From positions 142 through 64,141 of the forward strand of contig DASXHQ010000125.1 of the NCBI GenBank assembly GCA_036488415.1: 64,000 nt of DNA. Direction: 5' to 3'. The translations under genes were made by a program, and so were the position numbers. This document shows positions 1 through 64,000 of this stretch, piece by piece. Numbering within the stretch: the stretch's first letter is position 1; the number at the start of each line of letters is the position of its first letter. The notes beneath the pieces are model-generated. The model saw only the letters and a list, made by a program, of their open reading frames with translations, was not told the origin of the DNA and searched no databases. The DNA comes from Rhizomicrobium sp. GTDB lineage: Bacteria > Pseudomonadota > Alphaproteobacteria > Micropepsales > Micropepsaceae.

Positions 1-34
1 TGAATTCGAGAGAAAGAGGGAGATTTCCGGTTTC

Positions 35-1630
35 TTAGTGCCGGAAGTGGCGGATTCCGGTGAAGACCATCGCCAGATTGGCCTCGTCGGCGGCTTCGAT
101 GACCTTCGAATCGTTAACGGACCCGCCCGGTTGGATGACCGCTGTGGCGCCAGCTTCGGCCACCACAAGAAGGCCGTCCGGGAAGGGGAAGAAGGCGTCG
201 GATGCCGCCGCTGAGCCGACCGTGAGCGGCTCTTTCCAGCCCGCCGCCTCAGCCGCCTCGCGCGCCTTGATCGCGGCGATGCGCGCGCTATCCACGCGGG
301 ACATCTGTCCAGCGCCGATTCCAGCGGTCTGCCCGTCCTTGGCATAGACGATGGTGTTGGACTTCACATGCTTGGCCACGGTGAAGGCGAACAGCATGTC
401 GGTCATTTCTTGCTGTGTCGGCTGGCGCTTGGTGACGACCTTGAGGTCGGCCTTGATCACCGTCGCGTTGTCGCGTGTCTGCACCAGGAAGCCGCCAGAC
501 ACCTGCTTGAACATCAGCCCTTTCGCCGTCGTGTCCGGCAGTCCACCGGCGATGAGCAGGCGCAAATTTTTCTTCGCGGAAAGAATGCGCCGCGCCTCCT
601 CGTCAGCATCCGGCGCGATGATCACTTCGGTGAGCAGCTTGCCGATGGCTTCCGCCGCTGCGCCGTCGAGCTTGCGGTTGAAGGCGAGGATACCGCCGAA
701 CGCGCTGACCGGATCGCAGGCGAGCGCCTTCCTATAGGCATCCGCCAGATCGGCACCGATGGCGACGCCGCAGGGATTGGCATGCTTGATGATCGCGCAG
801 GCCGGCGTGGACGGATCGAACTCGGCTACCAGCTCGTAAGCGGCATCGGTGTCGTTGATGTTGTTGTAAGAGAGCTCCTTGCCCTGAAGCTGCTGCGCCG
901 TGGCGACGCCGAAGCGCTTCTCGGAGGTCGCATAGAATGCCGCGTCCTGATGCGGGTTCTCGCCATAGCGCAGCGGCTGGCGCAGTTCGCCCGCAAACGC
1001 GCGGCGGCGCGGCGGTTCTTTCACGCCGTCTTTCTCCAATTCGCCCGCGAACCAGTCGGACACAGCGGCGTCGTAAGTGGCGGTGCGGGCATAAGCGCGC
1101 TGCGCCAAGGTGCGGCGCAAACTCTGGGTGGTCGCGCCATTGTTCTTGGCCATCTCGTCCAGCACCGCTTTGTAATCCTGCACATCCACCACAACCGTCA
1201 CCCAGTCATGGTTCTTGGCGGCCGAGCGCGTCATCGCCGGGCCGCCGATATCGATGTTCTCGATGGTCTCGTCGAATGATGCGCCGCGCGCGACCGTCGC
1301 TTCGAAGGGATAGAGATTGCAGACGAGCAGATCGATGCCCTCGATCTCGTGCAACCGCATCGCTTCGGCATGGTCCGCCTTGTCGCGTAACGCGAGCAAT
1401 CCGCCGTGCACCATCGGATGCAGCGTCTTCACCCGGCCGTCCATCATCTCCGGGAATTTGGTGATGTCGGAAACGTCCGACACCTGAAGCCCCGCATCGC
1501 GCAATGCCTTCGCCGTGCCGCCGGTGGAGATCAGCATCGTGCCGTGGCTCGCCAAGCCCTTGGCGAAATCGATGAGACCGGTCTTGTCGGAAACCGAAAG
1601 CAGCGCGCGGCGGATGGGGCGGAGCGTCAT
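35..1630 (-). CDS. purH: bifunctional AICAR formyltransferase / IMP cyclohydrolase
   Basis: ORF 35..1987 trimmed to the ATG at 1628-1630 ([19 protein letters not shown]...). The N-terminus is a typical MGS-like IMP cyclohydrolase domain and the C-terminus an AICARFT domain (...[12 protein letters not shown]), about 531 aa. The 119 upstream codons would overlap the DUF2905 gene. Confidence 0.95.
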
Positions 1631-1662
1631 GGCGACTCGGGATGTGCGGGTTACGCGCGGTC

Positions 1663-1869
1663 TTACTTCCGGAAGAGCCAAAAGAGAAGGGTCAGAACGA
1701 CGCTGACTGCGATGGACGTAACAATCGGAAAATAAAGCGTGAAATGGGATCTCCGGATGACGACGTCGCCCGGCAGCCGTCCCAGTCCCAGTCGGGAAAT
1801 CCACGGCCAGGCCAGCCCCGCCACAAGCAATATTGCGCCCACAACGATCAGAAGTTTGCGGATATCCAT
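1663..1869 (-). CDS. DUF2905-family small membrane protein
   Basis: 68 aa with two hydrophobic helices and a central [12 protein letters not shown] motif characteristic of DUF2905. Lies directly upstream of purH on the same strand. Confidence 0.75.
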
Positions 1870-1947
1870 TGTCTCCGCCTCTTTTGTGCCACGGCGGCAC
1901 TATCGAGCCGCCGTAACCGATTGGGAACGTATCGCGCGTAGGCTGCG

Positions 1948-2226
1948 TTGGATATGCGCCCAGCAGCGTGGACGGACGGCATGACAAGAATTTCAGGACC
2001 GATGGCGATATTGGCAGGCTTGTTCCTCCTGCTGCCCGGCTTCATCGCGCTTATCCAGGCGCAGACCGCGACCTTGCCGACGCCGGGCTGGGTTGCGCGC
2101 GATCTTTTGGTTGCGGCGCTCTGCGGTTTCGCATTGATCGTGTGGGGCGGATGGATCGTGCGCCAGCGCGAGTTGGCGCTCTACGATCTGGATGAAGCTC
2201 GCAGCTGGTTGCGCGTGAACGACTAA
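1948..2226 (+). CDS. hypothetical small membrane protein
   Basis: 92-aa ORF with two predicted TM helices ([35 protein letters not shown]). The start is uncertain (an alternative ATG is at 1981). No family recognised. Confidence 0.4.
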
Positions 2227-3488
2227 TTCAGCTTTTCGACAACGCGCGCGATCGCGCCTGTCAATTTCCGCAAATCCGCTTCATCGATGGGGAGCGCCGG
2301 CGTCAGATAGATGATATTGCGGAACGGTCGCACCCAGACGCCTTCTGCCACCAACGCGCTTTTCAACGCATGCATGTTCTCGATCTTCTCGAGCTCTACC
2401 ACGCCGATGGCGCCTTTGACGCGCACGTCCTTCACGCCTTTCATGCCGATGCAGCGGCCGAGTTGCTTGCCCATTGCCTTGCCGATCTCGGCGGCCTGAA
2501 GCAGCCGCGGCTCGCGTTCGAACAGATCGAGGGATGCGTTGGCGGCGGCGCAGGCGAGCGCATTGCCCATGAAGGTCGGGCCATGCATCAGCGCGTGCAG
2601 CGGATCGTCGGACCAGAAGGCATCGAAAATCTTTTGCGACGCCACCGTCGCCGCCAGCGGCAGCGTGCCGCCCGTCAGTCCCTTGCCAAGGGTGACGATA
2701 TCCGGCGCTGCTTCCGCTGCCTCCAGCGCGAACATCGGCCCGGTGCGGCCGAAACCGGTGAAGATCTCATCGAAGATCAGCAGCAGGTCGTATTTGTCCG
2801 CTGCGCGGCGCAGATGTTGCAGCACGCGCGGATCGTGAAATAGCATTCCGCCCGCGCCTTGCACCAAAGGCTCGACCAAAATCGCAGCGATGCCATTGGC
2901 ATGGTGTTCGAGAAACGTGTCGAACGCCTTGGTGCTCTCTTCATCGCGCGGCAGCTCGATCACATGATGCTGGGGCAAGGTGCCTGCGAACAGTGCGTGC
3001 ATCCCTTCGTCCGGATCGCATACTGCCATCGTCGCGATGGTGTCGCCATGATAGCCGCCTTTGAAAGCCAGCATCTTGGTGCGCCCGCGTACGCCTTTGT
3101 TGAGCCAGTATTGCACCGCCATCTTCATCGCCACTTCCACGGCGACGGAACCGGAGTCGGAGAAGAACACGCGCGTTAGGTTTTCCGGCAGCAGATCGCA
3201 GAGCCGCCGCGCCAGAGTCAGCGCCTGCTCATGCACCAGCCCGCCCAGCATGACATGCGGCATCGCTTCGAGCTGCCGCTGCACGGTTTCGCGAATGTGC
3301 GGATGGTTGTAGCCGTGGCACGCCGTCCACCAGCTTGCGATGCCGTCCACAAGCTCGCGCCCATCGGCCAAGGTGATGCGCGTACCCTGCGTGCGCACCG
3401 CCGCCAGCGGCGGGTTCGCCGTCTTCATCTGCGTGTAAGGCAGCCAAATGTGGGGCAGCCCGGTTTGATACCAGTCAGAACCACTCAT
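2223..3488 (-). CDS. bioA: adenosylmethionine-8-amino-7-oxononanoate aminotransferase
   Basis: Class III aminotransferase with the PLP region DEIFTGFGRTG and a BioA-like N-terminus (WLPYTQMK), downstream of bioB. The ATG at 3488 is preferred because the upstream in-frame ATGs (3506, 3557) fall inside or beyond a REP-like repeat. Confidence 0.9.
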   Translation of the reverse strand: MSGSDWYQTGLPHIWLPYTQMKTANPPLAAVRTQGTRITLADGRELVDGIASWWTACHGYNHPHIRETVQRQLEAMPHVMLGGLVHEQALTLARRLCDLLPENLTRVFFSDSGSVAVEVAMKMAVQYWLNKGVRGRTKMLAFKGGYHGDTIATMAVCDPDEGMHALFAGTLPQHHVIELPRDEESTKAFDTFLEHHANGIAAILVEPLVQGAGGMLFHDPRVLQHLRRAADKYDLLLIFDEIFTGFGRTGPMFALEAAEAAPDIVTLGKGLTGGTLPLAATVASQKIFDAFWSDDPLHALMHGPTFMGNALACAAANASLDLFEREPRLLQAAEIGKAMGKQLGRCIGMKGVKDVRVKGAIGVVELEKIENMHALKSALVAEGVWVRPFRNIIYLTPALPIDEADLRKLTGAIARVVEKLN

Positions 3489-3501
3489 CACACCCTCACT
3501 T

Positions 3502-3629
3502 GTCATGGCCCGCCGGAGTGCGGGCCACCCAGTTGAAGTCTTCGTCTGATCTCGCAAGAAAAAACGCAGAGATATTTCTGCATCAGGGAGCTTGTGTCAC
3601 CTGGGTGGCCCGCTTTTGCGGGCCATGAC
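3502..3629. repeat. composite REP-like palindromic element in the bioB-bioA spacer
   Basis: Left unit GTCATGGCCCGCcggagtGCGGGCCACCCAG (3502-3532) and right unit CTGGGTGGCCCGCttttGCGGGCCATGAC (3601-3629) are reverse complements of each other. Each can form a GC hairpin. Confidence 0.55.
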
Positions 3630-3637
3630 AGCGGTGA

Positions 3638-4615
3638 TTAAAGCGCCATCGGCTTCATGCCGAGGCGCGCGAGCAGCTTCATGTCGCGGCTTTCTTCCGG
3701 GTTCGGCGTGGTGAGCAGCTTGTCGCCATAGAAGATGGAGTTCGCGCCGGCGAGGAAGCACAGCGCCTGCGTCTCGTCGCTCATCTCGCCGCGCCCCGCG
3801 CTCAGGCGCACAAACGATTTCGGCATGGTGATGCGCGCCACGGCGATCATCTTCACGAAGTCGATGCCGTCGATCGGTGCGCTGTCGCCCAGCCGCGTGC
3901 CTTTCACCTGCACCAATGCGTTGATCGGCACGCTTTCGGGATGGCTGGGCAACGTCGCGAGCGCGTGGATCATGCCCACGCGGTCGCTCTCCGCCTCGCC
4001 CATGCCCACGATGCCGCCGCAGCACACATTTATGCCCGCATGGCGCACGCATTCCAGCGTGTCGAGACGGTCCTGATAGGTGCGGGTGGTGATGATCTCT
4101 TTATAATATTCCGGCGAGGTATCGATGTTGTGATTGTAATAGTCGAGCCCAGCGCCTTTCAGCTTCGTCGCCTGATCCGGCGTGAGCATGCCCAGCGTCA
4201 CGCACGTCTCCATGCCCATTGCTTTGACGCCCTCAACCATCTCGCAAACCTTGTCGAGATCCTTGTCCTTGGGCGAACGCCACGCCGCGCCCATACAGAA
4301 ACGCGTCGCGCCTGCATTCTTGGCCGCGCGCGCATCGGCCAGAACCTTCTCGATCTCCATCAGCTTGGAGGCTTTCAGCCCCGTCTCGTGGCTGGCGCTT
4401 TGCGAGCAATAGCCGCAATCCTCCGGGCAACCGCCGGTCTTGATGGAAAGGAGCGTGGAAATCTGCACTTCGTCGAACGCGAAATTCTGGCGATGAATCA
4501 TCGCCGCGCGGAACACCAGCTCGGTAAACGGCAGATCGAACAGCGCTGCGATCTCCGCCTTGGTCCAGTCGTTCCTGACTTGTCCGTCACGCAGTTCTCG
4601 GGCGGGCGCGTTCAT
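3638..4615 (-). CDS. bioB: biotin synthase (radical SAM)
   Basis: [11 protein letters not shown] radical-SAM cluster motif, YNHNIDTS, and a length of 325 aa. Sits in the biotin gene cluster. Confidence 0.95.
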
Positions 4616-4672
4616 GCATCACCTTTATAAGGGCCGATGAAGCCATTATAGCGGGCGCTCCGGAGGCGCAAG

Positions 4673-5821
4673 TTGAACGCACTCGACCGCTTTGCCACGT
4701 CCAAGCTTGAAGCTTTGGAAGCCACGCATTTACGGCGTTCGCTTGTGGATTCCGCGCGCGAGGATGGCGTCTGGATCAGCCGTAACGGAAGGCGGCTGCT
4801 GTCCTTCTCCTGCAACGACTATCTGAACCTGACGCATCATCCTAAGGTTAAGGCCGCGGCTGTTGCGGCCATCGAGAAATATGGCGCGGGGGCAGGAGCG
4901 TCGCGGCTGGTCACCGGCAACCATCCTTTGTTCGCGGAGCTAGAAGCACGCCTCGCCAAACTCAAACAGACCGAAGCCGCGTGCATCTTTGGCTCCGGCT
5001 ATCTCGCCAATACCGGGATCATTCCGGTGCTGGTGGGCGAGGGCGATCTGCTGCTGATCGACGAACTTTCCCACGCTTGCCTGTGGGCGGGCTCGCAGCT
5101 TTCGCGCGCGCATATCGAGACGTTCCGCCATAACAACCTCAATGAGGTTGAAGAATTGCTCACGCAGCATCGCGGCGAATATCGTCACGCGCTGATCGTT
5201 ACCGATGGCGTGTTCTCCATGGACGGCGATCTCGCACCGCTCATTGAACTTGGGGCACTGGCGCAGGCGCATGACACATGGCTGATGAGCGATGATGCGC
5301 ATGGCTTGGGCGTTCTCGCGAACGGCAAAGGCTCGGTCTTCGCCGCCGGCAGCAAGGCGCCGGTCGATCTGCAGATGGGCACGCTTTCCAAAGCCATAGG
5401 CTCTTACGGTGGCTATCTCTGTGCTTCGCAGCCCGTGATTGATCTTATCAAGACACGCGCACGCACCCTGATCTATTCCACCGGCCTGCCGCCTGCGAGC
5501 GTCGCCGCCGCCATCGCCGCGCTCGACATTATCGAATCCGATCCCGAACTCACCGCACGCCCGCTCGCCAATGCGCAGGCTTTCACGCGCGCACTCAATC
5601 TGCCGCTGGCGCAAAGCCCCATCGTGCCGGTGATCCTGAACGACGAAATGCGCGCGCTGGAAGCGCAGCAGGTTCTGGAACACGAAGGCTTCCTCGTCAC
5701 CGCCATCCGCCCACCCACGGTTCCGGCCGGAACCGCGCGGTTGCGCATCGCCTTCACCGCCGCGCACCCGGAAGGCGAGATTGGGCGTTTGGCTACTGTG
5801 ATCCGCGAAAGAATTTTATGA
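4673..5821 (+). CDS. bioF: 8-amino-7-oxononanoate synthase
   Basis: Alpha-oxoamine synthase family with the PLP-lysine region GTLSKAIGSYGG. TTG start 7 nt after GGAGG. Overlaps bioD by 4 nt (ATGA). Confidence 0.9.
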   Translation: MNALDRFATSKLEALEATHLRRSLVDSAREDGVWISRNGRRLLSFSCNDYLNLTHHPKVKAAAVAAIEKYGAGAGASRLVTGNHPLFAELEARLAKLKQTEAACIFGSGYLANTGIIPVLVGEGDLLLIDELSHACLWAGSQLSRAHIETFRHNNLNEVEELLTQHRGEYRHALIVTDGVFSMDGDLAPLIELGALAQAHDTWLMSDDAHGLGVLANGKGSVFAAGSKAPVDLQMGTLSKAIGSYGGYLCASQPVIDLIKTRARTLIYSTGLPPASVAAAIAALDIIESDPELTARPLANAQAFTRALNLPLAQSPIVPVILNDEMRALEAQQVLEHEGFLVTAIRPPTVPAGTARLRIAFTAAHPEGEIGRLATVIRERIL

Positions 5822-6498
5822 GCGCATACTTCGTCACCGCCACCGGCACCGATATCGGCAAGACCTTCGTCACCGCCGGGCTTATCCGCCACCTGCGCGC
5901 AGCGGGCGAGTCGGTGGATGCCTTCAAGCCCGTGGTCAGCGGTTTCGACATCGCCACCGCCGCGCTCTCCGATCCAGGCGTGTTGCTGGGCGCGATGGAC
6001 GAAGTGGTCACATCGCAAACATTGGCTCGTATTTCGCCCTGGCGCTTCGCCGCGCCGCTGTCGCCGGACATGGCCGCCGCTCGCGAAGGCCAGAGCCTCG
6101 ATTTCGACGGCATCGTCTCATCCTGCCGCGAGCGCATTGCCCAATCCGAGGGCACGTTGTTCATCGAAGGCGTAGGCGGCGTCATGGTCCCGTTGGACGA
6201 GACCCGCACTGTGCTGGACTGGATGGCCGCGCTGGAATTGCCTGTCATCGTCGTGGCGGGCAGCTATCTGGGCACGATCAGCCACACGCTCACAGCGCTG
6301 GATGTTCTCGCCCGCAAGGGGCTCACCGTGAAGGCGCTCGTCATAAATGATAGCGGGGATGGCGCGGTCCCGTTGGACGAGACGGTTGCAGCCATCCATC
6401 GCTTCGCGCCCGCCATCGCCATCGGGACATTGCCGCGGGTAAAACGCCCCACCGACGCCATCGATAATTTTGCAGCTTTATGGCGCTTGATAGGTTAG
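5818..6498 (+). CDS. bioD: dethiobiotin synthetase
   Basis: N-terminal P-loop GTDIGKT, 226 aa, translationally coupled to bioF. Confidence 0.9.
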   Translation: MSAYFVTATGTDIGKTFVTAGLIRHLRAAGESVDAFKPVVSGFDIATAALSDPGVLLGAMDEVVTSQTLARISPWRFAAPLSPDMAAAREGQSLDFDGIVSSCRERIAQSEGTLFIEGVGGVMVPLDETRTVLDWMAALELPVIVVAGSYLGTISHTLTALDVLARKGLTVKALVINDSGDGAVPLDETVAAIHRFAPAIAIGTLPRVKRPTDAIDNFAALWRLIG

Positions 6499-6529
6499 AG
6501 CATAGCCCTTCGATTCAAAGAGTGTGTTC

Positions 6530-6895
6530 ATGGCGTCGTATGATTGTTCCAAGTGCCCCGGCTATTGCTGCTCCTATCCGCTGATCGAGATCACGAAGAG
6601 GGACATCCAGCGGCTGGCCGATCATTTCGAGATCAGCTTCACCAAGGCGCGCAAGAAGTTCACTTACAAGGACGCCGAAGCCGAATACGCCCTGCGCCGC
6701 AAGGCCGATCCGCATTTCGGCCGCATCTGCCGCTTCTTCGATACCGAGGAGCGCCGCTGCACCGTCTATGAAGCCCGCCCGTCCACCTGCCGAAAATATC
6801 CGACGGCCAATCGCTGCGGCTATTACGACTTCCTGAAATTCGAACGCTGGCAGCAGGACGACAAGGACCACATCGCGTCGACGGATAACCGCTAG
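6530..6895 (+). CDS. YkgJ-family cysteine-cluster protein (UPF0153-like)
   Basis: CSKCPGYCC near the N-terminus plus C-terminal Cys residues (CRFF, RRCTVY, STCRKYP, NRCGYY). Start at ATG 6530 or GTG 6524. Confidence 0.65.
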   Translation: MASYDCSKCPGYCCSYPLIEITKRDIQRLADHFEISFTKARKKFTYKDAEAEYALRRKADPHFGRICRFFDTEERRCTVYEARPSTCRKYPTANRCGYYDFLKFERWQQDDKDHIASTDNR

Positions 6896-7521
6896 GCGTT
6901 CGTGCTGGGCCGCGCGCTCACCCGTTCATGCCATGCGCGCAGATGCTTGGCATCTTCCGGCGTGTCCATATTCACGAATTTCGCAAAATCGATGCCGCAC
7001 AGAAGAACGATGTCGGCCATCGAATAGGTATCGCCTGCCAGCCATGCCCGCCCGTCGGCCAACTCGCTGTCCAGCCATCTCATCGCATGGGCGACAACTT
7101 TGCGGTTTTTCTGGCCGTATTCGGGAAACTGCGTCGGGTTCACTTGCGCCGTGCGCGGATCGTCATTGATCCAGACTTGCCCCATTGGGTTCCACAGCCG
7201 GAATTCCGCGCGGCGGATCCACATCTCCACGAAAGCCTGCTCGCGCGCGTCGCGGCCGAAGAGCGGTGGCTCCGGGTGCAGCGCTTCGAAATAACGGCAG
7301 ATGGCGATGGACTCCGAAAGATGGGTGCCGTCGTCCAGTTCCAGCACCGGCAACTGCCCCAGCGAATTCTTGGCCAGAAACTCCGGCGCCTTGTGCTCGC
7401 GCTTCATCATTTTCACGCGCTCGGTCGGCACGCTGAGGCTCTTTTCGGCGAGGTAGATGCGCACCTTGCGCGGGTTCGGCGCCGGCATGTTTTCGTCGTA
7501 GAGCTTCACGGCTTTCCCCAA
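6892..7521 (-). CDS. glutathione S-transferase family protein
   Basis: 209 aa with a thioredoxin-like N-domain (SPNPRKVRIYLAEK, GQLPVLELDDG, ESIAICRY) and a helical C-domain. Confidence 0.85.
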   Translation of the reverse strand: MGKAVKLYDENMPAPNPRKVRIYLAEKSLSVPTERVKMMKREHKAPEFLAKNSLGQLPVLELDDGTHLSESIAICRYFEALHPEPPLFGRDAREQAFVEMWIRRAEFRLWNPMGQVWINDDPRTAQVNPTQFPEYGQKNRKVVAHAMRWLDSELADGRAWLAGDTYSMADIVLLCGIDFAKFVNMDTPEDAKHLRAWHERVSARPSTNA

Positions 7522-7583
7522 CCAAGCGGCCCGAACGATAAGGGTTGGCGAAGCCCGTCCGCAACGCTATAGAAGCCGCCGAC

Positions 7584-7622
7584 GCGGGCGTGGTGGAACT
7601 GGTAGACGCGCCAGACTCAAAA
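7584..7622 (+). tRNA. 5' fragment of a split tRNA-Leu(CAA) gene (acceptor 5' strand to anticodon loop)
   Basis: GCGGGCGTGGTGGAACTGGTAGACGCGCCAGACTCAAAA runs through the acceptor 5' strand, D-arm, anticodon stem CCAGA and loop CTCAAAA, then breaks into unrelated AT-rich DNA. The complementary 3' part lies at 44827-44872. Confidence 0.85.
7613..7622 (+). repeat. attL core, 10-bp direct repeat AGACTCAAAA
   Basis: An identical 10-mer occurs at 44817-44826. Flanking bases differ on both sides at both copies. Confidence 0.75.
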
Positions 7623-7743
7623 GCATATTTACGGTAACCGTAAAAATCAAAAATTCTAATGAAAACAATGGCTTTAGTATTGATCGCTGGGCAAAAATGC
7701 GTTACACAGAGATTACACAATTTGCACAATTTCAGCGGTCTGA

Positions 7744-9072
7744 ATGGCAGAACATCACACGCTCATGGGGGGCAAGCTTCACGTTTACAGACGTGAAGGC
7801 AGCTCGCATTGGCAGTGTTCCGCATACCTCGCTGGGAAGAACTGGCGAGTTTCCACGAAGGAAGAGAGTCTTTCACACGCGAAGGACTTTGCCGAAGACT
7901 GGTATCTTGGGCTGCGCGGAAAAGCCCGTAATGGCGAACTAAAATCAGGAATGAAGTTTGAGGAGGCTGCTGAGCTCTTCAAACTCGAGTTCGCGATTAT
8001 CACGCAAGGCGAGCGCAGCGCCAAATATCTCGAAATGCTAGAAATTTGCATTCGCGTTCATCTGTTACCCTTCTTTCGCGGAATGGTCGTGACCGAGATC
8101 ACGTCAGGCGTTGGCCAGCAATTCCGCATATGGCGCATGACGAAGCCGAAGGAGGCGGAAGAGCAGGAGAAGAAGGCCGAGCAAGAAGCGAAGGAGGCGC
8201 GGGAACGCGGCGAGGAACCTAAGGCGGTAAGGTATTGGAAGCTCCCCTCACGAAGCACTTTGCATCACGATTTTCAGGCGCTGCGCCATGTCCTCAAAAC
8301 TGCCCACCGCCACGGCAAACTTCAACATCTCCCCGATCTTTCTGCTCCATATAAATCTTCGGGAAAAATCTCGCATCGTGCGTGGTTTTCGCCGGACGAA
8401 TACAAAACATTCTATGAAGCCACGCGTAAGCGGGCGGAGAACCCACCGAATCCACGGTGGAAAAAACAGTGCGAGCAGTTTCACGATTTCGTTCTGATCA
8501 TGGTCAATACTGGCTTGCGACCAGACGAGGCATCGCGACTGGAATACCGCGACGTTGAGATCGTGAAAGACGCCAGCACCGGCGACACGATTCTTGAAAT
8601 CAGCGTTCGCGGCAAACGCGGCGTCGGCTATTGCAAGAGCATGCCGGGCGCGGTTTATCCGTTCCAGCGACTGCTAAAGCGGAACAAGCCCCAGCCTACT
8701 GATCTTATCTTTGGCAAGGTTCAGCGGGAGTTGCTGAACGCCATCCTCAATGAGACAGGTTTGAAAAAGGATCGGGAAGGCCGGCGGCGCACGGCCTATA
8801 GCCTTCGGCATACCTATATCTGCCTTCGCCTCTTGGAAGGGGCGGACATATATCAGGTCGCCAAGAATTGCCGCACCAGCGTCGAGATGATCGAGAAATT
8901 CTACGCAGCGCATCTCAAGAACATGATTGATGCAGCGGCGGTTAACGTAATGAAGAAAAGGTCGAACGACCGTCCGTCGAAGCGCATAGCGGACGTGAAG
9001 CGCAAGACCAAGGGGAGAAGTTCGGGGACCCGAAATTCCCCCAATCGCAGATTACAGAAACCCAAACCCTGA
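7744..9072 (+). CDS. int: tyrosine-type site-specific integrase
   Basis: 442 aa. The C-terminal catalytic region has ...TGLRPDEASRL..., ...AYSLRHTYICL... and ...IEKFYAAHL (R..HxxR..Y pattern). Lies next to the att site. Confidence 0.9.
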   Translation: MAEHHTLMGGKLHVYRREGSSHWQCSAYLAGKNWRVSTKEESLSHAKDFAEDWYLGLRGKARNGELKSGMKFEEAAELFKLEFAIITQGERSAKYLEMLEICIRVHLLPFFRGMVVTEITSGVGQQFRIWRMTKPKEAEEQEKKAEQEAKEARERGEEPKAVRYWKLPSRSTLHHDFQALRHVLKTAHRHGKLQHLPDLSAPYKSSGKISHRAWFSPDEYKTFYEATRKRAENPPNPRWKKQCEQFHDFVLIMVNTGLRPDEASRLEYRDVEIVKDASTGDTILEISVRGKRGVGYCKSMPGAVYPFQRLLKRNKPQPTDLIFGKVQRELLNAILNETGLKKDREGRRRTAYSLRHTYICLRLLEGADIYQVAKNCRTSVEMIEKFYAAHLKNMIDAAAVNVMKKRSNDRPSKRIADVKRKTKGRSSGTRNSPNRRLQKPKP

Positions 9073-9158
9073 TTATCTCAACCGGCGTCATTATCGCCGG
9101 ACTCTCGCGCAACAATCTATTGCGAACTCTTGCAGCGCCGGTGTAGATAAAACTGCGT

Positions 9159-9243
9159 GCCCGAGTGGTGGAACTGGTAGACGCGCTGGATTCAAAATCC
9201 AGTACCGCAAGGTGTGTCGGTTCGATTCCGACCTCGGGCACCA
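9159..9243 (+). tRNA. tRNA-Leu(CAA), island-borne intact copy
   Basis: 85 nt: GCCCGAG...CTGGA TTCAAAA TCCAG...long variable arm...GTCGGTTCGATTCCGAC CTCGGGC A CCA. The cloverleaf is complete with an encoded CCA. The acceptor and anticodon stems differ from the split host gene. Confidence 0.9.
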
Positions 9244-9277
9244 TTCGTTTCTTTGGACCCGCTAAATTTAGCGGCGG

Positions 9278-10906
9278 TCAAGAAGCAGTTGGTCTCAACA
9301 GTGTGCTGAGCACCCAGCCAACCGGTTTATCTTCTCCAACTTCGGTCCACCGTCCCTTCACGCTGAAGACGTTGAATTTGGTGCCCCGCACCGCTTTCTC
9401 GATGATGCGACCAGAAACGCTGGGAGCGGATCGAACATTTACAGCCTTGCTGTGAACGTACACGACTTCTCGCGACACGTCCGAAGGCATTGTTGCCAAT
9501 GCAGCCGGTTCAGTCGCAATACTCTCATTGGCCGTGGTTTGGCGAAGCGCCGATAGCAGTGCCGGGATATGCGTATCCAGCCAATAGCCGGAATACGCGA
9601 TAGCGATCACCAGAACCACCAACCCTACCCAGTCCAAATACATGCGAGGTGGCGGCGGTGACGGTTCGTTCGCTTCAACTTCGGGCGCTGCCGTATCATC
9701 ATCGGCGCTGTCATGCGCTTCTTCTGGCACGACCTGTTGCGGGTTATCTCCGAGCTTATCCAGGGCATCCTTATGATGCGCCACCGCGATGGAGAAATTT
9801 TCCGCGCTCCCGCAATTGCTCACCATATACGCTTCGAGGAGCCCGGTCGGACTGCCAAACCAAAGCTCGCCGTATTTCACAATCGGGATTTGGTGGTTGT
9901 CGCTGAAGCGACGGTCGGGCGAACCATCCTTGTTCGCCTTCGCCCAGGTATTCCCGACTACTTCGGAGTCTTTTGGTACTGCCTCCTCCTCGATGAACCG
10001 GGAAATCTTGAACTGGATCGCAGCGTCTTTCCATTCGATCAGGGCGAAATCCGTGCCCGGTTCTCTTGTCAGCAAAAAGCCCGGATATAGATGAACTTCC
10101 AATCCCGAAACATTGCCGAACCGCACCGTTTGATACTTGGAGCGGATGATATCCACTTGCGAAAAGCTGAACTGTACGGGCGTGCGGCTGATACTCTGCG
10201 TGGCAGTAGTGCGCTCCTTTACGCGATCGGTCGCAGCCGTCGCTGTAATATCCCATATCCTTTGAGATGAACGAAGGACCTCGAATGAGCGGCACATCGC
10301 AGCGAAGGTGCCTTCGGCGGCGGCATCAAATCCGAAGTCTATATCGACGTAGCACTCATCGAGTTGCGCGCGGGTATCTTCCAGCTTCTCGCCGGCATCC
10401 TTTGCCTGGATGGCGAGTCGCGGGATCATGCGCTGCGTGAAGAGGCGAACAATGAAGGCTCGTGCGAGAGCCAGCTTTCGCTTGGCTCTAGCGAAAGCGA
10501 ATTCATCAGTCTGGAGAGTTTCAGAGAGCGTAATTCGGTGAAGCGCGGCCTCGTTTATGAGGCGCTTCAATTCACCGAGCCCTTCGCTCGTCATCGAGCT
10601 CACAGCGCCGCTGTGAATTTGCCGTTCATCGCGCGCAGGAACGGGGCTGATGACCGGTGTAAATTGTGCAGGAGGGAGAGGAACTGCACGGGGCAGCTCT
10701 ACATGCCGCCCACCGGCGGCGCTGGGAGAAATTTTAGTTCGATACGATAGCCCAGATCCTGGCAAGCCTACGTTTGCATAGGTCCCCCGTGGACCAAACG
10801 TTAGGCCAGCTCCCCTGACCCCCACGGTGGTGCTTATGCCGCTTCTGCTGAAGTTAAGCCGTACCCCTGGAAACAGCCGAACGGAACGTCGAAAACGGAA
10901 CCCCAT
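9278..10906 (-). CDS. DUF4236-domain protein with C-terminal TM segment and SH3-like domain
   Basis: N-terminus MGFRFRRSVRLFPGVRLNFSRSGISTTVG... is typical of DUF4236. A TM helix (WVGLVVLVIAIAYSGYW) is followed by a bacterial SH3-like tail (VNVRSAPSVSGRIIEKAVRGTKFNVF..GRWTEV). Confidence 0.65.
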   Translation of the reverse strand: MGFRFRRSVRLFPGVRLNFSRSGISTTVGVRGAGLTFGPRGTYANVGLPGSGLSYRTKISPSAAGGRHVELPRAVPLPPAQFTPVISPVPARDERQIHSGAVSSMTSEGLGELKRLINEAALHRITLSETLQTDEFAFARAKRKLALARAFIVRLFTQRMIPRLAIQAKDAGEKLEDTRAQLDECYVDIDFGFDAAAEGTFAAMCRSFEVLRSSQRIWDITATAATDRVKERTTATQSISRTPVQFSFSQVDIIRSKYQTVRFGNVSGLEVHLYPGFLLTREPGTDFALIEWKDAAIQFKISRFIEEEAVPKDSEVVGNTWAKANKDGSPDRRFSDNHQIPIVKYGELWFGSPTGLLEAYMVSNCGSAENFSIAVAHHKDALDKLGDNPQQVVPEEAHDSADDDTAAPEVEANEPSPPPPRMYLDWVGLVVLVIAIAYSGYWLDTHIPALLSALRQTTANESIATEPAALATMPSDVSREVVYVHSKAVNVRSAPSVSGRIIEKAVRGTKFNVFSVKGRWTEVGEDKPVGWVLSTLLRPTAS

Positions 10907-11266
10907 GTGTCCGCGCCCCCACCTCTTCGCCCGAAGTGTTCATCCCAAATCTATTCTGCGCGTAATGTCCTTTATGGTCCAGTGCACATGCCGCAACACT
11001 TAAAGTTGGGTCTAGCTACTAGGCCGGAATGCATACATGCCGCTGTGATGCCGGGGCCCGCTCAACAGCACGGCCTCTGGGGCCACGTAAATTACCGGGC
11101 ACCCGGACATCTTTCAGACGCCTGAGCCGGACCATATCGCAGTCGAAGCGGCACACATGATCACGACCATGCATCATCGTGGATGAGGCCATCAACTTCA
11201 GCGCCTACTCCGTGTTTAGGCCAGCCAAGCCGTCATTTTTGAGTGTGCCAACTCGAAGCCAGACAG

Positions 11267-12355
11267 TCACTGTCGTTTTTTCGTCGGATCAAGCAATTTT
11301 TGCCGGGCAACTGGCGCGGTGCGCAGACTCATCTGATGGGTGGGTTCTCTAAAGTTTTCACCTTTTGCAAGGACTGCCCACGCGATACGCGCGAGCTTAT
11401 TGGCTAAAGCTACCGAAGCGAGCCTGTAGGATTTCCTCTTTGCCAGTCCCGCTGCCCATCGAACGACGTAATGCTTGGAATGGTCTCCGCCTCGCAGAAC
11501 TGACATCGCGCCCATATAGAGCAATCCCCGAAGATAGGAATCTCCTCTCTTGCTGATCCGACCCAACACCTGTCGGCCACCAGAAGATTTTTGAAGGGGC
11601 ACCAGGCCGAGCCATGCTGCCATCTCTCTTCCCGAACGAAACTGTTGTGCATCGCCGACGGTGGCGACAAGTGCAGAAGCCGCTAATGCGCCGACGCCCG
11701 GGACGGTACCAAGGCGTCTGCTATCAGGGCTTTTTTTGTGCCAAGACTCTATCTGTTTAGTGCAACGCTCGATGCGTCTCCCAGTTGTTTTGTATTGTTC
11801 GCCTAAAAGCCGCAACGCTGTCCGACCAATAGGTGGAATCATTTCGCAGGATTCGTCTTCGATGAGCTGGAAAGCTTCAGAAATACCGATGGCACGCTTT
11901 GGGACGACAATTCCGAACTCAACCAGTATTCCGCGAAGCGAATTCGACAATGCCACTCGTTGGCCAATCAGCAGTTTTCGCACTCGGTGCAGGGATAGAA
12001 CGGCCTGCTGCTGAACATTTTTTGTCGGCACGAACCTCATATTCGGTCGCTGAACGGCTTCGCAAATAGCTTCGGCATCGTTGGCGTCGTTCTTATGGGT
12101 CTTGACGTATGCCTTGACGTACGAAGCTGGCATGAGCCTGACGGTGTGCCCCATACCAATAAGCGATCGGGCGATATGATTTGCTCCGGAAGTGGATTCG
12201 ATCCCCACCAAGCAGGGTGGCGTGTTCTCGAAGAATTCGAACATCTGGCTGCGCGAAAGCTTTCGTCGCAACACCGGCTGGCTTTCTATATCGACTCCGT
12301 GAACTTGAAAAACGGACTTTCCAACGTCGAGGCCGACGGTATGAAGAGGCTTCAT
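11267..12355 (-). CDS. IS110-family transposase (DEDD type)
   Basis: 362 aa. The N-terminus VGLDVGKSVFQVHGVD and the C-terminal region VPGVGALAASALVATVGD...FRSGREMAAWLGLVPLQKSSGG are characteristic of IS110/IS116/IS902 transposases. The IS ends could not be defined, as this family lacks clear inverted repeats. Confidence 0.9.
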   Translation of the reverse strand: MKPLHTVGLDVGKSVFQVHGVDIESQPVLRRKLSRSQMFEFFENTPPCLVGIESTSGANHIARSLIGMGHTVRLMPASYVKAYVKTHKNDANDAEAICEAVQRPNMRFVPTKNVQQQAVLSLHRVRKLLIGQRVALSNSLRGILVEFGIVVPKRAIGISEAFQLIEDESCEMIPPIGRTALRLLGEQYKTTGRRIERCTKQIESWHKKSPDSRRLGTVPGVGALAASALVATVGDAQQFRSGREMAAWLGLVPLQKSSGGRQVLGRISKRGDSYLRGLLYMGAMSVLRGGDHSKHYVVRWAAGLAKRKSYRLASVALANKLARIAWAVLAKGENFREPTHQMSLRTAPVARQKLLDPTKKRQ

Positions 12356-12686
12356 CGCGAGAGCTCCTCTCTCACTCCTTTGCCACCTACCAGCCCAGCT
12401 GATTGTACACGCTGCTCAGGCGAAGGGGTCGGCTCGCGCGATCCAAATTGTGTGGGCATGGACAATTGCCAGGATAATTCGCCCGCAATTACTGAATAAT
12501 CGATTGTTTTATTTGCGAATTCGATTGTCGTGCGAGCGCAGTTGTCGAACCAAATGCTGCGCTGCCAAAAGAAACAAAATAATAGAACCCTGAAATTTCA
12601 TTGCTATCTCGCCAAGTATTGGATTTTGTGACTCCCTATACTTGAAGAATCAGCATACACCCGCCCTCCTTTCAAAGGAGGACACA

Positions 12687-12857
12687 GTGGCAAAAGTTGC
12701 TGCATATCACACAGATTCGCCGGAATACCCGCCGTCTCATCGAAACGTTTATCACAACCACGACAACTGTCCGGACGGTAAGCGCATCAAACTGGAACAT
12801 CGTAAGCCGGGAGAAGGCGGACGCCCGCGTTGCGATGAATGTAAGAAGCTGGGGTAA
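12687..12857 (+). CDS. small Cys/His-containing hypothetical protein
   Basis: GTG start 5 nt after a strong AAGGAGG. 56 aa (VAKVAAYHTDSPEYPPSHRNVYHNHDNCPDGKRI...RCDECKKLG). No family assigned. Confidence 0.5.
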   Translation: MAKVAAYHTDSPEYPPSHRNVYHNHDNCPDGKRIKLEHRKPGEGGRPRCDECKKLG

Positions 12858-12863
12858 AAGATC

Positions 12864-13082
12864 ATGGCGAATGTTTATGTCGAAGCGCGCCCAAAGGGTC
12901 GCCCCGAAGGAACTCATATCGATGACTATGTTGTCGAGGATCATGCAGATCATGCACTCGGCACATTTAGAACTCAGAAAGAGGCCGTCGACTGGGCAAA
13001 GTCCAAGGGACATTCCCCTCTCGTTGCTCGCGTTCGGCATCTGAATGATAAGAAAAAGCCGGATCACTGGCGCGCGGCCTAA
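12864..13082 (+). CDS. small hypothetical protein, DUF2188-like
   Basis: 72 aa. The pattern ...GTFRTQKEAVDWAKSKGHSPLVARVRH... resembles DUF2188 proteins. The assignment is tentative. Confidence 0.45.
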   Translation: MANVYVEARPKGRPEGTHIDDYVVEDHADHALGTFRTQKEAVDWAKSKGHSPLVARVRHLNDKKKPDHWRAA

Positions 13083-13468
13083 GTGAGACGTCTCACTGTT
13101 GTTGCAGGGTGTTCTTGAGCCGGGCCGAACGGCCTCAAGGCGACAGGCACGTTGTTGCTACGGAACCGTTGCGAGTGCCCATCGAACAGGGATCGGACGA
13201 TACCCGGGTTCGACATTCTTCCCCGCTTGATGAAACGCTACCTGTACGTCGTGCCTCTGCGTGCTTTTGTCATGACACCTTTCGTTGGCCGTCATTGCAT
13301 TTTGCGGACCATACGCGCGGCGGGCGCTTCCCGCGTCAACAGAAAGCCTCGGCTCCCCCGTCTCATGTTACACATGACGGTCCCCCCAATTTTTCTGTGT
13401 GACGCCGCGCCCTGACCGCTCGCCTTTCAGGTTCCGCCAATAACGGCAAACAACGAAAGGAAAAAGTC

Positions 13469-13669
13469 ATGAGCACATCTGCAAAGAAACCCGCCTTCCG
13501 AGTCGTCAGCGTTTACAAGCGCGATGGTAAGGAAAGCTTCGCCGAGATCGGCGCTGCCTGGGCGACCGCCAAGGGTGGTTTTTCTCTCCGCCTCAACGCG
13601 CATCCCATCGGCGACACGGTTCTCTTGCGCCCCTACGCCGACAAGGCAGAACCCGCCGAACAGGCATAA
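13469..13669 (+). CDS. small hypothetical protein
   Basis: 66-aa ORF with AAAGGA 8 nt upstream of the ATG, followed by a strong hairpin. Preceded by a conserved element also found upstream of the DUF2958 gene. Confidence 0.5.
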   Translation: MSTSAKKPAFRVVSVYKRDGKESFAEIGAAWATAKGGFSLRLNAHPIGDTVLLRPYADKAEPAEQA

Positions 13670-13680
13670 CGCCAGGCGAC

Positions 13681-13718
13681 GCCCCGGCCGGCAAATCGCC
13701 GGTCGGGGCTTCTTCCTT
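13681..13718. terminator. bidirectional hairpin between convergent small genes
   Basis: GCCCCGGCCGGC aaatc GCCGGTCGGGGC (12-bp stem with one G:T pair) followed by a T-rich tract. Confidence 0.45.
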
Positions 13719-13731
13719 GCTTCACCGGCAC

Positions 13732-13920
13732 TCACATGCCGGGTGGTCTCAGACGCAACACTGCGATTGCGCGCGAGATGTTTTCGAGGGAGGCGATCAT
13801 GTTCGCCCGTTCGGTATCGCAGGGCTCTGTCCCCGCCAGTTCTTCTGAAATCATCCGATATAAGGCGATGAGCTGCGACAGGGATTTATGGGCCAGGTCC
13901 GATGCGGTGATGAGTTTCAC
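13732..13920 (-). CDS. small hypothetical protein
   Basis: The 150-aa ORF is trimmed to the GTG at 13920 (VKLITASDLAHKSLSQLIALYRMISEELAG...). The upstream part of the ORF looks non-coding. Weak call. Confidence 0.3.
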   Translation of the reverse strand: MKLITASDLAHKSLSQLIALYRMISEELAGTEPCDTERANMIASLENISRAIAVLRLRPPGM

Positions 13921-14298
13921 GATGTCTCTCCTTTTCTTCTGCCCGCGCCAATCGCGGACTTCACGCAGCCGTGGAGAGCGACGGCGACGCCTGCGCTGCA
14001 CCCAATCGGGCCGCAACGGAGAGAAGGAGCCTTGCCATGTTCTGCCTGTTGAACATGGAAGGCTTGGCAGCGCTGAAAGGCGCGCCGGTGCTAACGCTGC
14101 ACCATCGAAGTCCGGGATCGTGGCTCCTGGAAAAGGGGAGATTGTAAAATCTGAACGCTTCACCGCACTGACTCGATAATCCATCAGTCGCCCAGCCGGT
14201 CATTTTCGGAGGATTTAAGGGACAAGCCTGTGCCATAGTGTCGAACGGTCCGCGCGTTTGACGGCGGACGGTCTCGCGCAGTCGGCCTTGGCCGTCGA

Positions 14299-16590
14299 TT
14301 GAGATCGCGCAACGGCGATGACCTTGGGGGGATGCTTCCGATGAGCGCATGCGCTTCGGTAGAGCCTGACGTGGCAAGCGTCGCTTTCGGCCGAGCCTTG
14401 GCGCTTGTTTTTGTCGTTGCCCTTTTTGCAACAACCGCCACGCCGGTTGCCGCGAAAGATACGTCCAAAGCCTACGAGAAATCGCGGACGGTTTTGTTCG
14501 AGTGGGAAAAGCAGATGCCCACGGTCGAGCAAGTCAATGCCGATACCGCCAGCAGCGACAGCCGAGAGCAAGCAGCCAGTCGCGCGGCGGCGTTCAGCGT
14601 GCTTCTCGATGCAACCTCCACTTACGAAAGTGCGGAGGGTGCCTGGTATGTGGCTCCGCCGCAGGTCAAGGAGAAAACCGCAGGCTACGCGAGCGCCATC
14701 CGCGAAGCGTCGGGCAGCGCCCGTCTCGACGAAGAGAAGTTACGAAACGATCCGGGTTTCAGATATGAGGTGCTCAGTCGCTACTTCGCGCCCGAATATC
14801 TTGAAGCGGCACACGTTGCCGCCCCGCCGCCGCCGTCATTCACAACATGGTTCGCTTACGGCGGCGGTATTCTCGTGCTTGGCTTTTTCGGATGGCTGGT
14901 ATTCAGGCGCAAAGCGCCGGTCGATTCCGCTCCGCCGTTGACGGAGAACTACGGCAGCGCCGCTTGGGCGGCTTGGCGCGTGAATATCGATTCAGGTGAG
15001 GGCGTCGCGCAAGGCGTTGTCTTCGGCAAGAGCAGCGGCCCCGACATTCCAGCAGCCGCGCCCGGCACGCCGATTACGTCGCTGCCGGAAACGCACACGC
15101 TGATCGTCGCCCGCACCAGAGCGGGGAAAGGAACGCGCGTCATCGTGCCGACCTTGCTTCGCTACGGCGGCTCGATGCTGGTGATCGACCCCAAGGGTGA
15201 GAACGCGGCGATCACGGCGCGCACGCGCCGCGATCAGCTCGGGCAGACGGTTCACATCGTCAATCCGTGGGCAGAGATGGAAGGGCTCTACAAAAGCCTC
15301 GGCTTCGCGTCGGCAACCTTCAACCCGCTCGATGCACTCGACCGCGATGATCCGAATGCTGTCGCCTTCGCGCAATCGCTCGCAGCGATCATTTGCCCGC
15401 CCGCGACGGGCAAGGAGCAATATTGGCAGGGCAGCGCCGCCAATGTGCTGGCGGGCGTGTTTCTCTGGATTGCCGATGCACCGGGCGAACAAAAGACTCT
15501 CGCCCGCGCACGCCAGCTCGTGACCATGAGCCGCGCGGATTTTCTCAAGGTGCTGGTGAAGATGGCTTCCTCGACCGCCTACCAGGGCGCGGTCAGCGAA
15601 ATGGTCAGCCAGTACATCGACCTCGCGCCGGAAACTTACAGCGCGATCATGTCGAACTTGGCCGAGAACACCAAGTTCCTGTCAGACCCGCAGATCAAGC
15701 TATCGACCGCCACGTCATCGTTTTCGATGAAAACGTTCCGGGACGAAGCGACCACCGTTTATCTCGTCATCCCGCATGACCGGATTCAGACACACGCCAC
15801 ATGGCTCCGGCTTGTGATCGCCGCTGCCATGCAGGGCATGAAAAGTCACAAGGCCAGAACGGCACCTCGTTATCGCTGCATGTTCCTGATCGATGAGTTT
15901 GGCTCCATCGGCCGCATCGACGATATCCCGCGCGATATCGCGCTGATGAGCGGATACGGGCTCGACTTCACGCTGATCGTGCAGGGGCTCGATCAGCTGA
16001 AGGATCACTATGGCGATGCCAAAGGGACCATTCTTAGCAACTGCGCTTTCAAATGGTTCTGTTTCGTGAACGAACTCGACACCGCCAAATACCTCAGCGA
16101 GAGCCTTGGCAAGGCGACCGTGCGGACGGTCGGAAAATCCGAATCTTCGGGCAAGAGCGCCGACCGCGCGACGGCGGGAGAAAGCATCAATTACGGCGAG
16201 ATGGGTCGGCCGCTCCTGACGCCAGACGAAATTCTAAACCTTGGGCGTGACGCCGCGATCCTGCTCAATCCTCAGGGTCTGCCTTGCTACCTTCGTCCGG
16301 TGGACTACTGGAACCTTTCCAGCGCTTACGGCTATCTCAAGATGCAGGGTCATAAGTTCTATTGGGACCCGCCGGTCGCCTATGACGAAAATCCCTATTT
16401 CAAGGGGCAGCCGCCAGTCGCAGGGCAGATGTCGCGCGAGGAAGCGTTGAAAATCCTGAGCCTCGGGGAGCGTGCCGATAGAAACGCAATCGCGACGCGC
16501 TATCGCTCGATGGTGAAATTTCTGGAGCCGGGCGACGACGAGATTGCCCGCAAGCTCAATGCGGCGCGAGATGTGTTGATTGGGGAATGA
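14299..16590 (+). CDS. type IV secretion coupling protein (VirD4/TraG-like) with a J-domain-like C-terminal tail
   Basis: N-terminal hydrophobic segments. The NTPase core has ARTRAGKGT, VIDPKGE, MFLIDEFGSIG and LIVQGLDQL. The start is uncertain (TTG 14299, ATG 14332 or 14341). Confidence 0.85.
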   Translation: MRSRNGDDLGGMLPMSACASVEPDVASVAFGRALALVFVVALFATTATPVAAKDTSKAYEKSRTVLFEWEKQMPTVEQVNADTASSDSREQAASRAAAFSVLLDATSTYESAEGAWYVAPPQVKEKTAGYASAIREASGSARLDEEKLRNDPGFRYEVLSRYFAPEYLEAAHVAAPPPPSFTTWFAYGGGILVLGFFGWLVFRRKAPVDSAPPLTENYGSAAWAAWRVNIDSGEGVAQGVVFGKSSGPDIPAAAPGTPITSLPETHTLIVARTRAGKGTRVIVPTLLRYGGSMLVIDPKGENAAITARTRRDQLGQTVHIVNPWAEMEGLYKSLGFASATFNPLDALDRDDPNAVAFAQSLAAIICPPATGKEQYWQGSAANVLAGVFLWIADAPGEQKTLARARQLVTMSRADFLKVLVKMASSTAYQGAVSEMVSQYIDLAPETYSAIMSNLAENTKFLSDPQIKLSTATSSFSMKTFRDEATTVYLVIPHDRIQTHATWLRLVIAAAMQGMKSHKARTAPRYRCMFLIDEFGSIGRIDDIPRDIALMSGYGLDFTLIVQGLDQLKDHYGDAKGTILSNCAFKWFCFVNELDTAKYLSESLGKATVRTVGKSESSGKSADRATAGESINYGEMGRPLLTPDEILNLGRDAAILLNPQGLPCYLRPVDYWNLSSAYGYLKMQGHKFYWDPPVAYDENPYFKGQPPVAGQMSREEALKILSLGERADRNAIATRYRSMVKFLEPGDDEIARKLNAARDVLIGE

Positions 16591-16681
16591 AGCCAGGCGG
16601 CAATGGCACTGCGCGGGGTAGAGTGTCTTTTGCTGAGCCGAGCAAATTGCGATCTTATGAGATTGCCAAAGGAAGTCTGTG

Positions 16682-17596
16682 ATGCCAACTACTGAAGTCA
16701 ATTTTGCAGCGCTCTTTCCTGATTCATTTGTACTCACCATCAAGGACATAGATAGGATACTCGACGGTGTGCTTCCGGGACGTGTCGGAGTTAGGATTCC
16801 GTTCGAATTGAATTCACGGTCACTATCACGGGACTTCATCTATCAGTTTGCTCGAACTAGACCTGCTATTTCGACGACTTTCGCACCACATGATATCCGA
16901 CGTATCGCTGTGGAAGCTCTTATTGCGACAGAGATTAGTCGGCGCTTGGCCATCTTCTTTGATGATCTGGTTCGAGCCGCACTAAAGCCTGAACTCGCGA
17001 CGGAAGTTTCGCGCCCAGCGCCCTTCTACAATCCAAGAGGAGGCGTTGACGGAAACAGGGATTATTTCCGAAGACTACTCGACCTCACTATCGATCCCTG
17101 GGGTGATATTCCCGCGAACTGTGCTTTCGATATCTACGAAATTAGCCTCGCGAGCCCATCTAAATTTTCGAACAGAATAAAAAAGGTCTTGGGCGGTGTG
17201 GTCTTGGGCGTTGGCTTGATTGGTGCTCCGGTAAATGTCGAGATTATCAAGCGCGGAATCGAAATCGTTGAAACGGCAATAAATGGAGCGGACCTGTGTT
17301 ACAAAATCACCTTGTGCGCTGAGCCAGCTACTGCTTCGCCGTCAGCAGCTGCGGAGCGGCATTTGGAAAACCTAAGTGAAGAGATCGCCAACAACAAATA
17401 TGTGAACGTGAAGCTGGATTTGTTTTTGCTTGGATTTTACGATGGCCCCATGAACAACAGCGATGGCGCACTATTGCGGCGTTCGATGCAAGCGTTCCTG
17501 ATAAGCAAGAATCTTCCGGAGGATTTGTTACCGAACAATCCGACCGCGCTAAGAGCACTCGCTCGTGCGGCCATGCCAATGAGGCAGCAACCATAA
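16682..17596 (+). CDS. hypothetical protein
   Basis: 304-aa ORF in an AT-richer patch, with the ATG 6 nt after AAAGGAAG. No family recognised. Confidence 0.5.
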   Translation: MPTTEVNFAALFPDSFVLTIKDIDRILDGVLPGRVGVRIPFELNSRSLSRDFIYQFARTRPAISTTFAPHDIRRIAVEALIATEISRRLAIFFDDLVRAALKPELATEVSRPAPFYNPRGGVDGNRDYFRRLLDLTIDPWGDIPANCAFDIYEISLASPSKFSNRIKKVLGGVVLGVGLIGAPVNVEIIKRGIEIVETAINGADLCYKITLCAEPATASPSAAAERHLENLSEEIANNKYVNVKLDLFLLGFYDGPMNNSDGALLRRSMQAFLISKNLPEDLLPNNPTALRALARAAMPMRQQP

Positions 17597-17677
17597 AGCG
17601 CAATTTTCCCCGTTGGGCGCTTTGCAGCGTGTTAGAAAGCACGTGTCCGATCAGTCGAATTTTCGATCAGTCCTGCA

Positions 17678-18127
17678 CTATGCAATGAAACGCTTCCGGC
17701 TGCCGTTTATTTTGTTCAGGCGGTCGACCCAATCCAATGGTTGTTTTGGTTTGGTGCTCGACGTGGCCGCTTTCCGCTTGCCATTCCTTTTGAAGGCTGC
17801 GCACAACGTCCGCGAAACGAGTTGGATTTTTGCGGGTGGCACCAACTTCAACAGGTTCGCTGTCGTCGTTACATCTCCGATTTCAGCGGCATAGATAAGG
17901 GCATTCCTGCAGTTCGCTCCGTGATTGCACAAGAGTTCAACGATATCCGCATACTCGTAGAGCGCGGCATTTCGCAGAGCATTCTCGTATCCAGTGTGAA
18001 CGTCTGCACCTAGAGAGAGCGCATTTTGCGCACCTACGATGTCTCCGGTGATCACACACTCCATAAGTGACTTGTGGAGTTGTTCCTGGTTCTGAGGACC
18101 GTGATTCTGTGACTCATTATTCGGCAT
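17678..18127 (-). CDS. ankyrin-repeat protein
   Basis: 149 aa with repeated ..AL..GADV......ALR.AA......IVELL...GAN units. Confidence 0.7.
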   Translation of the reverse strand: MPNNESQNHGPQNQEQLHKSLMECVITGDIVGAQNALSLGADVHTGYENALRNAALYEYADIVELLCNHGANCRNALIYAAEIGDVTTTANLLKLVPPAKIQLVSRTLCAAFKRNGKRKAATSSTKPKQPLDWVDRLNKINGSRKRFIA

Positions 18128-18373
18128 GCTACAAAATACTCTTCATTCCTTTGAAACTGCGTTGTGATTTATAGAATATACAGTACACGGACGATATGCA
18201 TTGGCAACAAGTATTCGGGAAACATTCTTTCGTTTTGTTTTCCGTATTTCTAAAAGAACCGTTGTTACGAACTCGCGCATGTAGCGCGCGCCGGGCTCTA
18301 CTCGGCTTGCGATCAAGCCTCACCGAGCCAGCGCCAATGCGCTGTCTCGGCCTTGCGGTGACGATCCCTTTCG

Positions 18374-18688
18374 CTAAGCCGCCCCGCGATAGTGCGGAAA
18401 ATCATCAGGAGTTCCGATGACTGTGCCGCGCCGATAGTTTCCGCCTTCGTGAACGCTGTAGTGACATGACTGGCAAAGCACGACGCAATTGTCGATGTGG
18501 TTTGTGCCGCCAAATTTCACGTGCTTGATGTGGTGAGCGTGGTGTCCCGCGAGAGACGCGCGAGGTTTTTCGTCTGTCTCGTCGAAGACGAAAAGAGGTA
18601 GTCCGCACGAGGCGCACAGATTCTGTTGCCGCAGTAGCGCGAGCTCTTGGGTTTTGCGGCTGAACCGTTGACGCCTATCGACCATCAT
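18374..18688 (-). CDS. HNH endonuclease
   Basis: CASCG...HHAHHIKHVKFGGTNHIDNCVVLCQSCH, a classic HNH/zinc-finger arrangement. Confidence 0.8.
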   Translation of the reverse strand: MMVDRRQRFSRKTQELALLRQQNLCASCGLPLFVFDETDEKPRASLAGHHAHHIKHVKFGGTNHIDNCVVLCQSCHYSVHEGGNYRRGTVIGTPDDFPHYRGAA

Positions 18689-18809
18689 TCTTCCCTACTC
18701 AAGTTAGGCGGAGTGTATTCTGGCGGTCATAGACGATATCATCGACTTCCTCGCACCACCGGAATCGTGCGATTATTTCACGGAGGCGGTTCTACTAAAG
18801 GAAAAGAAA

Positions 18810-19019
18810 ATGGCGCTTGGTAAACACACAAAAACGCATGGCGGCAGGTTCAGGAGGGAACGCAACGATTCAACGGCGGGCACTCTTCGAGAGGGCTATC
18901 CTGAATTCTCCAACGTCCGTTCCGATGCGCAGCTAGGAAACATTAAGAAGAATCTTGGCCTGCCGCCCGACGCGTCGGTCGATGAAGTGCGCAAGGGGCT
19001 GAGAAAACTCGACAAGTAG
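18810..19019 (+). CDS. small hypothetical protein
   Basis: 69-aa ORF with AAAGGAAAAG upstream of the ATG. No family recognised. Confidence 0.4.
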   Translation: MALGKHTKTHGGRFRRERNDSTAGTLREGYPEFSNVRSDAQLGNIKKNLGLPPDASVDEVRKGLRKLDK

Positions 19020-19074
19020 AGTTCGGAAAAAGTGGTGCGCCGGTGCCACAATAAACTTTGCACGGAGCATCCGA

Positions 19075-19479
19075 GTGAAGATAGATCAGGAGTACCTGAA
19101 GAATCTTTTGGAAGCCTGTCAGGCATCCGAAAAGCCCACATTCGACATCGAAGACCTGAAAGCGGCGGGCTTTGACTACAACGACAAACAATTCGAATTT
19201 CACATGGCGATACTGACCGATCAGGGATTCATCGCACAGGACGATGGCGACTCTGGTTTCGGTCTCACGAAGAGTCTCGACGGATTTTTGTCATGGTCGG
19301 TTCTGCCTTTGCGGCTGACAGCATCGGGCCATCAGTTCGTTGAGGCATTGTCGAACGAAGAGGTCTGGGCGGCGATCAAGCGTGGGTTCAAAGACGCGAG
19401 CATAACGACATTGAAAACCGTGTCCCTCAAACTTCTGGACGCCTACGCCAAGAAGAAGATCGACGACCTTCTAAGCTAG
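19075..19479 (+). CDS. DUF2513-like protein
   Basis: 134 aa. The pattern ...FEFHMAILTDQGFI...LRLTASGHQFVEALSNEEVWAAIK... matches my recollection of DUF2513 winged-helix proteins. Confidence 0.55.
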   Translation: MKIDQEYLKNLLEACQASEKPTFDIEDLKAAGFDYNDKQFEFHMAILTDQGFIAQDDGDSGFGLTKSLDGFLSWSVLPLRLTASGHQFVEALSNEEVWAAIKRGFKDASITTLKTVSLKLLDAYAKKKIDDLLS

Positions 19480-19488
19480 ACCCACGCT

Positions 19489-19974
19489 TTAGTAACGCGG
19501 GATGGGCAGCTCCCATTTTGGTGTGCCGACACGGTTCCTGTTCGTGGATGAAACAGGATTGAACGATGACCGAAGGGAAAAATCCTCCTCAGTGTCTGCG
19601 CATACGGGAGGGGCGGGGTTTCGACGGCCGAGGCGTTCGCTTGCCACAATCGCCCGCGCGCTTTCATCGCTCCATTCCAGCCGCTCGGGATTGCCCTTGA
19701 CCAGCGTCCTGCGGCGGCGGCGCGTCTCGCTTTCAGTCGCGGGTAGTGGAACGTCGGAGGGGTTCCAGCCGGGGTGCGCGGACACCACTTGGCTGCCCCG
19801 CACGAGCAGGTGGACCCATTCGCCCCCGCCGCTGTCGTCCAGGACTTCAGCGATCACCAGACGCTCGCCGACTCGTGCCGGTTGCCCGCGCCGGCGGTTC
19901 TTGAACACCGGCTCTTTCCACCGGATCACGTCAGCTTCAATAAACCCGTCCCCAACGGGTACCCAGACCGCCAT
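19489..19974 (-). CDS. hypothetical protein
   Basis: 161-aa ORF with GC-rich codon usage and no competing frame. No family recognised. Confidence 0.45.
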   Translation of the reverse strand: MAVWVPVGDGFIEADVIRWKEPVFKNRRRGQPARVGERLVIAEVLDDSGGGEWVHLLVRGSQVVSAHPGWNPSDVPLPATESETRRRRRTLVKGNPERLEWSDESARAIVASERLGRRNPAPPVCADTEEDFSLRSSFNPVSSTNRNRVGTPKWELPIPRY

Positions 19975-20229
19975 AAAACCCCTGACTTCTACGGTTCAGC
20001 CTTATTCTTAATTATCCCACAACTATTATGGAATTTCCGTTAATCGAATTCTTCGTGCCGCCGAACCCGGCTTGTTGCGTGATGCTCCGGGTATTCAGGC
20101 GGGTTACTCCCGTATGCAGTTTGGTGCGTGTTTAAGCCTGTGCGGGGTGGGCCTGTGGTATAATGCGTATGCGACTCGGGGAGATGTTCATTGGTCGCCG
20201 CACTCACACCCTTAACGACAGTTTAAGGC

Positions 20230-20534
20230 GAGTCTGATATTCTGATATCAGGGTGTGCAAGCCATGCGCGGTAACACCGCGCCGGGCTTGGCAAGGGGAT
20301 TTTCCATCCCCGTTGCATCCCCAGAACCAAGGCGTTCCGCCCGTGGACCCTGACCGGGGCTTCGCCCTGGACCCGACCAAAGAGCCTTCGTGCCCTTTGG
20401 AATCCAGACCGGGGTTTGGCCCCCGGCGACAACCAAGGATGCCTCTCGCCCTTGGGCCCGAGTCGGCCTCGCGCCGGCTCCGCCAAGGGGATGCCCCTTG
20501 GAACCCGCGTGCTCGCGCACGCAAGGAAGGGGGC
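20230..20534 (+). promoter_or_regulatory. candidate oriT / relaxosome assembly region upstream of mobC
   Basis: Dense cluster of short inverted repeats: CTGATAT-tctg-ATATCAG (20234-20251), GGGGAT-tttcc-ATCCCC (20295-20311), CCAAAG..CTTTGG (20377-20400), CCGGGG-tttgg-CCCCGG (20409-20425), CCAAGG..CCTTGG (20433-20455) and CCAAGGGG-atg-CCCCTTGG (20483-20501). Its position immediately 5' of mobC and the relaxase is typical for an oriT. Confidence 0.35.
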
Positions 20535-20933
20535 ATGGCAAGCGGAAGCGACAAGCGTCAGCGAGGCCAAACTGTCACCGTCCGTCTTACGAAAGACGAA
20601 CGGGCCACCCTCGATGCTTTGTCTTCGCGCAGCGGCCTCGCAGCCGGTGCTTTTATGCGCGCTGCCGCCTTCGGCGACAGCGGTCCCCGCGCCCAACGCC
20701 GCCCACCCGCAGACCATAAAGCCCTGCGCCAGTTACTCGGGGAATGCGGGCGCGTCGGCAACAATCTCAACCAGATCGCAAAGCGATTGAACGAGGGCGC
20801 GCCGGTTAACATCCCCGAGCTTCGAGAAGCACTGGCGGCTTATCTCGACATCAGGGCCGCCATCTTGCGCGCTTTGACAATGGAGACGATCGGGGAGAGT
20901 TCATCCGAAGGTTCGGCTCCCGATGATCATTAA
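20535..20933 (+). CDS. mobC: MobC-family mobilization (relaxosome accessory) protein
   Basis: ATG at 20535 after AGGAAGGGGG. Contains the RHH-like VTVRLTKDERATLDALS and the LLGECGRVGNNLNQIAKRLN motif typical of MobC. The ORF-track start at 20253 is an unlikely extension through the repeat region. Confidence 0.8.
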   Translation: MASGSDKRQRGQTVTVRLTKDERATLDALSSRSGLAAGAFMRAAAFGDSGPRAQRRPPADHKALRQLLGECGRVGNNLNQIAKRLNEGAPVNIPELREALAAYLDIRAAILRALTMETIGESSSEGSAPDDH

Positions 20934-22368
20934 GGGCAAGAGCCGTGGTGGGCCCGTACAGCTTGCGAAGCATCTGCTCCGCACGGATACGAACGAGACC
21001 ATTCAGATCGTGCAGCTTGAATCACCGACTGGCAGCCTCAGGGAGGCCTTGCGCGACTGGCAGTTTATCTCCACCGGCACGCACGGCAGCAAAGGGCTTT
21101 ACCACGCCAACATTTCTCCCGAAGCCCGTTACGTGATGACGCCCGAGCAGTGGAAGCGCGCTGTCGATGTCCTCGAAAAGGAGCTTGGTTTTGACGGCCA
21201 GCCCCGTGCCGTCGTGGTGCATGAGAAACATGGCCGCCAGCATATTCACGTTGTGTGGCAGCGCACCGACATCGACACGATGACGCTCGTTCCCGACAGC
21301 TTCAACTATGTCGCCCACGAAAGGGCGAGCATGGCGCTGGAGAAGGAATTTGGGCACGAGCACGTTCCCGGCAAGCACGCCAAGCGCGACCGAGAGAAAC
21401 AGCCGGAATTCCCGAAAGCCGAGATCAATCACGCCGAATGGCAGCAGGCTGAACGCGCCGGAGCCGATCCACGCGCGTTCAAGGACGCGATCACCGCCAT
21501 ATATAAGTCATGCGATAACGCGCAGGCGTTTCTGGCGGCGCTTGAGGAACACGGCCTCTTAGTCGCCAAAGGCGACCGGCGCGATTATGTCCTCGTGGAT
21601 GAAGCCGGACAAATCTACAGCCTGGCGCGGCAGATCAAAGGCATCACCGCCAAGGATCTGCGTGCCTTTATGGCCGACGTTGATCGGGAATCGATTCCGG
21701 CCACCGAGCAGGCCAAGGAGATTCAGGAACAGCGCGCGCGGGCACGGGAGCAAGCGCCTGCGGAGAGCCTTGAATCTGCACAGCCGACCGCATCGACCAA
21801 AGAGGAAACCGCCGCCCTTGAACAGGCGCTACGCGAACGTCATGCGGAAGAGGGGCAGCAGCTCCGTCTCCGGCAGGACGCCGAATATAAAGAGACAAGC
21901 CGTATCCTTGAGGATGAAGCCCGCGAGAAACTTGGCCACATCGATGCCCTGCAACAGGCGGCACGGCAGCGCTTTTTCCGGGAGACGTATCGGGCCAAGA
22001 CCGGATTCGACGGCTTCATCGATGCGATCAAGGAGAAACTCAACCCGAAGCAAATGGCCGAGGCTGCGCGTGAACGCAAAGAAGCGGCGGATACGTTCCT
22101 GCACAACCAAAAGCAGGAGCGTGAAGATTATGTTGCACGGCTCGAAGCCGCTCGGGCAGCCGATCTTGCCAATCTGGCCGAACGCCACCATCAGCAGCAG
22201 CGGGAATACGGCGCGCGTTTCGAGGAAGAACGCGCTCGCTATTTGCGCGAGGCTGATGCCGCTGCGAAACTCCTTGCCGAGATTGAGGAGCGCCGTCGGC
22301 AGGAAGAGCTACGTGCCGAACGAGATCGAAACAGGGACGGCCCAGCGCCGCCTGGGCGCGCACGCTGA
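20923..22368 (+). CDS. relaxase / mobilization nuclease (MobA/VirD2 superfamily, MOBQ-like)
   Basis: N-terminus MIIKGKSRGG...LAKHLL, then ...LYHANISPE... and the His triad HGRQHIHVVWQR. The C-terminal half is a charged coiled coil. Overlaps mobC by 11 nt. Confidence 0.85.
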   Translation: MIIKGKSRGGPVQLAKHLLRTDTNETIQIVQLESPTGSLREALRDWQFISTGTHGSKGLYHANISPEARYVMTPEQWKRAVDVLEKELGFDGQPRAVVVHEKHGRQHIHVVWQRTDIDTMTLVPDSFNYVAHERASMALEKEFGHEHVPGKHAKRDREKQPEFPKAEINHAEWQQAERAGADPRAFKDAITAIYKSCDNAQAFLAALEEHGLLVAKGDRRDYVLVDEAGQIYSLARQIKGITAKDLRAFMADVDRESIPATEQAKEIQEQRARAREQAPAESLESAQPTASTKEETAALEQALRERHAEEGQQLRLRQDAEYKETSRILEDEAREKLGHIDALQQAARQRFFRETYRAKTGFDGFIDAIKEKLNPKQMAEAARERKEAADTFLHNQKQEREDYVARLEAARAADLANLAERHHQQQREYGARFEEERARYLREADAAAKLLAEIEERRRQEELRAERDRNRDGPAPPGRAR

Positions 22369-22737
22369 GCGGCTCTCGCTTCCTGCAATCAAAGCCGAGC
22401 CGCTTCATCACTAAAAAGATTGCCGCGCCTGTTTATCGGGGTTCCCGATACCTGACCGGCATGGCTCTTCACATGCTCGAATTGGCGCAAAGAAGGATTG
22501 CCATATCGATCAGGGTGCTTGAACGTCTTCTATCGAAGACGACGCCACCACCACCGCCCGCGCCACATCCGCCGATCACACCAGAGTTTTCCAGACGGGC
22601 GCGACCGCGCCGGAAGCCGCGGTAAAGAGTTCAAGCCGTCTGACTGTGTGACCGCACGGGGACTTGCCCACCTACACTTTGCGCCAAAAAGGAGATACAG
22701 TATCGTCTATTGCTTAGTCCAATTTTAATGCCGCGAA

Positions 22738-23469
22738 GTGGCGATTAAAATGAAGCTACTCGAATATCTTCCTTATGTCGTAGCTACAATTTTATTGGGT
22801 TGGTTTTCGCCTCACATTTTTAAAAGTGATCGATGGCCAACTCGTCACCAATGGTTATTCACCGCGATACTTACAGCAACGATGTTTGCTATTGCGGGAA
22901 TTTATAGATTGGAAACGGGCGAAGACATTGTGGACAAAATTCAAGATGATGTTTTCTGCCCAATGTTTAGCTTTTCACATTGTCCGGGGCAGAAGATCGA
23001 AGATCACGTTGACATCGCCCGTCAATCCACAACAGGACGGCGATCCCAGAACGCGGTGAGCGCGGGACAAGCGCCTCCACCGCCGCCCGCAGCATCGCGG
23101 CAAGACGGTGCTCCAACTGAAGATGAACTCGATTTGGCATACTGGGAGTCCATTCGGAATAGCAGGAGCATCGAGCCATTCTCCTCCTATCTTGATAAAT
23201 TCCCTACTGGCCGTTTTGCCGATTTAGCGCGCGAGCGGGTGAATGAATTTACCGCTGCGAAACAGCAGCACAAACACGACACCAAAGCGGCGCTAGACAC
23301 AAGGGCTGTTTCGGCTACGCAAGTTCCGGCCGAACGAGCCTATTCGTCATCGTCTACAGATACCGTGGCAGTTCCGAACTCCGCATCCTCGGCCCCCAAA
23401 AAGCTATGCGTCGAATTTAACGGGAAGACAATCTGTGACACACAGCAGAATGATGGCGTTCGCCCGTAG
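22738..23469 (+). CDS. hypothetical membrane protein
   Basis: N-terminal TM helices (AT-rich codons), a Pro/Ala linker, and a C-terminal ...LAYWESIRNSRSIEPFSSYLDKFPTGRFADLARERV... module. Confidence 0.5.
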   Translation: MAIKMKLLEYLPYVVATILLGWFSPHIFKSDRWPTRHQWLFTAILTATMFAIAGIYRLETGEDIVDKIQDDVFCPMFSFSHCPGQKIEDHVDIARQSTTGRRSQNAVSAGQAPPPPPAASRQDGAPTEDELDLAYWESIRNSRSIEPFSSYLDKFPTGRFADLARERVNEFTAAKQQHKHDTKAALDTRAVSATQVPAERAYSSSSTDTVAVPNSASSAPKKLCVEFNGKTICDTQQNDGVRP

Positions 23470-23998
23470 TGCGGCGATGGCGCTTGCCGCAATATTTGCG
23501 AACTCCGGCACCGCGATCGCTCAGGGCAATACCTGCAATCTCAACGATCGACAAATCATTTATCAGATTGATGAGTGCATCAACGGCAACTGTCAAACCG
23601 GCGGCGAAATGTTGAAGTTCGTCGGTGGTACCGTGCTTCGCTACCACGCAAACGACGCGGGAACCGTGTATCGATTGGGTCAGACCATTCGCCTGGAGAG
23701 CGATCCGCTCAATTCGAAAGCCGGACAATTCATGGGACCGCTATCTGCCCATAATACGTTACTCACCGCCTCCTATGAAGAGAATGTTGTTACTTTGATT
23801 CAAGACGAAGCGATCAAGCGCTCAGGTGATGCTGATGGGCATGTCGTTAGCACGCAAAGAGTCAGGATCAGGCCGGATTGCACATTTTGCGATGTGATTG
23901 AGTTCACGCTTGTCGGCACGCTCGCTGATGGCACAGAGGTGGGCCGACGAACCATGTCCGGTTCGAAGTGCTACGTGTCAGATGTTCCGCCTGAGTGA
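23450..23998 (+). CDS. secreted Cys-containing hypothetical protein (paralog A)
   Basis: Signal peptide MMAFARSAAMALAAIFANSGTAIAQG, conserved Cys pattern CNLNDRQIIYQIDECINGNC ... DCTFCDVIEF. Paralogous to the next gene. Confidence 0.55.
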   Translation: MMAFARSAAMALAAIFANSGTAIAQGNTCNLNDRQIIYQIDECINGNCQTGGEMLKFVGGTVLRYHANDAGTVYRLGQTIRLESDPLNSKAGQFMGPLSAHNTLLTASYEENVVTLIQDEAIKRSGDADGHVVSTQRVRIRPDCTFCDVIEFTLVGTLADGTEVGRRTMSGSKCYVSDVPPE

Positions 23999-24039
23999 GG
24001 AGCGCGCAGGCGTCTCGGAAGTGTATTAAGGGGGCCGTC

Positions 24040-24597
24040 ATGAGGCATCGGTTAAAGAGTCCATTGTTGAATCGAATGACTACCGTCGCTGGCTTAACCG
24101 CCAGCTTGATATTCAGCACTCATGCCGTTGCAAATTCAGAACTTTGCAAGATGAACGACAGAGCAATCGAATATGCCACTCGTGCTTGCTTTAATTCCAA
24201 TTGTGCGGACGAACGCCAGAAGATCGTTTTCTTAGGAGACAAAGAGCTTGTTTATTACGATATAAACGACCCCAAAGGTATCACCTACTATGATGGGCGC
24301 ACCGTCGATCTGACCACAGATGACCTGCAAGAAGTTTTTCACTCAACGGCCCCACCGGGCACGACCGAGACAGGCACTGCGACAGCTTCGCGCAAGAATC
24401 TTGATTTCCAGTTCACACAGCATCGTCAGCTACGAGACGGCTCGGGACAGGTAATATCGAACTATTGGCAAGAGATTGGAATTCGAATTATTGACTGCAA
24501 CACCTGCGAACTCGTGATGTACCGTATTCGCGGAAACTATTTGGATCACCCTGTGTTTTCGACCTTTGAGCCAGGTTGGTGTCGCTTCGTGAACTAG
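24040..24597 (+). CDS. secreted Cys-containing hypothetical protein (paralog B)
   Basis: ATG at 24040 after AAGGGGG. Signal peptide ...LTASLIFSTHAVA, Cys pattern CKMNDRAIEYATRACFNSNC ... DCNTCELVMY. Collinear with paralog A. Confidence 0.55.
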   Translation: MRHRLKSPLLNRMTTVAGLTASLIFSTHAVANSELCKMNDRAIEYATRACFNSNCADERQKIVFLGDKELVYYDINDPKGITYYDGRTVDLTTDDLQEVFHSTAPPGTTETGTATASRKNLDFQFTQHRQLRDGSGQVISNYWQEIGIRIIDCNTCELVMYRIRGNYLDHPVFSTFEPGWCRFVN

Positions 24598-24827
24598 CGT
24601 AGTTCAGTCCCTTCTTGTTTGCCGTCCCTCGAATGGCAGTGTGCAGCGACCGTGCCGGACGCGGACGCTTTCCGCGTCAACTAAAAATTTGGCTCCCTCG
24701 CCGGCAGGCAATGCTCCGGTGACATCGCATTGCCTCCCCCAATTTTTTTGTGTGACGCCGCGTCCTCGCGCCCGGCCTTGGTTGCGCTGTCCCATCGGGG
24801 ATGAACGCAAACACAAGGAGCATGAAC

Positions 24828-25214
24828 ATGAACCTCTACACCGAAGCTCAATTCGAGCAGTTACTCACCCAGGGGCGCAATCGCGATCAAGACCATCCGC
24901 CGGTCGTGAAGCTTTTCACGCCGGATGCAAACTTCACCTGGCTTCTGAGTGAGATCGATCCGGAAGAACCGGACATCGCCTTCGGTCTCTGCGATCTTGG
25001 TCAAGGCTTTCCCGAACTTGGCTGTGTCAGTCTCGCCGAGCTGCGTTCCATTCGCGGCAAGATGGGCTTGCCCGTTGAGCGGGACCTGTCGTTTGTCGCT
25101 GAACATCCTCTGTCGGTTTATGCCGAAGCCGCCCGTCAGGCCGAGGGCATCATCGAAGATAGCCGTGCGCTTTTGCAAGCCGCCGCCACTCTGGCGACGC
25201 GGAGGGACGCATGA
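24828..25214 (+). CDS. DUF2958-domain protein
   Basis: KLFTPDANFTWLLSEIDPEEPDIAFGLCDLGQGFPELGCVSLAELRSIRGKMGLPVERDLSF is the hallmark DUF2958 core, common on conjugative and mobilizable elements. The ATG at 24828 lies 7 nt after AAGGAG. Confidence 0.75.
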   Translation: MNLYTEAQFEQLLTQGRNRDQDHPPVVKLFTPDANFTWLLSEIDPEEPDIAFGLCDLGQGFPELGCVSLAELRSIRGKMGLPVERDLSFVAEHPLSVYAEAARQAEGIIEDSRALLQAAATLATRRDA

Positions 25215-25522
25215 ATCGTCACATCGAAACTTTCCGCATTGTCTGGAGCGGCATCACCATCGAAGTCCGCTGGGAGCCAAGCTGGCTCAATATTACCGGT
25301 AGCGGTTACGACACGGCACATCTTGCTATCGAAAGCGTTTCGCCGGAACGGGCGCGACTTCCGATCACGGAAACCGGATACCGCTCGCATTTTACGTCGC
25401 CGGAGACCGTCGCCGCTTACGGTGGTCCTGTCGCTTACGTCGAAGCTTGGCTCGAAACCGAGAGCCTGGCCCCCGACTGGCGGCGCGAGGAACAGGAGCG
25501 GCGGCAGCTTTCGCTGTTCTAG
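25211..25522 (+). CDS. hypothetical protein coupled to the DUF2958 gene
   Basis: 103-aa ORF with an ATGA overlap with the preceding gene. Confidence 0.5.
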   Translation: MNRHIETFRIVWSGITIEVRWEPSWLNITGSGYDTAHLAIESVSPERARLPITETGYRSHFTSPETVAAYGGPVAYVEAWLETESLAPDWRREEQERRQLSLF

Positions 25523-25782
25523 GCTTGCGGCTTCCGTCCGCCACGCAGAGGAGCGGGGTATTTCTCTCCCGCCTTGGGCGTAACGAAGAACGCGCCGATG
25601 TCGCTGTCCAGGGCAGCAGCCAGCTTTTCCAGCACGGCCACGGTCGGGTTTTCGATACCCCTTTCAAGCCGGCTCACATAGGTCCGGTCGATGCTGGCGT
25701 CGACAGCCAGATTCTCCTGAGAGAGACCCCGTTTGACTCGAAGCTTCCGAATATTGTGGGCGACAATCTGTTGAGCCTTCAT
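25519..25782 (-). CDS. XRE-family helix-turn-helix transcriptional regulator
   Basis: IRKLRVKRGLSQENLAVDASIDRTYVSRLERGIENPTVAVLEKLAAAL is a canonical HTH_3 domain. Start trimmed to the ATG at 25782. Confidence 0.8.
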   Translation of the reverse strand: MKAQQIVAHNIRKLRVKRGLSQENLAVDASIDRTYVSRLERGIENPTVAVLEKLAAALDSDIGAFFVTPKAGEKYPAPLRGGRKPQA

Positions 25783-25868
25783 CCACCATAGCAAGACCGC
25801 TTGAAGTCTATTAACCCACGCACTATAGTCCCACGGTTATTTTGCTTCTATTTCGCGGGAAAGCGGTC

Positions 25869-26324
25869 ATGGCCCTGAGCATTATTTCCGGATCAGTGAG
25901 TCACGTGAGCACTGAAACGACAGTGTCGGGACAAATGTATGCTGGTCGGGGTACGGTGAGGACCTCACACAAGTTGTTCTTTCGTGTGAATGGCCGTCCG
26001 GCCGTTTTTTCGGGCACGCCCAATGTCTCGGACGGTGATCTCGTGACCCTCTCAGGAGTTGACACGGGAGGAGATTTCAAAGCATTCGCTTTGCGCAATG
26101 ATTCCACTGGCGTCGCTTATCCGGGTCAGACGACATTGGTTTATGTGGCGGGAATCCTGTTTCTAATCCTTGGCCTTCCATTCTCGGCAATTCTCATCGG
26201 CATCCCGTTTGCCCTTTTTGGCGGTTGGCTGCTCTACGCGGGTTACAGAAACCAGCAAGCCAACAGTTTGCTTCAGGCATCAGCACCGTCGCCTCGTTCA
26301 TCGGTTCCAGTCGGGGCTGAATAA
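25869..26324 (+). CDS. hypothetical membrane protein
   Basis: Soluble N-domain followed by two TM helices ([36 protein letters not shown]). Divergent from the XRE gene and directly upstream of the ABC ATPase operon. Confidence 0.5.
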   Translation: MALSIISGSVSHVSTETTVSGQMYAGRGTVRTSHKLFFRVNGRPAVFSGTPNVSDGDLVTLSGVDTGGDFKAFALRNDSTGVAYPGQTTLVYVAGILFLILGLPFSAILIGIPFALFGGWLLYAGYRNQQANSLLQASAPSPRSSVPVGAE

Positions 26325-26486
26325 CTGTTCGGCTCTCCACAAGCTGCGCTTGAACCCGGAGATACTTGCAAAATGGCGCGTTTTACTGGGGACGCTCAAT
26401 AGAGCGCCATGTCCTTTTAAGTAAAACAAGCGCCTTTGACGACGGGGGCTTGGAAATAGGGTATCCTCGCATTGAGAGGATATGCC

Positions 26487-29159
26487 GTGGCACAGGACCT
26501 GTTTGCATGGGCCGAGAAACAAGCCGACTGGGCGCGTGATGCCCTGCGGCGGCATGCCTGCGCGCCGAATTTCGAGCTGGGGGCAGATGATAAGGCGCAG
26601 GTGCTTCACCGCGTGCGCAGCGCAGCGGGGATCGTGGATGAAGGCTCATGCGAGAATGCCCCGTTCGCCACCGAGCACTTCAAAGGGAGTGCAGGAGAAA
26701 GCAGCCGAACGTTGCTCGTATCACTGGGACCCGTGAAGAACCTGGCACGCCTTGCGCCAGATCAAAGGCTCAGCTTCGCACTCGACGGCATTACACTGAT
26801 CTATGGCGACAACGGCAGTGGCAAAACCGGCTACTGCCGTATCACGAAGAAGGCCTGCCGCAGCCTTACTGCCGACGATTTGCTTGGCGACGTGTTCCAA
26901 AAGGGTGACAAGCCACCAGCCGAAGTTGTCATACGCTATCGCGGCGACGGCGAGGAAGAAGTGACAGAACAGCTCTGGACGGACGGCACGCCGCCGCCCG
27001 CAGCCATCGCGGGCATTTCAGTTTTCGATTCCAGGAATGCGCGCCTTTTTGTCGATGCTGAAAACAGAATCGGATTTCTGCCACGCGAAGTCGCACTGCT
27101 GGAGCAACACGCCCGGCATTGCGGCGAAATGGATTCGAAGATCGAAGGGGAAGTGAAAGCGCTCAACGCGCGGCTCAAAATCGCGCTGCCCGGCGGTTAT
27201 GCGGCGGGCGGAGACGTCGCAAAGCTCTTCGCCCGCCTAGTCCCAAAACAAGTCTTGCCATCCGAAGCGGAAGTCCGCGCCGCCGCTGCCTGGACGGAAA
27301 AGGATCAGAAAGACCTTGAGGATTTGGAGCGCCTTTTAGCGCAGGACCCGAAGGCGCTCGCCGACCGTTACCGGCGCGCAGCCTCTCTTCTCAAGGGATA
27401 TTCGACCGACGCGAAGGCTATTGCAGACGGTCTCTCAGCCGAAAATGCAGCGAAATTCGCAGAAGCACAGGCGTTGGCTAAAACCACAGCCGAAGCGGCG
27501 GCGCTGGCGGCGTCGGATCGTTTCAAGGACGAGCCGCTGGCGGGCGGGGGATTGCCGCCCTGGCGTCTCATGTACGACTACGCGGAGAAATATGTGCAGT
27601 CGCTCGGCAGCGACGTGCTTTCCGCAAAGGAGGGCGACCCCTGTGCCCTCTGCCAGGAACCTCTTTCGGCGGACGGCGCGGCGCGCATGCAGCGGTTCGC
27701 AGATTTCGTCAATGACCAGGCTTCCAAAACGGCAGACGCGGCGGCGGAAGCGCTGGGCGTCGGGGTTAGTGCGCTCCGAGACCTGATTATCCCGAAGGTC
27801 AAGGATATCGAGAATGCCCTCGCCGACTATCGAAAGATCAACGACGGAGCGGAACAGCTCTTTACAGCGATCACCGCGTATTTCAGTGCCGCCGAAGCAC
27901 GTCGGAGCGCGCTCATCGATGCGGCTGTGACGGCTGCATTTGATGCCGTTCCGGCCTTGCTGGACCCGATTGAGGAAAAACTGGACGGTGAGGCCACCCA
28001 GCTCGAAAACGACGCGGCTAAACTCGATGCAGCCGCTGCAGCCGATGGTGCCCAGCGTATGGCCGAACGTGAGCGCCTCGCGAAGCTGAAAGATCGCAAG
28101 AAGCTCGCCGACGACCTCGAAACGGTGTTGGCGCGGCTGAAAGACCTGGAGATGGCGGGAAAGCTTGCGAAGTGCCGCGAGCTTCTGAGCACCAAAGCCG
28201 TATCCGTCCAGATCACGACATTGCGTCGGGATCTGGTGACCACCGATCTTGAGAAGCGCATCATGGAGGAGATCAAGACGTTCGATCTTCTGCACCTTCC
28301 GTTCCGTGTCACTGACCGGAGCGATGGCGGGAAAAGCAATTTCAAGGTTGTGCTGGATACGCCCGTCGGCGTCGCCAACGACAAGGTGCTCAGTGAAGGT
28401 GAGCAGCGCGCGCTGGCGCTGGCCTGTTTCCTCGGCGAATTGGGCGGCGATACCGTCAAGCACGGGGTTGTAATAGATGACCCCGTGTCCTCGCTCGATC
28501 ACATTCGCATCCGGCGCGTCGCCCAGCGCGTCGTTGACGAGGCAGCGAAGGGGAAGCAGATCATCATCTTCACGCATAATCTGCTGTTCTACAATGAAGT
28601 GTCGGACGCCGCCGCGCGGGCGCAGCCGCAAATCCCCGTCGCCAAGCGCATTGTCACCAAATCGGCAGAGGCAGGTTTTGGCATTATCGCGAATGATGAC
28701 GAACCTTGGATCGCCCAGGCCGTTAAGGACCGGCTCAAACGCCTCCATGAGACCTTGAAGGCGATGGAAACGCGGACGGACGTTGAAACGGATGCTTATC
28801 GACGCGCAGTGAAGGACTTTTACACCGACCTCCGGGAGACATGGGAGCGGCTCGTCGAGGAATTGCTGCTTGGCAAGACGGTCGAGCGGTTCAACACGGA
28901 TGTCAAAACACAAAGCCTGAAAGGTGTTGTCGTTGAAGACGACGACTACAAAAAAATCTATTGGGCCATGAAGCGCGTTTCCGAACGCTCCGGCCACGAC
29001 ATGGCTGCTGGGAAGAATCTTCCACCACCGAAGATCGACGACATGAAGGCGGATTTGAAGGAGTTTGAAGATTACCAAAGCGCGATCCGAAAGCGGAAGA
29101 AGGACACCGAGGAGGTGCGCAAAAAACTTGAGGAGCCGCCGAAGGCGGCAACTCAATGA
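26487..29159 (+). CDS. SMC/Rad50-like ABC ATPase of the AAA_13 (RloC/PrrC-like) type with a coiled-coil insert and CxxC hook
   Basis: GTG at 26487, 6 nt after GAGAGGA. Walker A GDNGSGKT (26805-26828), a long Ala/Glu/Lys-rich helical insert containing CALC (27642-27653), signature-like LSEGEQRALALACFL, Walker B/D-loop VVIDDPVSSLD. The C-terminal module has LRETWERLVEE...FNTDV...SERSGHD. Confidence 0.85.
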   Translation: MAQDLFAWAEKQADWARDALRRHACAPNFELGADDKAQVLHRVRSAAGIVDEGSCENAPFATEHFKGSAGESSRTLLVSLGPVKNLARLAPDQRLSFALDGITLIYGDNGSGKTGYCRITKKACRSLTADDLLGDVFQKGDKPPAEVVIRYRGDGEEEVTEQLWTDGTPPPAAIAGISVFDSRNARLFVDAENRIGFLPREVALLEQHARHCGEMDSKIEGEVKALNARLKIALPGGYAAGGDVAKLFARLVPKQVLPSEAEVRAAAAWTEKDQKDLEDLERLLAQDPKALADRYRRAASLLKGYSTDAKAIADGLSAENAAKFAEAQALAKTTAEAAALAASDRFKDEPLAGGGLPPWRLMYDYAEKYVQSLGSDVLSAKEGDPCALCQEPLSADGAARMQRFADFVNDQASKTADAAAEALGVGVSALRDLIIPKVKDIENALADYRKINDGAEQLFTAITAYFSAAEARRSALIDAAVTAAFDAVPALLDPIEEKLDGEATQLENDAAKLDAAAAADGAQRMAERERLAKLKDRKKLADDLETVLARLKDLEMAGKLAKCRELLSTKAVSVQITTLRRDLVTTDLEKRIMEEIKTFDLLHLPFRVTDRSDGGKSNFKVVLDTPVGVANDKVLSEGEQRALALACFLGELGGDTVKHGVVIDDPVSSLDHIRIRRVAQRVVDEAAKGKQIIIFTHNLLFYNEVSDAAARAQPQIPVAKRIVTKSAEAGFGIIANDDEPWIAQAVKDRLKRLHETLKAMETRTDVETDAYRRAVKDFYTDLRETWERLVEELLLGKTVERFNTDVKTQSLKGVVVEDDDYKKIYWAMKRVSERSGHDMAAGKNLPPPKIDDMKADLKEFEDYQSAIRKRKKDTEEVRKKLEEPPKAATQ

Positions 29160-29632
29160 GCGGGCCAGAAAGCAAAACGGTGGTCTGCTTCGCCTATGGT
29201 TCGAACATGGATACTGCACGGCTGCGCTCGCGCGTTGGCGAGTGCAAGTCCCTGGGCGCTGCAACATTGCCGGCGCACCAGCTGCGCTTTCATAAGCGCA
29301 GCATCGACGGCACAGCGAAATGCAACGCGCATTTCACGGGCGATAAGAGCGACCGTGTTATTGGTGTGTTGTTTGAGGTGTCCCGCGAGCGAAAGCCCGA
29401 TCTGGATAAGGCTGAAGGCCTGGGCAACGGCTATCACGAGCAGGTCATAGAAGTAATGCTTGTCGATCAAAGCACGCAAAAGGCTCTCGCCTATATCGCA
29501 GACGACACGCATATCGACGATCAATTGAAGCCAACCACCGAATATCACGGCTACGTCGAAAGAGGGGCAAAAGAGCACGGTCTGCCGGAGGATTATATCG
29601 CGCAACACATAATGTCCGTTCAGGCGGAATAA
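29156..29632 (+). CDS. gamma-glutamylcyclotransferase / AIG2-like family protein
   Basis: N-terminal CFAYGSNMDTARL (the YGSN motif) and LDKAEGLGNGY with the conserved Glu. 158 aa, ATGA overlap with the ABC ATPase gene. Confidence 0.8.
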   Translation: MSGPESKTVVCFAYGSNMDTARLRSRVGECKSLGAATLPAHQLRFHKRSIDGTAKCNAHFTGDKSDRVIGVLFEVSRERKPDLDKAEGLGNGYHEQVIEVMLVDQSTQKALAYIADDTHIDDQLKPTTEYHGYVERGAKEHGLPEDYIAQHIMSVQAE

Positions 29633-29656
29633 AGATTGTTATCGGGGGAACCTGAC

Positions 29657-31096
29657 ATGGATGACATTCGCTTTTTCGATCTCAATATCGAGAAGATTCT
29701 GGAGGCTTGGGATAACGCCCATGCTGTACGCGAGCTGATAGCGAATGCGCTGGATGAACAGGTTCTAAGTAACACCAAAGAGGTGGAGATCAGCAAGAAC
29801 TCAGCGGGATCATGGGTGATCAGGGATTTCGGTCGGGGGCTGCGCTACGAACACTTTACGCAGAACGAGAATCCGGAAAAATTGAAGGTTGTCGGTAAGG
29901 TGATCGGCAAGTTCGGCGTCGGCTTGAAAGACGCTATGGCAACGCTGGATCGAAACGGCACTGGCGTAGAGATCGAGTCCGCCTTTGGCATCATTACGCT
30001 CACTCAGCGTGCCAAGCACGATTTTGGCGATGTCGCGACGCTGCATGCGGCAGTAGCCGCGCCGCGTGATCGATCTTTTATTGGAACCGCTATCCGGCTG
30101 CCAAAACTGTCCGACGGCGAGATGGCCCGCGCCAAAAGCTTTTTCCTGAAATTCTCGGGCGAAACGATCATTGAGGAGAACCGGGTCGGCCGCATCCTTG
30201 AGAAAAAGGGCGCCGTAAGCCGTATATATGTGGCAGGTCTTCTTGTTGCCGAAGAGGAAAACTTCGCATTTTCCTACGACATTACCAGTCTCACCGAGAC
30301 GATGAAGAAAGCGCTCAACCGCGAACGCACAAATGTCGGTCGGACGGCCTACAGCGAGCGTGTTAAAGCGATGCTTCTGCAAACCGAAAGCCACGCCGTC
30401 GCCAAGGTCCTTGCAGACCAACTGATGGCGCTGGAGCAGGGAACCGGCTCTGATGAGGTCCGGTGGAAGGACGTTGCCGTGCACGCTTGCAAGATTCTGA
30501 GTGCAAGCGGTTCGTATCTATTCGTGACGGCCTCACAACTGATGGACAATGCCAGCGCTGTGAATCATGCGCGGGATGACGGGCTCAAAATCGTCACTGT
30601 GCCCGATAATATTCACGCCGAAGTCGCCGGCGCGAAGGACATTTCTGGGGCGCCGATACGCGATCTGGGCGTGTATCAGTCCGAATGGAACAATAGCTTT
30701 AAGTTCAACTGGATCACGCCCGATAAGATGACGGATGCCGAGCGTGAGGTGTTTTCCAAAGTATCTGCCATCGCCGGCCTGGTTGGCGGGCTCCCGGCAA
30801 AGGTGAAAGAAATCCGCATCAGCAAGACCATGCGGCAGGATTTTCTCAGTGGATCGGATGCGCTTGGATTGTGGGATTCTGGGAGCGCCAGCATTGTTGT
30901 CCGTCGCGATCAGTTGAGGTCTTTGGACGCTTTTGCAGGCGTCCTGCTACATGAAATTGCGCACGCCCGAAGTGGTCACGACGACGTTACGCGCGAGTTC
31001 GAAAACGAATTGACCGAACTGCTCGGCGTTGCAGCGGCGGCTGCAATATCGGCACATGGAAAAGCGCCACAGAAGCAGTCGTTTTGGCGTCGCTGA
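29657..31096 (+). CDS. GHKL (Bergerat-fold, HATPase_c_3/MORC-like) ATPase fused to a C-terminal HExxH zincin module
   Basis: N-box VRELIANALDE, G1 box IRDFGRGL, G2 box GKFGVGLKDA. The C-terminal LLHEIAHARSGHDD has HEIAH at 30950-30964. Start at ATG 29657 or TTG 29636. Confidence 0.8.
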   Translation: MDDIRFFDLNIEKILEAWDNAHAVRELIANALDEQVLSNTKEVEISKNSAGSWVIRDFGRGLRYEHFTQNENPEKLKVVGKVIGKFGVGLKDAMATLDRNGTGVEIESAFGIITLTQRAKHDFGDVATLHAAVAAPRDRSFIGTAIRLPKLSDGEMARAKSFFLKFSGETIIEENRVGRILEKKGAVSRIYVAGLLVAEEENFAFSYDITSLTETMKKALNRERTNVGRTAYSERVKAMLLQTESHAVAKVLADQLMALEQGTGSDEVRWKDVAVHACKILSASGSYLFVTASQLMDNASAVNHARDDGLKIVTVPDNIHAEVAGAKDISGAPIRDLGVYQSEWNNSFKFNWITPDKMTDAEREVFSKVSAIAGLVGGLPAKVKEIRISKTMRQDFLSGSDALGLWDSGSASIVVRRDQLRSLDAFAGVLLHEIAHARSGHDDVTREFENELTELLGVAAAAAISAHGKAPQKQSFWRR

Positions 31097-31143
31097 ACGC
31101 GCTGCTCTTCCTTGCCTAGCTGCGTGGCGGAGGCCACTGTCGA

Positions 31144-33435
31144 ATGAAACTCCCCGAACGGCTCGAAAAGATTCGCTTTATTATTTTCGAGATGCAGCTC
31201 GCCCATCTCATAGCGAAGCACGCCCCGGATTCCTTTATTGCGCGGACGATTGCCCGCCATGTGGTCATCAGGGCGGAGAATTTCATCGCCCACACCCGCG
31301 CCATCCGAAAGCCGCTCAATAGGGCGGGGTATGGCACAAGTGAGTTTCACACCGCTAAAGAGGCTTATGCGGACTTCTTCGATGAATATTTCCGCGTGTC
31401 CCGCAATAAGCTTGGCGCGCATGTGCAGGACTTCGACTTCGGCAAGAGGATCGAGCTTTGGAACGATATCGAGGTCACGAAGCTGTCCTTTTTCGTCGAT
31501 GGGGCAATTGAACTTTACGGAAAGCTGGCGCCGCTGAATATTCCCGGCTTCGTCGCATACACCGCGCCGGTGGAGCTTTCCGACGCCGCCATCCTTGCAA
31601 GTCTGGCAGACTTCAGCCGCGTTCGCGAGGACAAGCGCTGGGTTGAGACCAGCGCAGACCCGCTCGCAATGACCCGCGATAATACGACCGCGACCATGAA
31701 CTTTGCCCCTGCCAGTCTGCGCGCGGGGCAGCTTGCCCTTATCCGCCGCTGGATCGCGCTACAGCTACCACTGTTGCAGAAGTTCTCCGCGTCGCCGTCG
31801 GTGACGCGCATATTCAAGGCGCGGGTCGTGACGGATATCGTCAGCTTCGCGGATTGCCTGGTCACGAGACCTGTTTCACCGACCGCGCCGCAGGCGATGG
31901 ATGGCCTCGACAAGCTGATCGTCTCGGCAAGAGGATCGTCCGCTGCCATTGATGACTTTGTCGCCGCGTCGCAATTCACTCCCGAGACGGACCGGGCGCG
32001 CATCGTGCGCGACCGGATCGGTGCGCATTTCGATGACGTGGCAAATCTATCAAGCCTATTGAGCTTGCTGGACGGGTTCGACCTGCCGCGCGCCCTTACT
32101 ATTTACGATCTCGCGACAGCCGCATTTATCAAGGCATGCCGCGGAACCCTCTTTCTGCGGTTATACGCTGCGGACGGCCAACGCATTTACGGCGTCACAC
32201 CGGCGGGTCGTGCGGCTGTTCCATTTTCTCCAGACAGCCTCCAGATTGCGCCGCCATTGCCCGAGCCGTTCCGTGACGAGGATGACGCCTATCGTCATCA
32301 CCTGCGGCTATGGCTTGACGGCGACGAGAAGCAGAAGGGAGACGGCAGACAGTATTTTGTAACGTCCTTCTCGGCTTCCGCCGTCATTGAAGATATCGAC
32401 GAGCGACTGACGTTCGCCGGAGGCTGGAGGAACTACCGCCACCACTATCGCCGCGTTGATCTGTTCTTCGAGGGGTTCATCGGGGCGCAGATTACGGACG
32501 CCGATTATGCCGGTGTACTCGACCTGTTTCATACCTGCGGTGGAATCGATCCCTATGCCCTCTCCGAAGTATTGCTCCGGTCGGTGGACAAGGTAAGCGG
32601 GCCGAACCAGGCCAATTGCTGCTATATGCTCGGCGAGCTTGGCCGCCTGCCGCACGCAAGCGTCGAGGATTTTTTGAGACTTCGCCTTAAGCACCCGCTT
32701 TGGGGCATGCGGCTGCAAGCGCTCATCGCGCTTTTCAAAATGTTCATCAAGGCTGAAGGTCAATACCGGCTCAATCATGCCGGGAAGATATCGGTTGAAT
32801 ACTCTGCGTTCGTCGATACCCTTTTGAAGGGTCTGCACCCCAACGAGCTGTTCATCGTCAGGCTCGCGTTCGCGAGCCTGCTTAGCACCATCGGGCTATC
32901 GACTTATTTCGAGAAGTTCAAACCGGAATATGAAGCGCTTCAATCGGCGATTAAGGCCAATGCTTTGCAGTTTCTCCCGACGGATGGCAACGCGGCGAAC
33001 GCGAAGCTCCTCGAACAACTCATTCAAACCCGCGACTATGTTGGCGTCGCGCTTCTCGTCGCCGTCGGGCTGGAGGCCGAACGCGACAAGCCTATGCGCG
33101 AGGGTGTGTTGAATGCCTGCATGGGCGGGGTCATACGCGCCGCCGAACATCCGCAAGCGCAGAGGCATCTTGCGATGTGTTACCTTGTGAGCAAGCAATA
33201 TCCGCTGGCCCTCCAGCAGGCCCGCGCAATTGCCGGGGCAAATCCGGATAGCCTCTATCATCGGATGACGGTCGTCATGGTTCTGGCAGAGACGCCCGGC
33301 GCTGCCCGCGAGGTTCTCGGTGAAGCCGGACAGGTGCGACTGACCTACAAACTGGATGCTAAAGCCGAAGGGGAGCTATCCGCGCTTGAGGGCGCCGCAA
33401 ACGCAGCGATTACAGGGTCTCGTCAGCCTGCCTAG
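31144..33435 (+). CDS. large alpha-helical protein with two HEPN-like R[ND]xxGAH motifs and a HEAT/TPR-like C-terminal region
   Basis: RNKLGAH at 31402-31422 and RDRIGAH at 32008-32028, each Rx5H with a polar residue after the Arg and each in a predicted helical context. The C-terminal roughly 300 aa is repetitive helical sequence. The coding call is firm. The RNase call is inference. Confidence 0.6.
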   Translation: MKLPERLEKIRFIIFEMQLAHLIAKHAPDSFIARTIARHVVIRAENFIAHTRAIRKPLNRAGYGTSEFHTAKEAYADFFDEYFRVSRNKLGAHVQDFDFGKRIELWNDIEVTKLSFFVDGAIELYGKLAPLNIPGFVAYTAPVELSDAAILASLADFSRVREDKRWVETSADPLAMTRDNTTATMNFAPASLRAGQLALIRRWIALQLPLLQKFSASPSVTRIFKARVVTDIVSFADCLVTRPVSPTAPQAMDGLDKLIVSARGSSAAIDDFVAASQFTPETDRARIVRDRIGAHFDDVANLSSLLSLLDGFDLPRALTIYDLATAAFIKACRGTLFLRLYAADGQRIYGVTPAGRAAVPFSPDSLQIAPPLPEPFRDEDDAYRHHLRLWLDGDEKQKGDGRQYFVTSFSASAVIEDIDERLTFAGGWRNYRHHYRRVDLFFEGFIGAQITDADYAGVLDLFHTCGGIDPYALSEVLLRSVDKVSGPNQANCCYMLGELGRLPHASVEDFLRLRLKHPLWGMRLQALIALFKMFIKAEGQYRLNHAGKISVEYSAFVDTLLKGLHPNELFIVRLAFASLLSTIGLSTYFEKFKPEYEALQSAIKANALQFLPTDGNAANAKLLEQLIQTRDYVGVALLVAVGLEAERDKPMREGVLNACMGGVIRAAEHPQAQRHLAMCYLVSKQYPLALQQARAIAGANPDSLYHRMTVVMVLAETPGAAREVLGEAGQVRLTYKLDAKAEGELSALEGAANAAITGSRQPA

Positions 33436-33525
33436 GGCGCGCATGCCGGTGATCGATCCGGGCTAAATTTTGCGGCACAAAATTACAGAGAACAATCATA
33501 AGCATACGGCGAGGACCGTCGGCGC

Positions 33526-36500
33526 TTAGTCTGCGGTCGCATCCGGGTCGGGCATCATGATCGGCCAGGGCTTGCCCGACGCAAGGTCGGGATGGCGAGG
33601 CTCGGTTTCCGGCGCGCCGTAATCGTCCCTGAACTTGTCGATGAGGCTGAGGCAGCGCGCGGCGGGATCATCAGCCCCGCCGCACTTTGTCATCGCCAAA
33701 AGCTTCCGGCGCAGTTCGGTGGCGGGGACGGGCACGACGTTGTACGCGCCTTTCCAGTTTTCGGAGGGTACGTGTTCGGTGACGGCGCTCTGGATTGACT
33801 GCCACGCCAGATACGAGCGCCCGGTCTTGATCTCGATATCGATCAGCATGAGCAGTCCTTCAGTTCCGGGGGCTTGGGCGACAGCGTAGGCGAGGAGCGC
33901 GAGAGCTTTGGAACTGACCCCATCCTTGAGCAAGGCGTACACATAGGCGCGCACTTCCGCGAACGCCGAGATCAGGGCGCCAAGTTCGCGCCCCCAAAGC
34001 AACTCGTCCGTGGGCTTGCCGTCCAGCGTGCCGCTGACCGTCAAATCAATGAGGCGGCGCGCGGCTGATACGGTGCCGAGTTGCATGGCTGTCGCCCGCC
34101 ATTGGTGGTTCAGGTAGAAGCGCGGGTCTTCTTCGGCGAGCTTGAACAACACATCTTCCGCCCCGGCTGAGGGCGCGTTCCCGAGGCCGCCAACCATTTC
34201 TTCGAGCAAATGCGGGTTACGCTGCGCGTCAGGCATGCCGCGCACGATGGCGGGCAGATCGGCGACAGGGTTCGCGAAGGGCAGGAGTCGCAACCATGCG
34301 CGGAGCTGGTAAGCGTCGCTCTGCGTTAGAATCCACGTCTCCTTCTTTGCCGCTTCAAAAGTCTCCGTAATGCCGTCTGCCACAAGCCTGATGTTGATGT
34401 GCTCGCCGGAAAGGACGAGCGCCAAAAGCAACGCCGCGCGCGCCTGTCGCGGCGCGAGCGCAATAAGCTTCTGAATCACCGCGTCGCGCTGGCCATGGGG
34501 CAGCCGCGCACCGACGATCCCGAGGGCTACCGCCAGTTTCCTTTGTTCGTCCGTCGATCCTTCGGCAATCAAAGTGTCAATCGCGCCAAAGATGGCTTCG
34601 GCTTCCGCCGATGTTTCGGCGGGATTGGCGGCGCGGGCGGCGCGACGTTCTTCGATGCGCGAGAAATCCGCGCCGCTGCGGAATTTCCTGTCGCCCTTGG
34701 GTTCGTTGGCCTCTGACCACTGGACGGCAAGCACCGTCGCGGCCAGTTGCCCGAAATGTTCGTCGGTTAGATAGCCGCTCATAAGCGCGGCGGTCTCCGG
34801 CGTCTTGATCGCGATAAACGCGCGTTGATATTCGTGCGTATGCGGCGTCCGGGCCTCGTTCACCGCCGCGCCCTGACGCCAGCCGTTGGCGCTGGCTTCT
34901 TCACGGAAGGCGCGATAGCGGCGCAAATTGTCGTCGAGCAGTCTCTTGAGCAGCGGGAGCAGTGCTACGGCCGGAGCGTGACCGATCAGGGAGGCGATAG
35001 AAGCCATTTGCCCGCGCGTGGCGTCGCCTGACGCGAGCATGCGTTCACCCCATGCCCGGGCCAGCTTGCCAATCGCGGCCAGGCCTTCGGCATTGAACGG
35101 CCGCGCGCGGTCGTTGTCTCCGTTAGTCTCCCGGGACAGAAGCCCGGCCAGCTCCACAATCTCTTCGTTGTCCGCCGTGCCGGCGCGCGACTGCACGGCG
35201 GCAATCAGGCTCGCTCCCGGCGTATGGCCGATGCGCGCACGAAGGTCGTGGTAACGATCACCCGCCGCTTGATCGTATTTGCCGCTGGCGTCGCGCAATA
35301 CTTTGCGGGCGTCAAGATACGCGTCGATCATCCGGTCAACGGCCTTTGGCCCGAGCACCGAGGCGGCAGCCTCTGCGCGGTCATCAGGGCGGCGCGTCTC
35401 CCCGAGCGCGGCGTCGAGCAGCGCGTGGTCTTCAAGCGCAAGCCCGGCAGCCGCGAGAATGTCATCCGCGCCATAGAACAATGTGCGGTTCTCGCGCACA
35501 CGGCGCAGCAGTCCCTCCGCGAGCGCTTGCGGGTAGCGTTTTCGCACTTCGTACAACAGGTGCATTTCGCCATCGCGTTTACGGTCGATCTCCATTTCGG
35601 CCACGATCCCGCTGACTTCCGCAGCGCTGTCATCGCCGCCCTTGGCGTAGAGGAGCGCCCGCAGGCGCTCGAAGGGAGAGACGCCAGCCGCCTGGCGGCG
35701 TTCACGCGCCGCCGCCAGACCTTTCTGAACGGCATCGACGGCAATGTCATCGATGTGGCCTTTCTCGGCCAGGATGTCATAGGTCGCGTCGCCCGCGTCG
35801 CCGAGCAGGTCGGCGACGTGGCGATCCGCCCGCCGAAATGAAAGCGCATCGACAACGGCCGCTTTCACATCGGGATCGCTGTCGGCCTTCGCGACGGCGG
35901 TCGCAAGGTCGAGGCCGTCCATGCCGCCCTGCATCGCGATTTCATGCAACACGTTCCTGCGGACTTCTGGGGGCAGCGCCGCGATCCGCTTCGGGGCGTC
36001 GCTCCCGAGCAAAGACGGACGGAACCGTCTCGCCGCCCGCAGGGCAGCCAGATGAACCTGATTGTTTTCATGCGTGATCAGGGGCCAGATCAGGTCACCG
36101 AATTCCGGTCTGCCCGACGTGGTCATGAACCGGACGGCGCGATCCACTTTGCCGGGCGCATGCCACTTATCGATGAAGCCACGAATCTTGGCGCTGATCG
36201 GCGCCCACACGTCGTCGGTGGCGCGAAAGATCATTTCGCCCGCGAGGACAGGATCGACCTCGAAGGCGGCGAGAATGGCCGCGCCGCAGGCGGCCTTCTG
36301 CGCGGCATCGCCGCGCGCGCTCCGTTCGACCGCGAACAGGATCGCTTCTTCCCACGGGCGCTGGTTGAGCACATCGGCCTTGAGCTTGTCGCGCGCCGCC
36401 ATGTCGCTACCGGCGTCAGCCATCAGGCGTTCGACGCGGTGGGACGCATACCATTCCTGAAACTGCTGATGCTGAAATGAATAGCCCGGCGTGTCGCCGG

Positions 36501-37893
36501 CGCGCATCAGGACGTGATTGCTCACGAGGGTTTCCAGCAGCGTGCCGGGTTGTGTGGTGATGGTGATTTGCCCGTCCGCCAACAGCATCTGCGCCGTCGC
36601 CGAAACCGATTTCCGCGCGTTGCCGTCCGTAATGGCCGTGTTCGCCGTTGTCGTGGCGAATACGGCGAGGTCGTCCAGATAATCCCGCTGAAAGCCGTGC
36701 GTCACGGCGTAAAGCGCCGCCGCGCGCCCGGCTGCCTGTTCATGGGCGGCAACAAAACGCCGCAGCACTTCTTCCTTCGTCGCCGGAAACGGCGCGCCGT
36801 CCGGTAGCGAGAGCAATGCCGTGAGATAGAGCGGGATGGTCACCAACTCACGGACACCCGCTGTCCGCCACGCCTGATCGACGAGCTTTGCACCGTTATC
36901 GCCGCGCATCGCCCTGGCAATTTCCATCTGCTGTTCGTCGTTGAGCGGCAGCAGATCGACGCGCGTGCCGGCGAAAGGAATGTCGAGGGCCTGTTTGCGC
37001 GTGGAAATCAGCAGGCCGAGTTCGGGCAGTTCCGCTTTGAGGTTTGTGACCTGCACCCGTGCGCGATCACGCGCGGCGGTGTCAAGTTCGTTCCAGCCGT
37101 CGAGCAGAAGCACGACCCCGGGCTTGGCGGCGACGGCTCGGAAGTCCGTCTCCGAAACCCCGGTAAACGCGGGGCGCTTCAGGATGGACGCGAGCAACGC
37201 GTCGCTATCGGTGGCCCAATCACCGAGCGGCACGAGGAGCGGCGTGCCGTTCCCGATCTCCAGCACGCCTTCGGCGACCTGAAAGAGCGTGGTCGTCTTT
37301 CCCATGCCGGGCGGCGCGATAAGGATAAGGTCATCGAGCGTGGTGACGGCGTTCGCGAGCGCGCGCGTACTCAGCGCCTCATCCACATGGTCAATCTTGA
37401 GCGTCAGCGCGACAGCCGTGCCGGGCCATTTATCCGTCTGCCGGAATACCGCCAGATCGGCCGCCGCCGCCGCGCGCAGCCGATCTCTCAATGCGTCGGG
37501 CGTTAGCGCTTGCATCCCCGGTCCAAAAGGAGAGTTGTCCATGATGCTGCGCCACGAATCCCTGTCAGTCTGCGTTTTCCAGTCGCGCAGCAATTCGACA
37601 GTGAATATCGAATCCTTCGCGTCCACGGCGCGCGCATGGACATCACAAAGCCAAATGCCGTTTTCGATGGAGCGCCGTTCTTCGGGCGTCATGCTATCGT
37701 CGTAGCGCGGGCCACCCGGCGCGGCGGCGCAAATGTGCGCCGCTTCCCCGATGTTAATTTCGCCAGAAGCGTCGGAGTTCGCCGCGTGCGTTAGGCGGCG
37801 GCATGCCGGATTGGAGCAATGGCCGCGCGCCTGTCTCTCAAGGGCCTTCTTGGTCCGGTCTGTGAATTCGTCTCTGTTCTTGTTCTTGGCCAT
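33526..37893 (-). CDS. STAND NTPase: N-terminal HNH-like nuclease, NACHT-type P-loop, long HEAT-like repeat region
   Basis: N-terminus HCSNPACRR...GEAAHICAAAPGGPRYD...ENGIWLCDVHARAVD (HNH/His-Me finger pattern). Walker A IAPPGMGKTT (37291-37320), Walker B VVLLLDGWNEL, then about 1100 aa of helical repeats. 1455 aa. Confidence 0.85.
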   Translation of the reverse strand: MAKNKNRDEFTDRTKKALERQARGHCSNPACRRLTHAANSDASGEINIGEAAHICAAAPGGPRYDDSMTPEERRSIENGIWLCDVHARAVDAKDSIFTVELLRDWKTQTDRDSWRSIMDNSPFGPGMQALTPDALRDRLRAAAAADLAVFRQTDKWPGTAVALTLKIDHVDEALSTRALANAVTTLDDLILIAPPGMGKTTTLFQVAEGVLEIGNGTPLLVPLGDWATDSDALLASILKRPAFTGVSETDFRAVAAKPGVVLLLDGWNELDTAARDRARVQVTNLKAELPELGLLISTRKQALDIPFAGTRVDLLPLNDEQQMEIARAMRGDNGAKLVDQAWRTAGVRELVTIPLYLTALLSLPDGAPFPATKEEVLRRFVAAHEQAAGRAAALYAVTHGFQRDYLDDLAVFATTTANTAITDGNARKSVSATAQMLLADGQITITTQPGTLLETLVSNHVLMRAGDTPGYSFQHQQFQEWYASHRVERLMADAGSDMAARDKLKADVLNQRPWEEAILFAVERSARGDAAQKAACGAAILAAFEVDPVLAGEMIFRATDDVWAPISAKIRGFIDKWHAPGKVDRAVRFMTTSGRPEFGDLIWPLITHENNQVHLAALRAARRFRPSLLGSDAPKRIAALPPEVRRNVLHEIAMQGGMDGLDLATAVAKADSDPDVKAAVVDALSFRRADRHVADLLGDAGDATYDILAEKGHIDDIAVDAVQKGLAAARERRQAAGVSPFERLRALLYAKGGDDSAAEVSGIVAEMEIDRKRDGEMHLLYEVRKRYPQALAEGLLRRVRENRTLFYGADDILAAAGLALEDHALLDAALGETRRPDDRAEAAASVLGPKAVDRMIDAYLDARKVLRDASGKYDQAAGDRYHDLRARIGHTPGASLIAAVQSRAGTADNEEIVELAGLLSRETNGDNDRARPFNAEGLAAIGKLARAWGERMLASGDATRGQMASIASLIGHAPAVALLPLLKRLLDDNLRRYRAFREEASANGWRQGAAVNEARTPHTHEYQRAFIAIKTPETAALMSGYLTDEHFGQLAATVLAVQWSEANEPKGDRKFRSGADFSRIEERRAARAANPAETSAEAEAIFGAIDTLIAEGSTDEQRKLAVALGIVGARLPHGQRDAVIQKLIALAPRQARAALLLALVLSGEHINIRLVADGITETFEAAKKETWILTQSDAYQLRAWLRLLPFANPVADLPAIVRGMPDAQRNPHLLEEMVGGLGNAPSAGAEDVLFKLAEEDPRFYLNHQWRATAMQLGTVSAARRLIDLTVSGTLDGKPTDELLWGRELGALISAFAEVRAYVYALLKDGVSSKALALLAYAVAQAPGTEGLLMLIDIEIKTGRSYLAWQSIQSAVTEHVPSENWKGAYNVVPVPATELRRKLLAMTKCGGADDPAARCLSLIDKFRDDYGAPETEPRHPDLASGKPWPIMMPDPDATAD

Positions 37894-38495
37894 TAGGATG
37901 CGGACTGTTGGGACTTTCTGCCCCCCAACGGGGCGGCATAGCGCGACTATACCATTTCGCCGCGCCGTGCCGAACTACCGGATCGCCATGGTTTTCCGTA
38001 ACCTCTGCATTACGTCATACGCTGCTTTGCGGTCGGCAGCGATTTGCGGAATCTAGGCCGCCACACCTCGGGCACCAACGGTCGCAATAGCGCACCCGGC
38101 AAGTTTGCAAATTGTGGCCAACGACTTGTCTGTAATCGCTTCATGGCATTCCGTACCACAGTGACAGGCTTTGGATTCAGTTTGTGCACGGGTGCGTCGC
38201 TCTGCGACCGGGCTCTATGCGCTGAAGCGCACCGAGCCGCACAGCGTCTCGGCCTTCGGTAACGATCCCTCGCGCAAAGAGAGTTGTTCGGCCGCGTAGA
38301 CGCCGCCGGATCGCGCTTTGGCGCGAAGCTTATGCGCTGGCGCAACCGGGCCGTAAGGCGTCTCGGCCCGTTCGGGTGGCGATTCCTCGCGAAAGAGGGG
38401 GTGCCGGTTCCTGCCGCTATGGGGCTTCTGCGGTGCGCGCCACACCGCGTTAAAGGCGCCATTCTCTGCATATTTGCAGGGTGGTTGCATCATTC

Positions 38496-38579
38496 ACTTG
38501 TAATGACAATGCATTATTGACTTGTAATGGTAATTCATTATATACTTGCAACGGTAATACACTAAAAACTTGTGATGAC
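38496..38579 (+). repeat. four tandem 24-bp iterons ACTTGYRAYGRYAAT... abutting the Fic start codon
   Basis: Units at 38496-38519, 38520-38543, 38544-38567 and 38568 onward (the last is truncated by the ATG at 38580): acttgtaatgacaatgcattattg / acttgtaatggtaattcattatat / acttgcaacggtaatacactaaaa / acttgtgatgaca. Confidence 0.65.
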
Positions 38580-40126
38580 ATGGCTCAACCAAACGAAAAA
38601 CTTGCAGTATCCCTGAGTGAGCTTGCGCAATTGCAGGCTGAGGGAAGACGCGTATTTAGGTCCAAAGAGCTTTCCCGGGTCCATCGGAACGCCTGCTCAA
38701 GCACGGCTTCATTCAGGAGGTCATGAGAGGCTGGCTTATCTCCTCCAGCCCGAGCGCTGCCCAGGGCGATAGTACCCCTTGGTACGCCTCTTTCTGGGAG
38801 TTTTGCGCCCTCTATTGCAATGACCGTTTTGGAGAGAAATGGCACCTCTCACCCGAGCAGTCGATTTTTCTGCATGCCGAAAATACCGTTATTCCGACCC
38901 AGCTCATCGTCTACAGCCCCAACGGCACCAACAACACCGTCCCGCTTCTCTTCGGCACATCCATCTACGATCTCAAGCAGCCGCAAATGCCACCGGTGGC
39001 CGACGTAACGCTGCGCGACGGACTGCGGCTGTTCTCTCCGGCCGCCGCCTTGATACGGGTGCCGGAAGCTTTCTTCTCTCGCTATCCTATCGAAACACAG
39101 GTGGTGCTGACCGGCATTCGCGATGCCTCCGACATGCTGAGCCGTCTTCTGGCCGGCGGCCACTCCGTCGTCGCAGGAAGGCTTGCTGGAGCGTTCCGGC
39201 GGATTGGGCGCGCGGATGTTGCGGACGAAATCATCGCGACCATGAAAGCCGCAGATTACGTGGTCAACGAAACCGATCCGTTCGCTGCGCAGTACGTCTT
39301 TGGCGTACTGCGCAGAGATACACCGCCGATTGTCGGACGCATCGATGCCATGTGGAAATCTATGCGGCAGGCGGTCATCGACGCATTTCCAAAGGTGCCG
39401 GGTCTTCCAAAAGACCAGAAAGCCTATTTGAGTTTCATCGACGGTATTTATCAAAGCGATGCCTACCATTCGCTTTCCATCGAGGGATACCAGGTTACTC
39501 CCGCCCTCATTGAGCGCGTGCGCTCCGGTGCGTGGGATCCACAAAATCACGACGCTGACCGGCAAAACCGCGATGCCCTCGCCGCCAGAGGTTATTGGCA
39601 GGCATTTCAACTGGTAAAGGCGAGCGTCGCTGGAATTATCACCGGTAAAAATGCCGGTGCGATCGTGCGCACGGCCCATCGTGACTGGTATCGCGAGCTA
39701 TTTCAGCCCTGCATTGCCGTTGGTTTGCTCCCTGCGACCGCGTTGGCGGGCTATCGCAATGATGCTGTCTATCTTCGCACCTCGCGTTACGTGCCTCCTC
39801 GTTGGGAAGCCGTGCGCGACGCGATGCCAGCATTGTTCGACTTGCTCGAAGCCGAGCCTGAACCGTCAGTGCGCGCAGTGCTGGGGCACTGGCTGTTCGG
39901 CTATGTGCACCCTTATCCCGATGGCAACGGGCGCATGGCCCGCTTCCTGATGAATGCAATGCTGGCGTCAGGTGGCTATCCGTGGACGATCATCCGTGTC
40001 GAAGATCGATCTGCCTATTTGAGCGCTCTGGATAGCGCTAGCGTCGATATGGATATCGCACCATTCGCCAAATACGTCGCCGGGCGGGTCAAATGGTCGA
40101 TGGAACAGCCTGCAGCAACCCAATGA
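38580..40126 (+). pseudogene. Fic/DOC-family protein with an apparent 1-nt frameshift near 38686 (otherwise intact)
   Basis: Fic motif HPYPDGNGRMARFLMNAML. The 467-aa frame opens only after the TAG at 38657-38659. Frame +1 from the ATG at 38580 gives MAQPNEKLAVSLSELAQLQAEGRRVFRSKELSRVHR. This continues sensibly as ERLLKHGFIQEVMRGWLISS only if one base is added around CATCGG|AACGC. Confidence 0.6.
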
Positions 40127-40629
40127 GCATTCCTGCGGACCAATACGAGCTGTATGCGGAGTTCGGTATCGCCTCGGAGAAAGCTCAAGTCCTCGAAGTG
40201 GAAGCAGGCAATGTCGCGCTGAGCTATCTGACGCTTTTCGTCAACACCGACCAAATCTGCGCAGAAGAAGGCGAAATGTTTCGCAAGGTCGTAGACGACG
40301 TTAATCGCAAAACGCTCGGAACGCTGCTGCAACACATCAAGTCTATCGGAACGTTCGATCCGTCCATTTTGCAAGTCGTGGATGACGCGTTGGAACGCAG
40401 AAACTACCTCACGCACAAATTCTTCCGCACGCACAACTTTGCCATCTTCGACGTGGCGGGCCGGAAGGCGATGGTTGAGGAGCTTAGAGATATCCAACGC
40501 AAGTTCGATATGGCCCACGCGATGTTACACGGCGTCTCAGAAACGCTCGAAAGTTTGGCGGGGAGGGGCGACGCGTGGAAGGCTCTTACTGAGCGGCTTC
40601 GAGTGGCGGGTAAGAAAGTAGATATTTAG
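40123..40629 (+). CDS. small helical protein with an HEPN-like Rx4H motif
   Basis: ATGA overlap with the Fic stop. ERRNYLTHKF (RNYLTH at 40399-40416) is a classic R-N-x-x-x-H HEPN signature in an all-helical 168-aa protein. Confidence 0.55.
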   Translation: MSIPADQYELYAEFGIASEKAQVLEVEAGNVALSYLTLFVNTDQICAEEGEMFRKVVDDVNRKTLGTLLQHIKSIGTFDPSILQVVDDALERRNYLTHKFFRTHNFAIFDVAGRKAMVEELRDIQRKFDMAHAMLHGVSETLESLAGRGDAWKALTERLRVAGKKVDI

Positions 40630-40652
40630 CCGAAAGCGACAGGAGTGCAGAC

Positions 40653-41207
40653 GTGACGGTCGATCAAATCATAGCTCTGGCTGCAAGTGTGGGAACTTGT
40701 GTTGCCGCGGTGTTCGCACTCTTGGCGCTCAGGGAAAGCGCGACGCAACGCAAAACTTCGTATCGGCCACAGTTCGCACTCAAACGCCAAACACTCTACG
40801 CCACCGGCTTTGACAGTCTGGAAAATTGGGCGGTCGAGAAATCCGAAGGGGCACCCCTTGAAAGTTCTCCGCGCTACAACGCGCGCCTGTTCAACATCGG
40901 ACTTGGTCCGGCGAAGGCTATCGAAATCACTTGGAAATTTGACCACATCTCCCTCATTGAAGAAGTGAATAGGTTATCGAAGCAGAACGGCTCCAAGCGC
41001 GCTGCCATCATGAGGAATGAGCGAACTCTGGAAATACACACGGCAAGTGGGTCAAGAGCGGGTTTGTTTCTCGATGGTGACAGACAGACTTATGATTTTG
41101 CACTTCCGTATCACGTCGAGGATGCCGGGCTGCAACTGTTCGTTCCGTTGAGCTTCGTCTTTCTTGTTTCGATGTACTTCATGGAAGCGTTCGCCGAACA
41201 AAAATAA
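40653..41207 (+). CDS. hypothetical membrane protein
   Basis: GTG start after AGGAG. N-terminal TM (IIALAASVGTCVAAVFALLAL) and a C-terminal hydrophobic segment. AT-richer codons. Confidence 0.45.
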   Translation: MTVDQIIALAASVGTCVAAVFALLALRESATQRKTSYRPQFALKRQTLYATGFDSLENWAVEKSEGAPLESSPRYNARLFNIGLGPAKAIEITWKFDHISLIEEVNRLSKQNGSKRAAIMRNERTLEIHTASGSRAGLFLDGDRQTYDFALPYHVEDAGLQLFVPLSFVFLVSMYFMEAFAEQK

Positions 41208-41450
41208 AAAAGGCGGGCCATTCAAGATCAGCTCGCTAAAGCGACAATTTCCATCAAATATAGTGACATTGGAGGTCAGCGATATTCTCAGGCATTTACA
41301 GCGAAAGTTGCCGTCCATGTTTTCGAACATCCGTCCGAAAACTCGGCCGCAAAGCTGATAGGTGAGATGGATTTTGTCAGTGCTGACTAGCTTCTCAATA
41401 CCAGAAATTTGCGCATGAAACCGATCCGAGCCGTTGCTTAATGGAGTCTA

Positions 41451-42782
41451 ATGACCGTTTCTAACCAAAACCTGGAGCGGCTGACGCGCGCCGTGGCGGC
41501 GCTACGCGGTAGGGAAATTCCGAATAGCAGCATATCGGCTAGCCTACCGCCGATGCGTGACCTGATCGATCTATGCATAGAATTGTTTCCAGTTGAGATC
41601 GGGACGGACAAAAAGGGTGACCCGTATCGTGAAGATGTGCGATGGGCGCTGGTCAATCTGTTTCGCGCGACGGGTATCCCCGGATCGCCGGGAGGGCCTG
41701 TGTCGGCGGAGCCGATGGCAAGGGCAATCTGCGAAGCGATGACGGCGCGGAGCATGCCGCTTCTGCATCTGTGTCCGCTTGATATGGCCGATGACTTACC
41801 TCGCCTCCGGTTCGGTCCCTGCGAAATCCGGACCTTCAGCCGGCAAGAGTTGGAAGACGTGATCCAGCTACCACGCCTTCGGAGGCAGTTTACGAGCCTG
41901 ACTCTTGATACAGGCGGATTGTCGGACTTCACCTGGCTGGTGGTTCGTGAAACACCCGCGCTACAAAGTCGGATTGGCCTCCGATCAAATTTCTGGTGGA
42001 ATCTTCGGCTGGATGAGGATTTGGGCGCGATAAAGCCCTATTCGCGCACATGGCCAGAAGCAGTCGAACGAGCCGTGTTCGGCCTTCTCCTGTTACCGTG
42101 GGAGGAGTTCGCCGCCTATCCGGATATGGAGTGGCGCGGGTTCAAGATTCCATGGGTCTACACCGTGGATTACGATCCTTTCGTCGCGCCAAAGATGCCG
42201 AAAGGGCCGGAAACATTGTCGCGCGAACCGGCAATTTATCAGGACATCCAGACGGGCGAAGAGGTTGAACTTGAAAAGCCCGTTCGCCTGCCGCTGAGAG
42301 ACGATATGGACGGTGCCTGGGCGACGGTTTGCGACCAATGGTGGGAAGAATTGGGCAGGGCGGTTACATCGCCTATCGTCAATCCGCTTGTAGTACATTT
42401 TCTGGTGAGGGCCTTCATCACTGACGACATCGATGAATTTCTGGGCCATATCACGACGATTGAGGCGGCACTCGGCATGGAGCGCGACCACAACCGTGAC
42501 GGTGCGAGGCCTAAGATAAACGGGGACAACCCGGGCCCCACGGAACGTATCGCTCGCCGCGTGTCTGCCCTGACGGGCGACGCAACTTCGGCGGAGAGAT
42601 ATCGTGAGCTATTCGGAATGCGCAGCGCGTTTGTTCATGGGCGCCGGCTCGATGTCATATCATCCGAAAAACGCAACCAAGCGCGCGCGATGGCTCGTCT
42701 GGTCGTAAACAATCTTGTTAGCGCCGCCATCACTGGCGCGCATAACAATCGCAAGGAATATCTTTCGACTCTCTGTCCGTAG
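41451..42782 (+). CDS. hypothetical protein with a C-terminal HEPN-like domain
   Basis: 443 aa. The C-terminal helical region has LFGMRSAFVHGRRL (RSAFVH at 42621-42638, the Rx4H-G pattern common in HEPN families). Confidence 0.55.
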   Translation: MTVSNQNLERLTRAVAALRGREIPNSSISASLPPMRDLIDLCIELFPVEIGTDKKGDPYREDVRWALVNLFRATGIPGSPGGPVSAEPMARAICEAMTARSMPLLHLCPLDMADDLPRLRFGPCEIRTFSRQELEDVIQLPRLRRQFTSLTLDTGGLSDFTWLVVRETPALQSRIGLRSNFWWNLRLDEDLGAIKPYSRTWPEAVERAVFGLLLLPWEEFAAYPDMEWRGFKIPWVYTVDYDPFVAPKMPKGPETLSREPAIYQDIQTGEEVELEKPVRLPLRDDMDGAWATVCDQWWEELGRAVTSPIVNPLVVHFLVRAFITDDIDEFLGHITTIEAALGMERDHNRDGARPKINGDNPGPTERIARRVSALTGDATSAERYRELFGMRSAFVHGRRLDVISSEKRNQARAMARLVVNNLVSAAITGAHNNRKEYLSTLCP

Positions 42783-42837
42783 CGATGCGCGTATGAGTTA
42801 GCCCCTCGCGTCTCGACTTTGCTGTCACGTTCTGCTA

Positions 42838-43671
42838 TTGTTCTTTAGTAAAGTGAGAGCGTTTCACGTGATTATAGACTGGCAGGCATCGAAGGAAGAC
42901 TGGATTGACCGTATGCGCGCGGACGTTGCCGCGCGCCTCCTCGCGGACGCGCGGTTCGTCGGTGCCGGGATCATGGTTAGGCGCTTTGATGAAGACGTGG
43001 CGCGCTGGCGTAAGAACGGTAGCTTTCGGTCCGTCATCAACGACGGCAATGAACTCAGTGCCGCCCTGGCTATCCTGGATGATATGAGGCCACAGGATCA
43101 GCTGCTCTACGAGCCGAAGCTGGCACAAACGCGCAAGTCGATAGATTTCTGCGTGATGTGGGCCGACGGCGCACGCAGCTGGATCGATATGAAGACGGTA
43201 GCGCCGCAGTGGAAGAATGATGCCGCAGCCTGGGAACAGTTCTCCCGTATCGCACGCGACTTTCCGGACAACGCTACACTAATCGTAGATCGTGATTTTT
43301 GTGGTGCCGCGCTTGGCACTCAGTTCCTTAAAGCCCGATGGAGTTTGATCCAGCGTACTATCGAACTTGAGGCCAAAGTGGCGTTATTGACGCCGGCTGA
43401 AAAGGGGTCGGTGAGGCTTCTCGTTTGCAACGAGGGTGCCTGGCATGAAGACGATCTAGAAGATTTTGCGGACCTCTATTTCAGCGGCCACTTCCGTGCC
43501 GATGATTGGGCGCAAAATGCCATTGCCCGATATATGACCGAGCGCAATCTTGCCTTTCGACGGACACTTGCCGGTTTCTGCTATTTGGAACGCCATCATG
43601 ACGAGACCTCGGCAGGGCGTTTTACGGTTGATGTGCGGGGGCCAAGATTTTACGGCCCCGTGGCGGCATGA
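42838..43671 (+). CDS. hypothetical protein, possible PD-(D/E)xK nuclease fold
   Basis: YEPK...SIDFCVMW...SWIDMKTV (43111-43194) fits an E...D...DxK arrangement. The start is uncertain (TTG 42838, GTG 42853 or 42868, ATG 42913). The fold call is weak. Confidence 0.4.
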   Translation: MFFSKVRAFHVIIDWQASKEDWIDRMRADVAARLLADARFVGAGIMVRRFDEDVARWRKNGSFRSVINDGNELSAALAILDDMRPQDQLLYEPKLAQTRKSIDFCVMWADGARSWIDMKTVAPQWKNDAAAWEQFSRIARDFPDNATLIVDRDFCGAALGTQFLKARWSLIQRTIELEAKVALLTPAEKGSVRLLVCNEGAWHEDDLEDFADLYFSGHFRADDWAQNAIARYMTERNLAFRRTLAGFCYLERHHDETSAGRFTVDVRGPRFYGPVAA

Positions 43672-43705
43672 TTGGCGCGATCAGCCGAATACTTTTGGTA
43701 GAGCC

Positions 43706-44377
43706 ATGAATTTGGATCACATCCACGGATTGATCGAAAGACTCCGCAAGGCCGTGATCGGCGCGCCTGAATGGATCGAGGCGAAACAGACGTTCGAATA
43801 CAAGAACCAGACAATCGAAGAAGTTGTAGTCCTGAAACTCATCCGGGCCGCCCAAGGCCTGACTGCACTCGATGTCCTGTGCCGCGCAGGCCTTTTTATC
43901 GACTTTGGAGCGAGCATTCGTTCGGTCAACGATTGCGTGGAGGAGGTCTATTTTCTGCTCGAAACCTACCCAGAAAAGCCGGGGCCAAAGGTCGAGCAAT
44001 TCATGAAGAATTTTTTCGAGAATACCATCGACGGATATCTGGATGCTGAAACGCATCAAGTCAATCGCGATAAAATCAGAGCTGCTGTTGTCCGTGTCCT
44101 GAAGGGCGACAAAGACCAAGCTACTCAGCAGATGATAGAAAGAATTTACAAAACTTTTTGCGGCTATGTGCACGCGAGTTACGCGCACATCATGGAAATC
44201 TATAATGGCGGCAATGACGACTTCAATCTCGGCGGCGTTCCATCGGTGCCGGAGCGAGCGAAGCGAATGGAGCATGTGAAGCTCGTTGCGAATTCAGTGC
44301 TGATGGCGGCGGCGTTTGCAGCACACAAATTCAAGCAAGATGTTCTTTACGCAGATGTTCTAAAGTGCGTCGCCTAA
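43706..44377 (+). CDS. hypothetical helical protein
   Basis: 223 aa from the ATG at 43706 (MNLDHIHGLIERLRKAV...). The ORF-track start at 43550 overlaps the preceding gene. No family recognised. Confidence 0.45.
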   Translation: MNLDHIHGLIERLRKAVIGAPEWIEAKQTFEYKNQTIEEVVVLKLIRAAQGLTALDVLCRAGLFIDFGASIRSVNDCVEEVYFLLETYPEKPGPKVEQFMKNFFENTIDGYLDAETHQVNRDKIRAAVVRVLKGDKDQATQQMIERIYKTFCGYVHASYAHIMEIYNGGNDDFNLGGVPSVPERAKRMEHVKLVANSVLMAAAFAAHKFKQDVLYADVLKCVA

Positions 44378-44816
44378 ACCACGACGCGATTTCAGTCTGC
44401 GGTAACATTCCATCGGACAGGTGCAATAGAGAGCACCAGCGATCACACACGGTCCCGCGACCTTGTCGCTCCTGCGAGTGTGCCATAGTGCGCGCCTGTC
44501 GGCATCGCTGGCGCTGACGGCGCTTCCCGCTCGCGCTTGTGCGCGGGCTCCTTGCAGCCTAGCTCGAACCGGGCGCGGCTAAAGCCGCATACCGCTTCGC
44601 GCTTCTGTTAGCCTTGCATTGAGACGGAGGGTTCCGATAGAAAAACAAAGGAAATCAATATATTAGAAAACAGCCCACGATTTCCGACTTCTGCTAACCA
44701 ATTGATCTGTAAGCATAAAGTTGACTTTTCTTCTTTTTATTACACATTCAGTTACACATAAATCCAATTTATTGAATAAATCTATTGAAAATCAGATACT
44801 TAAAGTATAGCATAAT

Positions 44817-44826
44817 AGACTCAAAA
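44817..44826 (+). repeat. attR core, 10-bp direct repeat AGACTCAAAA
   Basis: Identical to 7613-7622. Preceded by an AT-rich arm carrying TTACACA motifs. Confidence 0.75.
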
Positions 44827-44872
44827 TCTGGTTCCGCAAGGAGTGTCGGTTCGATTCCGACCGCCCGCACCA
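44827..44872 (+). tRNA. 3' fragment of the split tRNA-Leu(CAA) gene
   Basis: TCTGG (pairs with CCAGA at 7611-7615), variable arm TCCGCAAGGA, T-arm GTCGGTTCGATTCCGAC, acceptor CGCCCGC (complement of GCGGGCG at 7584-7590), then A and CCA. Joined to 7584-7622 it gives an 85-nt cloverleaf. Confidence 0.85.
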
Positions 44873-44983
44873 GCCTTCGCTGCTCCGCAGCGAAGGCGCA
44901 TCCGCCGAAGCTTTAGCGTAGGCGGACAGCTTGGCATCGCAGCTACGGCTGGCAGGCTACCCTTCGCTTTGATAGAAACCCTC

Positions 44984-45166
44984 ATGCCTCTCGAAACGCG
45001 CGCGGCCTGCGAGAAATGTGCGAAGCCGCTGGCGATGGACTCCGCCGAAGCGCGCATCTGCTCCTATGAATGCACCTTCTGTTCGTCCTGCACCGATGCG
45101 ATGGACGGACGTTGCCCGAACTGCGACGGCGAATTACAGCCACGCCCACGCCGGATGAAAAAGTGA
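44984..45166 (+). CDS. DUF1272-domain zinc-ribbon protein
   Basis: CEKCAKPL...ICSYECTFCSSCTDAMDGRCPNCDGELQPRPRR. Start trimmed to the ATG at 44984, because the upstream part of the ORF runs through the tRNA fragment. Confidence 0.7.
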   Translation: MPLETRAACEKCAKPLAMDSAEARICSYECTFCSSCTDAMDGRCPNCDGELQPRPRRMKK

Positions 45167-45981
45167 ATTACCGACACTCCTTTCATGCCGGAAATTTCGC
45201 CGATGTCGTCAAGCATTTGGCGCTGGTGTCCGCGCTGACGCATCTGAAGAAAAAGGACAAGCCCTTTGTCGTCATCGATACGCATGGCGGACGCGGTCTC
45301 TACGATCTTTCCAGCCGCGAGGCCAAGCGCACCGGCGAACATGAAAGCGGCATCGGCCGCCTTGCGAAGATCAAGGACGGCGAAGGCGCGTTGGGCGATT
45401 ATCTGCGCCTGGTCCGGCCTGCGCCCGATAGCTATCCTGGCTCGCCGCTCATCACCGCCAAGATGCTGCGCCCGATGGACCGTCTCGTCGCCATCGAAAA
45501 GCACAAGGAAGAGTTCGCCGCGTTGCGCGATGCGCTGCATCCGTTCGCCCGCGCCCGCGTGGTGGAAGGCGACGGCTATGAGAGGCTGATCGCGCTGTTG
45601 CCGCCGCCGGAACGGCGCGGGTTGGTGCTGATCGATCCGCCTTATGAGGACGACAAGGAATTCCAGCGCGCCGCGCAGACGCTGATCGGCGCCCATCGCC
45701 GCTTCGCCACCGGCGTTTACATGCTGTGGTTTCCGATCAAATCGAAGCCCATCGCCGATGCCTTCTGCGGCGAGATCGCCAATGCCGGCATCGACAAGCT
45801 GCTGCGCATCGATATCGAGACAAAGCCGCAGCCGAAGGACGAGAAAGAACGCCTCGCCGCCGCCGGTCTCCTGATCGTCAACCCGCCCTTCGGTCTCGAT
45901 GGCGATATGCGCGACGGGGCGAGGATCATCGAGCCAGCGCTGGACGCGCGTATCGACGTGGAATGGTTGGCCGGGAAATAA
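45163..45981 (+). CDS. rlmJ: 23S rRNA (adenine2030-N6)-methyltransferase
   Basis: GTG start (GTGA overlap with the DUF1272 stop). N-terminus NYRHSFHAGNFADVVKHL..., then ..LIDPPYE.., length about 272 aa. Confidence 0.85.
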   Translation: MNYRHSFHAGNFADVVKHLALVSALTHLKKKDKPFVVIDTHGGRGLYDLSSREAKRTGEHESGIGRLAKIKDGEGALGDYLRLVRPAPDSYPGSPLITAKMLRPMDRLVAIEKHKEEFAALRDALHPFARARVVEGDGYERLIALLPPPERRGLVLIDPPYEDDKEFQRAAQTLIGAHRRFATGVYMLWFPIKSKPIADAFCGEIANAGIDKLLRIDIETKPQPKDEKERLAAAGLLIVNPPFGLDGDMRDGARIIEPALDARIDVEWLAGK

Positions 45982-46104
45982 CCAACAATCGCCTACCCGA
46001 GAAAACCGGCGTGGCAAGGAAAACGCCGTCAAAACAGCCTCGGGGCGAGACGTTGAGACAATTCTTGCCTTCGTTGGCCGGGTTGGGTAGTCATCCGCCT
46101 CCGC

Positions 46105-46194
46105 GGACAGGTGGTCGAGTGGTTGATGGCACCGCACTCGAAATGCGGAGACCCTTTACGGGGTTCGTGAGTTCGAATCTCACCCTGTCCGCCA
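46105..46194 (+). tRNA. tRNA-Ser(CGA)
   Basis: GGACAGG...anticodon stem CCGCA/TGCGG with loop CTCGAAA, long variable arm, T-arm GTGAGTTCGAATCTCAC, CCTGTCC G CCA. Confidence 0.9.
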
Positions 46195-46385
46195 CCCTGC
46201 GCCCCAGCGGAGCTTCGGGGTGGCGGGCCGTCACTTTCCAGCAGAAACCCAGCTAAAGAGAAGCCTGCTGGCAATCGCTAGCAATTATCTTTGCAACTAT
46301 ACGGATTTCCAATCTGCCGAAGCGTCTGGTTGCCCAAGGCTTTTTCTTGTTGCACGTTGCGGGCGGCGGAATTCGGGGACTTGGG

Positions 46386-46931
46386 ATGAATAATTGGTTC
46401 AGCATTGTCGCATGCGCGGCACTTGCGCTTTTTCCCGTCTCCGCAAATGCAAAAACCGACACCATCGAAAAGATCGGTCAGGCGTTGGCCATCGCCGAAC
46501 CGGTGTTCGCGGGCGGCGTGTCGATCTACAAAAACGACTGGACCGGCCTTGCCCAGATGACAGTCACCACCGGGGCCACGGTCGGCACGGCGTACGGCTT
46601 GAAATATGTAATCCACGAAGAACGCCCGGATCATTCGGACAACAAGTCGTTCCCGTCCGACACCGCGGCGCTCGCCTTCGCGCCGGCAAACTATTTGTGG
46701 GACCGTTATGGTTGGCAATGGGGCGTGCCCGCCTACGTCGTCGCGGGCTTCGTCGGCTATTCGCGCGTCGAGGCAAAGCAGCATCACTGGTGGGACGTCG
46801 CAGCCAGCGCGGGTCTTGCGTTTGGCTACACCAAGATTTTCACCACGCGTTACGTCAAGCCATACAATCTTTATGGTGACGCTTATGTCACGCCGCATGG
46901 CGCCTTTGTGTCGGTGAACTATCGCTTCTGA
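46386..46931 (+). CDS. PAP2-superfamily phosphatase-like protein
   Basis: Signal peptide MNNWFSIVACAALALFPVSANA. Motifs KYVIHEERP, PSDT (in place of PSGH) and SRVEAKQHHWWDV. Confidence 0.7.
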   Translation: MNNWFSIVACAALALFPVSANAKTDTIEKIGQALAIAEPVFAGGVSIYKNDWTGLAQMTVTTGATVGTAYGLKYVIHEERPDHSDNKSFPSDTAALAFAPANYLWDRYGWQWGVPAYVVAGFVGYSRVEAKQHHWWDVAASAGLAFGYTKIFTTRYVKPYNLYGDAYVTPHGAFVSVNYRF

Positions 46932-46937
46932 CCAACG

Positions 46938-48068
46938 CTACGCCGCGCGCGCTTCGAGCTGATGCAGCTCGAACAGTTCCTGATGGCTGAATTTCAGGTG
47001 TGGCCAGATCACGAGCATTGCGGCGCGGCCGATCTTCTTTTCCAGCGCGTGCATCTCGGCGAATTTCGCGTGGATGTCCGGCGGGATTTCCACCTTCTCG
47101 CCGCTCTCCTTGGCGAGCAGCAGCTTCTCCGCGCGCAGGACGAGCTCGGTGTGCAGCTTGATATAGGCGAAGATTGCGGCCACCACCTCCTTGCTGAAGC
47201 GTGCCGACAGCGTCTGAATGAAGCGCCCCGCGGCGCTGTTCTGGTAGCGGCCGTTCTTGATGTCGTCGAGCATATGCTCGTGGGTTTCATAATCGTGGAC
47301 GAGCCAGCTGTGGACTTCATGCTCGCTCTTGTCGAACAGAAAGAGCAGCACCAGCGGCAACGCCAGGATCGTTCCGGCCGCGGCATAGGCCGGGTAGTCG
47401 ATGAACTGGTTGAAGATCGAATGGATCGACGCAGCTGCAAGGAAACCGGGCAGGAAGCCCCAAATGCCCATATGTTCGTGCCGCTCGCGCAGCGTCTGCG
47501 CCGAGACCGCGAAGAACGCCGCCGCTCCGCCATGCATCAGCGCCGTGCCGAGGCCGCGGATGATCCACAGACCCACATTCGCGTCCGGGAAGATGTAGGC
47601 GTAATAGACATTCTCGAACAGCGAGAAGCCGGCGCCCACCGCAAGCCCCAGGATCGCGGCGTCGATCATGAAGCCGATGCGGTTGCGACTGAACAGCCAC
47701 ACGATCACAAGCCCCTTGAGGCCCTCTTCGATCAGCGGCGCGTAATATTTGCTGTAGGTGGTGAATGCCATGTTCGTGGCGTCGATCAGCGCGCCGCCGG
47801 CGAAATAGCTGAACAGTGCTGCGAAACCGCCCATGATCAGCATGGCGAAGATGGTGCGCGCGCGAACGATCTTGAAGCTGTCGATGTAAAGAAGGCCGAC
47901 CAGATAGAGCAGCACCGGGCCGAGGCCCAGCGCCGCTTCGATGCCGAAATTGGGCGGCATCGCGCCATTGAGGCCGGGCAGGGCGCTGCGCAGGAACCGC
48001 AGCGGCACCACCGCCCACGGGCTGTTCAGGATCTGCTGGATCGGCGGTACGGCGGCGGCTCTGCTCAT
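46938..48068 (-). CDS. PrsW-family intramembrane protease-like protein
   Basis: Multi-TM protein with APLIEEGLKG, GFSLFENVYY and ALMHGGAAAFF motifs resembling PrsW, plus a soluble C-terminal helical tail. Confidence 0.65.
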   Translation of the reverse strand: MSRAAAVPPIQQILNSPWAVVPLRFLRSALPGLNGAMPPNFGIEAALGLGPVLLYLVGLLYIDSFKIVRARTIFAMLIMGGFAALFSYFAGGALIDATNMAFTTYSKYYAPLIEEGLKGLVIVWLFSRNRIGFMIDAAILGLAVGAGFSLFENVYYAYIFPDANVGLWIIRGLGTALMHGGAAAFFAVSAQTLRERHEHMGIWGFLPGFLAAASIHSIFNQFIDYPAYAAAGTILALPLVLLFLFDKSEHEVHSWLVHDYETHEHMLDDIKNGRYQNSAAGRFIQTLSARFSKEVVAAIFAYIKLHTELVLRAEKLLLAKESGEKVEIPPDIHAKFAEMHALEKKIGRAAMLVIWPHLKFSHQELFELHQLEARAA

Positions 48069-48099
48069 CTTGTTGTCAATACGATACGCGGCTTCGGGG

Positions 48100-51000
48100 T
48101 CACAGGATTTTCAGCGATACCATAATTTCGTTCTGGTGCGCACGTCCGCCGTCGAATCCGACCGCGTCTCCAATGGAGAGCACCATCGGCAGACGCACCG
48201 CGACCGTGAAGTTCCAGTCCATCTGGAAGCCCACATCCTCCAGCATCTGGTGGCCTTCATTGCCGGGGCCGGCGAAAAGAACGCCGCCGAACGCAGCGCT
48301 GCGGATCGAGCTCAGATAGAAACTTTCCGTGCCTACATCGTCGAAGCGGATGGGCGGGAAATTGAATTCGCCAGTCAGTTTGCCGAAGCTGCGCGCGCTG
48401 ATGTCGTCGATACCGAAGCCAGGGAAGCTGTCATAGTCGCGATAGCGCTTGATCTCGCGGTCATCGACATAGTTGTTCCCGAAGGCACCGAAGTAATAAT
48501 AATCGAGCGCGTTGTTCGAAGGTCCGCCCGCCATGCCAGCGGCGCCATAGAACCAGACCGAGGCGTGATTCCACGGCAGCGCCCAGCCCACGCTGGCGTC
48601 GGCATGGATTTTGGTGAAGGCGTGATTGTCGGAATACTGCTCCCAGGCATAGATGCCCGCGGTGTATCCCTGCTCGAAGTCGATCGAGCCGAGCGACTTG
48701 TCCGCGTTCTGGAAGCTCCAGCCGAGTTTTCCTTCCGCGATATTGCGGTCGCGCAAGCCCGAGACGTTCTGCGCACCGGGCAGCGTGTCGAGGCCGGTAT
48801 AGAAGTTGAGGTCCGCGGTGAAATCGAGACGGCGCGGCGGATCGTAGATCGGTATGTCGTGATAGCCGATCAGGAGCGCATCACCCTTGCGCGCGCGTTC
48901 GGTCGGCCCAAATAGATCGTAGAAGTCGGCCTTGTTGTGCCAATAGGTCAACTGCCACGACAATGTCTGCCAGGTGATGTCGCCGTGCAGTTGCTGGCCC
49001 TTGTTGAGGCTGCCCGATGGCGAATAGGAAAGATTCGCCGACAGCATGTCGTACTCCAGTGGGTCTTCCCATTGCACATGCCAGCCGCCGGCGACATGGC
49101 CCTTGTAGCCCGCGATGATGGGATAGGACCCGTTCATCACCAGCTCGTCCTCGGCGTGATAGGAGCCTTTGCTCTTCACCATCGAGTCGAAGTCCACCTT
49201 GTCCGGAGAGCCCACTGCCCATGTCTTCACGACGGGATGCTTGTCCGCGACTTCCGTGCCCAGGAATTTCACGCTGCTGAGATCGTCCAGCGGCTTAGGA
49301 TTGATGCGCACCGGCTGAAGCCCGTGTCCCGAATAATCGAACACGATCATCGAGCCGTCGGCCATCGGAAGCGGATGGAAAAAGCCGGTAACGGCATTGG
49401 TGAGCGCGTCCCATTTTCCGGTCGCGATGTTGAGGCGATAGACGTTGGAGATGCCGGTGTAATAGCTCGTGGCATAGACATACTTGCCATCGTCGGAGAA
49501 TACACCGCTTTCGGGGATGGAGCCCGGCAGGTCGAGCCTCGCAACGGGCGCTGTGGCATTCCCCGCCAGCAGGTCGCCAATCTTGAACACGCCCAGATGG
49601 CACTTGCCATCGATGCCGCAGATGGTGGCGAGCAGCAGAACCCCGTCATTGGACACGTCGAGATCCGTCCACATCGTGCCGTAATCGAAGGTGATGACCT
49701 GATTGGCTTGGTCGTGTGCCGCGCGGATGCGCACCAGCGTGTCCAGGCCGTTGAGGCGGCGAACGCCCCAGATCGCCTTGTCCACCGGATCGAAGGCGAT
49801 GTCGCCGATGCGCGCATCTTCCATCAACATTTTGGTTTCGCCCGTATCGACGTTGACCTGCATGAGATCGCGCAGCGCGTTGTTGTCGGCGGTGTAAAAG
49901 GCGAGACGGTTGTCGGGATCGAAAGCGAGCGAGGTGGCGCGATAAAGCATCGGCCCCTTTAGGTTGGTCAGCTTGTGAACGCTGCCGTCCTTCAGCGAGA
50001 TCGTGCCGATATTGGCAAGCTGACCGATGTTGCGAAAGCCCGCGATCAAGCGGTCATCCCTGGCGTCGTAGAACGCGCGCGACACCGATCCCAGTGCGGC
50101 TGGCGTCACCGGCTTTTCTTGCGTCACCGGATATTTCTGGATCGCCGCGAGATTTTTCTTCTGCCATTCATGTTCGAACGCGATCCAGTCATCCCATGCG
50201 TCGGGCAGTGGTTTTCCGAAGACCTTTTCGAACTGCGCCGTGTAATAGCCGTGCGAATCGTTGCCGCGTTTCAGCCATTCGATCAGCTTCTCCGGACCAT
50301 AGGTCAGTGCGAGATAGGAGTCGAAGCGCGTGCCGTAGAGATAGGAGTTGGCGCCGACCTGGAAATCGACAGCATTGCCCTCGGACTCCAGGCCCACCGC
50401 GTCGAAGAAGCGCGCGTTGTCGCGCACCATCGCGCGGAATACCATTTCGTCGTAGCCGCCCTGGGCGCGACCGAGCCCGCCGCCCATCCACGTCTCCATG
50501 AATACGGCGCTGCCTTCCAGATACCAGCGCGGCACCCAGGAGCGCGGCTGCGACAGATAATTGTAGAGAACGGACTCCGGGTGCTCGGTAACGGGCGCCA
50601 CCTTGCCGTGGAAGAAATTGCGCCAGAACGCATCGTCATCGTTCCAGACATCGAGCGTGGCAACGTGCACCATCTCGTGGTTCATCACCGTGAAGAAGCG
50701 TTCGCCCGGCGTCCAGGTCTCGAAGGTGGTCGCGATCGGCCCGACATCGACAGTGACGCCGTTGAAGGGCGTGGAGCGCATCGCCGCGCCGCCATTGTCC
50801 GACAAATCCTGCAGAAGGATCACCGGCTTGTCCCAGGCCTTCCAGTCGAACATCCGGCGCTGGAATGCGTAGGAGTTCTCATACGCTTTGCCGACATAGG
50901 GCGTCAGATAGGTCTGGATCGGATCGTAATAGACCAGCCGCAGATCGTCCGTCTGCATCTGTTTCAGATAGTCGTCATCGGCCCTGGCCGCGACGCTTTC

Positions 51001-51105
51001 CATGCAAAGAAGAGCCGCCAGCCCGAAAGCCGCCGTCCTGCAAATCCCCGCCAAAACTCTGCCCCGTGAAATTCCCCGCCCGGACATTGGCAGCATGGGG
51101 CCCAA
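48100..51105 (-). CDS. large secreted protein with an HExxH motif, beta-propeller-like middle and beta-rich C-terminal region
   Basis: Signal-like N-terminus, NHEMVHVATLD, and repeated TolB-like propeller-type segments. 1001 aa. No precise family assigned. Confidence 0.65.
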   Translation of the reverse strand: MGPMLPMSGRGISRGRVLAGICRTAAFGLAALLCMESVAARADDDYLKQMQTDDLRLVYYDPIQTYLTPYVGKAYENSYAFQRRMFDWKAWDKPVILLQDLSDNGGAAMRSTPFNGVTVDVGPIATTFETWTPGERFFTVMNHEMVHVATLDVWNDDDAFWRNFFHGKVAPVTEHPESVLYNYLSQPRSWVPRWYLEGSAVFMETWMGGGLGRAQGGYDEMVFRAMVRDNARFFDAVGLESEGNAVDFQVGANSYLYGTRFDSYLALTYGPEKLIEWLKRGNDSHGYYTAQFEKVFGKPLPDAWDDWIAFEHEWQKKNLAAIQKYPVTQEKPVTPAALGSVSRAFYDARDDRLIAGFRNIGQLANIGTISLKDGSVHKLTNLKGPMLYRATSLAFDPDNRLAFYTADNNALRDLMQVNVDTGETKMLMEDARIGDIAFDPVDKAIWGVRRLNGLDTLVRIRAAHDQANQVITFDYGTMWTDLDVSNDGVLLLATICGIDGKCHLGVFKIGDLLAGNATAPVARLDLPGSIPESGVFSDDGKYVYATSYYTGISNVYRLNIATGKWDALTNAVTGFFHPLPMADGSMIVFDYSGHGLQPVRINPKPLDDLSSVKFLGTEVADKHPVVKTWAVGSPDKVDFDSMVKSKGSYHAEDELVMNGSYPIIAGYKGHVAGGWHVQWEDPLEYDMLSANLSYSPSGSLNKGQQLHGDITWQTLSWQLTYWHNKADFYDLFGPTERARKGDALLIGYHDIPIYDPPRRLDFTADLNFYTGLDTLPGAQNVSGLRDRNIAEGKLGWSFQNADKSLGSIDFEQGYTAGIYAWEQYSDNHAFTKIHADASVGWALPWNHASVWFYGAAGMAGGPSNNALDYYYFGAFGNNYVDDREIKRYRDYDSFPGFGIDDISARSFGKLTGEFNFPPIRFDDVGTESFYLSSIRSAAFGGVLFAGPGNEGHQMLEDVGFQMDWNFTVAVRLPMVLSIGDAVGFDGGRAHQNEIMVSLKIL

Positions 51106-51173
51106 AAAAACAGCCGCCGGTGGTTAACCGGCGGCTGCAGGATCAAAAAAGTCTGTTTAACGCTACAAAAGCC

Positions 51174-52412
51174 TTAGTGGGCAGCGCTGTGCGCGGCGCT
51201 GGAAGCGGCGGACTTCGCCGCGCTGTCAGCAGCCGATTTCGCGGCACTGTCAGCGGCAGACTTCGCGGCGCTCGACGCGGCCGACTTGGCAGCGCTGGAG
51301 GCAGAAGACTTGGCGGCGCTTTCAGCAGCCGACTTCGCCGCACTGGCAGCAGCCGACTTCGCAGCGCTGTCAGCCGCAGCCTTGGCAGCCGAGTCGGCAG
51401 CCGACTTGGCAGCGCTGGCGGCAGCAGACTTGGCTGCACTTTCCGCGGCGGACTTCGCAGCGCTGTCAGCGGCGGACTTTGCAGCCGATTCGGCGGCGGA
51501 CTTCGCCGCGCTCGCGGCTGCAGCCTTTGCGGCGCTGTCAGCGGCCGACTTGGCAGCAGAGTCAGCGGCGGCCTTCGCGGCGCTGGCGGCAGCGGACTTC
51601 GCAGCCGAGTCAGCGGCAGCCTTGGCAGCCGAGTCAGCAGCCGATTTGGCAGCGCTGGCGGCAGCAGACTTTGCGGCGCCCGCAGCAGCGGACTTCGCAG
51701 CGCTGTCAGCCGCAGACTTCGCAGCCGAAGCCGCAGCAGCCTTCGCAGCCGAATCGGCAGCAGCCTTGGCGGCGGAGTCAGCAGCCGATTTGGCAGCGCT
51801 TGCGGCAGCGGACTTCGCAGCGCTATCGGCAGCGGCCTTCGCGGCGCTGTCGGCAGCCGATTTCGCGGCGCTATCGGCGGCCGACTTGGCAGCGCTGTCC
51901 GCAGCGGACTTGGCGGCGCTATCGGCGGCAGACTTGGCGGCGCTGGCATAAGCAGACTTCGCGGCACTGTCCGCAGCGGATTTCGCGGCGCTGTCGGCAG
52001 CAGCTTTGGCGGCGGAATCGGCGGCTGCCTTCGCAGCGCTATCCGCGGCGGACTTCGCGGCGCTGTCGGCAGCCGATTTCGCGGCGGACATCGCCGCCCC
52101 GGCAGCCGCGGACTTCGCCGCGCTGCCTGCTGCGATATTTGCCTGCGCATCGGCCTGTGCCTGTTGCGCCGCCGACGATGTCGTCGCCGGGCCCTGGAAG
52201 GAATCGGTCTGCATCATCTTCGCCGTGGACTGGTCGCCCGTCTTCACGTCGGCACTGCTGACCTGACTGTCCTGATAGCGATCGGCCGGCACGATGGTGC
52301 CCGCAGTTTCGCCCTTGGGCGGCACGATGCCACCCGCGACGAGCACGCCCGCCGCTGCAAGGACCAGCACCGAAGCGCCGACCCAGATTTTCGTTTTGCT
52401 GTTGTTAGCCAT
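51174..52412 (-). CDS. membrane-anchored Ala/Ser/Lys/Asp heptad-repeat protein
   Basis: ATG at 52412 (MANNSKTKIWVGASVLVLAAAGVLVAGGIV, an N-terminal TM), a unique linker, then a continuous AAKSAAD-type heptad array to the stop. All other frames over the repeat give implausible P/R- or A/L/F-rich products without a credible N-terminus. Confidence 0.7.
   Translation of the reverse strand: MANNSKTKIWVGASVLVLAAAGVLVAGGIVPPKGETAGTIVPADRYQDSQVSSADVKTGDQSTAKMMQTDSFQGPATTSSAAQQAQADAQANIAAGSAAKSAAAGAAMSAAKSAADSAAKSAADSAAKAAADSAAKAAADSAAKSAADSAAKSAYASAAKSAADSAAKSAADSAAKSAADSAAKSAADSAAKAAADSAAKSAAASAAKSAADSAAKAAADSAAKAAAASAAKSAADSAAKSAAAGAAKSAAASAAKSAADSAAKAAADSAAKSAAASAAKAAADSAAKSAADSAAKAAAASAAKSAAESAAKSAADSAAKSAAESAAKSAAASAAKSAADSAAKAAADSAAKSAAASAAKSAAESAAKSSASSAAKSAASSAAKSAADSAAKSAADSAAKSAASSAAHSAAH
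51177..52110. repeat. 21-bp tandem repeat array (coding, heptad AAKSAAD/S)
   Basis: Units such as gcagccgacttcgcagcgctg recur back to back. About 0.93 kb divided by 21 bp gives roughly 44 units (estimated from length, not counted individually). Confidence 0.85.
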
Positions 52413-52747
52413 ATCTGCCCCCAAGGGAGTTAATTACGGCGGGGAAGATGTGCGCGGGGGACCAAAGGGTCAATAGAAGTAGATCACACCGTCAATGCCC
52501 TGTTTATGGGCATTTTTGCGATTCTTCCCCTCTCTTTTGATTGACGGATTTGCCAGAATATTCTTCTTTCCCAAAGGCTTGAAGCGGGATCGTAGGATCG
52601 CGGGGCCAGATCACTGGCTGTGTGATCGTTTGCTATCCGCTATAGTGCGAAAAGAGTCGGGAGGGCTTTGGCGTGCCTTGGTTTTTCACCAAAACCCCGA
52701 TCGTTAGGGTAAATCTGCGATTGCGCTGAGAATCGGGCAGGGGGATC

Positions 52748-53422
52748 ATGACGGCCAGGGAAGCGGGCGACACGCTCGCACGCAATGCTGTTTTCGCGGT
52801 GCTTTCGCCGGCGCGCCGCAAGATGCTGGTGCAGAGTGGCGCGTCGGTGCAGCTCTCCAAGGGCGACAAGCTGTTCGGCAAGGGCGATGCCGCCAATGCC
52901 GCCTATGCGATCATCAGCGGCGAGATCGAAGTGACGATCGAAGGGCCGGATGGCCGCTCCGTCTATATCGCGCGGCTGGGCCAGGGCACGGTGGTCGGTG
53001 AGATGGGCGTGCTCGATGGTGTCCCGCGTTCGGCCGATGCGCATGCCACGCGCAAAACCGAACTTTGGCGCATCGACGCCAAGCTGGTGCACGATGCGCT
53101 GACGGAAGAGCCAGGTTCAGCGCTGGCGCTGCTCGGCGTGTTCGCGCGCCGTATCCGCGATACCGACGCACTGGTGGAACGCAACTCCTCGATGGATCTG
53201 GGCAAGCGCCTGGCGCGGCTTCTTCTGGAAGAAGGCGCGAGTGGCAAGATCATCTACAATCAGTCCGATCTCGCCCATCTCGTCGGCGCCACGCGCGAAG
53301 CGGTGAACCGCAAGCTCGCCAAATGGCGCAAGGACAAGTTCGTAGAGTTGAACCACACCGGGCTGCACATTCTGGACCGTCCGGCGCTTCTGGCGCTGTG
53401 CAAACGCAAGACCGCGCTTTAA
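52748..53422 (+). CDS. Crp/Fnr-family transcriptional regulator
   Basis: cNMP-binding domain (GDKLFGKGDAANAAYAIISGEIEV...VVGEMGVLDG..RSADA) and a C-terminal HTH (SDLAHLVGATREAVNRKL). Confidence 0.85.
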   Translation: MTAREAGDTLARNAVFAVLSPARRKMLVQSGASVQLSKGDKLFGKGDAANAAYAIISGEIEVTIEGPDGRSVYIARLGQGTVVGEMGVLDGVPRSADAHATRKTELWRIDAKLVHDALTEEPGSALALLGVFARRIRDTDALVERNSSMDLGKRLARLLLEEGASGKIIYNQSDLAHLVGATREAVNRKLAKWRKDKFVELNHTGLHILDRPALLALCKRKTAL

Positions 53423-53432
53423 TTTCGCGGGC

Positions 53433-53888
53433 GTGACCGAAATCTATGTCGACGCCGATGCCTGTCCGGTGAAGCCGGAGATCGAGCGCGTGGCCGAACG
53501 CCACAAGCTCGTGGTTCATATCGTCAGCAATGGCGGCATCCGGCCGAGCCGCAATCCACTGGTGAATACCGTGATCGTGCCGCAAGGCGCGGACGCGGCG
53601 GATGACTGGATCGCGGAGCACATCACAAACACCGACATCTGCATCACCGCCGATATCCCTTTGGCGTCGCGCTGCCTGAAGAAAGGCGCGGTGGTGCTGC
53701 GGCCCAACGGCAAGGCGTTCGACGAAGCTTCCATCGGCATGGCGCTGGGCATGCGCGACCTGCACAAGCATTTGCGCGAAACAGGCATGCAGACGTTCAA
53801 TGCGGGATTTACAAAACAGGACCGCTCGAATTTCCTCAACGCGTTGGAAACCGCGATACAATCGGCTAAACGCCGAACGGTGAAATAA
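53433..53888 (+). CDS. yaiI: YaiI/YqxD-family protein (UPF0178)
   Basis: EIYVDADACPVK N-terminus and a length of 151 aa are typical of DUF188/UPF0178. GTG start. Confidence 0.75.
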   Translation: MTEIYVDADACPVKPEIERVAERHKLVVHIVSNGGIRPSRNPLVNTVIVPQGADAADDWIAEHITNTDICITADIPLASRCLKKGAVVLRPNGKAFDEASIGMALGMRDLHKHLRETGMQTFNAGFTKQDRSNFLNALETAIQSAKRRTVK

Positions 53889-53890
53889 AG

Positions 53891-54799
53891 ATGCCCGGTA
53901 GCCAGGATTACGCGGCCGATCCGCGCAATGAGAATGCGCTTATCTATCTGAACGGCGAAATGGTGCCGCGCGCCGAGGCGAAGGTGTCGGTGTTCGATGC
54001 CGGTTTCGGCATGGGCGACGGTGTGTGGGAAGGCGTGCGCCTGCACAAAGGTAAGTTCCTTTTCCTCGATGCGCATCTGGAGCGGCTGTTCGCGGGCGCC
54101 AAAGCCATCATGCTCGACATCGGCAAGCGCGAGGACATAGTCGCGGCGCTGACGAAGACGGTCGCAGCCAACAAGATGGAGACCGGCGTCCATATCCGCC
54201 TGATGATCACGCGCGGTCCTAAGAAGACGATCAACCAGGACCCGCGCAACGCGCTCGGCAGGCCGACGGTTGTGGTGCTTGCCGATTATAAAGAGCCATC
54301 GCCGGACATCGTGACCAGGGGACTGAAGCTCGCCATCTCGCGCATCCGCACCACGCCGCCGGATATGTTCGACATGCGGCTCAATTCGCATAGCCGCCTC
54401 AACTTCATTCTGGCGATGATCGATGTGATCGACACCGGCGCGGACGAAGCCCTGATGCTCGATCCGCGGGGTTACGTCGCGAGCTGCAATGCCACCAACT
54501 TCTTCTTCGTGCGCGGGAATGAAGTTTGGACCTCAACCGGCGAGTTCTGTTTCAACGGCATCACCCGCGCCAATGTCATAGATTTGTGCCGCGAGAACGG
54601 CATTCCGATTCATCTGGCGAACTTCACGAACAAGGATATCGCCGAAGCCGAAGAAGCCTTCGTCACCGGCACCTTCGGCGGCCTCACCCCGGTGCGAGAA
54701 ATCGACGGCCTCATGCTGCCCGCCTCACTTCCGGGACCGATGACCATGCGGTTGCGCGATCTCTATGCCGCGTTGAAGGAAAAGGACGCGGCGTCGTGA
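53891..54799 (+). CDS. class IV (branched-chain / D-amino-acid) aminotransferase family protein
   Basis: 302 aa with ...NGEMVPRAEAKVSVFDAGFGMGDGVWEG.., ..EAFVTGTFGGLTPVREIDG.. typical of fold type IV PLP enzymes. Confidence 0.85.
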   Translation: MPGSQDYAADPRNENALIYLNGEMVPRAEAKVSVFDAGFGMGDGVWEGVRLHKGKFLFLDAHLERLFAGAKAIMLDIGKREDIVAALTKTVAANKMETGVHIRLMITRGPKKTINQDPRNALGRPTVVVLADYKEPSPDIVTRGLKLAISRIRTTPPDMFDMRLNSHSRLNFILAMIDVIDTGADEALMLDPRGYVASCNATNFFFVRGNEVWTSTGEFCFNGITRANVIDLCRENGIPIHLANFTNKDIAEAEEAFVTGTFGGLTPVREIDGLMLPASLPGPMTMRLRDLYAALKEKDAAS

Positions 54800-55527
54800 A
54801 AGAGCCCATCCGCATCGCGATGTGGTCGGGGCCGCGCAATATCTCCACAGCGATGATGCGCAGCTTTGAGAACCGCGACGATTGCGCGGTGAGCGATGAG
54901 CCATTCTACGCCGCTTATCTCGCGAAGACGGGCCTGGACCATCCGATGCGCGATGAGGTTCTGGAATCGCAGCCGACCGATTGGCGCGATGTGGTGAAAG
55001 CGCTTCTGGGTCCGGCGCCAAAGAACCGGCCCACCTGGTACCAGAAGCATATGACCCATCACATGCTGCCGGAGTTCGGCCGCGACTGGATCGCGCAGAT
55101 GCGCAATGCCTTCCTCATCCGCGCGCCGGAGGATGTGCTCGTCTCCTACACGCAGAAGCGGGAAAAGGTGACACTCGCCGACATCGGCTTCGTGCAGCAG
55201 CGCGAATTGTTCGAGCAGGAAGCCGACCGCTTGGGCCACGCGCCGCCGGTGATCGAAGGCCGCGATGTGCTCGCCGATCCGCGCGGTACCCTCACCAAGC
55301 TTTGTAATGCACTCGAGATTCCGTTCTCCGAGAAAATGCTCGCCTGGCCCGCCGGGCGCCGCGACTCTGATGGCGTCTGGGCGCCCGCATGGTACGACGC
55401 CGTGGAAAAATCGACGGGCTTCGCAAAGCCGGATGACCGGGCGCCGCCGCAACTTTCATCCGAATTGCAGCACATCGCAGACCAAGCGCGGCCGCACTAT
55501 GAACGGTTGGCGACGTTCAAGATTTAG
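54796..55527 (+). CDS. sulfotransferase-like P-loop family protein
   Basis: GTG start overlapping the preceding stop (GTGA). IAMWSGPRNISTAMMRSF... resembles the sulfotransferase-like proteins often paired with class IV aminotransferase-like genes. The ORF-track start at 54526 lies inside the previous gene. Confidence 0.55.
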   Translation: MKEPIRIAMWSGPRNISTAMMRSFENRDDCAVSDEPFYAAYLAKTGLDHPMRDEVLESQPTDWRDVVKALLGPAPKNRPTWYQKHMTHHMLPEFGRDWIAQMRNAFLIRAPEDVLVSYTQKREKVTLADIGFVQQRELFEQEADRLGHAPPVIEGRDVLADPRGTLTKLCNALEIPFSEKMLAWPAGRRDSDGVWAPAWYDAVEKSTGFAKPDDRAPPQLSSELQHIADQARPHYERLATFKI

Positions 55528-56081
55528 TGCGGATTGGTCGCCTTGCGCGCGGCGGACTTGTCCAACACCCCTGGTTCGTCCCACGCGCCTTCCGGCCGCA
55601 TCGACACATAAGGGTCGCTGTAGAGATTGATCGGGTCGGGGTGCTTGTCGAACTTGATCAGCACTTCGAGATATTCGTGATCGGAGAACGTGAAGGGCTT
55701 GTCGGCGCGTAGCGGCTCGAAGCCGTATTTGCTCCAGTAATGCACCAACCGTTTCTGCGCATAGCCGCATGCTTTCGTGTAGCCTTTGCGGCGGATCACT
55801 TCGAAGGAATATTCCATCATGATCTTGGCGCAGTCCGTAGCGCGGAAGCGCGATAGCACGGCCACGCGCTCGAACTTCGCGTAATCGCTGAACCAGCGCA
55901 CGCGCAAGGTGCCGGCCGGTTCGCCGTCGATATAGGCGATGAAATGGGTGGCGGAGAAATCGTTGCCGTCGAATTCCTCGTCATAGGGGCATTTCTGCTC
56001 GCCGATATAGACCTGCGAGCGAATGGAGAAGGCCTGCGCCAACGCCTCGGGCGTCGTCACGACGGATGCTGTGATGTTCAT
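55524..56081 (-). CDS. GNAT-family N-acetyltransferase
   Basis: 185 aa with ...IDGEPAGTLRVRW...FERVAVLSRFR...GYTKACGYAQKRLVHYWSKYGFEP, the acetyl-CoA binding core pattern. Confidence 0.8.
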   Translation of the reverse strand: MNITASVVTTPEALAQAFSIRSQVYIGEQKCPYDEEFDGNDFSATHFIAYIDGEPAGTLRVRWFSDYAKFERVAVLSRFRATDCAKIMMEYSFEVIRRKGYTKACGYAQKRLVHYWSKYGFEPLRADKPFTFSDHEYLEVLIKFDKHPDPINLYSDPYVSMRPEGAWDEPGVLDKSAARKATNPH

Positions 56082-56089
56082 GGCGATGA

Positions 56090-56719
56090 CTATGCGGCGT
56101 TGGAGTTGCCGGCCGCAACGTAGGGCGGACGATCCATGCGAAACAGGTTACCAAGTCCTGCCTGCGTCTCGTGCGGAACGAATCCGCGGCCCTTGAGTGC
56201 GTTCAGGCCGCCGGTCGTGCCGGCCGTGGCGAAAATCGGCACACCGCCATAACGCTCCGCGCCCAGCGCGTTCGCGATGAGCCAGCCGGCGATGCGCGAA
56301 ACTTTGCGCAAGACCACCACCCACATATAGATCGCTTCCGGCCGCGTGTCGGACGGCACGACCATACGCATGTCGGGATCGATGCCGTCGAAACGGGATT
56401 CTTCCAGCGCTTCCAGCCCCGCCTTGTTGAGGAAGATCAGCGCGACATAGCCCACCATCGTTTTGTCGGTGCGGGTCTGATCGCTGGCGCGATAGACGCC
56501 CCAAACGGTGTCGCGGTTGAACTTCTGCATGTTCTGCAGCGTTTGAAGGGAGGTGATGTGTTCGCCCACTTCTCTCTGCGTCAGCGCGTAGAGCTCCGGC
56601 AGTTCCTCCGGCTTGGCACGGCCCACCCAGATGATCCCGCCATCGGGATGCGATGACCATGGCTCTTCTTTTGCTTTGTCTGGCGCCAGGTCCAGAAGGT
56701 CTCCGAAGTTCTCCGACAT
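56090..56719 (-). CDS. hypothetical protein
   Basis: 209 aa from the ATG at 56719 (MSENFGDLLDL...). Co-directional with the GNAT gene. No family recognised. Confidence 0.5.
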   Translation of the reverse strand: MSENFGDLLDLAPDKAKEEPWSSHPDGGIIWVGRAKPEELPELYALTQREVGEHITSLQTLQNMQKFNRDTVWGVYRASDQTRTDKTMVGYVALIFLNKAGLEALEESRFDGIDPDMRMVVPSDTRPEAIYMWVVVLRKVSRIAGWLIANALGAERYGGVPIFATAGTTGGLNALKGRGFVPHETQAGLGNLFRMDRPPYVAAGNSNAA

Positions 56720-56932
56720 CTGCCACTCCCCACAACGCATTACTTAACGAGGTCTTAAACCCCAGCCTGACGGTAACTATAAATTATCCATGATGGGAAA
56801 TGAATCGAAGATGTTGGCCAAACTCCGTTATTTCGGGATTTCGTTAATATACACAGTCCGTTAGCTGCCGACGGCGCGACCCCTCGATCACACGCAATCG
56901 TTAAGATTGACAGGCTGGGCCTCCAGGCAAAG

Positions 56933-56960
56933 AAAAAGCGCCGGAGGGACCGGCGCTTTT
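56933..56960. terminator. bidirectional rho-independent-type hairpin
   Basis: AAAAAGCGCCGG-aggga-CCGGCGCTTTT, directly downstream of the DUF1328 gene (minus strand). Confidence 0.6.
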
Positions 56961-56988
56961 CTCCGTTTCACAACGGAACAAAGGGAAC

Positions 56989-57162
56989 CTAGGTGACCCT
57001 GCGGGCCGCCACGAGACCCAGCACCAAAAAGATTAGGAAGATCGCCAGGAAGACCCAGACCAGAGTCTTGGCAATGGCGAAGGAAGCGCCGGCAATGCCA
57101 CCGAAACCCAAAACGGCGGCGACGAGCCCCAAAATCAGGAAGAGTATGGCCAGACGCAGCAT
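56989..57162 (-). CDS. DUF1328 (UPF0391) small membrane protein
   Basis: [51 protein letters not shown] is a typical DUF1328 sequence. Trimmed from the 80-aa ORF. Confidence 0.75.
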
Positions 57163-57218
57163 GATTTTTGCCTCGAAATATACGCTGATGAAATGCGCAT
57201 GGGACGTACGCAGTTCCG

Positions 57219-58199
57219 TCAGCCAAACCATCTGCGGCAGGCGCGGCTGAAGCTGGTGGGGTCGCGGTAGCCCAGCCTTTCAGAGATCTCGTCGCGTGAG
57301 AGTTTCGCATGGTGCAGAAGTTTCGCGGCGCGCGATTTCAGTTCGCCATCCAGCAGATCGCGAAATTGCGTGCCGGCATCGCGCAGCCTGCGTGCCAGCG
57401 TGCGCCGCGAAACGCCCAGCGCGCGCGCCACATCGTCCGCGCCCAATCGTCCATCGGGCATCGTCTGCAACAAACGCTCGACTTGCGCGCGCAGATCCAC
57501 CGGATTGTCTAGGCGTGACAGCGCCGTCTGCAATTCGCCCAATGCGTTGCGATAAAGCGCGCTGTCCGCGCCGGTGGAGGGAATGTCCAACCACGCCTTC
57601 GGCAACTCTACTATGTTGATCCTGGCGTCGTACCGCACATGCTGGCTCAACGCCGCGCGCACTTTCGCATCGTAAGCGGGCTTTGGCGCGGCGAAGGAGA
57701 ATTCCATCTCGTCCGGTGCGCGGCCGAGCGATGCCTGCACCATCGAACGCACGGCGACGAAGGCGATTTCCATCATCGGCCGCCATTGCGGCTCATCGAG
57801 CGCGACGGTGAGCTCGTATTCCAGCCGCACGGTGTCGCCGCGCGGTTTGCGCGCGATCTGGAAGAAGGGCGCGCGCACGTGTGCATACCGGCGCAGCACA
57901 TCGATGCCATCGCCGATGGTCGGCGCCGACACCATCGCCGACGCGATGGCGCCATGCGCGGAGGGATTCCAAAGCTCCGGCTGCTTGAACGCCCAGCCCG
58001 GGCCATGAAGCGCGGTGACATTCTCCACCTGCCGCACCTGCTGGAAAAGGCTGATCTCGGCGGCCGGGTTGGCGAGGTCGCGTTCGTCGACGCCCGTGCC
58101 GGACAACAACGCCTCTCCGCGCGCACCCGCGAAGCAGCGATGGATGAGCCGGAAATAGCCCATCGTCATCGGCAGGCGTTCGAGCGTGGCATTCGCCAT
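57219..58199 (-). CDS. AraC-family transcriptional regulator
   Basis: C-terminal HTH_18 ([22 protein letters not shown]...[22 protein letters not shown]). Start at the ATG at 58199 (MANATLERL...). Confidence 0.8.
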
Positions 58200-58312
58200 T
58201 GGCTCAAAATGCCACAATTTTGGCCGCGCCGGTAGTCGCCAGTCCGCCCGAACAGGCGCAGGCTTCCTCATCAGACGGCACAAAGCCGCAAATGCTGGGA
58301 GAGCCAAACGCC

Positions 58313-59407
58313 ATGACCGCCATCAAGGACATCTATGCCCTGAGCACGAACGGTTCGAACTGGACAGTGCCGCAGGATTTCGACGTCTCGTTCAACTGGG
58401 ATTACGACGACGGCCGCGCGGCGATGATGGGCCTCTACGCCAAGGGCAAGCAGATGCAGTGGGATGCGGAAACGCGCATCGACTGGTCGCAGGAGCTGGA
58501 CGAAGAAAACCCCGAGCAGATGCCAGAAGAGTCGCTGCCGATCCACATGGCCGATTGCTATCTGAAAATGAACGCCAAGGAGAAGGCGACGGTGCGCCGC
58601 CATTTCCAGGCCTGGCAGCTTTCGCAATTCATGCAGGGCGAACAGGGCGCGCTGATCTGTGCCGCCAAGATCGTCACGCAAGTGCCCGATGCAGACTCCA
58701 AATTCTATGCCGCGACGCAGACCATCGACGAAGCGCGGCACGTCGAGGCGTACAAGCGGTTGCTGACGAAGTTCAAGGTCGCTTATCCGATGACCAAGCC
58801 GCTGCAGGATCTCATCGATCAGACGTTGAGGGACACCCGCTGGGACATGACCTATCTTGGCATGCAGGTGGTGATCGAGGGCCTCGCGCTCGCCGCCTTC
58901 CAGCAGATCCGCGACAATGCGCAGAACCCGCTCGCCGCGCAGGTGAACGCCTATGTGATGCAGGATGAATCCCGCCACGTCGCCTTCGGGCGCCTCGCGT
59001 TGCGCGATTATTATCCGCACCTGACGCAGAAGGAACGCGATGAGCGCGAGGAATTCCTGCTCGAAGCCTCTTATCTCATGCGCGACCGCTTCGACGCCGT
59101 CGAGCTGTGGCAGAACCTCGGCCTGCCGGTCGAGGATTGCGCCAAGGCGATGTACGAGTCCGGCTTCATGGAGAAGTTCCGCAACTCGCTCTTCACCCGC
59201 ATCGTGCCCATCGTGAAGGACATCGGGCTTTGGGGCGACACCATCCGCAACGGTTACACCGAGATGGGCGTGATCGAATATGCCAAGTCCGATGTGCAGG
59301 CGCTGCAGGACAACGACGAAGATATCGCCAAACAGTTCGACGCCCGCCAGCGCGACATCCAGCGCGTCATCGACCGCGCCCAGGGCACAATGGCGGCGGC
59401 GGAGTAA
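58313..59407 (+). CDS. ferritin-like di-iron oxygenase family protein
   Basis: Paired ExxH motifs (DEARHVEAY, QDESRHVAFG) in a helical protein of about 364 aa. Start at the ATG at 58313 (MTAIKDIY...). Divergent from the AraC gene. Confidence 0.7.
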   Translation: MTAIKDIYALSTNGSNWTVPQDFDVSFNWDYDDGRAAMMGLYAKGKQMQWDAETRIDWSQELDEENPEQMPEESLPIHMADCYLKMNAKEKATVRRHFQAWQLSQFMQGEQGALICAAKIVTQVPDADSKFYAATQTIDEARHVEAYKRLLTKFKVAYPMTKPLQDLIDQTLRDTRWDMTYLGMQVVIEGLALAAFQQIRDNAQNPLAAQVNAYVMQDESRHVAFGRLALRDYYPHLTQKERDEREEFLLEASYLMRDRFDAVELWQNLGLPVEDCAKAMYESGFMEKFRNSLFTRIVPIVKDIGLWGDTIRNGYTEMGVIEYAKSDVQALQDNDEDIAKQFDARQRDIQRVIDRAQGTMAAAE

Positions 59408-59442
59408 CCCCAGGCTCCTTATTACTCCCACGAGGAGCGGCA

Positions 59443-59478
59443 AAGCCGCGCATTCCTATGCGCGGCTTTTGCTTTTGT
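59443..59478 (+). terminator. rho-independent terminator
   Basis: AAGCCGCGCA-ttccta-TGCGCGGCTT followed by TTGCTTTTG, 36 nt after the stop of the di-iron protein gene. Confidence 0.65.
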
Positions 59479-59500
59479 CCAAATGTTGAATATCCATACC

Positions 59501-59587
59501 CGTCATGGCCGCCCTCGTGGCGGCCATCCATTTTCCAGAGGCCCTGGGTCCGTGTTCATGGATGGCCGGGACAGGCCCGGCCATGAC
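59501..59587. repeat. 87-bp composite REP-like element (two GC hairpins)
   Basis: GTCATGGCCGCCctcgtGGCGGCCATCCAT...ATGGATGGCCGGGacaggCCCGGCCATGAC. Near-identical to the inverted copy at 63811-63897. Confidence 0.8.
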
Positions 59588-59618
59588 GAACGGATATCGA
59601 TAGGGGCGAGAAGGGCCA

Positions 59619-59978
59619 ATGTTGCTTTCCGCCTTCTGTCTTTTCACCGCCGCCGTGCTGCTCGGCGCGGTTCTTTCGCTTTCCTATTTTGGTCTGATGC
59701 GGCCGCGCTGGTGGCTGGGCGTTATTCATGGCGTGATCGGCTCAGCCGGGCTCATTGCGTTGTTCTTTTCGCTCGGTGGTCCCGTGCGTGGCGTCGAATA
59801 TGGCGTGCAGTCGTTTGGCACGATCGCGGCTTATCTCGCGATGGCGGGATTGCTCATCGGCCTGGGCTTCGCGACGCTGCGATTCTTCGCCAAGCGGCGC
59901 GTGACATGGCTCATCGGCGCGCATGTCACGGTCGCGATTACGGCGTATTTCTTTCTGCTAGCTTATGTCGCGTTCTAA
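59619..59978 (+). CDS. hypothetical membrane protein
   Basis: 119 aa with four predicted TM helices. Confidence 0.5.
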   Translation: MLLSAFCLFTAAVLLGAVLSLSYFGLMRPRWWLGVIHGVIGSAGLIALFFSLGGPVRGVEYGVQSFGTIAAYLAMAGLLIGLGFATLRFFAKRRVTWLIGAHVTVAITAYFFLLAYVAF

Positions 59979-60604
59979 AGCGCCCACTCGGGCACGCCGC
60001 AGCCGATGTCGATGAAGTGGAACTGGGTCGCTGTTTCCATCGAGAACTTTGAATCGCCGGTGTGCAGCAGGGTGTCCGTCAGCCGCACATGGCAAAGCAG
60101 GAGCGGAATGCGGTCTTCGCCGGCACCCAGGGGAAAACCGGTCACTTCGATATATTGCCCATAGCCCTTCGGCGTGTGCATCGGCGTGATCTGCCACAGC
60201 CCGCAAGGATGGTTGGCCATCAGCCAGCCCGTCGTCAGCGCGCCGTCGCGATATTCCGGATCCAGGAAATCGAGATGATCCTTGCCCGAAAGGCATTGCC
60301 CCGCGACCTCCTGATAGCGCTCCCCGGCCAGACGGATGCGCAGCGACTGGCGCTCCGGCGCAGGCGCTTCCAGCAATATCAGGTCACGGATAAAACGCGC
60401 CGCGCGCGCCAGATTGAACTCGGCGCGGCGCGGAACGATGTTGCCGCCGCGCATGCGCTGCCAGAAATCTTCAAAGTCGCGGCTTTCCGCCGAGCGCGAC
60501 AGCAGGTCCGCACGCGCCAGCACTTCCGCATGATCTTTTGTCGGCACCATTCCCATGCGTAAAAATCTAAACGGTCCGCCGTTAAAATCGGGGAAACTTG
60601 GCAT
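59975..60604 (-). CDS. PAS_5-like (PF07310-type) domain protein
   Basis: FWQRMRGGNIVPRRAEFNLARAARFIRDLILLE....LRIRLAGERYQEVAGQCLSGKD resembles the PAS_5 family common in Rhizobiales. Confidence 0.5.
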   Translation of the reverse strand: MPSFPDFNGGPFRFLRMGMVPTKDHAEVLARADLLSRSAESRDFEDFWQRMRGGNIVPRRAEFNLARAARFIRDLILLEAPAPERQSLRIRLAGERYQEVAGQCLSGKDHLDFLDPEYRDGALTTGWLMANHPCGLWQITPMHTPKGYGQYIEVTGFPLGAGEDRIPLLLCHVRLTDTLLHTGDSKFSMETATQFHFIDIGCGVPEWAL

Positions 60605-60716
60605 TTCGCATTTTAGGGAACCAAATCTGAACGCAATTTAAGCCTGTTTCCCTTGCAACGCCGGGCACGGCGAATAAATTTTGCTCAGTGTCTGCAACCC
60701 CCAAGCGGAGACAAAC

Positions 60717-61235
60717 ATGAGAAAGTCCACAATCGCCCTGATGGCCGGCGCCCTCGCGCTGGCGGGCACCGCGGCGTTCGCCGCAAACAGCGATGTTCAC
60801 CACATGACCGTGCGTCTGGCCGACGGCAGCGTGGCGAAGATCGAATATACCGGTGATGTCGCGCCGAAAATCAGTCTCGCCGCGCCTCGGCCGATGTCGT
60901 TGGCGGCATTCGCGCCGCAATTCGGCTTTGCGCCCTTCGCCAATTTTCAGCAGATCGATGCGATGATGGATGCGCAGATGCGCGCCATGCAGAGCCAGAT
61001 CAATGCGATGATGGCGATGCCGCCCGGATTCAATATCGGCTCCAACGCGCCCATCGAAGCCGCCTTCGGCAAGATGGCGCCAGGTGCGCATTTCTGCGCC
61101 CAGTCGGTCAGCATCACCACCGATGCGAATGGCAAGCAGAATATCGAGCGCAAGACGGCTGGCGATTGCGGCGGCGGTTCTGTCGCGGCGCCAGCTGAAC
61201 ATGCCGCGCTGCAGCATCACGGCAACACGATCTGA
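60717..61235 (+). CDS. secreted hypothetical protein
   Basis: Signal peptide MRKSTIALMAGALALAGTAAFA, followed by a Met/Ala/Gln-rich segment. Confidence 0.5.
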   Translation: MRKSTIALMAGALALAGTAAFAANSDVHHMTVRLADGSVAKIEYTGDVAPKISLAAPRPMSLAAFAPQFGFAPFANFQQIDAMMDAQMRAMQSQINAMMAMPPGFNIGSNAPIEAAFGKMAPGAHFCAQSVSITTDANGKQNIERKTAGDCGGGSVAAPAEHAALQHHGNTI

Positions 61236-61380
61236 CGGGAACGTCACCGGCGTTCGATAAAGGGGGTGCCTATCCGGCGCCGCCTTTTTCGATTCCATCC
61301 TGCGGAACCGGAACATTCGCGCGAAACCGCGCGGCGGGTTCCCGCGTTCGTTGCGGAAGGGGTGGATCAGGAGACTTGCT

Positions 61381-61656
61381 ATGAAGAAGAGCATTACCAG
61401 GGCAGCACTCGCCGGGTTGCTTGGCCTCGGCGGCTTGGCATTAGCGGCTACCAGTGCGTCCGCCTATATCGTCTGCAACGATGATGGCGAGTGCTGGCAC
61501 GTACACGACCAGTACACTTACCCCACGGGCTTCGGAATCGTGGTGCATGACGACAGCTGGAAGTGGGACGCGGATCATGATGCGCGCGTTCACTGGCGCT
61601 GGCATGAACACGAAGGCCGTGGCTACTGGCGCAACGGCGTCTGGGTCACGTTCTAA
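61381..61656 (+). CDS. small secreted hypothetical protein
   Basis: Signal peptide MKKSITRAALAGLLGLGGLALAATSASA, then a His/Trp/Asp-rich mature part. Followed by a strong terminator. Confidence 0.5.
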   Translation: MKKSITRAALAGLLGLGGLALAATSASAYIVCNDDGECWHVHDQYTYPTGFGIVVHDDSWKWDADHDARVHWRWHEHEGRGYWRNGVWVTF

Positions 61657-61671
61657 AAGGCGTGATTGAAA

Positions 61672-61700
61672 AGGCGGTTCTTCGGAACCGCCTTTTTTTT
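61672..61700 (+). terminator. rho-independent terminator
   Basis: AGGCGGTTC-ttcg-GAACCGCCT followed by TTTTTTT. Confidence 0.8.
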
Positions 61701-62199
61701 GACCGCTGGAACGCTGCTTTTCTCGAAAAATATTCTCCCCCGGATAGGAATATACTTGACACTGGATGGGCTCGTCTTTATATTTGGACAAAACGGGAAC
61801 ATACTAATGGATTTCCAGCAATTCCAGCAAATTTCGAGAGAAGAGTATTTTCGGCCCGCCACGCGCGCGATGCCCTTTTCGAGGGGCCAAAAGTCGAAAA
61901 CAAGTGGTGGTAGGTCTACGGTCCTCGTACCACAAGGCGCGATTTCGAGAGGGCAAATCTCAAACACAAATAGTGGTGGTGCGCTCTCTGCGGCACCACA
62001 AAAGAAACGGGGGCGAGGCGCGCCGAAGGGCAATCGCCATGCCGTAAAGACCGGGTGTCACACCGCGAAGATGCGCGCGCTGCGCGCGGCCGCCGGACTG
62101 CACCTGCAACAGCTTAGGATGGCGACGAATATGATTCGCCTCGAGGCCGCTCAGATCGAGCGACGCACGGCGGAGATGAAGCGCGACGCCGCAATACAG

Positions 62200-62874
62200 T
62201 TAGCCCTGCGCAATCCGGCGCAGACCCGCCAGATCGCGCAGTTCCACTCCCGCATAGCCAGGGCGGACAACGCCGCGCTTGGCGAGAGCCGTCAGATGCG
62301 CATTCGCGGTTTTTCGCGAAAGCCCGGTAAGCTCGGCAAGCTGGTGTTGCGTGACCTGCACGGCCGCGCCGTTTCGGGCTTCGGCGCCTGCGAGGAAGAG
62401 GAGCCTTGCCGCGATGCGCGCGCGAGGCGTCAGGTGAATCATATTCACGGCCAGTGCCGCGGCGCCGGCAAGCTGTTCGTAGAGCAGCGCGGTGATGTGG
62501 CGCGCAGTGTCGAGATGGCTGCGGCCAATCTCGCGGAGCGCATGATCGGGAACGAAGAGCAGCAGCGAATCCTCATTCGCCAGCGCGGTGACGATGCGTG
62601 GCCCCAGCGCCTGGCTGAACACGCGGCCGGCCGGCGCGATGTCGATCAACACGTCCTCGCCCGCGATGGTGCTCACCATCATGTCCACGCTGCCGCGCAG
62701 CACCGCGTAGAGCCCGGTGATCTCGTCGCCAGCGCCATAGACCCATTGCCCGCGTGCCACTTCGACGACGCGTCCCTTCTCGGCGAGGGCGGATTGGATC
62801 GCGGCGGGCAGGGCAGCGAACCAGCCGTTCCGCTGCAAAACGTCCAGAATTCCGACTTTTGTGGGCGTTCCCAT
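62200..62874 (-). CDS. Crp/Fnr-family transcriptional regulator
   Basis: cNMP-binding-like N-domain and C-terminal HTH (HQLAELTGLSRKTANAHLTAL). Start set at the ATG at 62874 (MGTPTKVGIL...). The longer ORF would collide with the divergent tauD-like start. Confidence 0.7.
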   Translation of the reverse strand: MGTPTKVGILDVLQRNGWFAALPAAIQSALAEKGRVVEVARGQWVYGAGDEITGLYAVLRGSVDMMVSTIAGEDVLIDIAPAGRVFSQALGPRIVTALANEDSLLLFVPDHALREIGRSHLDTARHITALLYEQLAGAAALAVNMIHLTPRARIAARLLFLAGAEARNGAAVQVTQHQLAELTGLSRKTANAHLTALAKRGVVRPGYAGVELRDLAGLRRIAQG

Positions 62875-62956
62875 CGGGTCCAAGACTGTAACGATCGTGA
62901 CAATCCTGTCCAGCCGCCACGCGTAGCCTTCCTCTGTAAGAACATCGGAGGACGCC

Positions 62957-63802
62957 ATGAACGCCCACAGCAAGATCGAAGGCCTTACAATCAATCCGCT
63001 GCCCAATTGCGGCGCGGAAGTTTTGGGCGTCGACCTCAACAATCTCAACGACGGCGAATTCGCGGCGATCCGTAAGGCCTATTCCGATTACGGCGTCATC
63101 TTCTTCCGCGATCAGACGCTGAGCGAAGACCAGCACATCGCGTTCGCCAAACGCTTCGGCGAGATCGACATCAACAAGTTCTTCCCGCATATCGACGGCT
63201 ATCGCGAGATCGCGAAGGTGGTGAAAGAGAAAGAGCAGAAGACCAATATCGGCGGCGGCTGGCACACCGATCATTCCTATGACGAGATTCCGGCGATGGG
63301 CTCCATCCTCGTCGCCCGCATTCTGCCTCCGTCAGGCGGCGACACGCTTTTCGCCAATATGTATGCGGCCTACGAGGCGCTGGATGACGAGACGAAGGCG
63401 AAGATCGCGAAGCTGAACGCCGTTCATTCCAACAGTCACATCTTCGGCTCGAAGGCGTATTACAACAACGAAGAGCGCCAGGAATTCGCCAAGGACGAAG
63501 CGGTCGGCGAGGCGGTGCATCCGGTGGTCATCACCCATCCGCTATCGGGCAAGAAGGCGCTCTATGTGAATCCCGGTTTCGTGCTGCGCTTCGAAGGCCA
63601 GACGCAGGAAGAAAGCCAGCCGCTACTCCACAAACTCTTCGCCCATGCCATGAAGCCTGGGTTTCACACCCGCTTCCAGTGGAAGCCCGGCTCCATCGCC
63701 TTCTGGGACAACCGCGCCACCTGGCACTTCGCGCTCAACGACTATCACGGCCACAACCGCCTGATGCACCGGATCACGATTGCAGGGTGCGCGCTCAGTT
63801 AA
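62957..63802 (+). CDS. TauD/TfdA-family Fe(II)/2-oxoglutarate dioxygenase
   Basis: 281 aa with the WHTDHSY (HxD) motif, ...GDTLFANMYAAYEAL..., ...HPVVITHP.., ..WDNRATWH.. Confidence 0.85.
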   Translation: MNAHSKIEGLTINPLPNCGAEVLGVDLNNLNDGEFAAIRKAYSDYGVIFFRDQTLSEDQHIAFAKRFGEIDINKFFPHIDGYREIAKVVKEKEQKTNIGGGWHTDHSYDEIPAMGSILVARILPPSGGDTLFANMYAAYEALDDETKAKIAKLNAVHSNSHIFGSKAYYNNEERQEFAKDEAVGEAVHPVVITHPLSGKKALYVNPGFVLRFEGQTQEESQPLLHKLFAHAMKPGFHTRFQWKPGSIAFWDNRATWHFALNDYHGHNRLMHRITIAGCALS

Positions 63803-63810
63803 TCCAACCC

Positions 63811-63897
63811 GTCATGGCCGGGCTTGTCCCGGCCATCCATTAACTCAGGCCATGGGCCTCTGGAAAATGGATGGCCGCCACGAGGGCGGCCATGACG
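63811..63897. repeat. 87-bp composite REP-like element, inverted copy
   Basis: The reverse complement matches 59501-59587 exactly over the first 42 nt and, apart from one base, over the last 31 nt. Only the central roughly 14 nt differ. Confidence 0.8.
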
Positions 63898-64000
63898 TGT
63901 TGTGATCGGTGTATTCTATGGCTTCACGAATTTATAGACGAACTGATCCGTATGTCCGCGGATCGACTTGTCGAACACCAGTTTGCTGTGATCGTCCGCC

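Follow-up and report, generated by a model that had tools for sequence, protein, structure and literature searches.

The window, which is the whole 64-kb stretch of DNA analyzed here, contains an island of approximately 37.2 kb inside a tRNA-Leu(CAA) gene, between a glutathione S-transferase (GST) gene and an rlmJ-like rRNA methyltransferase gene (Table 1). The G+C content was 51–60% across much of the island and approximately 60–63% in the flanks. The 5′ half of the tRNA gene (GCGGGCG...CCAGACTCAAAA) was matched by nhmmer to profile positions 1–45 (E 1.7e-9), and the 3′ half (TCTGG...CGCCCGCACCA) to positions 30–85 (E 1.4e-12). Joining of the two halves gave a perfect 85-nt gene, which was called tRNA-Leu(caa) by ARAGORN. 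The sole sequence common to both halves is a 10-bp repeat, AGACTCAAAA, comprising 3 nt of the anticodon stem and the 7-nt loop, and its flanks are unlike on both sides (gcc before and g after one copy versus aat and t for the other). No complete tRNA was detected at either junction when the whole window was searched using ARAGORN, Rfam (gathering threshold), and the nhmmer tRNA-Leu profile; the tRNA-Leu pieces in the window numbered three, namely the two halves and a complete gene inside the island. A preliminary description of this DNA had proposed a tRNA-Leu(CAA) gene split into halves sharing only 10 bp, with neither junction encoding a complete tRNA, and both observations were confirmed.

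Table 1. Positions of the island features and host flanks in the window.
Feature	Position	Strand	Evidence
Host flank, glutathione S-transferase gene	6892..7521	-	Pfam GST_N + GST_C; syntenic with empty-site contigs L083, L092, L093, L094, L097
Left half of host tRNA-Leu(CAA)	7584..7622	+	nhmmer profile; uncalled as tRNA by ARAGORN/Rfam
Left copy of 10-bp core	7613..7622	+	Sequence comparison
Island body, ~37.2 kb, putative integrative mobilizable element	7623..44816		Absent from syntenic empty sites; G+C; mobility genes
TTACACA repeat pair, putative arm-type integrase sites (P′ arm)	7702..7719	+	Motif copies in window
Probable tyrosine integrase (int), 442 aa	7744..9072	+	Weak Pfam Phage_integrase match, 20.5 bits
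Promoter-like TTGCGA-N17-TAGATA (inferred)	9121..9149	+	Read by eye; ends 9 nt before carried tRNA
Island-borne complete tRNA-Leu(CAA), A73 + encoded CCA	9159..9243	+	ARAGORN; Rfam RF00005, 55.8 bits
IS110-family transposase, inserted in island	11267..12355	-	Pfam DEDD_Tnp_IS110 + Transposase_20
Type IV coupling protein (VirD4/TraG-like)	14299..16590	+	Pfam T4SS-DNA_transf, E 2.7e-77
NikA/MobC accessory protein (relaxosome)	20253..20933 (within 20253..22368)	+	Family search
MobA/VirD2-type relaxase (relaxosome)	20923..22368	+	Family search
Cargo: AAA_13 ATPase, candidate defence family PDC-S06	26472..29159	+	PADLOC E 1.3e-170; Pfam AAA_13
Cargo: 1,455-aa STAND/NACHT-like protein, N-terminal endonuclease-like domain	33526..37893	-	Pfam NCAB2; PADLOC endonuclease effector matches, residues 4-115
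Cargo: Fic-domain protein (SoFic-like)	38723..40126	+	Family search, PADLOC
TTACACA repeat pair, putative arm-type sites (P arm)	44740..44758	+	Motif copies in window
Right copy of 10-bp core	44817..44826	+	Sequence comparison
Right half of host tRNA-Leu(CAA)	44827..44872	+	nhmmer profile
Host flank, rlmJ-like rRNA methyltransferase gene	45070..45981	+	Pfam RsmJ, E 1.6e-58; adjoins intact tRNA in empty sites

An empty site was observed in five related metagenome contigs, where the GST gene is followed by an intact tRNA and then rlmJ. This indicates that the island is a true insertion. The intact 85-nt tRNA of these contigs is identical to the joined halves of the window, and such identity at a syntenic empty site in five contigs makes chance no issue. 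The alignment of the left flank to these contigs stops at 7622, and that of the right flank restarts at 44827, the next base. The intact attB tRNA that the preliminary description had suggested looking for in island-less relatives was hence found. Furthermore, the left junction was found again, with 100% identity, in a separate public contig (L081).

The integrase gene begins 121 nt past the left core. Its product scored 20.5 bits against Pfam PF00589, under the cut-off of 27.1, while the TGLRPDE and SLRHTY motifs and the conserved C-terminal tyrosines were invariant in 24 integrase homologues (alignment A1), which are labelled “site-specific integrase” by their sources. The 64-kb window has five TTACACA copies, four of which form the two pairs located just inside the island ends, and the paired motif also precedes int in most of the related loci. 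Judging from the coupling protein, NikA/MobC protein, and relaxase, the element is mobilizable and not a phage. A temperate phage or lysogeny was considered and rejected on the basis of these mobility genes, together with the lack of any phage family match among the 30 island ORFs scanned and of any tblastn match of the integrase when 50,697 phage records were searched at E ≤ 1e-5. Mating-pair-formation genes were not recognized among the ORFs scanned, several of which gave no family match, and no excisionase gene was identified. The preliminary description had also speculated on a link to tRNase-like cargo (RloC-like and HEPN proteins), which was not borne out; the AAA_13 protein matches PDC-S06 and is PrrC-like only in its ATPase part, and the domain searches revealed neither a HEPN nor an anticodon-nuclease domain.

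The island-borne tRNA-Leu(CAA) is an 85-nt gene on the same strand as int. The preliminary description was correct in placing an intact, different tRNA-Leu(CAA) downstream of the integrase gene, but the distance from the int stop codon (at 9072) to the gene is 86 nt, not 87 nt. A comparison with the split gene gave 13 differing positions; 12 of them make up six compensatory pairs in the stems (acceptor, anticodon, and variable), and the remaining one is a change of C32 to U. The promoter-like motif upstream is kept in L116, L117, and other related loci, while a strict sigma-70 scan called no promoter before the carried tRNA. UUG accounts for approximately 13% of the Leu codons in the host-flank ORFs. 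The carried tRNA thus looks functional, as suggested by its RF00005 score, the compensatory changes, the conserved promoter-like motif, and the UUG use. An identical tRNA (85/85) occurs in the element at L116, which has an integrase with 71% identity to that of the window and a different target, a host tRNA with the acceptor stem GCCCCTG, indicating that the carried tRNA travels with the element.

A search at E ≤ 1e-10 gave 6,910 integrase homologues (protein clusters). Genomes that represent 185,579 species contained at least 593 related integrase genes, and 80 of these loci were examined. The family is spread over Alpha- and Gammaproteobacteria, Acidobacteriota, Planctomycetota, Armatimonadota, Binatia, and Nitrospinota. 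Approximately 65 of the 80 loci exhibited a tRNA-Leu 5′ half ending exactly at the anticodon loop, 100–190 nt before int; this truncation recurs in many phyla, and the sequence past the core is unrelated. An intact tRNA-Leu was located just after int in 33 of the 80, and its anticodon was that of the target or core in all but one. At 24 further loci the carried tRNA-Leu was intron-bearing, with an anticodon that matched the target in 22, and the group I intron sits exactly where the integrase core lies. At one locus, elements were seen to be nested within one another’s carried tRNAs. Target and carried anticodons were associated with a Fisher p of 6e-13 over the 58 loci having a CAA or UAA target and an intact or intron-bearing tRNA. 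These comparisons show the combination of a split target with a carried tRNA to be the standard layout of this very large integrase family.

[quoted passage not shown] Such replacement had been put forward in the preliminary description, and it is supported here by the repeated occurrence of a split target together with a carried tRNA. Because this combination is found family-wide with an anticodon match at 32 of 33 loci, it points to a design and not an accident. The 10-bp core of attP, with the paired TTACACA arm sites on either side, would mimic the anticodon loop. Following integration, UUG decoding would pass to the complete tRNA carried just after int, which would be expressed from its own promoter, charged, and required for viability; if the host has a second tRNA-Leu(CAA) gene, or if tRNA-Leu(UAA) reads UUG by wobble, the carried gene would be helpful but not necessary. 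The carried gene is not expected to be a substrate of the element’s own integrase, since its GGATTCAAAA differs from the attP core AGACTCAAAA. As a whole tRNA is carried, and not a 3′ half that pairs with the host 5′ half, the element would have no need to match the acceptor stems of its host. This freedom would fit the spread of the family over many phyla.

Alternatively, the carried tRNA may be ordinary cargo, such as a codon supplement or an anticodon-nuclease decoy, in a host that tolerates the loss of tRNA-Leu(CAA) by using tRNA-Leu(UAA) or a second gene. Escherichia coli tolerates loss of leuX, and defence-type cargo is present on the island. At seventeen related loci, mostly of Acidobacteriaceae, a tRNA-Leu is split and the available flank (up to 6 kb) revealed no carried tRNA, and L048 is an exception that combines a UAA target tRNA with a carried CAA tRNA. 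We nevertheless regard this explanation as unlikely; the anticodon agreement at both the intact and the intron-bearing loci argues against it, as do the common use of UUG in the host-flank ORFs and the position of the tRNA just after int, which stays constant from phylum to phylum even though the loci share next to no cargo. In addition, phages of the same layout need their carried tRNA for viable lysogens (PMC10865867).

It was also proposed in the preliminary description that loss of the island would be costly, in an addiction-like arrangement where an essential tRNA is inactivated and island loss kills the cell. The host gene is indeed split, and the sole complete tRNA-Leu(CAA) in the window is inside the island. 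However, the island would usually be lost by integrase-mediated excision, in which recombination at the 10-bp core would reconstitute the exact gene of the empty sites. Loss by this route would therefore not be costly, and the penalty would apply only to an imprecise deletion that takes out the carried tRNA and leaves the halves apart. This proposal is therefore weak and, in our estimate, very improbable. Hardly credible at all is a decayed canonical island that lost its restoring 3′ copy, or an artefact of assembly or rearrangement. More distant members of the family are canonical, with a complete tRNA-Leu located 114 nt ahead of int in L053, a complete tRNA-Arg in L051, and 3′ halves before int that derive from tRNA-Lys in L105 and L112 and from a CAT-anticodon tRNA in L114 and L115. 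Against decay or artefact stand the exact truncation at the loop in about 65 loci of many phyla with unrelated sequence past the core, the clean boundaries with conserved arm sites, the independent contig with the same junction, and the precise empty sites.

We regard a tentative extension as possible but rather doubtful: the replacement tRNA-Leu genes may be built to escape the integrases of this family. Some would do so by changes in the anticodon stem or loop, and others by having nucleotides 34 and 35 separated by a group I intron, which would break the DNA core while leaving the mature tRNA normal. In that case, integrative elements would act as carriers through which group I introns spread from one bacterial tRNA-Leu gene to another, the intron would double as an anti-integration device, and nested arrays such as L059, in which elements lie inside one another’s carried tRNAs, would be a trace of elements competing for each other’s carried tRNAs. 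Shielding of a tRNA gene from integrases is suggested as a possible function of these introns. Group I introns of types Leu.3Ug and Leu.3Cg are reported for anticodon loops of bacterial tRNA-Leu (Williams 2020, bioRxiv 10.1101/2020.01.27.920355). The introns at the related loci, though not in the window itself, share with them the insertion between nucleotides 34 and 35, a match to RF00028, the U-1:G wobble in P1, and a terminal G. The intron-bearing genes found here lie just after integrases that split a host tRNA-Leu, whereas Williams 2020 draws no link to integrative elements.

A canonical tRNA-targeting island is defined in Islander as one whose sequence regenerates the disrupted tRNA at one junction (PMC4383910). 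The present island shares with canonical islands and ICEs a probable tyrosine integrase gene beside a tRNA, an anticodon-loop crossover, a direct repeat, and, at its far end, a displaced piece of the tRNA. An anticodon-loop sublocation class of tRNA-targeting elements was reportedly described by Williams in 2002. A canonical tRNA-restoring island was rejected, as ARAGORN, Rfam, and nhmmer revealed no island-borne 3′ copy that regenerates the gene. An IME, in distinction from an ICE, combines an integrase, a relaxase, and a coupling protein but lacks a full type IV secretion system for mating-pair formation; in the island, an integrase, coupling protein, NikA/MobC protein, and relaxase were found, and the ORFs scanned gave no recognizable mating-pair-formation genes. 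Island finders that expect a regenerated tRNA plus a fragment would miss or mis-bound such elements and miscount tRNA genes, and these elements appear to swap host tRNA genes for foreign ones across phyla.

Prophages of Sinorhizobium meliloti inactivate tRNA-Leu(UAG) and carry a replacement (PMC11476347), and the same is stated for Lactobacillus johnsonii prophage Lj965 (cited in PMC10865867). As far as these accounts describe them, they share with the window a central tRNA-Leu site, an inactivated gene, and a same-anticodon tRNA resembling genes of other taxa; they differ in being described as prophages, with only two cases reported there. A correspondence was also found with the tRNA-dependent lysogeny of actinobacteriophages such as Fionnbharth, LeBron, and Gaia (Guerrero-Bustamante and Hatfull 2024, PMC10865867). 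These phages have a tyrosine integrase and an attB inside a tRNA gene with a core of 8–17 bp, neither attL nor attR restores a tRNA, and lysogens are viable only with the carried tRNA; Gaia targets tRNA-Leu-CAA through an 8-bp core and has its own tRNA downstream of int (PMC10865867). Shared with the window are the host tRNA at attB, a core (10 bp here) too short to rebuild it, the lack of a tRNA at attL and attR, the tRNA-Leu(CAA) carried by the element, and paired arm-type sites flanking the core. Each system also has close relatives that rebuild their tRNA, i.e., Omega versus Gaia in the phages and L053 versus the window here. The arrangement hence matches tRNA-dependent lysogeny, including its tRNA-Leu(CAA) case, and is not categorically new. 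Experimental proof of the split-and-replace strategy came only in 2024 and only for actinobacteriophages, whereas the vehicle in the window is a conjugatively mobilizable island having a coupling protein and relaxase, without phage genes among the ORFs scanned, in a Gram-negative host (an alphaproteobacterium by its tRNA and flanks). Although known here from sequence, the family extends over many phyla and includes intron-bearing variants, and it is this breadth across an integrase family that appears to be new.

When the two host fragments of tRNA-Leu(CAA) at the island ends were joined, ARAGORN recognized an 85-nt tRNA-Leu(caa). The left fragment extends through the last base of the anticodon loop, and the right one supplies the remainder of the gene with an encoded CCA. 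The repeat shared by the junctions is AGACTCAAAA alone, a 10-bp core whose adjoining bases are unlike on both sides. No complete tRNA was detected at either junction by ARAGORN, by Rfam at the gathering threshold, or by an nhmmer tRNA-Leu profile, and the 64-kb window contained exactly three tRNA-Leu pieces, namely the two halves and one complete gene. The split without repair claimed in the preliminary description was hence borne out. Elements of reversed orientation, reportedly described by Zhao and Williams in 2002, are said to rebuild the tRNA at attR with a 5' half and a promoter located at their far end. Such a layout was ruled out for the island, as AT-rich arm DNA lies before the right core and includes no 5' half.

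The insertion was further examined by searching metagenome contigs for the unbroken centre of the split tRNA, which gave 22 contigs. Five of them (L083, L092, L093, L094, and L097) have a GST flank 86–88% identical to that of the window, and all five possess the identical intact 85-nt tRNA gene, with the GST gene (the left host flank) on one side and rlmJ (the right host flank) on the other. On these empty-site contigs the left-flank alignment stops at 7622 and the right-flank alignment restarts at 44827, the adjacent base. The comparison with island-free relatives that had been proposed thus revealed the intact attB tRNA, indicating a real insertion. The left junction was also matched at 100% identity over 8 kb by a separate public contig, L081, which terminates approximately 130 bp past an IS110 transposase gene, the final gene called on it. 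The G+C content falls within the island. The 64-kb window contains five TTACACA heptamers, of which four are arranged pairwise immediately within the left and right limits of the island, and a paired TTACACA motif lies ahead of the integrase gene in most related loci. Such pairs around a small core are the expected layout of arm-type integrase sites, which they putatively represent. Two perfect palindromes were also located, with possible roles in protein binding and two-way termination, and a tandem array in a G+C-rich host region well beyond the island is probably a repetitive coding sequence.

Coordinates of the split tRNA gene, the island features, and the repeats in the window
Feature	Position	Strand	Remark
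Split tRNA-Leu(CAA), 5' part	7584-7622		
Junction repeat, left	7613-7622		
Palindrome TTTACGGTAACCGTAAA	7628-7644		6 nt 3' of left core
TTACACA pair, left	7702/7713		
Integrase gene	7744-9072		442 aa
Complete (carried) tRNA-Leu(CAA)	9159-9243	same as integrase	starts 86 nt past integrase stop codon
Palindrome CCGCTAAATTTAGCGG	9258-9273		15 nt 3' of carried tRNA, between it and a convergent DUF4236/SH3 gene
IS110-family transposase gene	11267-12355	minus	insertion sequence inside island
VirD4/TraG-type coupling protein	14299-16590		
NikA/MobC accessory protein	20253-20933		
MobA/VirD2-type relaxase	20923-22368		
PDC-S06 AAA_13 ATPase	26472-29159		cargo
STAND/NACHT-like protein	33526-37893	minus	cargo; 1,455 aa, endonuclease-like N-terminus
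Fic protein	38723-40126		cargo
TTACACA pair, right	44740/44752		
Junction repeat, right	44817-44826		
Split tRNA-Leu(CAA), remainder	44827-44872		
Tandem array	51192-52086		~37 copies of a 24-nt unit (72-nt super-unit, 73-74% matches)

Among the island ORFs scanned (30 for phage families), neither phage genes nor genes for mating-pair formation were recognized, and the island is probably an integrative mobilizable element. Its cargo looks defensive. The speculated link between the tRNA and a tRNase-like cargo found no support, since searches for RloC, HEPN, and anticodon-nuclease domains gave none; the similarity of the AAA_13 protein to PrrC is confined to the ATPase part.

A complete and different tRNA-Leu(CAA) lies 3' of the integrase gene, as initially described. 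It differs from the split tRNA at 13 of 85 positions. Six compensatory pairs, located in the acceptor, anticodon, and variable stems, account for 12 of these, and a change of C32 to U is the other. The acceptor stem reads GCGGGCG in the split gene and GCCCGAG in the carried one. These compensatory differences make both genes look as though kept under selection for tRNA structure. The same carried gene, matching at 85/85 positions, was found 3' of the integrase gene at another locus (L116), whose integrase is 71% identical to that of the window. The target in L116 is a different host tRNA-Leu(CAA) with the acceptor stem GCCCCTG, of which the 5' half stops at the loop approximately 130 nt before the integrase gene. 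This match indicates that the tRNA moves together with its element. A strict sigma-70 scan upstream of the carried tRNA called no promoter. A promoter-like motif, recognized only through locus-to-locus comparison, consists of TTGCGA/TTGGCG, a 17–18-nt spacer, and a TATAGAT-like element, and ends approximately 8–12 nt 5' of the carried tRNA in the window, L116, the related locus L117, and many others. UUG accounts for approximately 13% of the leucine codons in the host-flank ORFs, so that the decoding removed by the split is one that the host uses regularly.

Homologues of the integrase comprise 6,910 protein clusters at E<=1e-10, many of which are approximately 65% identical although they come from unrelated phyla, and only three good matches were found on viral contigs. 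Scanning one genome per species gave at least 593 loci, of which the best 80 were retrieved with 6-kb flanks; a clean two-ended element is seen in the window only. In approximately 65 of these 80 loci, a tRNA-Leu 5' half ending exactly at the anticodon loop is located 100–190 nt before the integrase gene and is followed by unrelated AT-rich sequence. GACTYAAAA is the junction core seen most often. An intact tRNA-Leu is present 50–100 nt 3' of the integrase gene on the same strand in 33 loci, and its anticodon (CAA, UAA, or UAG) is that of the split target or of an attP-like core in 32 of them. The exception, L048, is a tRNA-Leu(CAA) carrier inserted in a tRNA-Leu(UAA) gene, while its close relative L046 resides in a CAA gene. 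For L002 and L004, both the target or core and the carried tRNA are of the UAG type, and the host fragment beside the integrase gene of L002 is a 3' half encoded by the other strand, meaning that this element is reversed relative to the tRNA. Almost no cargo is common to the loci, and since it is nearly all different between them, the integrase and tRNA constitute the conserved module. A split tRNA-Leu (CAA or UAA) before the integrase gene with no carried tRNA in the available flank (up to 6 kb) was observed in 17 of the 80 loci (L033, L055, L061, L064–L066, L068, L069, L074, L060, L071, L080, L038, L007, L012, L015, and L040), mostly of Acidobacteriaceae or Bryobacteraceae.

The carried gene is interrupted by a group I intron, approximately 200–250 nt long, in 24 of the 80 loci. 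Approximately 45 loci had seemed tRNA-less with a regular expression and ARAGORN without intron mode, and in 24 of these the nhmmer profile revealed a tRNA-Leu 5' exon after the integrase gene with the 3' exon about 200–260 nt further on. Intron-bearing genes (L011, L013, L014, L021, L026–L029, L031, L035, L037, L039, L041–L044, L049, L050, L058, L063, L072, L073, L076, L001, and L117) lie about 1.2–5 kb past the integrase start; the L117 integrase is 68% identical to that of the window. L014 had been regarded as an integrase-only remnant followed by a host 3' half, which was overturned by its intron-split tRNA-Leu in nhmmer. Rfam Intron_gpI (RF00028) scored over the gathering score of 50 for L058 (62 bits), L029 (56), and L076 (51), and gave E-values of 2.5e-8 to 2e-4 for L013, L031, L027, L037, and L044. 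The conserved intron core GAAGGTGTAGAGACT exists in 24/24, and the insertion point is between nucleotides 34 and 35 (CTT/...g/AAAA; CTC/...g/AAAA in L044), with a U-1:G pair in P1 and a terminal G readable in the intron sequences. On these features the introns are assigned to the Leu.3Ug and Leu.3Cg types, which were catalogued by Williams (bioRxiv 10.1101/2020.01.27.920355) and were not tied to integrative elements there. The 9-nt core after splicing would be the element's own junction core in 22 of the 24 intron-bearing genes, and the intact genes have that core in only 4 of 33 cases (Fisher p = 1.3e-9, shared ancestry ignored). Intron presence and core identity hence appear as a complementary pattern.

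Carried tRNAs also seem to be attacked by other elements. L059 contains three tandem integrase genes (−3040 to +1345 from the integrase start), each located after a tRNA-Leu 5' half, with an intact tRNA behind the last of them. The elements alternate between two types, one with the arm motif CTAGCRCA and one with TTACACA, each carrying the tRNA type targeted by the other. This arrangement indicates nested integration into carried tRNAs, which would make them real targets. The 3' halves in L025 and L031 come from other tRNAs, which likewise points to nested arrays. In the Planctomycetota loci L003, L004, L005, L008, L009, L010, L018, L022, L024, L067, and L078 and in L047 and L052, all on contigs of chromosomal size, the integrase gene is preceded not by a host 5' half but by an attP-like junction, in which arm repeats lie on both sides of the core; L005, L010, and L022 have an extra tRNA-Leu 3' half 0.5–1.7 kb further upstream. 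These loci are likely tandem or nested arrays. For L026, two tRNA-Leu(UAA) 5' halves exist 38 nt apart before the integrase gene (−235 to −119 from its start), which may have been left by an older element that was subsequently targeted in its carried tRNA.

Canonical relatives also occur, with a complete tRNA-Leu(CAA) 114 nt before the integrase gene (L053), a complete tRNA-Arg(ACG) before it (L051), or, likewise before it, a 3' half of tRNA-Lys(UUU) (L105 and L112) or of a CAT-anticodon tRNA (L114 and L115). Four full-length plasmid hits were considered as two-ended second examples and rejected; H1, H3, and H4 are relatives of the canonical sort, sited at tRNA-Lys or a CAT-anticodon tRNA, and H2 has no tRNA beside its integrase gene.

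At the level of sequence, the island is seen to have entered the anticodon loop through a 10-bp core, left the tRNA unrebuilt, and placed a complete tRNA of the same anticodon beside its integrase gene, a design conserved among its relatives. The carried tRNA would be expressed from its own promoter and replace the host tRNA. It would also escape the element's own integrase; the window core is AGACTCAAAA, as against GGATTCAAAA in the carried gene. With a whole tRNA on board, the element's 3' half presumably need not pair with the 5' half of each host, and the same carried tRNA does occur in hosts with different acceptor stems (the window and L116). Such freedom could explain the cross-phylum spread. 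The preliminary description considered the arrangement addiction-like. This idea fails on logic, because conservative excision at the core would restore the gene to the intact form of the empty sites; precise excision would yield a circle with an attP containing GCATAATAGACTCAAAAGCATATTTACGG and a repaired attB containing GCGCCAGACTCAAAATCTGGTTCC.

[quoted passage not shown] Phage Gaia targets tRNA-Leu-CAA and carries its tRNA downstream of the integrase gene (PMC10865867). For phage Fionnbharth, integrants were efficiently formed and stable only with the carried tRNA (PMC10865867). Further precedents are two S. meliloti prophages in tRNA-Leu(UAG) (PMC11476347) and, as mentioned in PMC10865867, prophage Lj965. 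In contrast to that system, the window element is not a phage, and a tblastn comparison of its integrase with 50,697 phage records, made to find relatives like the Gaia integrase, gave nothing at E<=1e-5, for which reason the term lysogeny does not apply. The literature searchable here, which is incomplete, yielded nothing beyond the cited papers on islands or ICEs with this strategy or on integrative elements carrying tRNAs with introns. It also seems to contain no description of the family's scale, of replacement tRNAs with introns, or of the nesting. The mixture of canonical and non-rebuilding members has a parallel among the phages, where related pairs consist of a member that restores the tRNA and one that does not, and the strategy in the window is a variation on a kind already known from phages.

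Follow-up and report, generated by a model that had tools for sequence, protein, structure and literature searches.

A densely packed four-gene array in an alphaproteobacterial mobilizable element is probably a stack of separate defence-type modules

The RloC anticodon nucleases are defined by a C-terminal Arg-X3-Glu-X36-52-His triad, and their zinc hook is a CXXC motif in the coiled-coil insert between the ATPase halves (PMC2610378). PDC-S06, a single-gene PADLOC candidate, is bioinformatic in origin; the papers we found list it as a prediction, and we found no specific validation of it there. A chain with two HEPN units is reminiscent of Cas13. HEPN domains recurrently occur fused to TPR, Sel1 or HEAT-like repeats, and for the paraMORC-HEPN 'Ymh' proteins a logic has been proposed in which an NTPase and an effector domain are joined in a single chain (PMC3710099). 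Here we compare with these systems an array from a Rhizomicrobium sp. contig (DASXHQ010000125.1), analysed within a stretch of 64,000 nucleotides that we refer to as the window. An original prediction had read the array as one undescribed defence system of four co-directional, tightly packed genes that could not be mapped onto any named system, and had allowed that it might be composite, consisting of the pairs 1+2 and 3+4. The genes are:

26487-29159, + strand: gene 1, 890 aa; predicted RloC-family ABC ATPase / anticodon-nuclease-type protein (PADLOC PDC-S06)
29156-29632, + strand: gene 2, 158 aa; gamma-glutamylcyclotransferase / AIG2-like protein
29657-31096, + strand: gene 3, 479 aa; predicted GHKL ATPase of Hsp90/sacsin-like type with a zincin-like HExxH domain at its C-terminus
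31144-33435, + strand: gene 4, 763 aa; predicted stand-alone helical protein carrying two HEPN-type motifs (Rx5H) and, C-terminally, HEAT/TPR-like repeats

The open reading frames, their spacing and the motifs cited for them were all verified, as were the coordinates given for the Walker A and HEIAH motifs (by codon arithmetic from the start codons), and the domain assignments proposed for all four proteins appear correct, those of HEPN and zincin type as candidates. Gene 1 starts at a GTG codon that aligns with the N-termini of its homologs and has a GAGAGGA ribosome-binding site 5' of it. Genes 1 and 2 overlap in an ATGA at 29156-29159, and gaps of 24 nt and 47 nt separate gene 2 from gene 3 and gene 3 from gene 4. 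With dN/dS values of 0.07-0.17 against their closest relatives, all four are real genes under purifying selection. A promoter scan of the array gave nothing above chance, and Rfam returned two tRNAs and nothing else. The surroundings, a defence island within a mobilizable element, are as previously described: between tRNA-Leu and tRNA-Ser, or next to them, are genes for a T4 coupling protein, a relaxase, Fic, integrase-like proteins and a NACHT-type protein (HNH...NCAB2). Taken together, the array probably consists of defence-type modules that move independently and are stacked within the cargo of an integrative mobilizable element, and is not one four-component machine.

The units of this stack are delimited by homology to other loci:

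26472-31097, + strand: cassette A, genes 1-2-3; aligns as a single unit to loci L105 and L106
31097-31103, no strand: junction of cassettes A and B; L105/L106 homology ends at 31097-31103 and L103/L104 homology starts at 31104
31104-33498, + strand: cassette B, gene 4 plus 40 nt on its 5' side and 63 nt on its 3' side; matches loci L103 and L104

Cassette A is 80% identical in nucleotide sequence to L105 over 4628 bp, the L105 flanks being unrelated chromosome, and 73.5% identical to L106; homology begins 15 nt 5' of the gene 1 start codon and ends at the gene 3 stop codon. Cassette B matches its nearest relative, in L103/L104, with 89.5% nucleotide identity over 2409 bp and lies there downstream of SIR2_2 and HerA. 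Neither direct nor inverted repeats were found at the ends of the cassettes, and megablast of the region against plasmids gave no match. The original suspicion of a composite array was right, but the homology breakpoints divide it as (1-2-3) | (4) and not into the proposed pairs; together with co-occurrence they rule out a pairing of genes 3 and 4. It is thus likely that we are looking at two separately mobile cassettes, an RloC-type tRNA nuclease with two passenger genes followed by a stand-alone double-HEPN protein.

A single undescribed defence system made up of the whole array, in which two NTPases act as sensors and an RNase and a peptidase as effectors, is by comparison with this evidence extremely improbable. 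It would fit the co-directional, tightly spaced layout, in which a terminator scan found no terminator-like site above chance expectation between the genes. It would also fit a 55-nt gene 2 remnant in L103 that abuts the cassette junction point beside gene 4 and implies that the ancestor of L103/L104 carried gene 2 and gene 4 in one array. However, gene 3 and most of gene 2 are deleted in L103/L104, with SIR2-HerA upstream, and gene 4 stays intact there (91% amino acid identity, dN/dS 0.15). In L105 and L106, the closest cassette A relatives with downstream sequence, other genes and not gene 4 follow, and a homology breakpoint falls between genes 3 and 4.

Co-occurrence across genomes points the same way. 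An alignment-based scan of genome contigs yielded 18 loci with gene 4 homologs of roughly 38-60% identity (a scan with the single gene 4 sequence gave no match), and none of the 18 carried gene 1, 2 or 3 or the NACHT gene; 14 had room for gene 3 and 13 for all three of genes 1-3. All-versus-all ORF clustering of these loci found no conserved neighbour of gene 4, and on a Ralstonia megaplasmid the homolog is solitary between IS elements. Amongst 80 metagenome loci of gene 3, gene 4 was downstream in none of the 45 with room, gene 2 upstream in none of 64 and gene 1 upstream in one of 34. Genes 1, 2 and 4 were likewise absent beside the gene 3 homologs of 15 IMG/VR loci and the two plasmid loci checked, and gene 1 homologs on four plasmids (37-52% identity) and six IMG/VR contigs lacked genes 2, 3 and 4, so that co-occurrence in IMG/VR loci was 0/21. 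Gene 4 in company with genes 1-3 is thus absent from 18, 80 and 21 independent loci, and these data largely refute the four-gene reading. The original prediction was to be given up if the genes kept no company elsewhere or fell to named systems; they do not co-occur outside this lineage and gene 1 belongs to a named candidate, and it has therefore largely failed on its own terms.

Gene 1 was matched nearly end to end by the PDC-S06 model PDLC04891 (E 1.4e-170; residues 3-871 of the protein against positions 5-857 of the 858-position profile) and also by several PDC-S06 sister models; Pfam found AAA_13 (E 6.8e-23), and a PDB sequence search gave no useful match. Its diagnostic residues are:

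26805-26828, + strand: Walker A GDNGSGKT, G107-T114; G107, N109, G110, G112 and K113 invariant (alignment A3)
27642-27653, + strand: CxxC, C386-C389, candidate zinc hook; both cysteines invariant in seven homologs of 37-84% identity
28833-28997, + strand: C-terminal nuclease-type triad R783, E787, H837; all three residues invariant

The Walker A, signature, Walker B/D-loop and switch histidine of the ABC ATPase are all present and invariant in the seven homologs (G107-x-N-G-x-G-K113, S636-E-G-E639, D664-D665 and H697), and C386-x-x-C389 lies midway between the Walker A and signature motifs. The spacing R783-x3-E787-x49-H837 falls inside the published triad window, with S835 two residues ahead of the histidine. 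Judged by these motifs, gene 1 fits the published sequence definition of RloC anticodon nucleases (PMC2610378) and is already listed as PDC-S06, contrary to the claim that no named system could be assigned.

Gene 2 scored 53.3 bits against Pfam AIG2_2 (cut-off 27) and 42.4 bits against GGACT (cut-off 22.8), matched the phage GGCT family phrog_2520 at E 2e-16 and evolves at dN/dS 0.11-0.17. Its nearest relatives outside the cassette are C-terminal domains of 402- and 505-aa rhizobial-plasmid proteins or genes beside DUF2779. Literature searches gave nothing specific on GGCT in an anti-phage role or on RloC paired with AIG2.

Whether genes 1-3 are functionally one unit has to be weighed separately. 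Cassette A could be a true three-component RloC variant, with gene 4 an unrelated neighbour. The nuclease would then be regulated, backed up or detoxified by the GGCT-like and GHKL-zincin proteins, which might process, for instance, a signal (peptide or small molecule) or a partner akin to an antitoxin; we think this quite unlikely. The preserved gene order and tight spacing, the precise move of the cassette into L105 and a gene 1-gene 3 pair in locus L026 are in keeping with functional coupling. As a unit of transfer the block is discrete, its boundaries lying close to the genes, and order and tight spacing are kept in L105 and L106 at dS of roughly 1-2.5, where each of the three genes is under purifying selection. 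In the window, genes 1 and 2 overlap by ATGA and gene 3 follows gene 2 after 24 nt. Gene 2 homologs of at least 65% identity were found only within this block. In L026, at much higher divergence (45% identity for gene 1, 69% for gene 3), gene 3 follows 27 nt after gene 1, but gene 2 is missing. The block was found again in just three related loci, and locus L121 has genes 2 and 3 with only the last 112 codons of gene 1. Gene 1 relatives of 50-52% and gene 3 relatives of 74-80% identity are encoded alone. The unlinked gene 1 homologs of L099 and L100 (51-52%) are closer to the window gene than is the linked one of L026, and the same holds for the unlinked gene 3 homologs of L110, L107 and L022 (74-80%); linkage of genes 1 and 3 is thus not monophyletic. 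Against L106, moreover, the dS of gene 3 (0.95) is about half that of gene 1 (1.75) and less than half that of gene 2 (2.49), which suggests independent exchange of gene 3. Linkage therefore amounts to one lineage, in closely related copies of cassette A, and one divergent gene 1-gene 3 pair amongst about 100 gene 3 loci, none of which has gene 4 and nearly all of which also lack genes 1 and 2.

Gene 3 is, on its motifs and predicted fold, a member of a very large, highly conserved and uncharacterised Hsp90-like GHKL family with a C-terminal HExxH. The N-box ExxxNxxD (E26/N30/D33), D57xGxG61 and G84xxGxG89 are invariant in 27 homologs, and Foldseek returned Hsp90/HtpG/TRAP1 at E 1.6e-7 to 6e-7 as well as GyrB N-domains; the GHKL domain dominated the PDB fold search, and a PDB sequence search gave no useful match. 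HATPase_c_3 matches 27/27 family members, the window protein itself scoring 19.3 bits against a 25-bit cut-off, and homologs carry Pfam PF25856 MPN635_N. The candidate zincin site is:

30950-30964, + strand: HEIAH, H432-H436; H432, E433 and H436 invariant in 27 homologs, as are the downstream D443 and E449, candidate metal ligands

Metallopeptidase matches to the C-terminus were all sub-threshold: DUF6782 (13/27 members), M76, SprT-like, M48 and WLM. The family comprises at least 3,793 cluster representatives and ranges over Proteobacteria, Bacillus, Actinobacteria, Salinibacter and haloarchaea. PADLOC 2.0.0 (2023 copy) gave no match to gene 3, and in the literature we found nothing specific on MPN635, on GHKL with zincin or on Hsp90-like proteins in an anti-phage role. 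Both the gene 3 and the gene 4 families are often found near known defence genes, which for gene 3 include type II R-M (three loci), GajA (three) and AriA (four). Neighbours of ~1024, 380 and 480 aa had raised the suspicion that gene 3 is embedded in type I R-M loci; Pfam identified them as SbcC, SbcD and DUF2779 and not as HsdR/S/M.

Gene 3 may alternatively serve mobile elements, in their fitness or in counter-defence, and not host defence; as a protease it might, for instance, eliminate a host factor in plasmid establishment or phage infection. This is a possible if unlikely alternative. Homologs of 79-80% identity sit without genes 1 or 2 on conjugative backbones, beside relaxase/TraI-LPD7 and pilus genes, and others lie on IMG/VR proviral contigs. 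Amongst its structural relatives are uncharacterised proteins of phages, at E 3e-17 and a TM of about 0.5, and phage RIIA; the sequence matches phrog_6077 at E 3.8e-18, and there are weak matches to ArdC-type MPTase-PolyVal zincins. Identity of 60-90% across distant taxa is, in addition, unusually high for an immune gene. Yet many loci are chromosomal islands by R-M, Gabija and PARIS-like genes, tblastn found no match in 50,697 GenBank phage genomes, and none of the zincin family matches reached threshold.

Gene 4 represents a small uncharacterised family (156 hits) with a helical-repeat tail and two invariant Rx5H motifs:

31402-31422, + strand: motif 1, R87-N-K-L-G-A-H93; R87, A92 and H93 invariant
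32008-32028, + strand: motif 2, R289-D-R-I-G-A-H295; R289, G293 and H295 invariant

Both motifs, R87-x5-H93 and R289-x5-H295, conform to the HEPN pattern Rx4-6H and are invariant in 26 homologs of 41-50% identity, and hhalign pairs the motif 2 segment with motif 1; the C-terminal half is the helical-repeat region. No significant HEPN profile match was found in the family: HEPN_AbiU2 appeared in 4/26 members, at best with E 0.042 and under the gathering score, one such weak match (homolog P0117, residues 83-128) covering the stretch that bears motif 1. Whole-model Foldseek gave only HEAT/TPR-type helical-repeat proteins at E ~1e-2 or weaker, which neither confirms nor excludes a HEPN fold, and motif invariance and the sub-threshold profile matches are what suggest the HEPN assignment. 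A PDB sequence search with the gene 4 profile and PADLOC 2.0.0 (2023 copy) gave no match. Amongst the genes near gene 4 homologs are those for a type IIG R-M enzyme, PtuA, GajB, PDC-M01A, PDC-S15 and a CBASS cyclase accompanied by its 2TM effector.

For the enzymatic activities, triggers and phenotypes of the four proteins we infer the following. In gene 1 the Rad50-like ABC ATPase head and CxxC hook would hold a C-terminal HEPN-type anticodon nuclease silent until DNA damage or foreign DNA in infection switches it on, whereupon tRNA would be cut and translation would stop. Gene 2 would be a small GGCT/AIG2-fold enzyme, and gene 3 an Hsp90-like ATPase of the GHKL type joined to a minimal zincin, possibly an ATP-gated protease or sensor acting alone. 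RloC-type and GHKL-zincin proteins are each normally encoded alone. In the cassette A lineage they move with gene 2; genes 1-3 are probably one transcript, and their products need not form one complex. Gene 4, inserted right behind cassette A, may be a self-contained abortive-infection RNase. As in Cas13, the Rx5H motifs of two HEPN-like halves in one chain would come together in a composite active site, with the HEAT/TPR region as sensor or autoinhibitor. A more ambitious combination, in which cassette A is a three-part RloC variant whose GGCT-fold enzyme and ATP-gated zincin control or complement the nuclease, the GHKL-zincin is a new widespread single-protein module of immunity or inter-element conflict and gene 4 is a new stand-alone abortive-infection RNase, is doubtful as a whole.

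As an immune architecture, a true four-gene system would have been new and striking, but the evidence says otherwise. The case has a bearing on annotation: that genes of a defence island are co-directional and tightly packed is no evidence of a system. The remaining novelty lies in the gene 3 and gene 4 families. Three leads emerge: the very large, unusually conserved GHKL-zincin family of plasmids, proviruses and defence islands; the small family of stand-alone proteins, each of which combines a helical-repeat tail with two HEPN-type motifs; and the rare cassette that joins RloC to two passenger enzymes and could reveal how RloC-type nucleases are regulated.

Amongst known systems, gene 1 is closest to RloC, the distant PrrC homologue known from Geobacillus kaustophilus (PMC2610378, PMC3458546), with which it shares the split ABC ATPase motifs and the long insert with an invariant CxxC; like most rloC genes it lies outside any type I R-M locus. 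It differs in that its cassette continues with GGCT-like and GHKL-zincin genes, an arrangement we did not find in the literature. The PADLOC PrrC model aligns to the ATPase part only, whereas PDC-S06 matches gene 1 end to end and is silent on genes 2-4. Gene 2 is by Pfam a full-length member of the GGCT/GGACT/AIG2 family and differs in its location in a defence-type cassette. Gene 3, a Bergerat-fold ATPase with all signature motifs, has its best structural matches in Hsp90/HtpG/TRAP1 and, amongst viral proteins, has phage RIIA as one of the best; unlike Hsp90/HtpG it has no chaperone-type C-terminal dimerisation domain and is just 479 aa long. As in the paraMORC-HEPN 'Ymh' proteins (PMC3710099), an NTPase and a putative effector share one chain, but here the putative effector is a minimal HExxH zincin and not a nuclease. 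Gene 4 shares with the HEPN abortive-infection proteins (AbiU2, AbiD/F and LA2681-type HEPN-TPR; PMC3710099) invariant Rx5H motifs in an all-helical N-terminal half, and its tail recalls the repeat fusions recurrent amongst HEPN proteins, yet it has no significant profile or fold match to HEPN families. It would differ from Cas13-type double-HEPN and HEPN abortive-infection proteins in needing no guide RNA and having, as far as its neighbourhoods indicate, no partner gene, and it resembles Cas13 in carrying two Rx5H (HEPN-type) motifs in one chain.

The four co-directional genes g1 to g4 were found on the plus strand with the spacing originally predicted:
26487–29159, plus strand: g1, 890 aa, RloC-like ABC ATPase; GTG start consistent with homolog N-termini and preceded by a GAGAGGA ribosome-binding site
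29156–29632, plus strand: g2, 158 aa, GGCT/AIG2-like protein; ATGA overlap with g1
29657–31096, plus strand: g3, 479 aa, GHKL-zincin protein; 24 nt downstream of g2
31144–33435, plus strand: g4, 763 aa, helical protein with two Rx5H motifs; 47 nt downstream of g3
The predicted positions of the g1 Walker A and g3 HEIAH motifs were also exact. Each gene, compared with its closest relatives, has a dN/dS of 0.07–0.17 and all four are therefore real genes under selection.

The original prediction put these genes forward as a candidate undescribed defence system, which the neighbourhoods of their homologs do not support. Scanning a single genome of each species with a g4 alignment yielded 18 g4-homolog loci, and none (0/18; 14 with room for g3, 13 for all three) carried g1, g2, g3 or the NACHT gene; all-versus-all clustering of the flanking ORFs revealed no conserved neighbour. 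Among 80 metagenome loci of g3 homologs, scored where there was room (many contigs are short), g4 was downstream in 0 of 45, g1 upstream in one of 34 (L026, without g2) and g2 upstream in 0 of 64, as judged by tblastn at E ≤1e-5 (1e-3 to 1e-2 in smaller follow-up sets), a search that highly diverged g2 analogues could escape. g1, g2 and g4 were likewise absent from two plasmid loci and 15 IMG/VR loci of g3 homologs, and g2, g3 and g4 from the six IMG/VR contigs and four plasmids that carry g1 homologs.

Comparison of the window with fetched homologous loci by blastn gave two homology blocks, and stacked cassettes are the most likely picture of the array, one we hold with good confidence. The g1-g2-g3 block (26472–31097, from 15 nt upstream of g1 to the g3 stop codon) aligns in a single piece to L105 (80% nucleotide identity), in which the chromosomal flanks are unrelated, and to L106 (73.5%), a related mobilizable island with AbiEi/AbiEii downstream of g3. 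The g4 block (31104–33498, which extends 40 nt upstream of g4 and 63 nt beyond its end) has its own alignment, to L103 and L104 (89.5%), where it sits downstream of SIR2_2 and HerA. There, a 55-nt g2 remnant (window 29224–29279, 46/55 identical) is directly joined to the g4 leader (window 31103 onward; L103:4017–4073, L104:3188–3244), and L103 therefore descends by deletion from a g2-g3-g4 array that lost g3 and kept g4 intact.

A live minority reading, which we consider improbable, takes g1-g2-g3 as a three-gene RloC variant. It draws on the single-piece alignments and on g2 relatives of ≥65% identity, which occur only within copies of this block, copies that are related by descent and hence not independent. 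Against it, L121 keeps g2 (74%) and g3 (89%) with g1 cut to its last 112 codons, and conjugative backbones host g3 homologs of 79–80% identity without g1 or g2. Identity matrices place unlinked g1 and g3 homologs nearer to the window's genes than the divergent linked pair of L026, so the g1-g3 linkage is not one ancient, stable state. Between window 26487–31096 and L106:6825–11440, dS is uneven (1.75 for g1, 2.49 for g2, 0.95 for g3), which suggests that g3 was replaced by recombination or is under unusual codon constraint.

The original prediction could map the combination onto no named system; by its sequence, g1 is of an already catalogued kind. It matches model PDLC04891 of PDC-S06, a single-gene candidate system in PADLOC, end to end (E 1.4e-170) and also matches Pfam AAA_13. 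RloC is defined by PrrC-like ABC motifs with a Rad50-like coiled-coil/CXXC zinc-hook insert, and by a conserved triad, Arg-X3-Glu-X36-52-His, which when mutated leaves no anticodon nuclease activity (PMC2610378); its nuclease domain is classed as HEPN (PMC3710099). The ABC motifs and the triad are matched in g1, and its CxxC pair is a candidate zinc hook: in an alignment with seven homologs (37–84% identity), Walker A, the ABC signature, Walker B and the switch histidine are invariant, as are a C386-x-x-C389 pair in mid-insert between the ATPase halves and R783-x3-E787-x49-H837 at the C-terminus. We therefore assign g1 to the RloC family.

No match to g4 was found in Pfam, NCBIfam, PHROGs or PADLOC. 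Its 156 homologs, from Proteobacteria and Acidobacteria, are all annotated 'hypothetical' and, among the 120 matches listed, share 42–54% identity with it, plus one at 91%. Two HEPN-type motifs in a helical protein had been predicted; both Rx5H motifs are indeed invariant and the structure model (pLDDT 83.8) is nearly all helix, but Foldseek with the whole model returned HEAT/TPR-type helical-repeat proteins only and the HEPN_AbiU2 profile matched 4 of 26 family members below threshold (best E 0.042; in homolog P0117 at residues 83–128, the stretch bearing motif 1). The two motif-bearing segments align to one another (hhalign, E 0.0018). This sub-threshold evidence is suggestive of HEPN identity, and g4 is best described, by its motifs and with no significant profile or fold match, as a variant of stand-alone HEPN Abi-type proteins. 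On Ralstonia megaplasmids the homolog is a lone gene with IS elements on either side, and in some R. solanacearum strains (H56, H73, H75–H80) it is broken by IS1420 or cut to its C-terminal third, as would suit an accessory gene that is dispensable or costly.

The g3 protein is an uncharacterised NTPase-plus-effector protein of a family with at least 3,793 cluster representatives among the 8,000 candidates scored. The best 120 of these matches share 60–93% identity, bar one longer 772-aa protein at 42%; relatives of 40–50% identity are carried by plasmids from Bacillus, Euzebya, Salinibacter and haloarchaea. The predicted GHKL module is borne out by motifs (every one invariant) and fold: the AlphaFold model (mean pLDDT 76.8) best matches Hsp90/HtpG/TRAP1 in the PDB (E 1.6e-7 to 6e-7), also GyrB N-domains and, among viral proteins, uncharacterised phage proteins (E 3e-17) and RIIA. 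Of the predicted zincin, the C-terminal HExxH is invariant, as are D443 and E449, and matches to minimal zincin families are all sub-threshold. Pfam PF25856 'MPN635_N' is present in g3 homologs. Upstream of the 79–80% homologs on the conjugative backbones (L107–L112) lies a conserved 252-aa ORF (e.g. L109:2753–3511), without a Pfam match and not present in the window's cassette. SbcC/SbcD repeatedly adjoin g3 homologs (metagenome loci L026, L030, L032, L035, L037, L039 and L042; L115, a Croceicoccus plasmid), often joined by DUF2779 or a CoiA-like nuclease (DUF6035).

As predicted, g2 is a bona fide GGCT/AIG2-fold protein. At ~50–56% identity its domain recurs in a metabolic neighbourhood, downstream of DUF2779 (L117) and at the C-terminal end of two plasmid proteins of 402 and 505 aa, and mobile elements may reuse the fold as an effector module. 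These plasmid proteins (L113:5320–6528, Nitratireductor; L114:5035–6552, Rhizobium; ~50% identity) are the closest g2 relatives outside the cassette; their N-terminal regions are unannotated and DUF5677, toxin-antitoxin and Shedu-type genes adjoin them.

Flanking ORFs were scanned with PADLOC (2023 copy). Near g4 homologs (18 loci, 125 ORFs) it matched a type IIG R-M enzyme, PtuA, a CBASS cyclase with 2TM effector, GajB, PDC-M01A, PDC-S15 and AriA- and mad-like ATPases; near g3 homologs (23 loci, 121 ORFs) it matched type II R-M in three loci, GajA in three and AriA in four, with numerous SMC-like matches that are mostly the SbcC neighbours. Residence in defence islands is thus plausible for both families, and g3 is also frequent on conjugative and proviral elements. 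The mobilizable island predicted around g1–g4 was recovered, and the region fits an integrative mobilizable element with defence cargo:
9159–9243: tRNA-Leu, adjoining an integrase-like gene
14299–16590: T4 coupling protein gene
20923–22368: relaxase gene
33526–37893, minus strand (opposite to g1–g4): 1455-aa protein, HNH-type N-terminus, C-terminal NCAB2 (NACHT-associated) domain
38723–40126: Fic protein
46105: tRNA-Ser
Just within the tRNA-Leu edge lie a DUF4236-SH3 protein (9278–10906, minus strand) and an IS110-family transposase (11267–12355, minus strand). The 1455-aa protein probably serves in defence as a bacterial NACHT-type protein: PADLOC models of PDC-M68A and of CBASS effector endonucleases show the HNH-type resemblance of its N-terminus, and it has HEAT-like repeats as well as the C-terminal NCAB2 (E 8e-30). 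The spacer 3' of g3 in L106 (L106:11569–11843) is split by blastn into two pieces in the window (38190–38275 and 44379–44602), so the NACHT and Fic clusters are further insertions that entered this hot spot later; a look for repeats flanking them gave none.

The four-gene headline falls, and two uncharacterised families (g3 and g4) and one unusual cassette are leads open to testing; literature searches on g3, g4 and an RloC-GGCT-GHKL cassette found nothing. The activities we infer are proposed gene by gene, and coupling among them is no part of the proposal. g4 would be a self-contained RNase in which the two HEPN-like halves share a composite active site and the helical-repeat tail serves as sensor or autoinhibitor. 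For g2, cleavage of a gamma-glutamyl linkage is proposed. In g1, as in the published RloC model, the Rad50-like ATPase/zinc-hook region would keep the C-terminal HEPN nuclease off until a DNA-damage or foreign-DNA cue freed it to cleave the anticodon loops of tRNAs and so stop translation. g3 may be an ATP-driven clamp gating a minimal zincin, analogous in logic, not in ancestry, to the paraMORC-HEPN and ABC-HEPN proteins (PMC3710099).

Follow-up and report, generated by a model that had tools for sequence, protein, structure and literature searches.

An apparently uncatalogued tandem-HEPN/TPR gene that looks like a one-gene anti-phage immunity factor on a mobile island of Rhizomicrobium sp.

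Few effectors are commoner in prokaryotic immunity than HEPN RNases. These enzymes are metal-independent, and their active site is formed by two juxtaposed Rx4-6H motifs. To our knowledge, nearly all characterised HEPN RNases depend on dimerisation, on an antitoxin partner, on a guide RNA or on a cyclic-nucleotide signal. In Cas13, the HEPN pair makes one composite RNase site that needs licensing. Sensing by helical repeats is known from DSR2, in which a C-terminal HEAT-like sensor binds a phage structural protein and thereby turns on a SIR2 enzyme.

The curated HEPN family that concerns us here is HEPN_AbiU2 (PF18734), named for AbiU2 (AbiUii). In lactococcal AbiU, AbiU2 is not the protective component, and co-expressing it lowered resistance. 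A survey of the superfamily found AbiU2 genes in operons with genes for TPR-like Sel1 repeats and in R-M contexts (Anantharaman et al. 2013).

We describe a gene in a 64,000-nt window (by which we mean the whole stretch of DNA analysed) from Rhizomicrobium sp. (GCA_036488415.1, contig DASXHQ010000125.1, positions 142-64,141, forward strand). The ORF list and translation place it at 31144..33435 on the + strand, complete from its ATG start through its stop codon and encoding 763 aa, exactly as a preliminary description of this DNA had it. A GGAGG at 31129..31133 (+), 10 nt 5' of the ATG, is its likely ribosome-binding site as read from the sequence, and a promoter/terminator scan around the gene gave no more matches than shuffled sequence did. 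Taken with the evidence below, the gene looks like an apparently uncatalogued one-gene anti-phage immunity factor carried as cargo by a mobile island.

Two motifs and two HEPN copies

The preliminary description had proposed two HEPN-like motifs in one chain, and both are present at the positions it gave. Motif 1 is R87-NKLGA-H93 (RNKLGAH, residues 87-93, 31402..31422, +) and motif 2, 202 residues further on, is R289-DRIGA-H295 (RDRIGAH, residues 289-295, 32008..32028, +). A loose R-x(4-6)-H pattern occurs six times in the 763-aa protein, whose composition alone would predict 4.3 occurrences, and is therefore a weak sign by itself. The form that the two motifs share is much rarer: R[ND]xxGAH arose twice in one sequence in 0/20,000 shuffles and once in 15/20,000.

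Conservation singles out the same residues. Across 31 homologs at 41-50% identity, R87, A92, H93, R289, G293 and H295 are invariant, and when the comparison is widened to 48 homologs (down to 17% identity), just 12 columns stay invariant, four of which are R87, H93, R289 and H295. The motif residues thus hold across homologs, one of the points on which the preliminary description had staked its case. Published descriptions of the HEPN motif give Rx4-6H, typically with a polar N, D or H directly after the Arg. Here, R-x5-H occurs twice and the following residue is N, D or H nearly throughout the 48 homologs (T at motif 1 in three members), so the proposed fit to the signature stands.

AlphaFold2 models the full-length protein with pLDDT 84.8 and pTM 0.82, and residues 1-350 with pLDDT 86.7 and pTM 0.87. 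HEPN domain 1 (residues 1-130, 31144..31533, +) is modelled with helices at 3-25, 30-53, 66-90, 99-106 and 111-126, and its invariant residues are R34, R38, R43, R87, H93 and W106. HEPN domain 2 (residues 189-345, 31708..32178, +) has helices at 189-213, 218-239, 278-293, 302-311 and 314-334, an insert at 240-277, invariant D237, R286, R289 and H295, and pLDDT values mostly of 89-97. Published accounts of the fold place the motif where the third helix ends and describe an insert separating helices 2 and 3. In our model, both motifs lie where the third long helix of their half ends (R87 in helix 66-90, with the motif running into the next loop; R289 in helix 278-293), and the insert of the second half falls between helices 2 and 3. 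The motif-1 region has a pLDDT of ~50-57, which suggests that this loop is flexible.

Assignment to HEPN is indirect. The 763-aa protein has no Pfam HEPN match at E ≤ 10 when searched whole, nor do its halves at E ≤ 1 when searched separately, so we made the assignment by transitive homology through family members. Half of the full-length homologs (24/48) match Pfam PF18734, some through the first half and others through the second: the region equivalent to domain 1 matches in P0190, P0192, P0230 and P0235, and that equivalent to domain 2 in P0181, P0188, P0199, P0206, P0220 and P0203. P0230, P0235 and P0203 exceed the gathering score of the family (26.8 bits, applied to the whole-protein score), with two matched stretches apiece. 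A consensus of the second half also matches HEPN_AbiU2 (E 1.3e-5), and, besides these AbiU2 matches, one consensus weakly matches Cthe_2314 in Pfam. Both motif regions can therefore be placed in a curated HEPN family through homologs, which is how the profile searches asked for in the preliminary description turned out. Since the relatives score 15-31.7 bits and our protein has no PF18734 match, it is, judged by sequence, a diverged relative of HEPN_AbiU2 that Pfam's own criterion leaves outside the family.

Internal duplication, suggested at first by the common GAH ending, is borne out by profile-profile comparison. When half 1 is aligned with half 2 by hhalign, the motifs fall in register (score 30.1, E 3e-4), whereas reversed and unrelated controls score 12-16 (E 0.05-0.25), and the modelled helices follow the same order in both halves. 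These results argue for reading the N-terminal 345 residues as two diverged AbiU2-type HEPN copies, each of which appears to have kept its catalytic Arg and His. Foldseek found nothing significant for the residues 1-350 model in PDB or BFVD (the HEPN toxins 8yuf and 8xdj are listed at E ~4, and we do not count them as evidence), and the full-length model retrieved from PDB only solenoid proteins (importins, TPR), with E at least 8e-3.

Remaining regions, family and genomic setting

The two HEPN copies are joined by an inter-domain segment (residues 131-188, 31534..31707, +), which is modelled with short strands at 166-170 and 181-183 and in which D172 and R178 are invariant. Domain 2 is followed by a poorly conserved, low-confidence linker (residues 350-379, 32191..32280, +; pLDDT ~59) and then by a middle alpha/beta module (residues 380-450, 32281..32493, +), which is delimited by the model and by conservation. 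Its beta-hairpin at 414-436 lies between the first two helices and a final one. Among the 31 sequences, R436 never varies and H439 is nearly invariant; residues 380-450 gave no family match.

The remainder is a helical-repeat solenoid (residues 451-758, 32494..33417, +), our proposed sensor or docking surface. The preliminary description had read these ~300 aa as HEAT/TPR-type repeats, and profile matches agree: against PDB chains, the family profile matches alphaRep/HEAT proteins at ~470-530 and consensus TPR proteins at ~630-750 (E 1e-20 to 1e-9), and Pfam gives weak HEAT_2 and TPR matches in the protein itself with stronger TPR matches in homologs. Those weak HEAT/TPR matches were all that Pfam gave, and searches of NCBIfam, PADLOC and PDB sequences returned no family match. 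Mean pairwise identity is 57-60% in the HEPN halves, 43-45% in the C-terminal solenoid and 30% in the linker; the C-terminal repeats evolve faster than the HEPN pair.

Full-length homologs of ~760 aa numbered 156 proteins in one search and 392 cluster representatives in another, which gives a family of ~390 clusters at 50% identity. The family spans several phyla, with a patchy distribution across Alpha- and Betaproteobacteria, Acidobacteriota and Bacteroidota. Most members are nameless, and the named ones among those listed are all annotated as 'hypothetical protein'. The gene is dispensable, since IS1420 has broken two Ralstonia copies. There are also stand-alone tandem-HEPN relatives of ~360 aa that lack the TPR region, and both motifs are invariant in these too. 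A separate TPR gene as their partner was considered and rejected, as none is consistently found beside them. One locus of such a short relative has AAA and WD40 genes upstream.

No PADLOC model matches this family. Against PADLOC-DB v2.0.0, our protein had 0 matches at E ≤ 1, and 48 members gave five scattered single matches, all with E of at least 0.01; the AbiU models of defence catalogues likewise do not match these 48 members. In the literature, we found no description of a single-chain architecture that combines tandem HEPN domains with TPR, though it may overlap with four HEPN-containing systems that the DefensePredictor study validated.

In the window, the gene lies within a 35.6-kb island of lower GC that is bounded by tRNA-Leu 3' repeats, carries a relaxase and a coupling protein, and is mobilisable. 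A PDC-S06 ATPase operon lies on one side and an HNH-NACHT protein on the other. Immediately upstream are three tightly packed genes, for the PDC-S06 ABC-type ATPase, an AIG2/GGACT-like protein and a GHKL ATPase. Neither a CRISPR array nor an Rfam family was found in positions 24000-42000, and no cas genes are nearby; we therefore rejected a CRISPR or RNA partner. A second 763-aa ORF in the window, at 14299-16590, was considered as a paralog and rejected, being an unrelated type IV coupling protein.

Elsewhere, the neighbourhood changes from locus to locus. Clustering the neighbours in 35 loci revealed no conserved partner, and no neighbouring gene recurred in more than 3/35. A 91%-identical homolog adjoins SIR2-HerA, and others lie beside CBASS, AbiEi/AbiEii with an OLD-type TOPRIM protein and Fic, HipA or ParDE; integrases or resolvases are also among the neighbours. 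One locus lies among housekeeping genes and has no defence neighbour. Operationally, this is the picture of a single-gene defence-island system, with no conserved partner and with recurrent defence or mobile-element neighbours, in a sample of 35 loci that is small and is not a measure of statistical enrichment.

A proposed mechanism and its rivals

Our favoured explanation, which we hold to be probable though far from settled, is that the protein acts on its own as an immunity or abortive-infection effector, is carried as cargo by a mobile island, and has a single-chain HEPN pair that is released by a repeat sensor. RNase activity, intramolecular pairing, repeat sensing and an antiphage phenotype are all inferred. 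Since an HEPN active site needs two juxtaposed motifs, the two copies would pack as an intramolecular pseudo-dimer and so create one composite RNase site. The middle module and the ~300-residue HEAT/TPR solenoid would hold this nuclease off until they bind a ligand specific to infection, of which a phage protein is the likeliest kind. Such binding would either release or rearrange the flexible loop of motif 1 or drive oligomerisation. Once active, the enzyme would cut RNA of the cell and/or the phage (tRNA, rRNA or mRNA) and so bring translation and phage growth to a halt. The full version of this scheme, i.e., a guide-free, NTPase-free single-chain dual-HEPN RNase switched on when its own solenoid recognises a phage protein, we put forward as a tentative proposal that may well need revision.

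Pairing could instead occur between chains, in a homodimer or oligomer assembled via the TPR solenoid or by a multimeric trigger, with copy 1 against 1' and 2 against 2', or 1 against 2'. Such a dimer would have two active sites, as in RnlA, Csm6 and HepT. Most characterised HEPN RNases are established to be intermolecular dimers, the ~360-aa relatives manage without TPR, and a motif-1 loop modelled at low confidence in the monomer would fit one that becomes ordered on assembly. However, a fixed intramolecular pair predicts that both copies and both motifs are strictly kept, as they are, short forms included, and the pTM of 0.87 for the two-domain N-terminal model suggests a defined domain packing; we therefore regard pairing between chains as unlikely, if still a serious contender. 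A second doubt concerns catalysis itself, as some HEPN families are non-catalytic, and a protein that has neither a direct curated HEPN match nor a structural match might use its HEPN copies as ligand-, nucleotide- or RNA-binding modules in a housekeeping or regulatory role. Non-catalytic HEPN families have lost Rx4-6H, whereas both motifs are invariant here, and the patchy distribution, the mobile and defence-island context and the IS disruptions argue against housekeeping, which makes this reading very improbable.

Two further explanations accept an active RNase and differ in what it serves. It may be a selfish-element toxin, self-inhibited by repeats that act as a built-in antitoxin, and used to stabilise the island or to compete with rival elements. 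HEPN toxins are common in toxin-antitoxin systems, the island is mobilisable with its relaxase and coupling protein, and family members often adjoin toxin-antitoxin genes (HipA, ParDE, AbiE). Against this, there is no small antitoxin gene adjacent and no conserved partner of any sort, the commonest neighbours are known defence systems (CBASS, SIR2-HerA, NACHT), and a faster-evolving TPR solenoid of 300 residues is more like the ligand sensors of defence proteins than like an antitoxin, so we consider an addiction or competition toxin rather improbable. The least probable explanation is that the gene is the fourth of a multi-gene system and works only with the PDC-S06 ATPase, AIG2/GGACT-like and GHKL ATPase genes. 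They share its strand, only 47 nt separate the GHKL stop (31096) from the ATG (31144), and this gap contains no convincing terminator or promoter. None of the three, however, is found next to homologs at 35 other loci, SIR2-HerA takes their place upstream of the 91%-identical homolog, and PDC-S06 has been catalogued as a candidate system of one gene. Because none of the three recurs beside homologs, we rejected a functional link to them.

If the full version of the scheme is right, the family would be a new class of one-gene innate immune sensor-effectors, built on a free-living version of a tandem-HEPN scaffold that is otherwise best known from Cas13. A compact protein that brings together the two halves of its active site and a repeat sensor of its own would also be a simple model for a ligand-licensed HEPN site. 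The poorly understood AbiU2 branch of HEPN would gain a testable function, and defence-system finders would gain an uncatalogued family. Should the trigger be a phage protein, a protein-activated RNase reporter could be possible.

Comparison with known systems

HEPN_AbiU2 is the only curated family that relatives of our protein match, with both halves, and its motifs have the same R[ND]xxxxH style. The PF18734 model describes one HEPN domain, however, whereas here there are two copies per chain, together with a middle module and a ~300-residue TPR/HEAT solenoid. Fusion of HEPN to TPR in a defence or conflict context is shared with the LA2681-like and C6orf70-like families, which the table of the HEPN survey lists without mention of the HEPN dyad (Anantharaman et al. 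2013). Among the Pfam families listed, no member of our family matches HEPN_LA2681.

The preliminary description had also likened the protein to Cas13, and this comparison holds in part. Both have two HEPN domains in a single polypeptide, but their sequences are not similar, our gene has no CRISPR array or known RNA nearby, and no Cas13 chain is among the PDB sequence or fold matches of the family. The likeness is one of architecture only. Licensing would differ as well, being by crRNA-target pairing in Cas13 and by a protein-repeat sensor here.

Avs and bacterial NLR-like STAND proteins also combine a presumed TPR recognition surface with a nuclease effector and are found in defence islands, as our gene is. 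Searches of the 763 aa against Pfam, NCBIfam and PADLOC found no NTPase domain, and the model consists of helical domains and one beta-hairpin; the absence of an NTPase domain therefore rules out STAND-type NTP-driven oligomerisation as the means of activation. DSR2 differs in its effector, an NADase as opposed to a predicted RNase pair, and has no detectable homology to our protein (Foldseek lists the DSR2 chain 8wyc_B at E 4.4 only), but its layout is like that of the tandem-HEPN/TPR protein: an N-terminal toxic enzyme, a C-terminal helical-repeat region and no NTPase.

Two HEPN domains within one chain

The gene of interest (31144-33435, forward strand) has an ATG start with GGAGG 10 nt 5' of it, and it encodes a protein of 763 aa. 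On re-reading, the ORF, motif sequences and coordinates of the preliminary description matched exactly: translation gives RNKLGAH at residues 87-93 (31402-31422) and RDRIGAH at residues 289-295 (32008-32028), both on the forward strand. The loose HEPN signature would by itself be weak evidence, because R-x(4-6)-H is common in such an Arg-rich protein (six observed, 4.3 expected from composition). The stricter pattern R[ND]xxGAH, which the protein contains twice, came up twice in 0 of 20,000 shuffles, and it is conservation that decides the matter.

Across 31 sequences at 41-50% identity, R87, A92, H93, R289, G293 and H295 never vary. A set of 48 full-length homologs, chosen to be deep (down to 17% identity), leaves only 12 invariant columns, and the Arg and His of both motifs (R87, H93, R289 and H295) are four of them, the remainder being R34, R38, R43, W106, D172, R178, D237 and R286. 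In nearly all of the 48, the residue after each motif Arg is N, D or H, the same residues found at this position in catalytic HEPN domains (PMC3710099).

The protein itself has no HEPN match in Pfam at E<=10, whether searched whole or split in two, and no match in NCBIfam, PADLOC or PDB sequences. We therefore rely on its relatives: the 48 aligned members were searched one by one for Pfam families, and half of them (24/48) match PF18734, HEPN_AbiU2 (best E 1.5e-8), with no other non-repeat family recurring. The match lies in the first half (residues about 13-125) of homologs P0190 and P0192 and in the second (about 250-325) of P0181, P0188, P0199, P0206 and P0220, while P0230, P0235 and P0203 exceed the gathering score of 26.8 bits with two matched stretches each. 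Majority consensuses of the halves also match, at E 0.004-0.017 for the first and 1.3e-5 to 2.3e-4 for the second. Because relatives and consensuses match PF18734 on either half, we read both halves, on homology, as diverged AbiU2-type HEPN domains, an assignment of both motif regions made via homologs and not via the protein directly.

The two halves also resemble each other. In profile-profile alignment (1-165 against 166-350/370), residues 54-127 align with 255-330 with the motifs in register (score 30.1, E 3e-4), versus scores of 12-16 and E 0.05-0.25 for controls (reversed sequence; C-terminal regions), which bears out the internal duplication proposed from the motifs alone. AlphaFold2 models of the full-length protein (pLDDT 84.8, pTM 0.82) and of residues 1-350 (pLDDT 86.7, pTM 0.87) have an identical helix order in both halves, with each motif placed where the third long helix (66-90; 278-293) ends and running on into the next loop; the second half has an insert (240-277) between helices 2 and 3. 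Confidence is low for the motif-1 loop (pLDDT 50-57), as it might be for a mobile catalytic loop. In Foldseek searches the fold was not confirmed: the model of the whole protein matches solenoids only, and the N-terminal model has no significant match in PDB or BFVD.

Repeat region and family

A poorly conserved, low-confidence linker (350-379) leads to a small alpha/beta module (380-450), in which R436 is invariant in the 31-sequence set and H439 nearly so, and then to a helical-repeat solenoid (451-758 in the AlphaFold2 model). In the family profile, the stretch at about 630-750 matches consensus TPR proteins (E 1e-20 to 1e-9) and that at about 470-530 matches alphaRep/HEAT proteins, so the C-terminal HEAT/TPR-type repeats noticed earlier are recovered. 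In the closer set the HEPN pair averages 57-60% pairwise identity and the repeats 43-45%, the usual pattern of a conserved effector with a faster-evolving recognition surface.

The family is well populated and has no name. A search of a 5.8-billion-protein collection found 156 relatives, nearly all of them full-length matches of 755-770 aa that are 'hypothetical' or nameless and carry no precomputed Pfam domain, and a profile search of a library of 1.84 billion representatives yielded 392 clusters (50% identity). Members occur in a scattered pattern across Alpha- and Betaproteobacteria, Acidobacteriota and Bacteroidota. Relatives of ~360 aa have nothing but the tandem HEPN pair, both motifs included; several of these have a precomputed PF18734 match, and they are likewise solitary.

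Genomic context

The gene lies 47 nt after three tightly packed forward-strand genes (within 26472-31096) that resemble a single operon: an 895-aa ABC-type ATPase matching PADLOC candidate PDC-S06 (E 1e-170), a 158-aa AIG2/GGACT-like (gamma-glutamyl-cyclotransferase-like) protein whose gene overlaps the preceding one by 4 nt, and, after a 3-nt gap, a 486-aa protein that matches GHKL/sacsin-like ATPases weakly. Because PDC-S06 is catalogued as a single-gene candidate, the latter two may be an accessory pair not yet described. Convergent with our gene is one for a 1455-aa protein (33526-37893, reverse strand), probably a defence protein of the NLR-like type: its N-terminus is HNH/endonuclease-like, matching PADLOC PDC-M68A and endonuclease models of CBASS effectors, and it also has a HEAT-like segment and a NACHT C-terminal NCAB2 domain. 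After it comes a gene for a 467-aa Fic/DOC-domain protein (38723-40126); ~150 nt upstream of the Fic gene is an AT-rich 24-nt tandem repeat (38486-38572, ~2.6-3.6 copies), perhaps an operator or something like an iteron.

GC content around the gene is 0.53-0.61 versus 0.60-0.64 outside, and the same region encodes an IS110 transposase, a type IV coupling protein, a NikA/MobC-like protein and a relaxase. The 3' 55 nt (9189-9243) of a tRNA-Leu(CAA) gene (9159-9243) recur 35.6 kb downstream at 44818-44872 with 85% identity. With this repeat at both ends, the region therefore looks like a ~35.6-kb mobilisable island inserted at the tRNA (about 9244-44872), with att-like repeats and defence genes inside. 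A weak integrase-like ORF (7744-9072) sits just outside it, upstream of the tRNA. Within it, a 44-nt direct repeat (13383-13426 and 24736-24779, 82% identity, 11.35 kb apart) flanks the coupling-protein/relaxase block.

Elsewhere the gene travels alone, and what recurs is the type of neighbour: when flanking ORFs of 35 non-redundant homolog loci were clustered all-against-all, no neighbour was common to more than three. SIR2-HerA adjoins the 91%-identical homolog, CBASS operons lie by homologs in Burkholderia and Stenotrophomonas, and the neighbours in Bradyrhizobium are AbiEi/AbiEii, an OLD-type TOPRIM protein and Fic. HipA is also found as a neighbour, as are integrases, resolvases and ParDE; at one locus the gene has been cleanly inserted on its own among housekeeping genes. 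The homolog gene is dispensable and sometimes inactivated, since IS1420 (IS5/IS1182 family) splits it in two Ralstonia solanacearum megaplasmids, CP022781.1 (367107-370445) and CP022791.1 (1631073-1634284), versus one intact full-length match in each of 17 other listed records. On metagenome contig ERZ20067608 ptg000776l (2028-7083), a 360-aa tandem-HEPN relative without TPR comes straight after a 508-aa AAA ATPase and a 790-aa WD40 beta-propeller protein and is followed by GrpE and an HSP70-like gene; the arrangement may be a split one, with sensing left to a separate repeat protein.

Proposed mechanism and comparison with known systems

We lean towards a one-gene abortive-infection or immune effector, a single-chain HEPN-pair RNase released by its repeat sensor, and put this at somewhat better than even. 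The two AbiU2-type domains would pack as a pseudo-dimer, bringing their Arg/His motifs together in one metal-independent RNase site. The TPR/HEAT solenoid, possibly aided by the middle module, would hold that site closed until an infection-specific ligand bound the solenoid and opened it; the cutting of RNA that followed would stop translation. What the analysis establishes is the homology, the duplication, the repeats, the absence of a conserved partner and the defence and mobile surroundings, whereas the pairing of the motifs, RNase activity, the trigger and an antiphage phenotype are inferred. The main alternative, which we rate well below this, keeps the RNase and pairs the HEPN domains between chains. 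An addiction or competition toxin is unlikely, a non-catalytic or housekeeping role more so, and reliance on the ATPase genes upstream is the least probable of all. As far as sequence-based tools reach, the possible single-chain RNase of the preliminary description is supported.

By homology the closest relative is the AbiU2 (AbiUii) HEPN family, which was defined in silico in 2013, when operons with Sel1-repeat genes were also noted. AbiUii, its founding member, is not the protective component of lactococcal AbiU, and no PADLOC model, AbiU included, matches this family, whose 48 scanned members gave just five isolated hits, all at E>=0.01. With two HEPN domains per chain the architecture is Cas13-like, but the sequence does not resemble that of Cas13, and neither a CRISPR array nor a known RNA lies near the gene. 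The logic may be analogous to that of DSR2 and other NTPase-free sensor-effector proteins, and the TPR-sensor idea is shared with Avs, but without an NTPase (no Pfam/NCBIfam NTPase match). The literature searched describes no tandem AbiU2-HEPN/TPR protein, though this one may overlap with recently validated HEPN-containing systems. HEPN RNase defence effectors are already known, so the protein is not categorically new; it is a predicted member of that class with an unusual self-contained architecture, from a family that is uncatalogued and directly testable.
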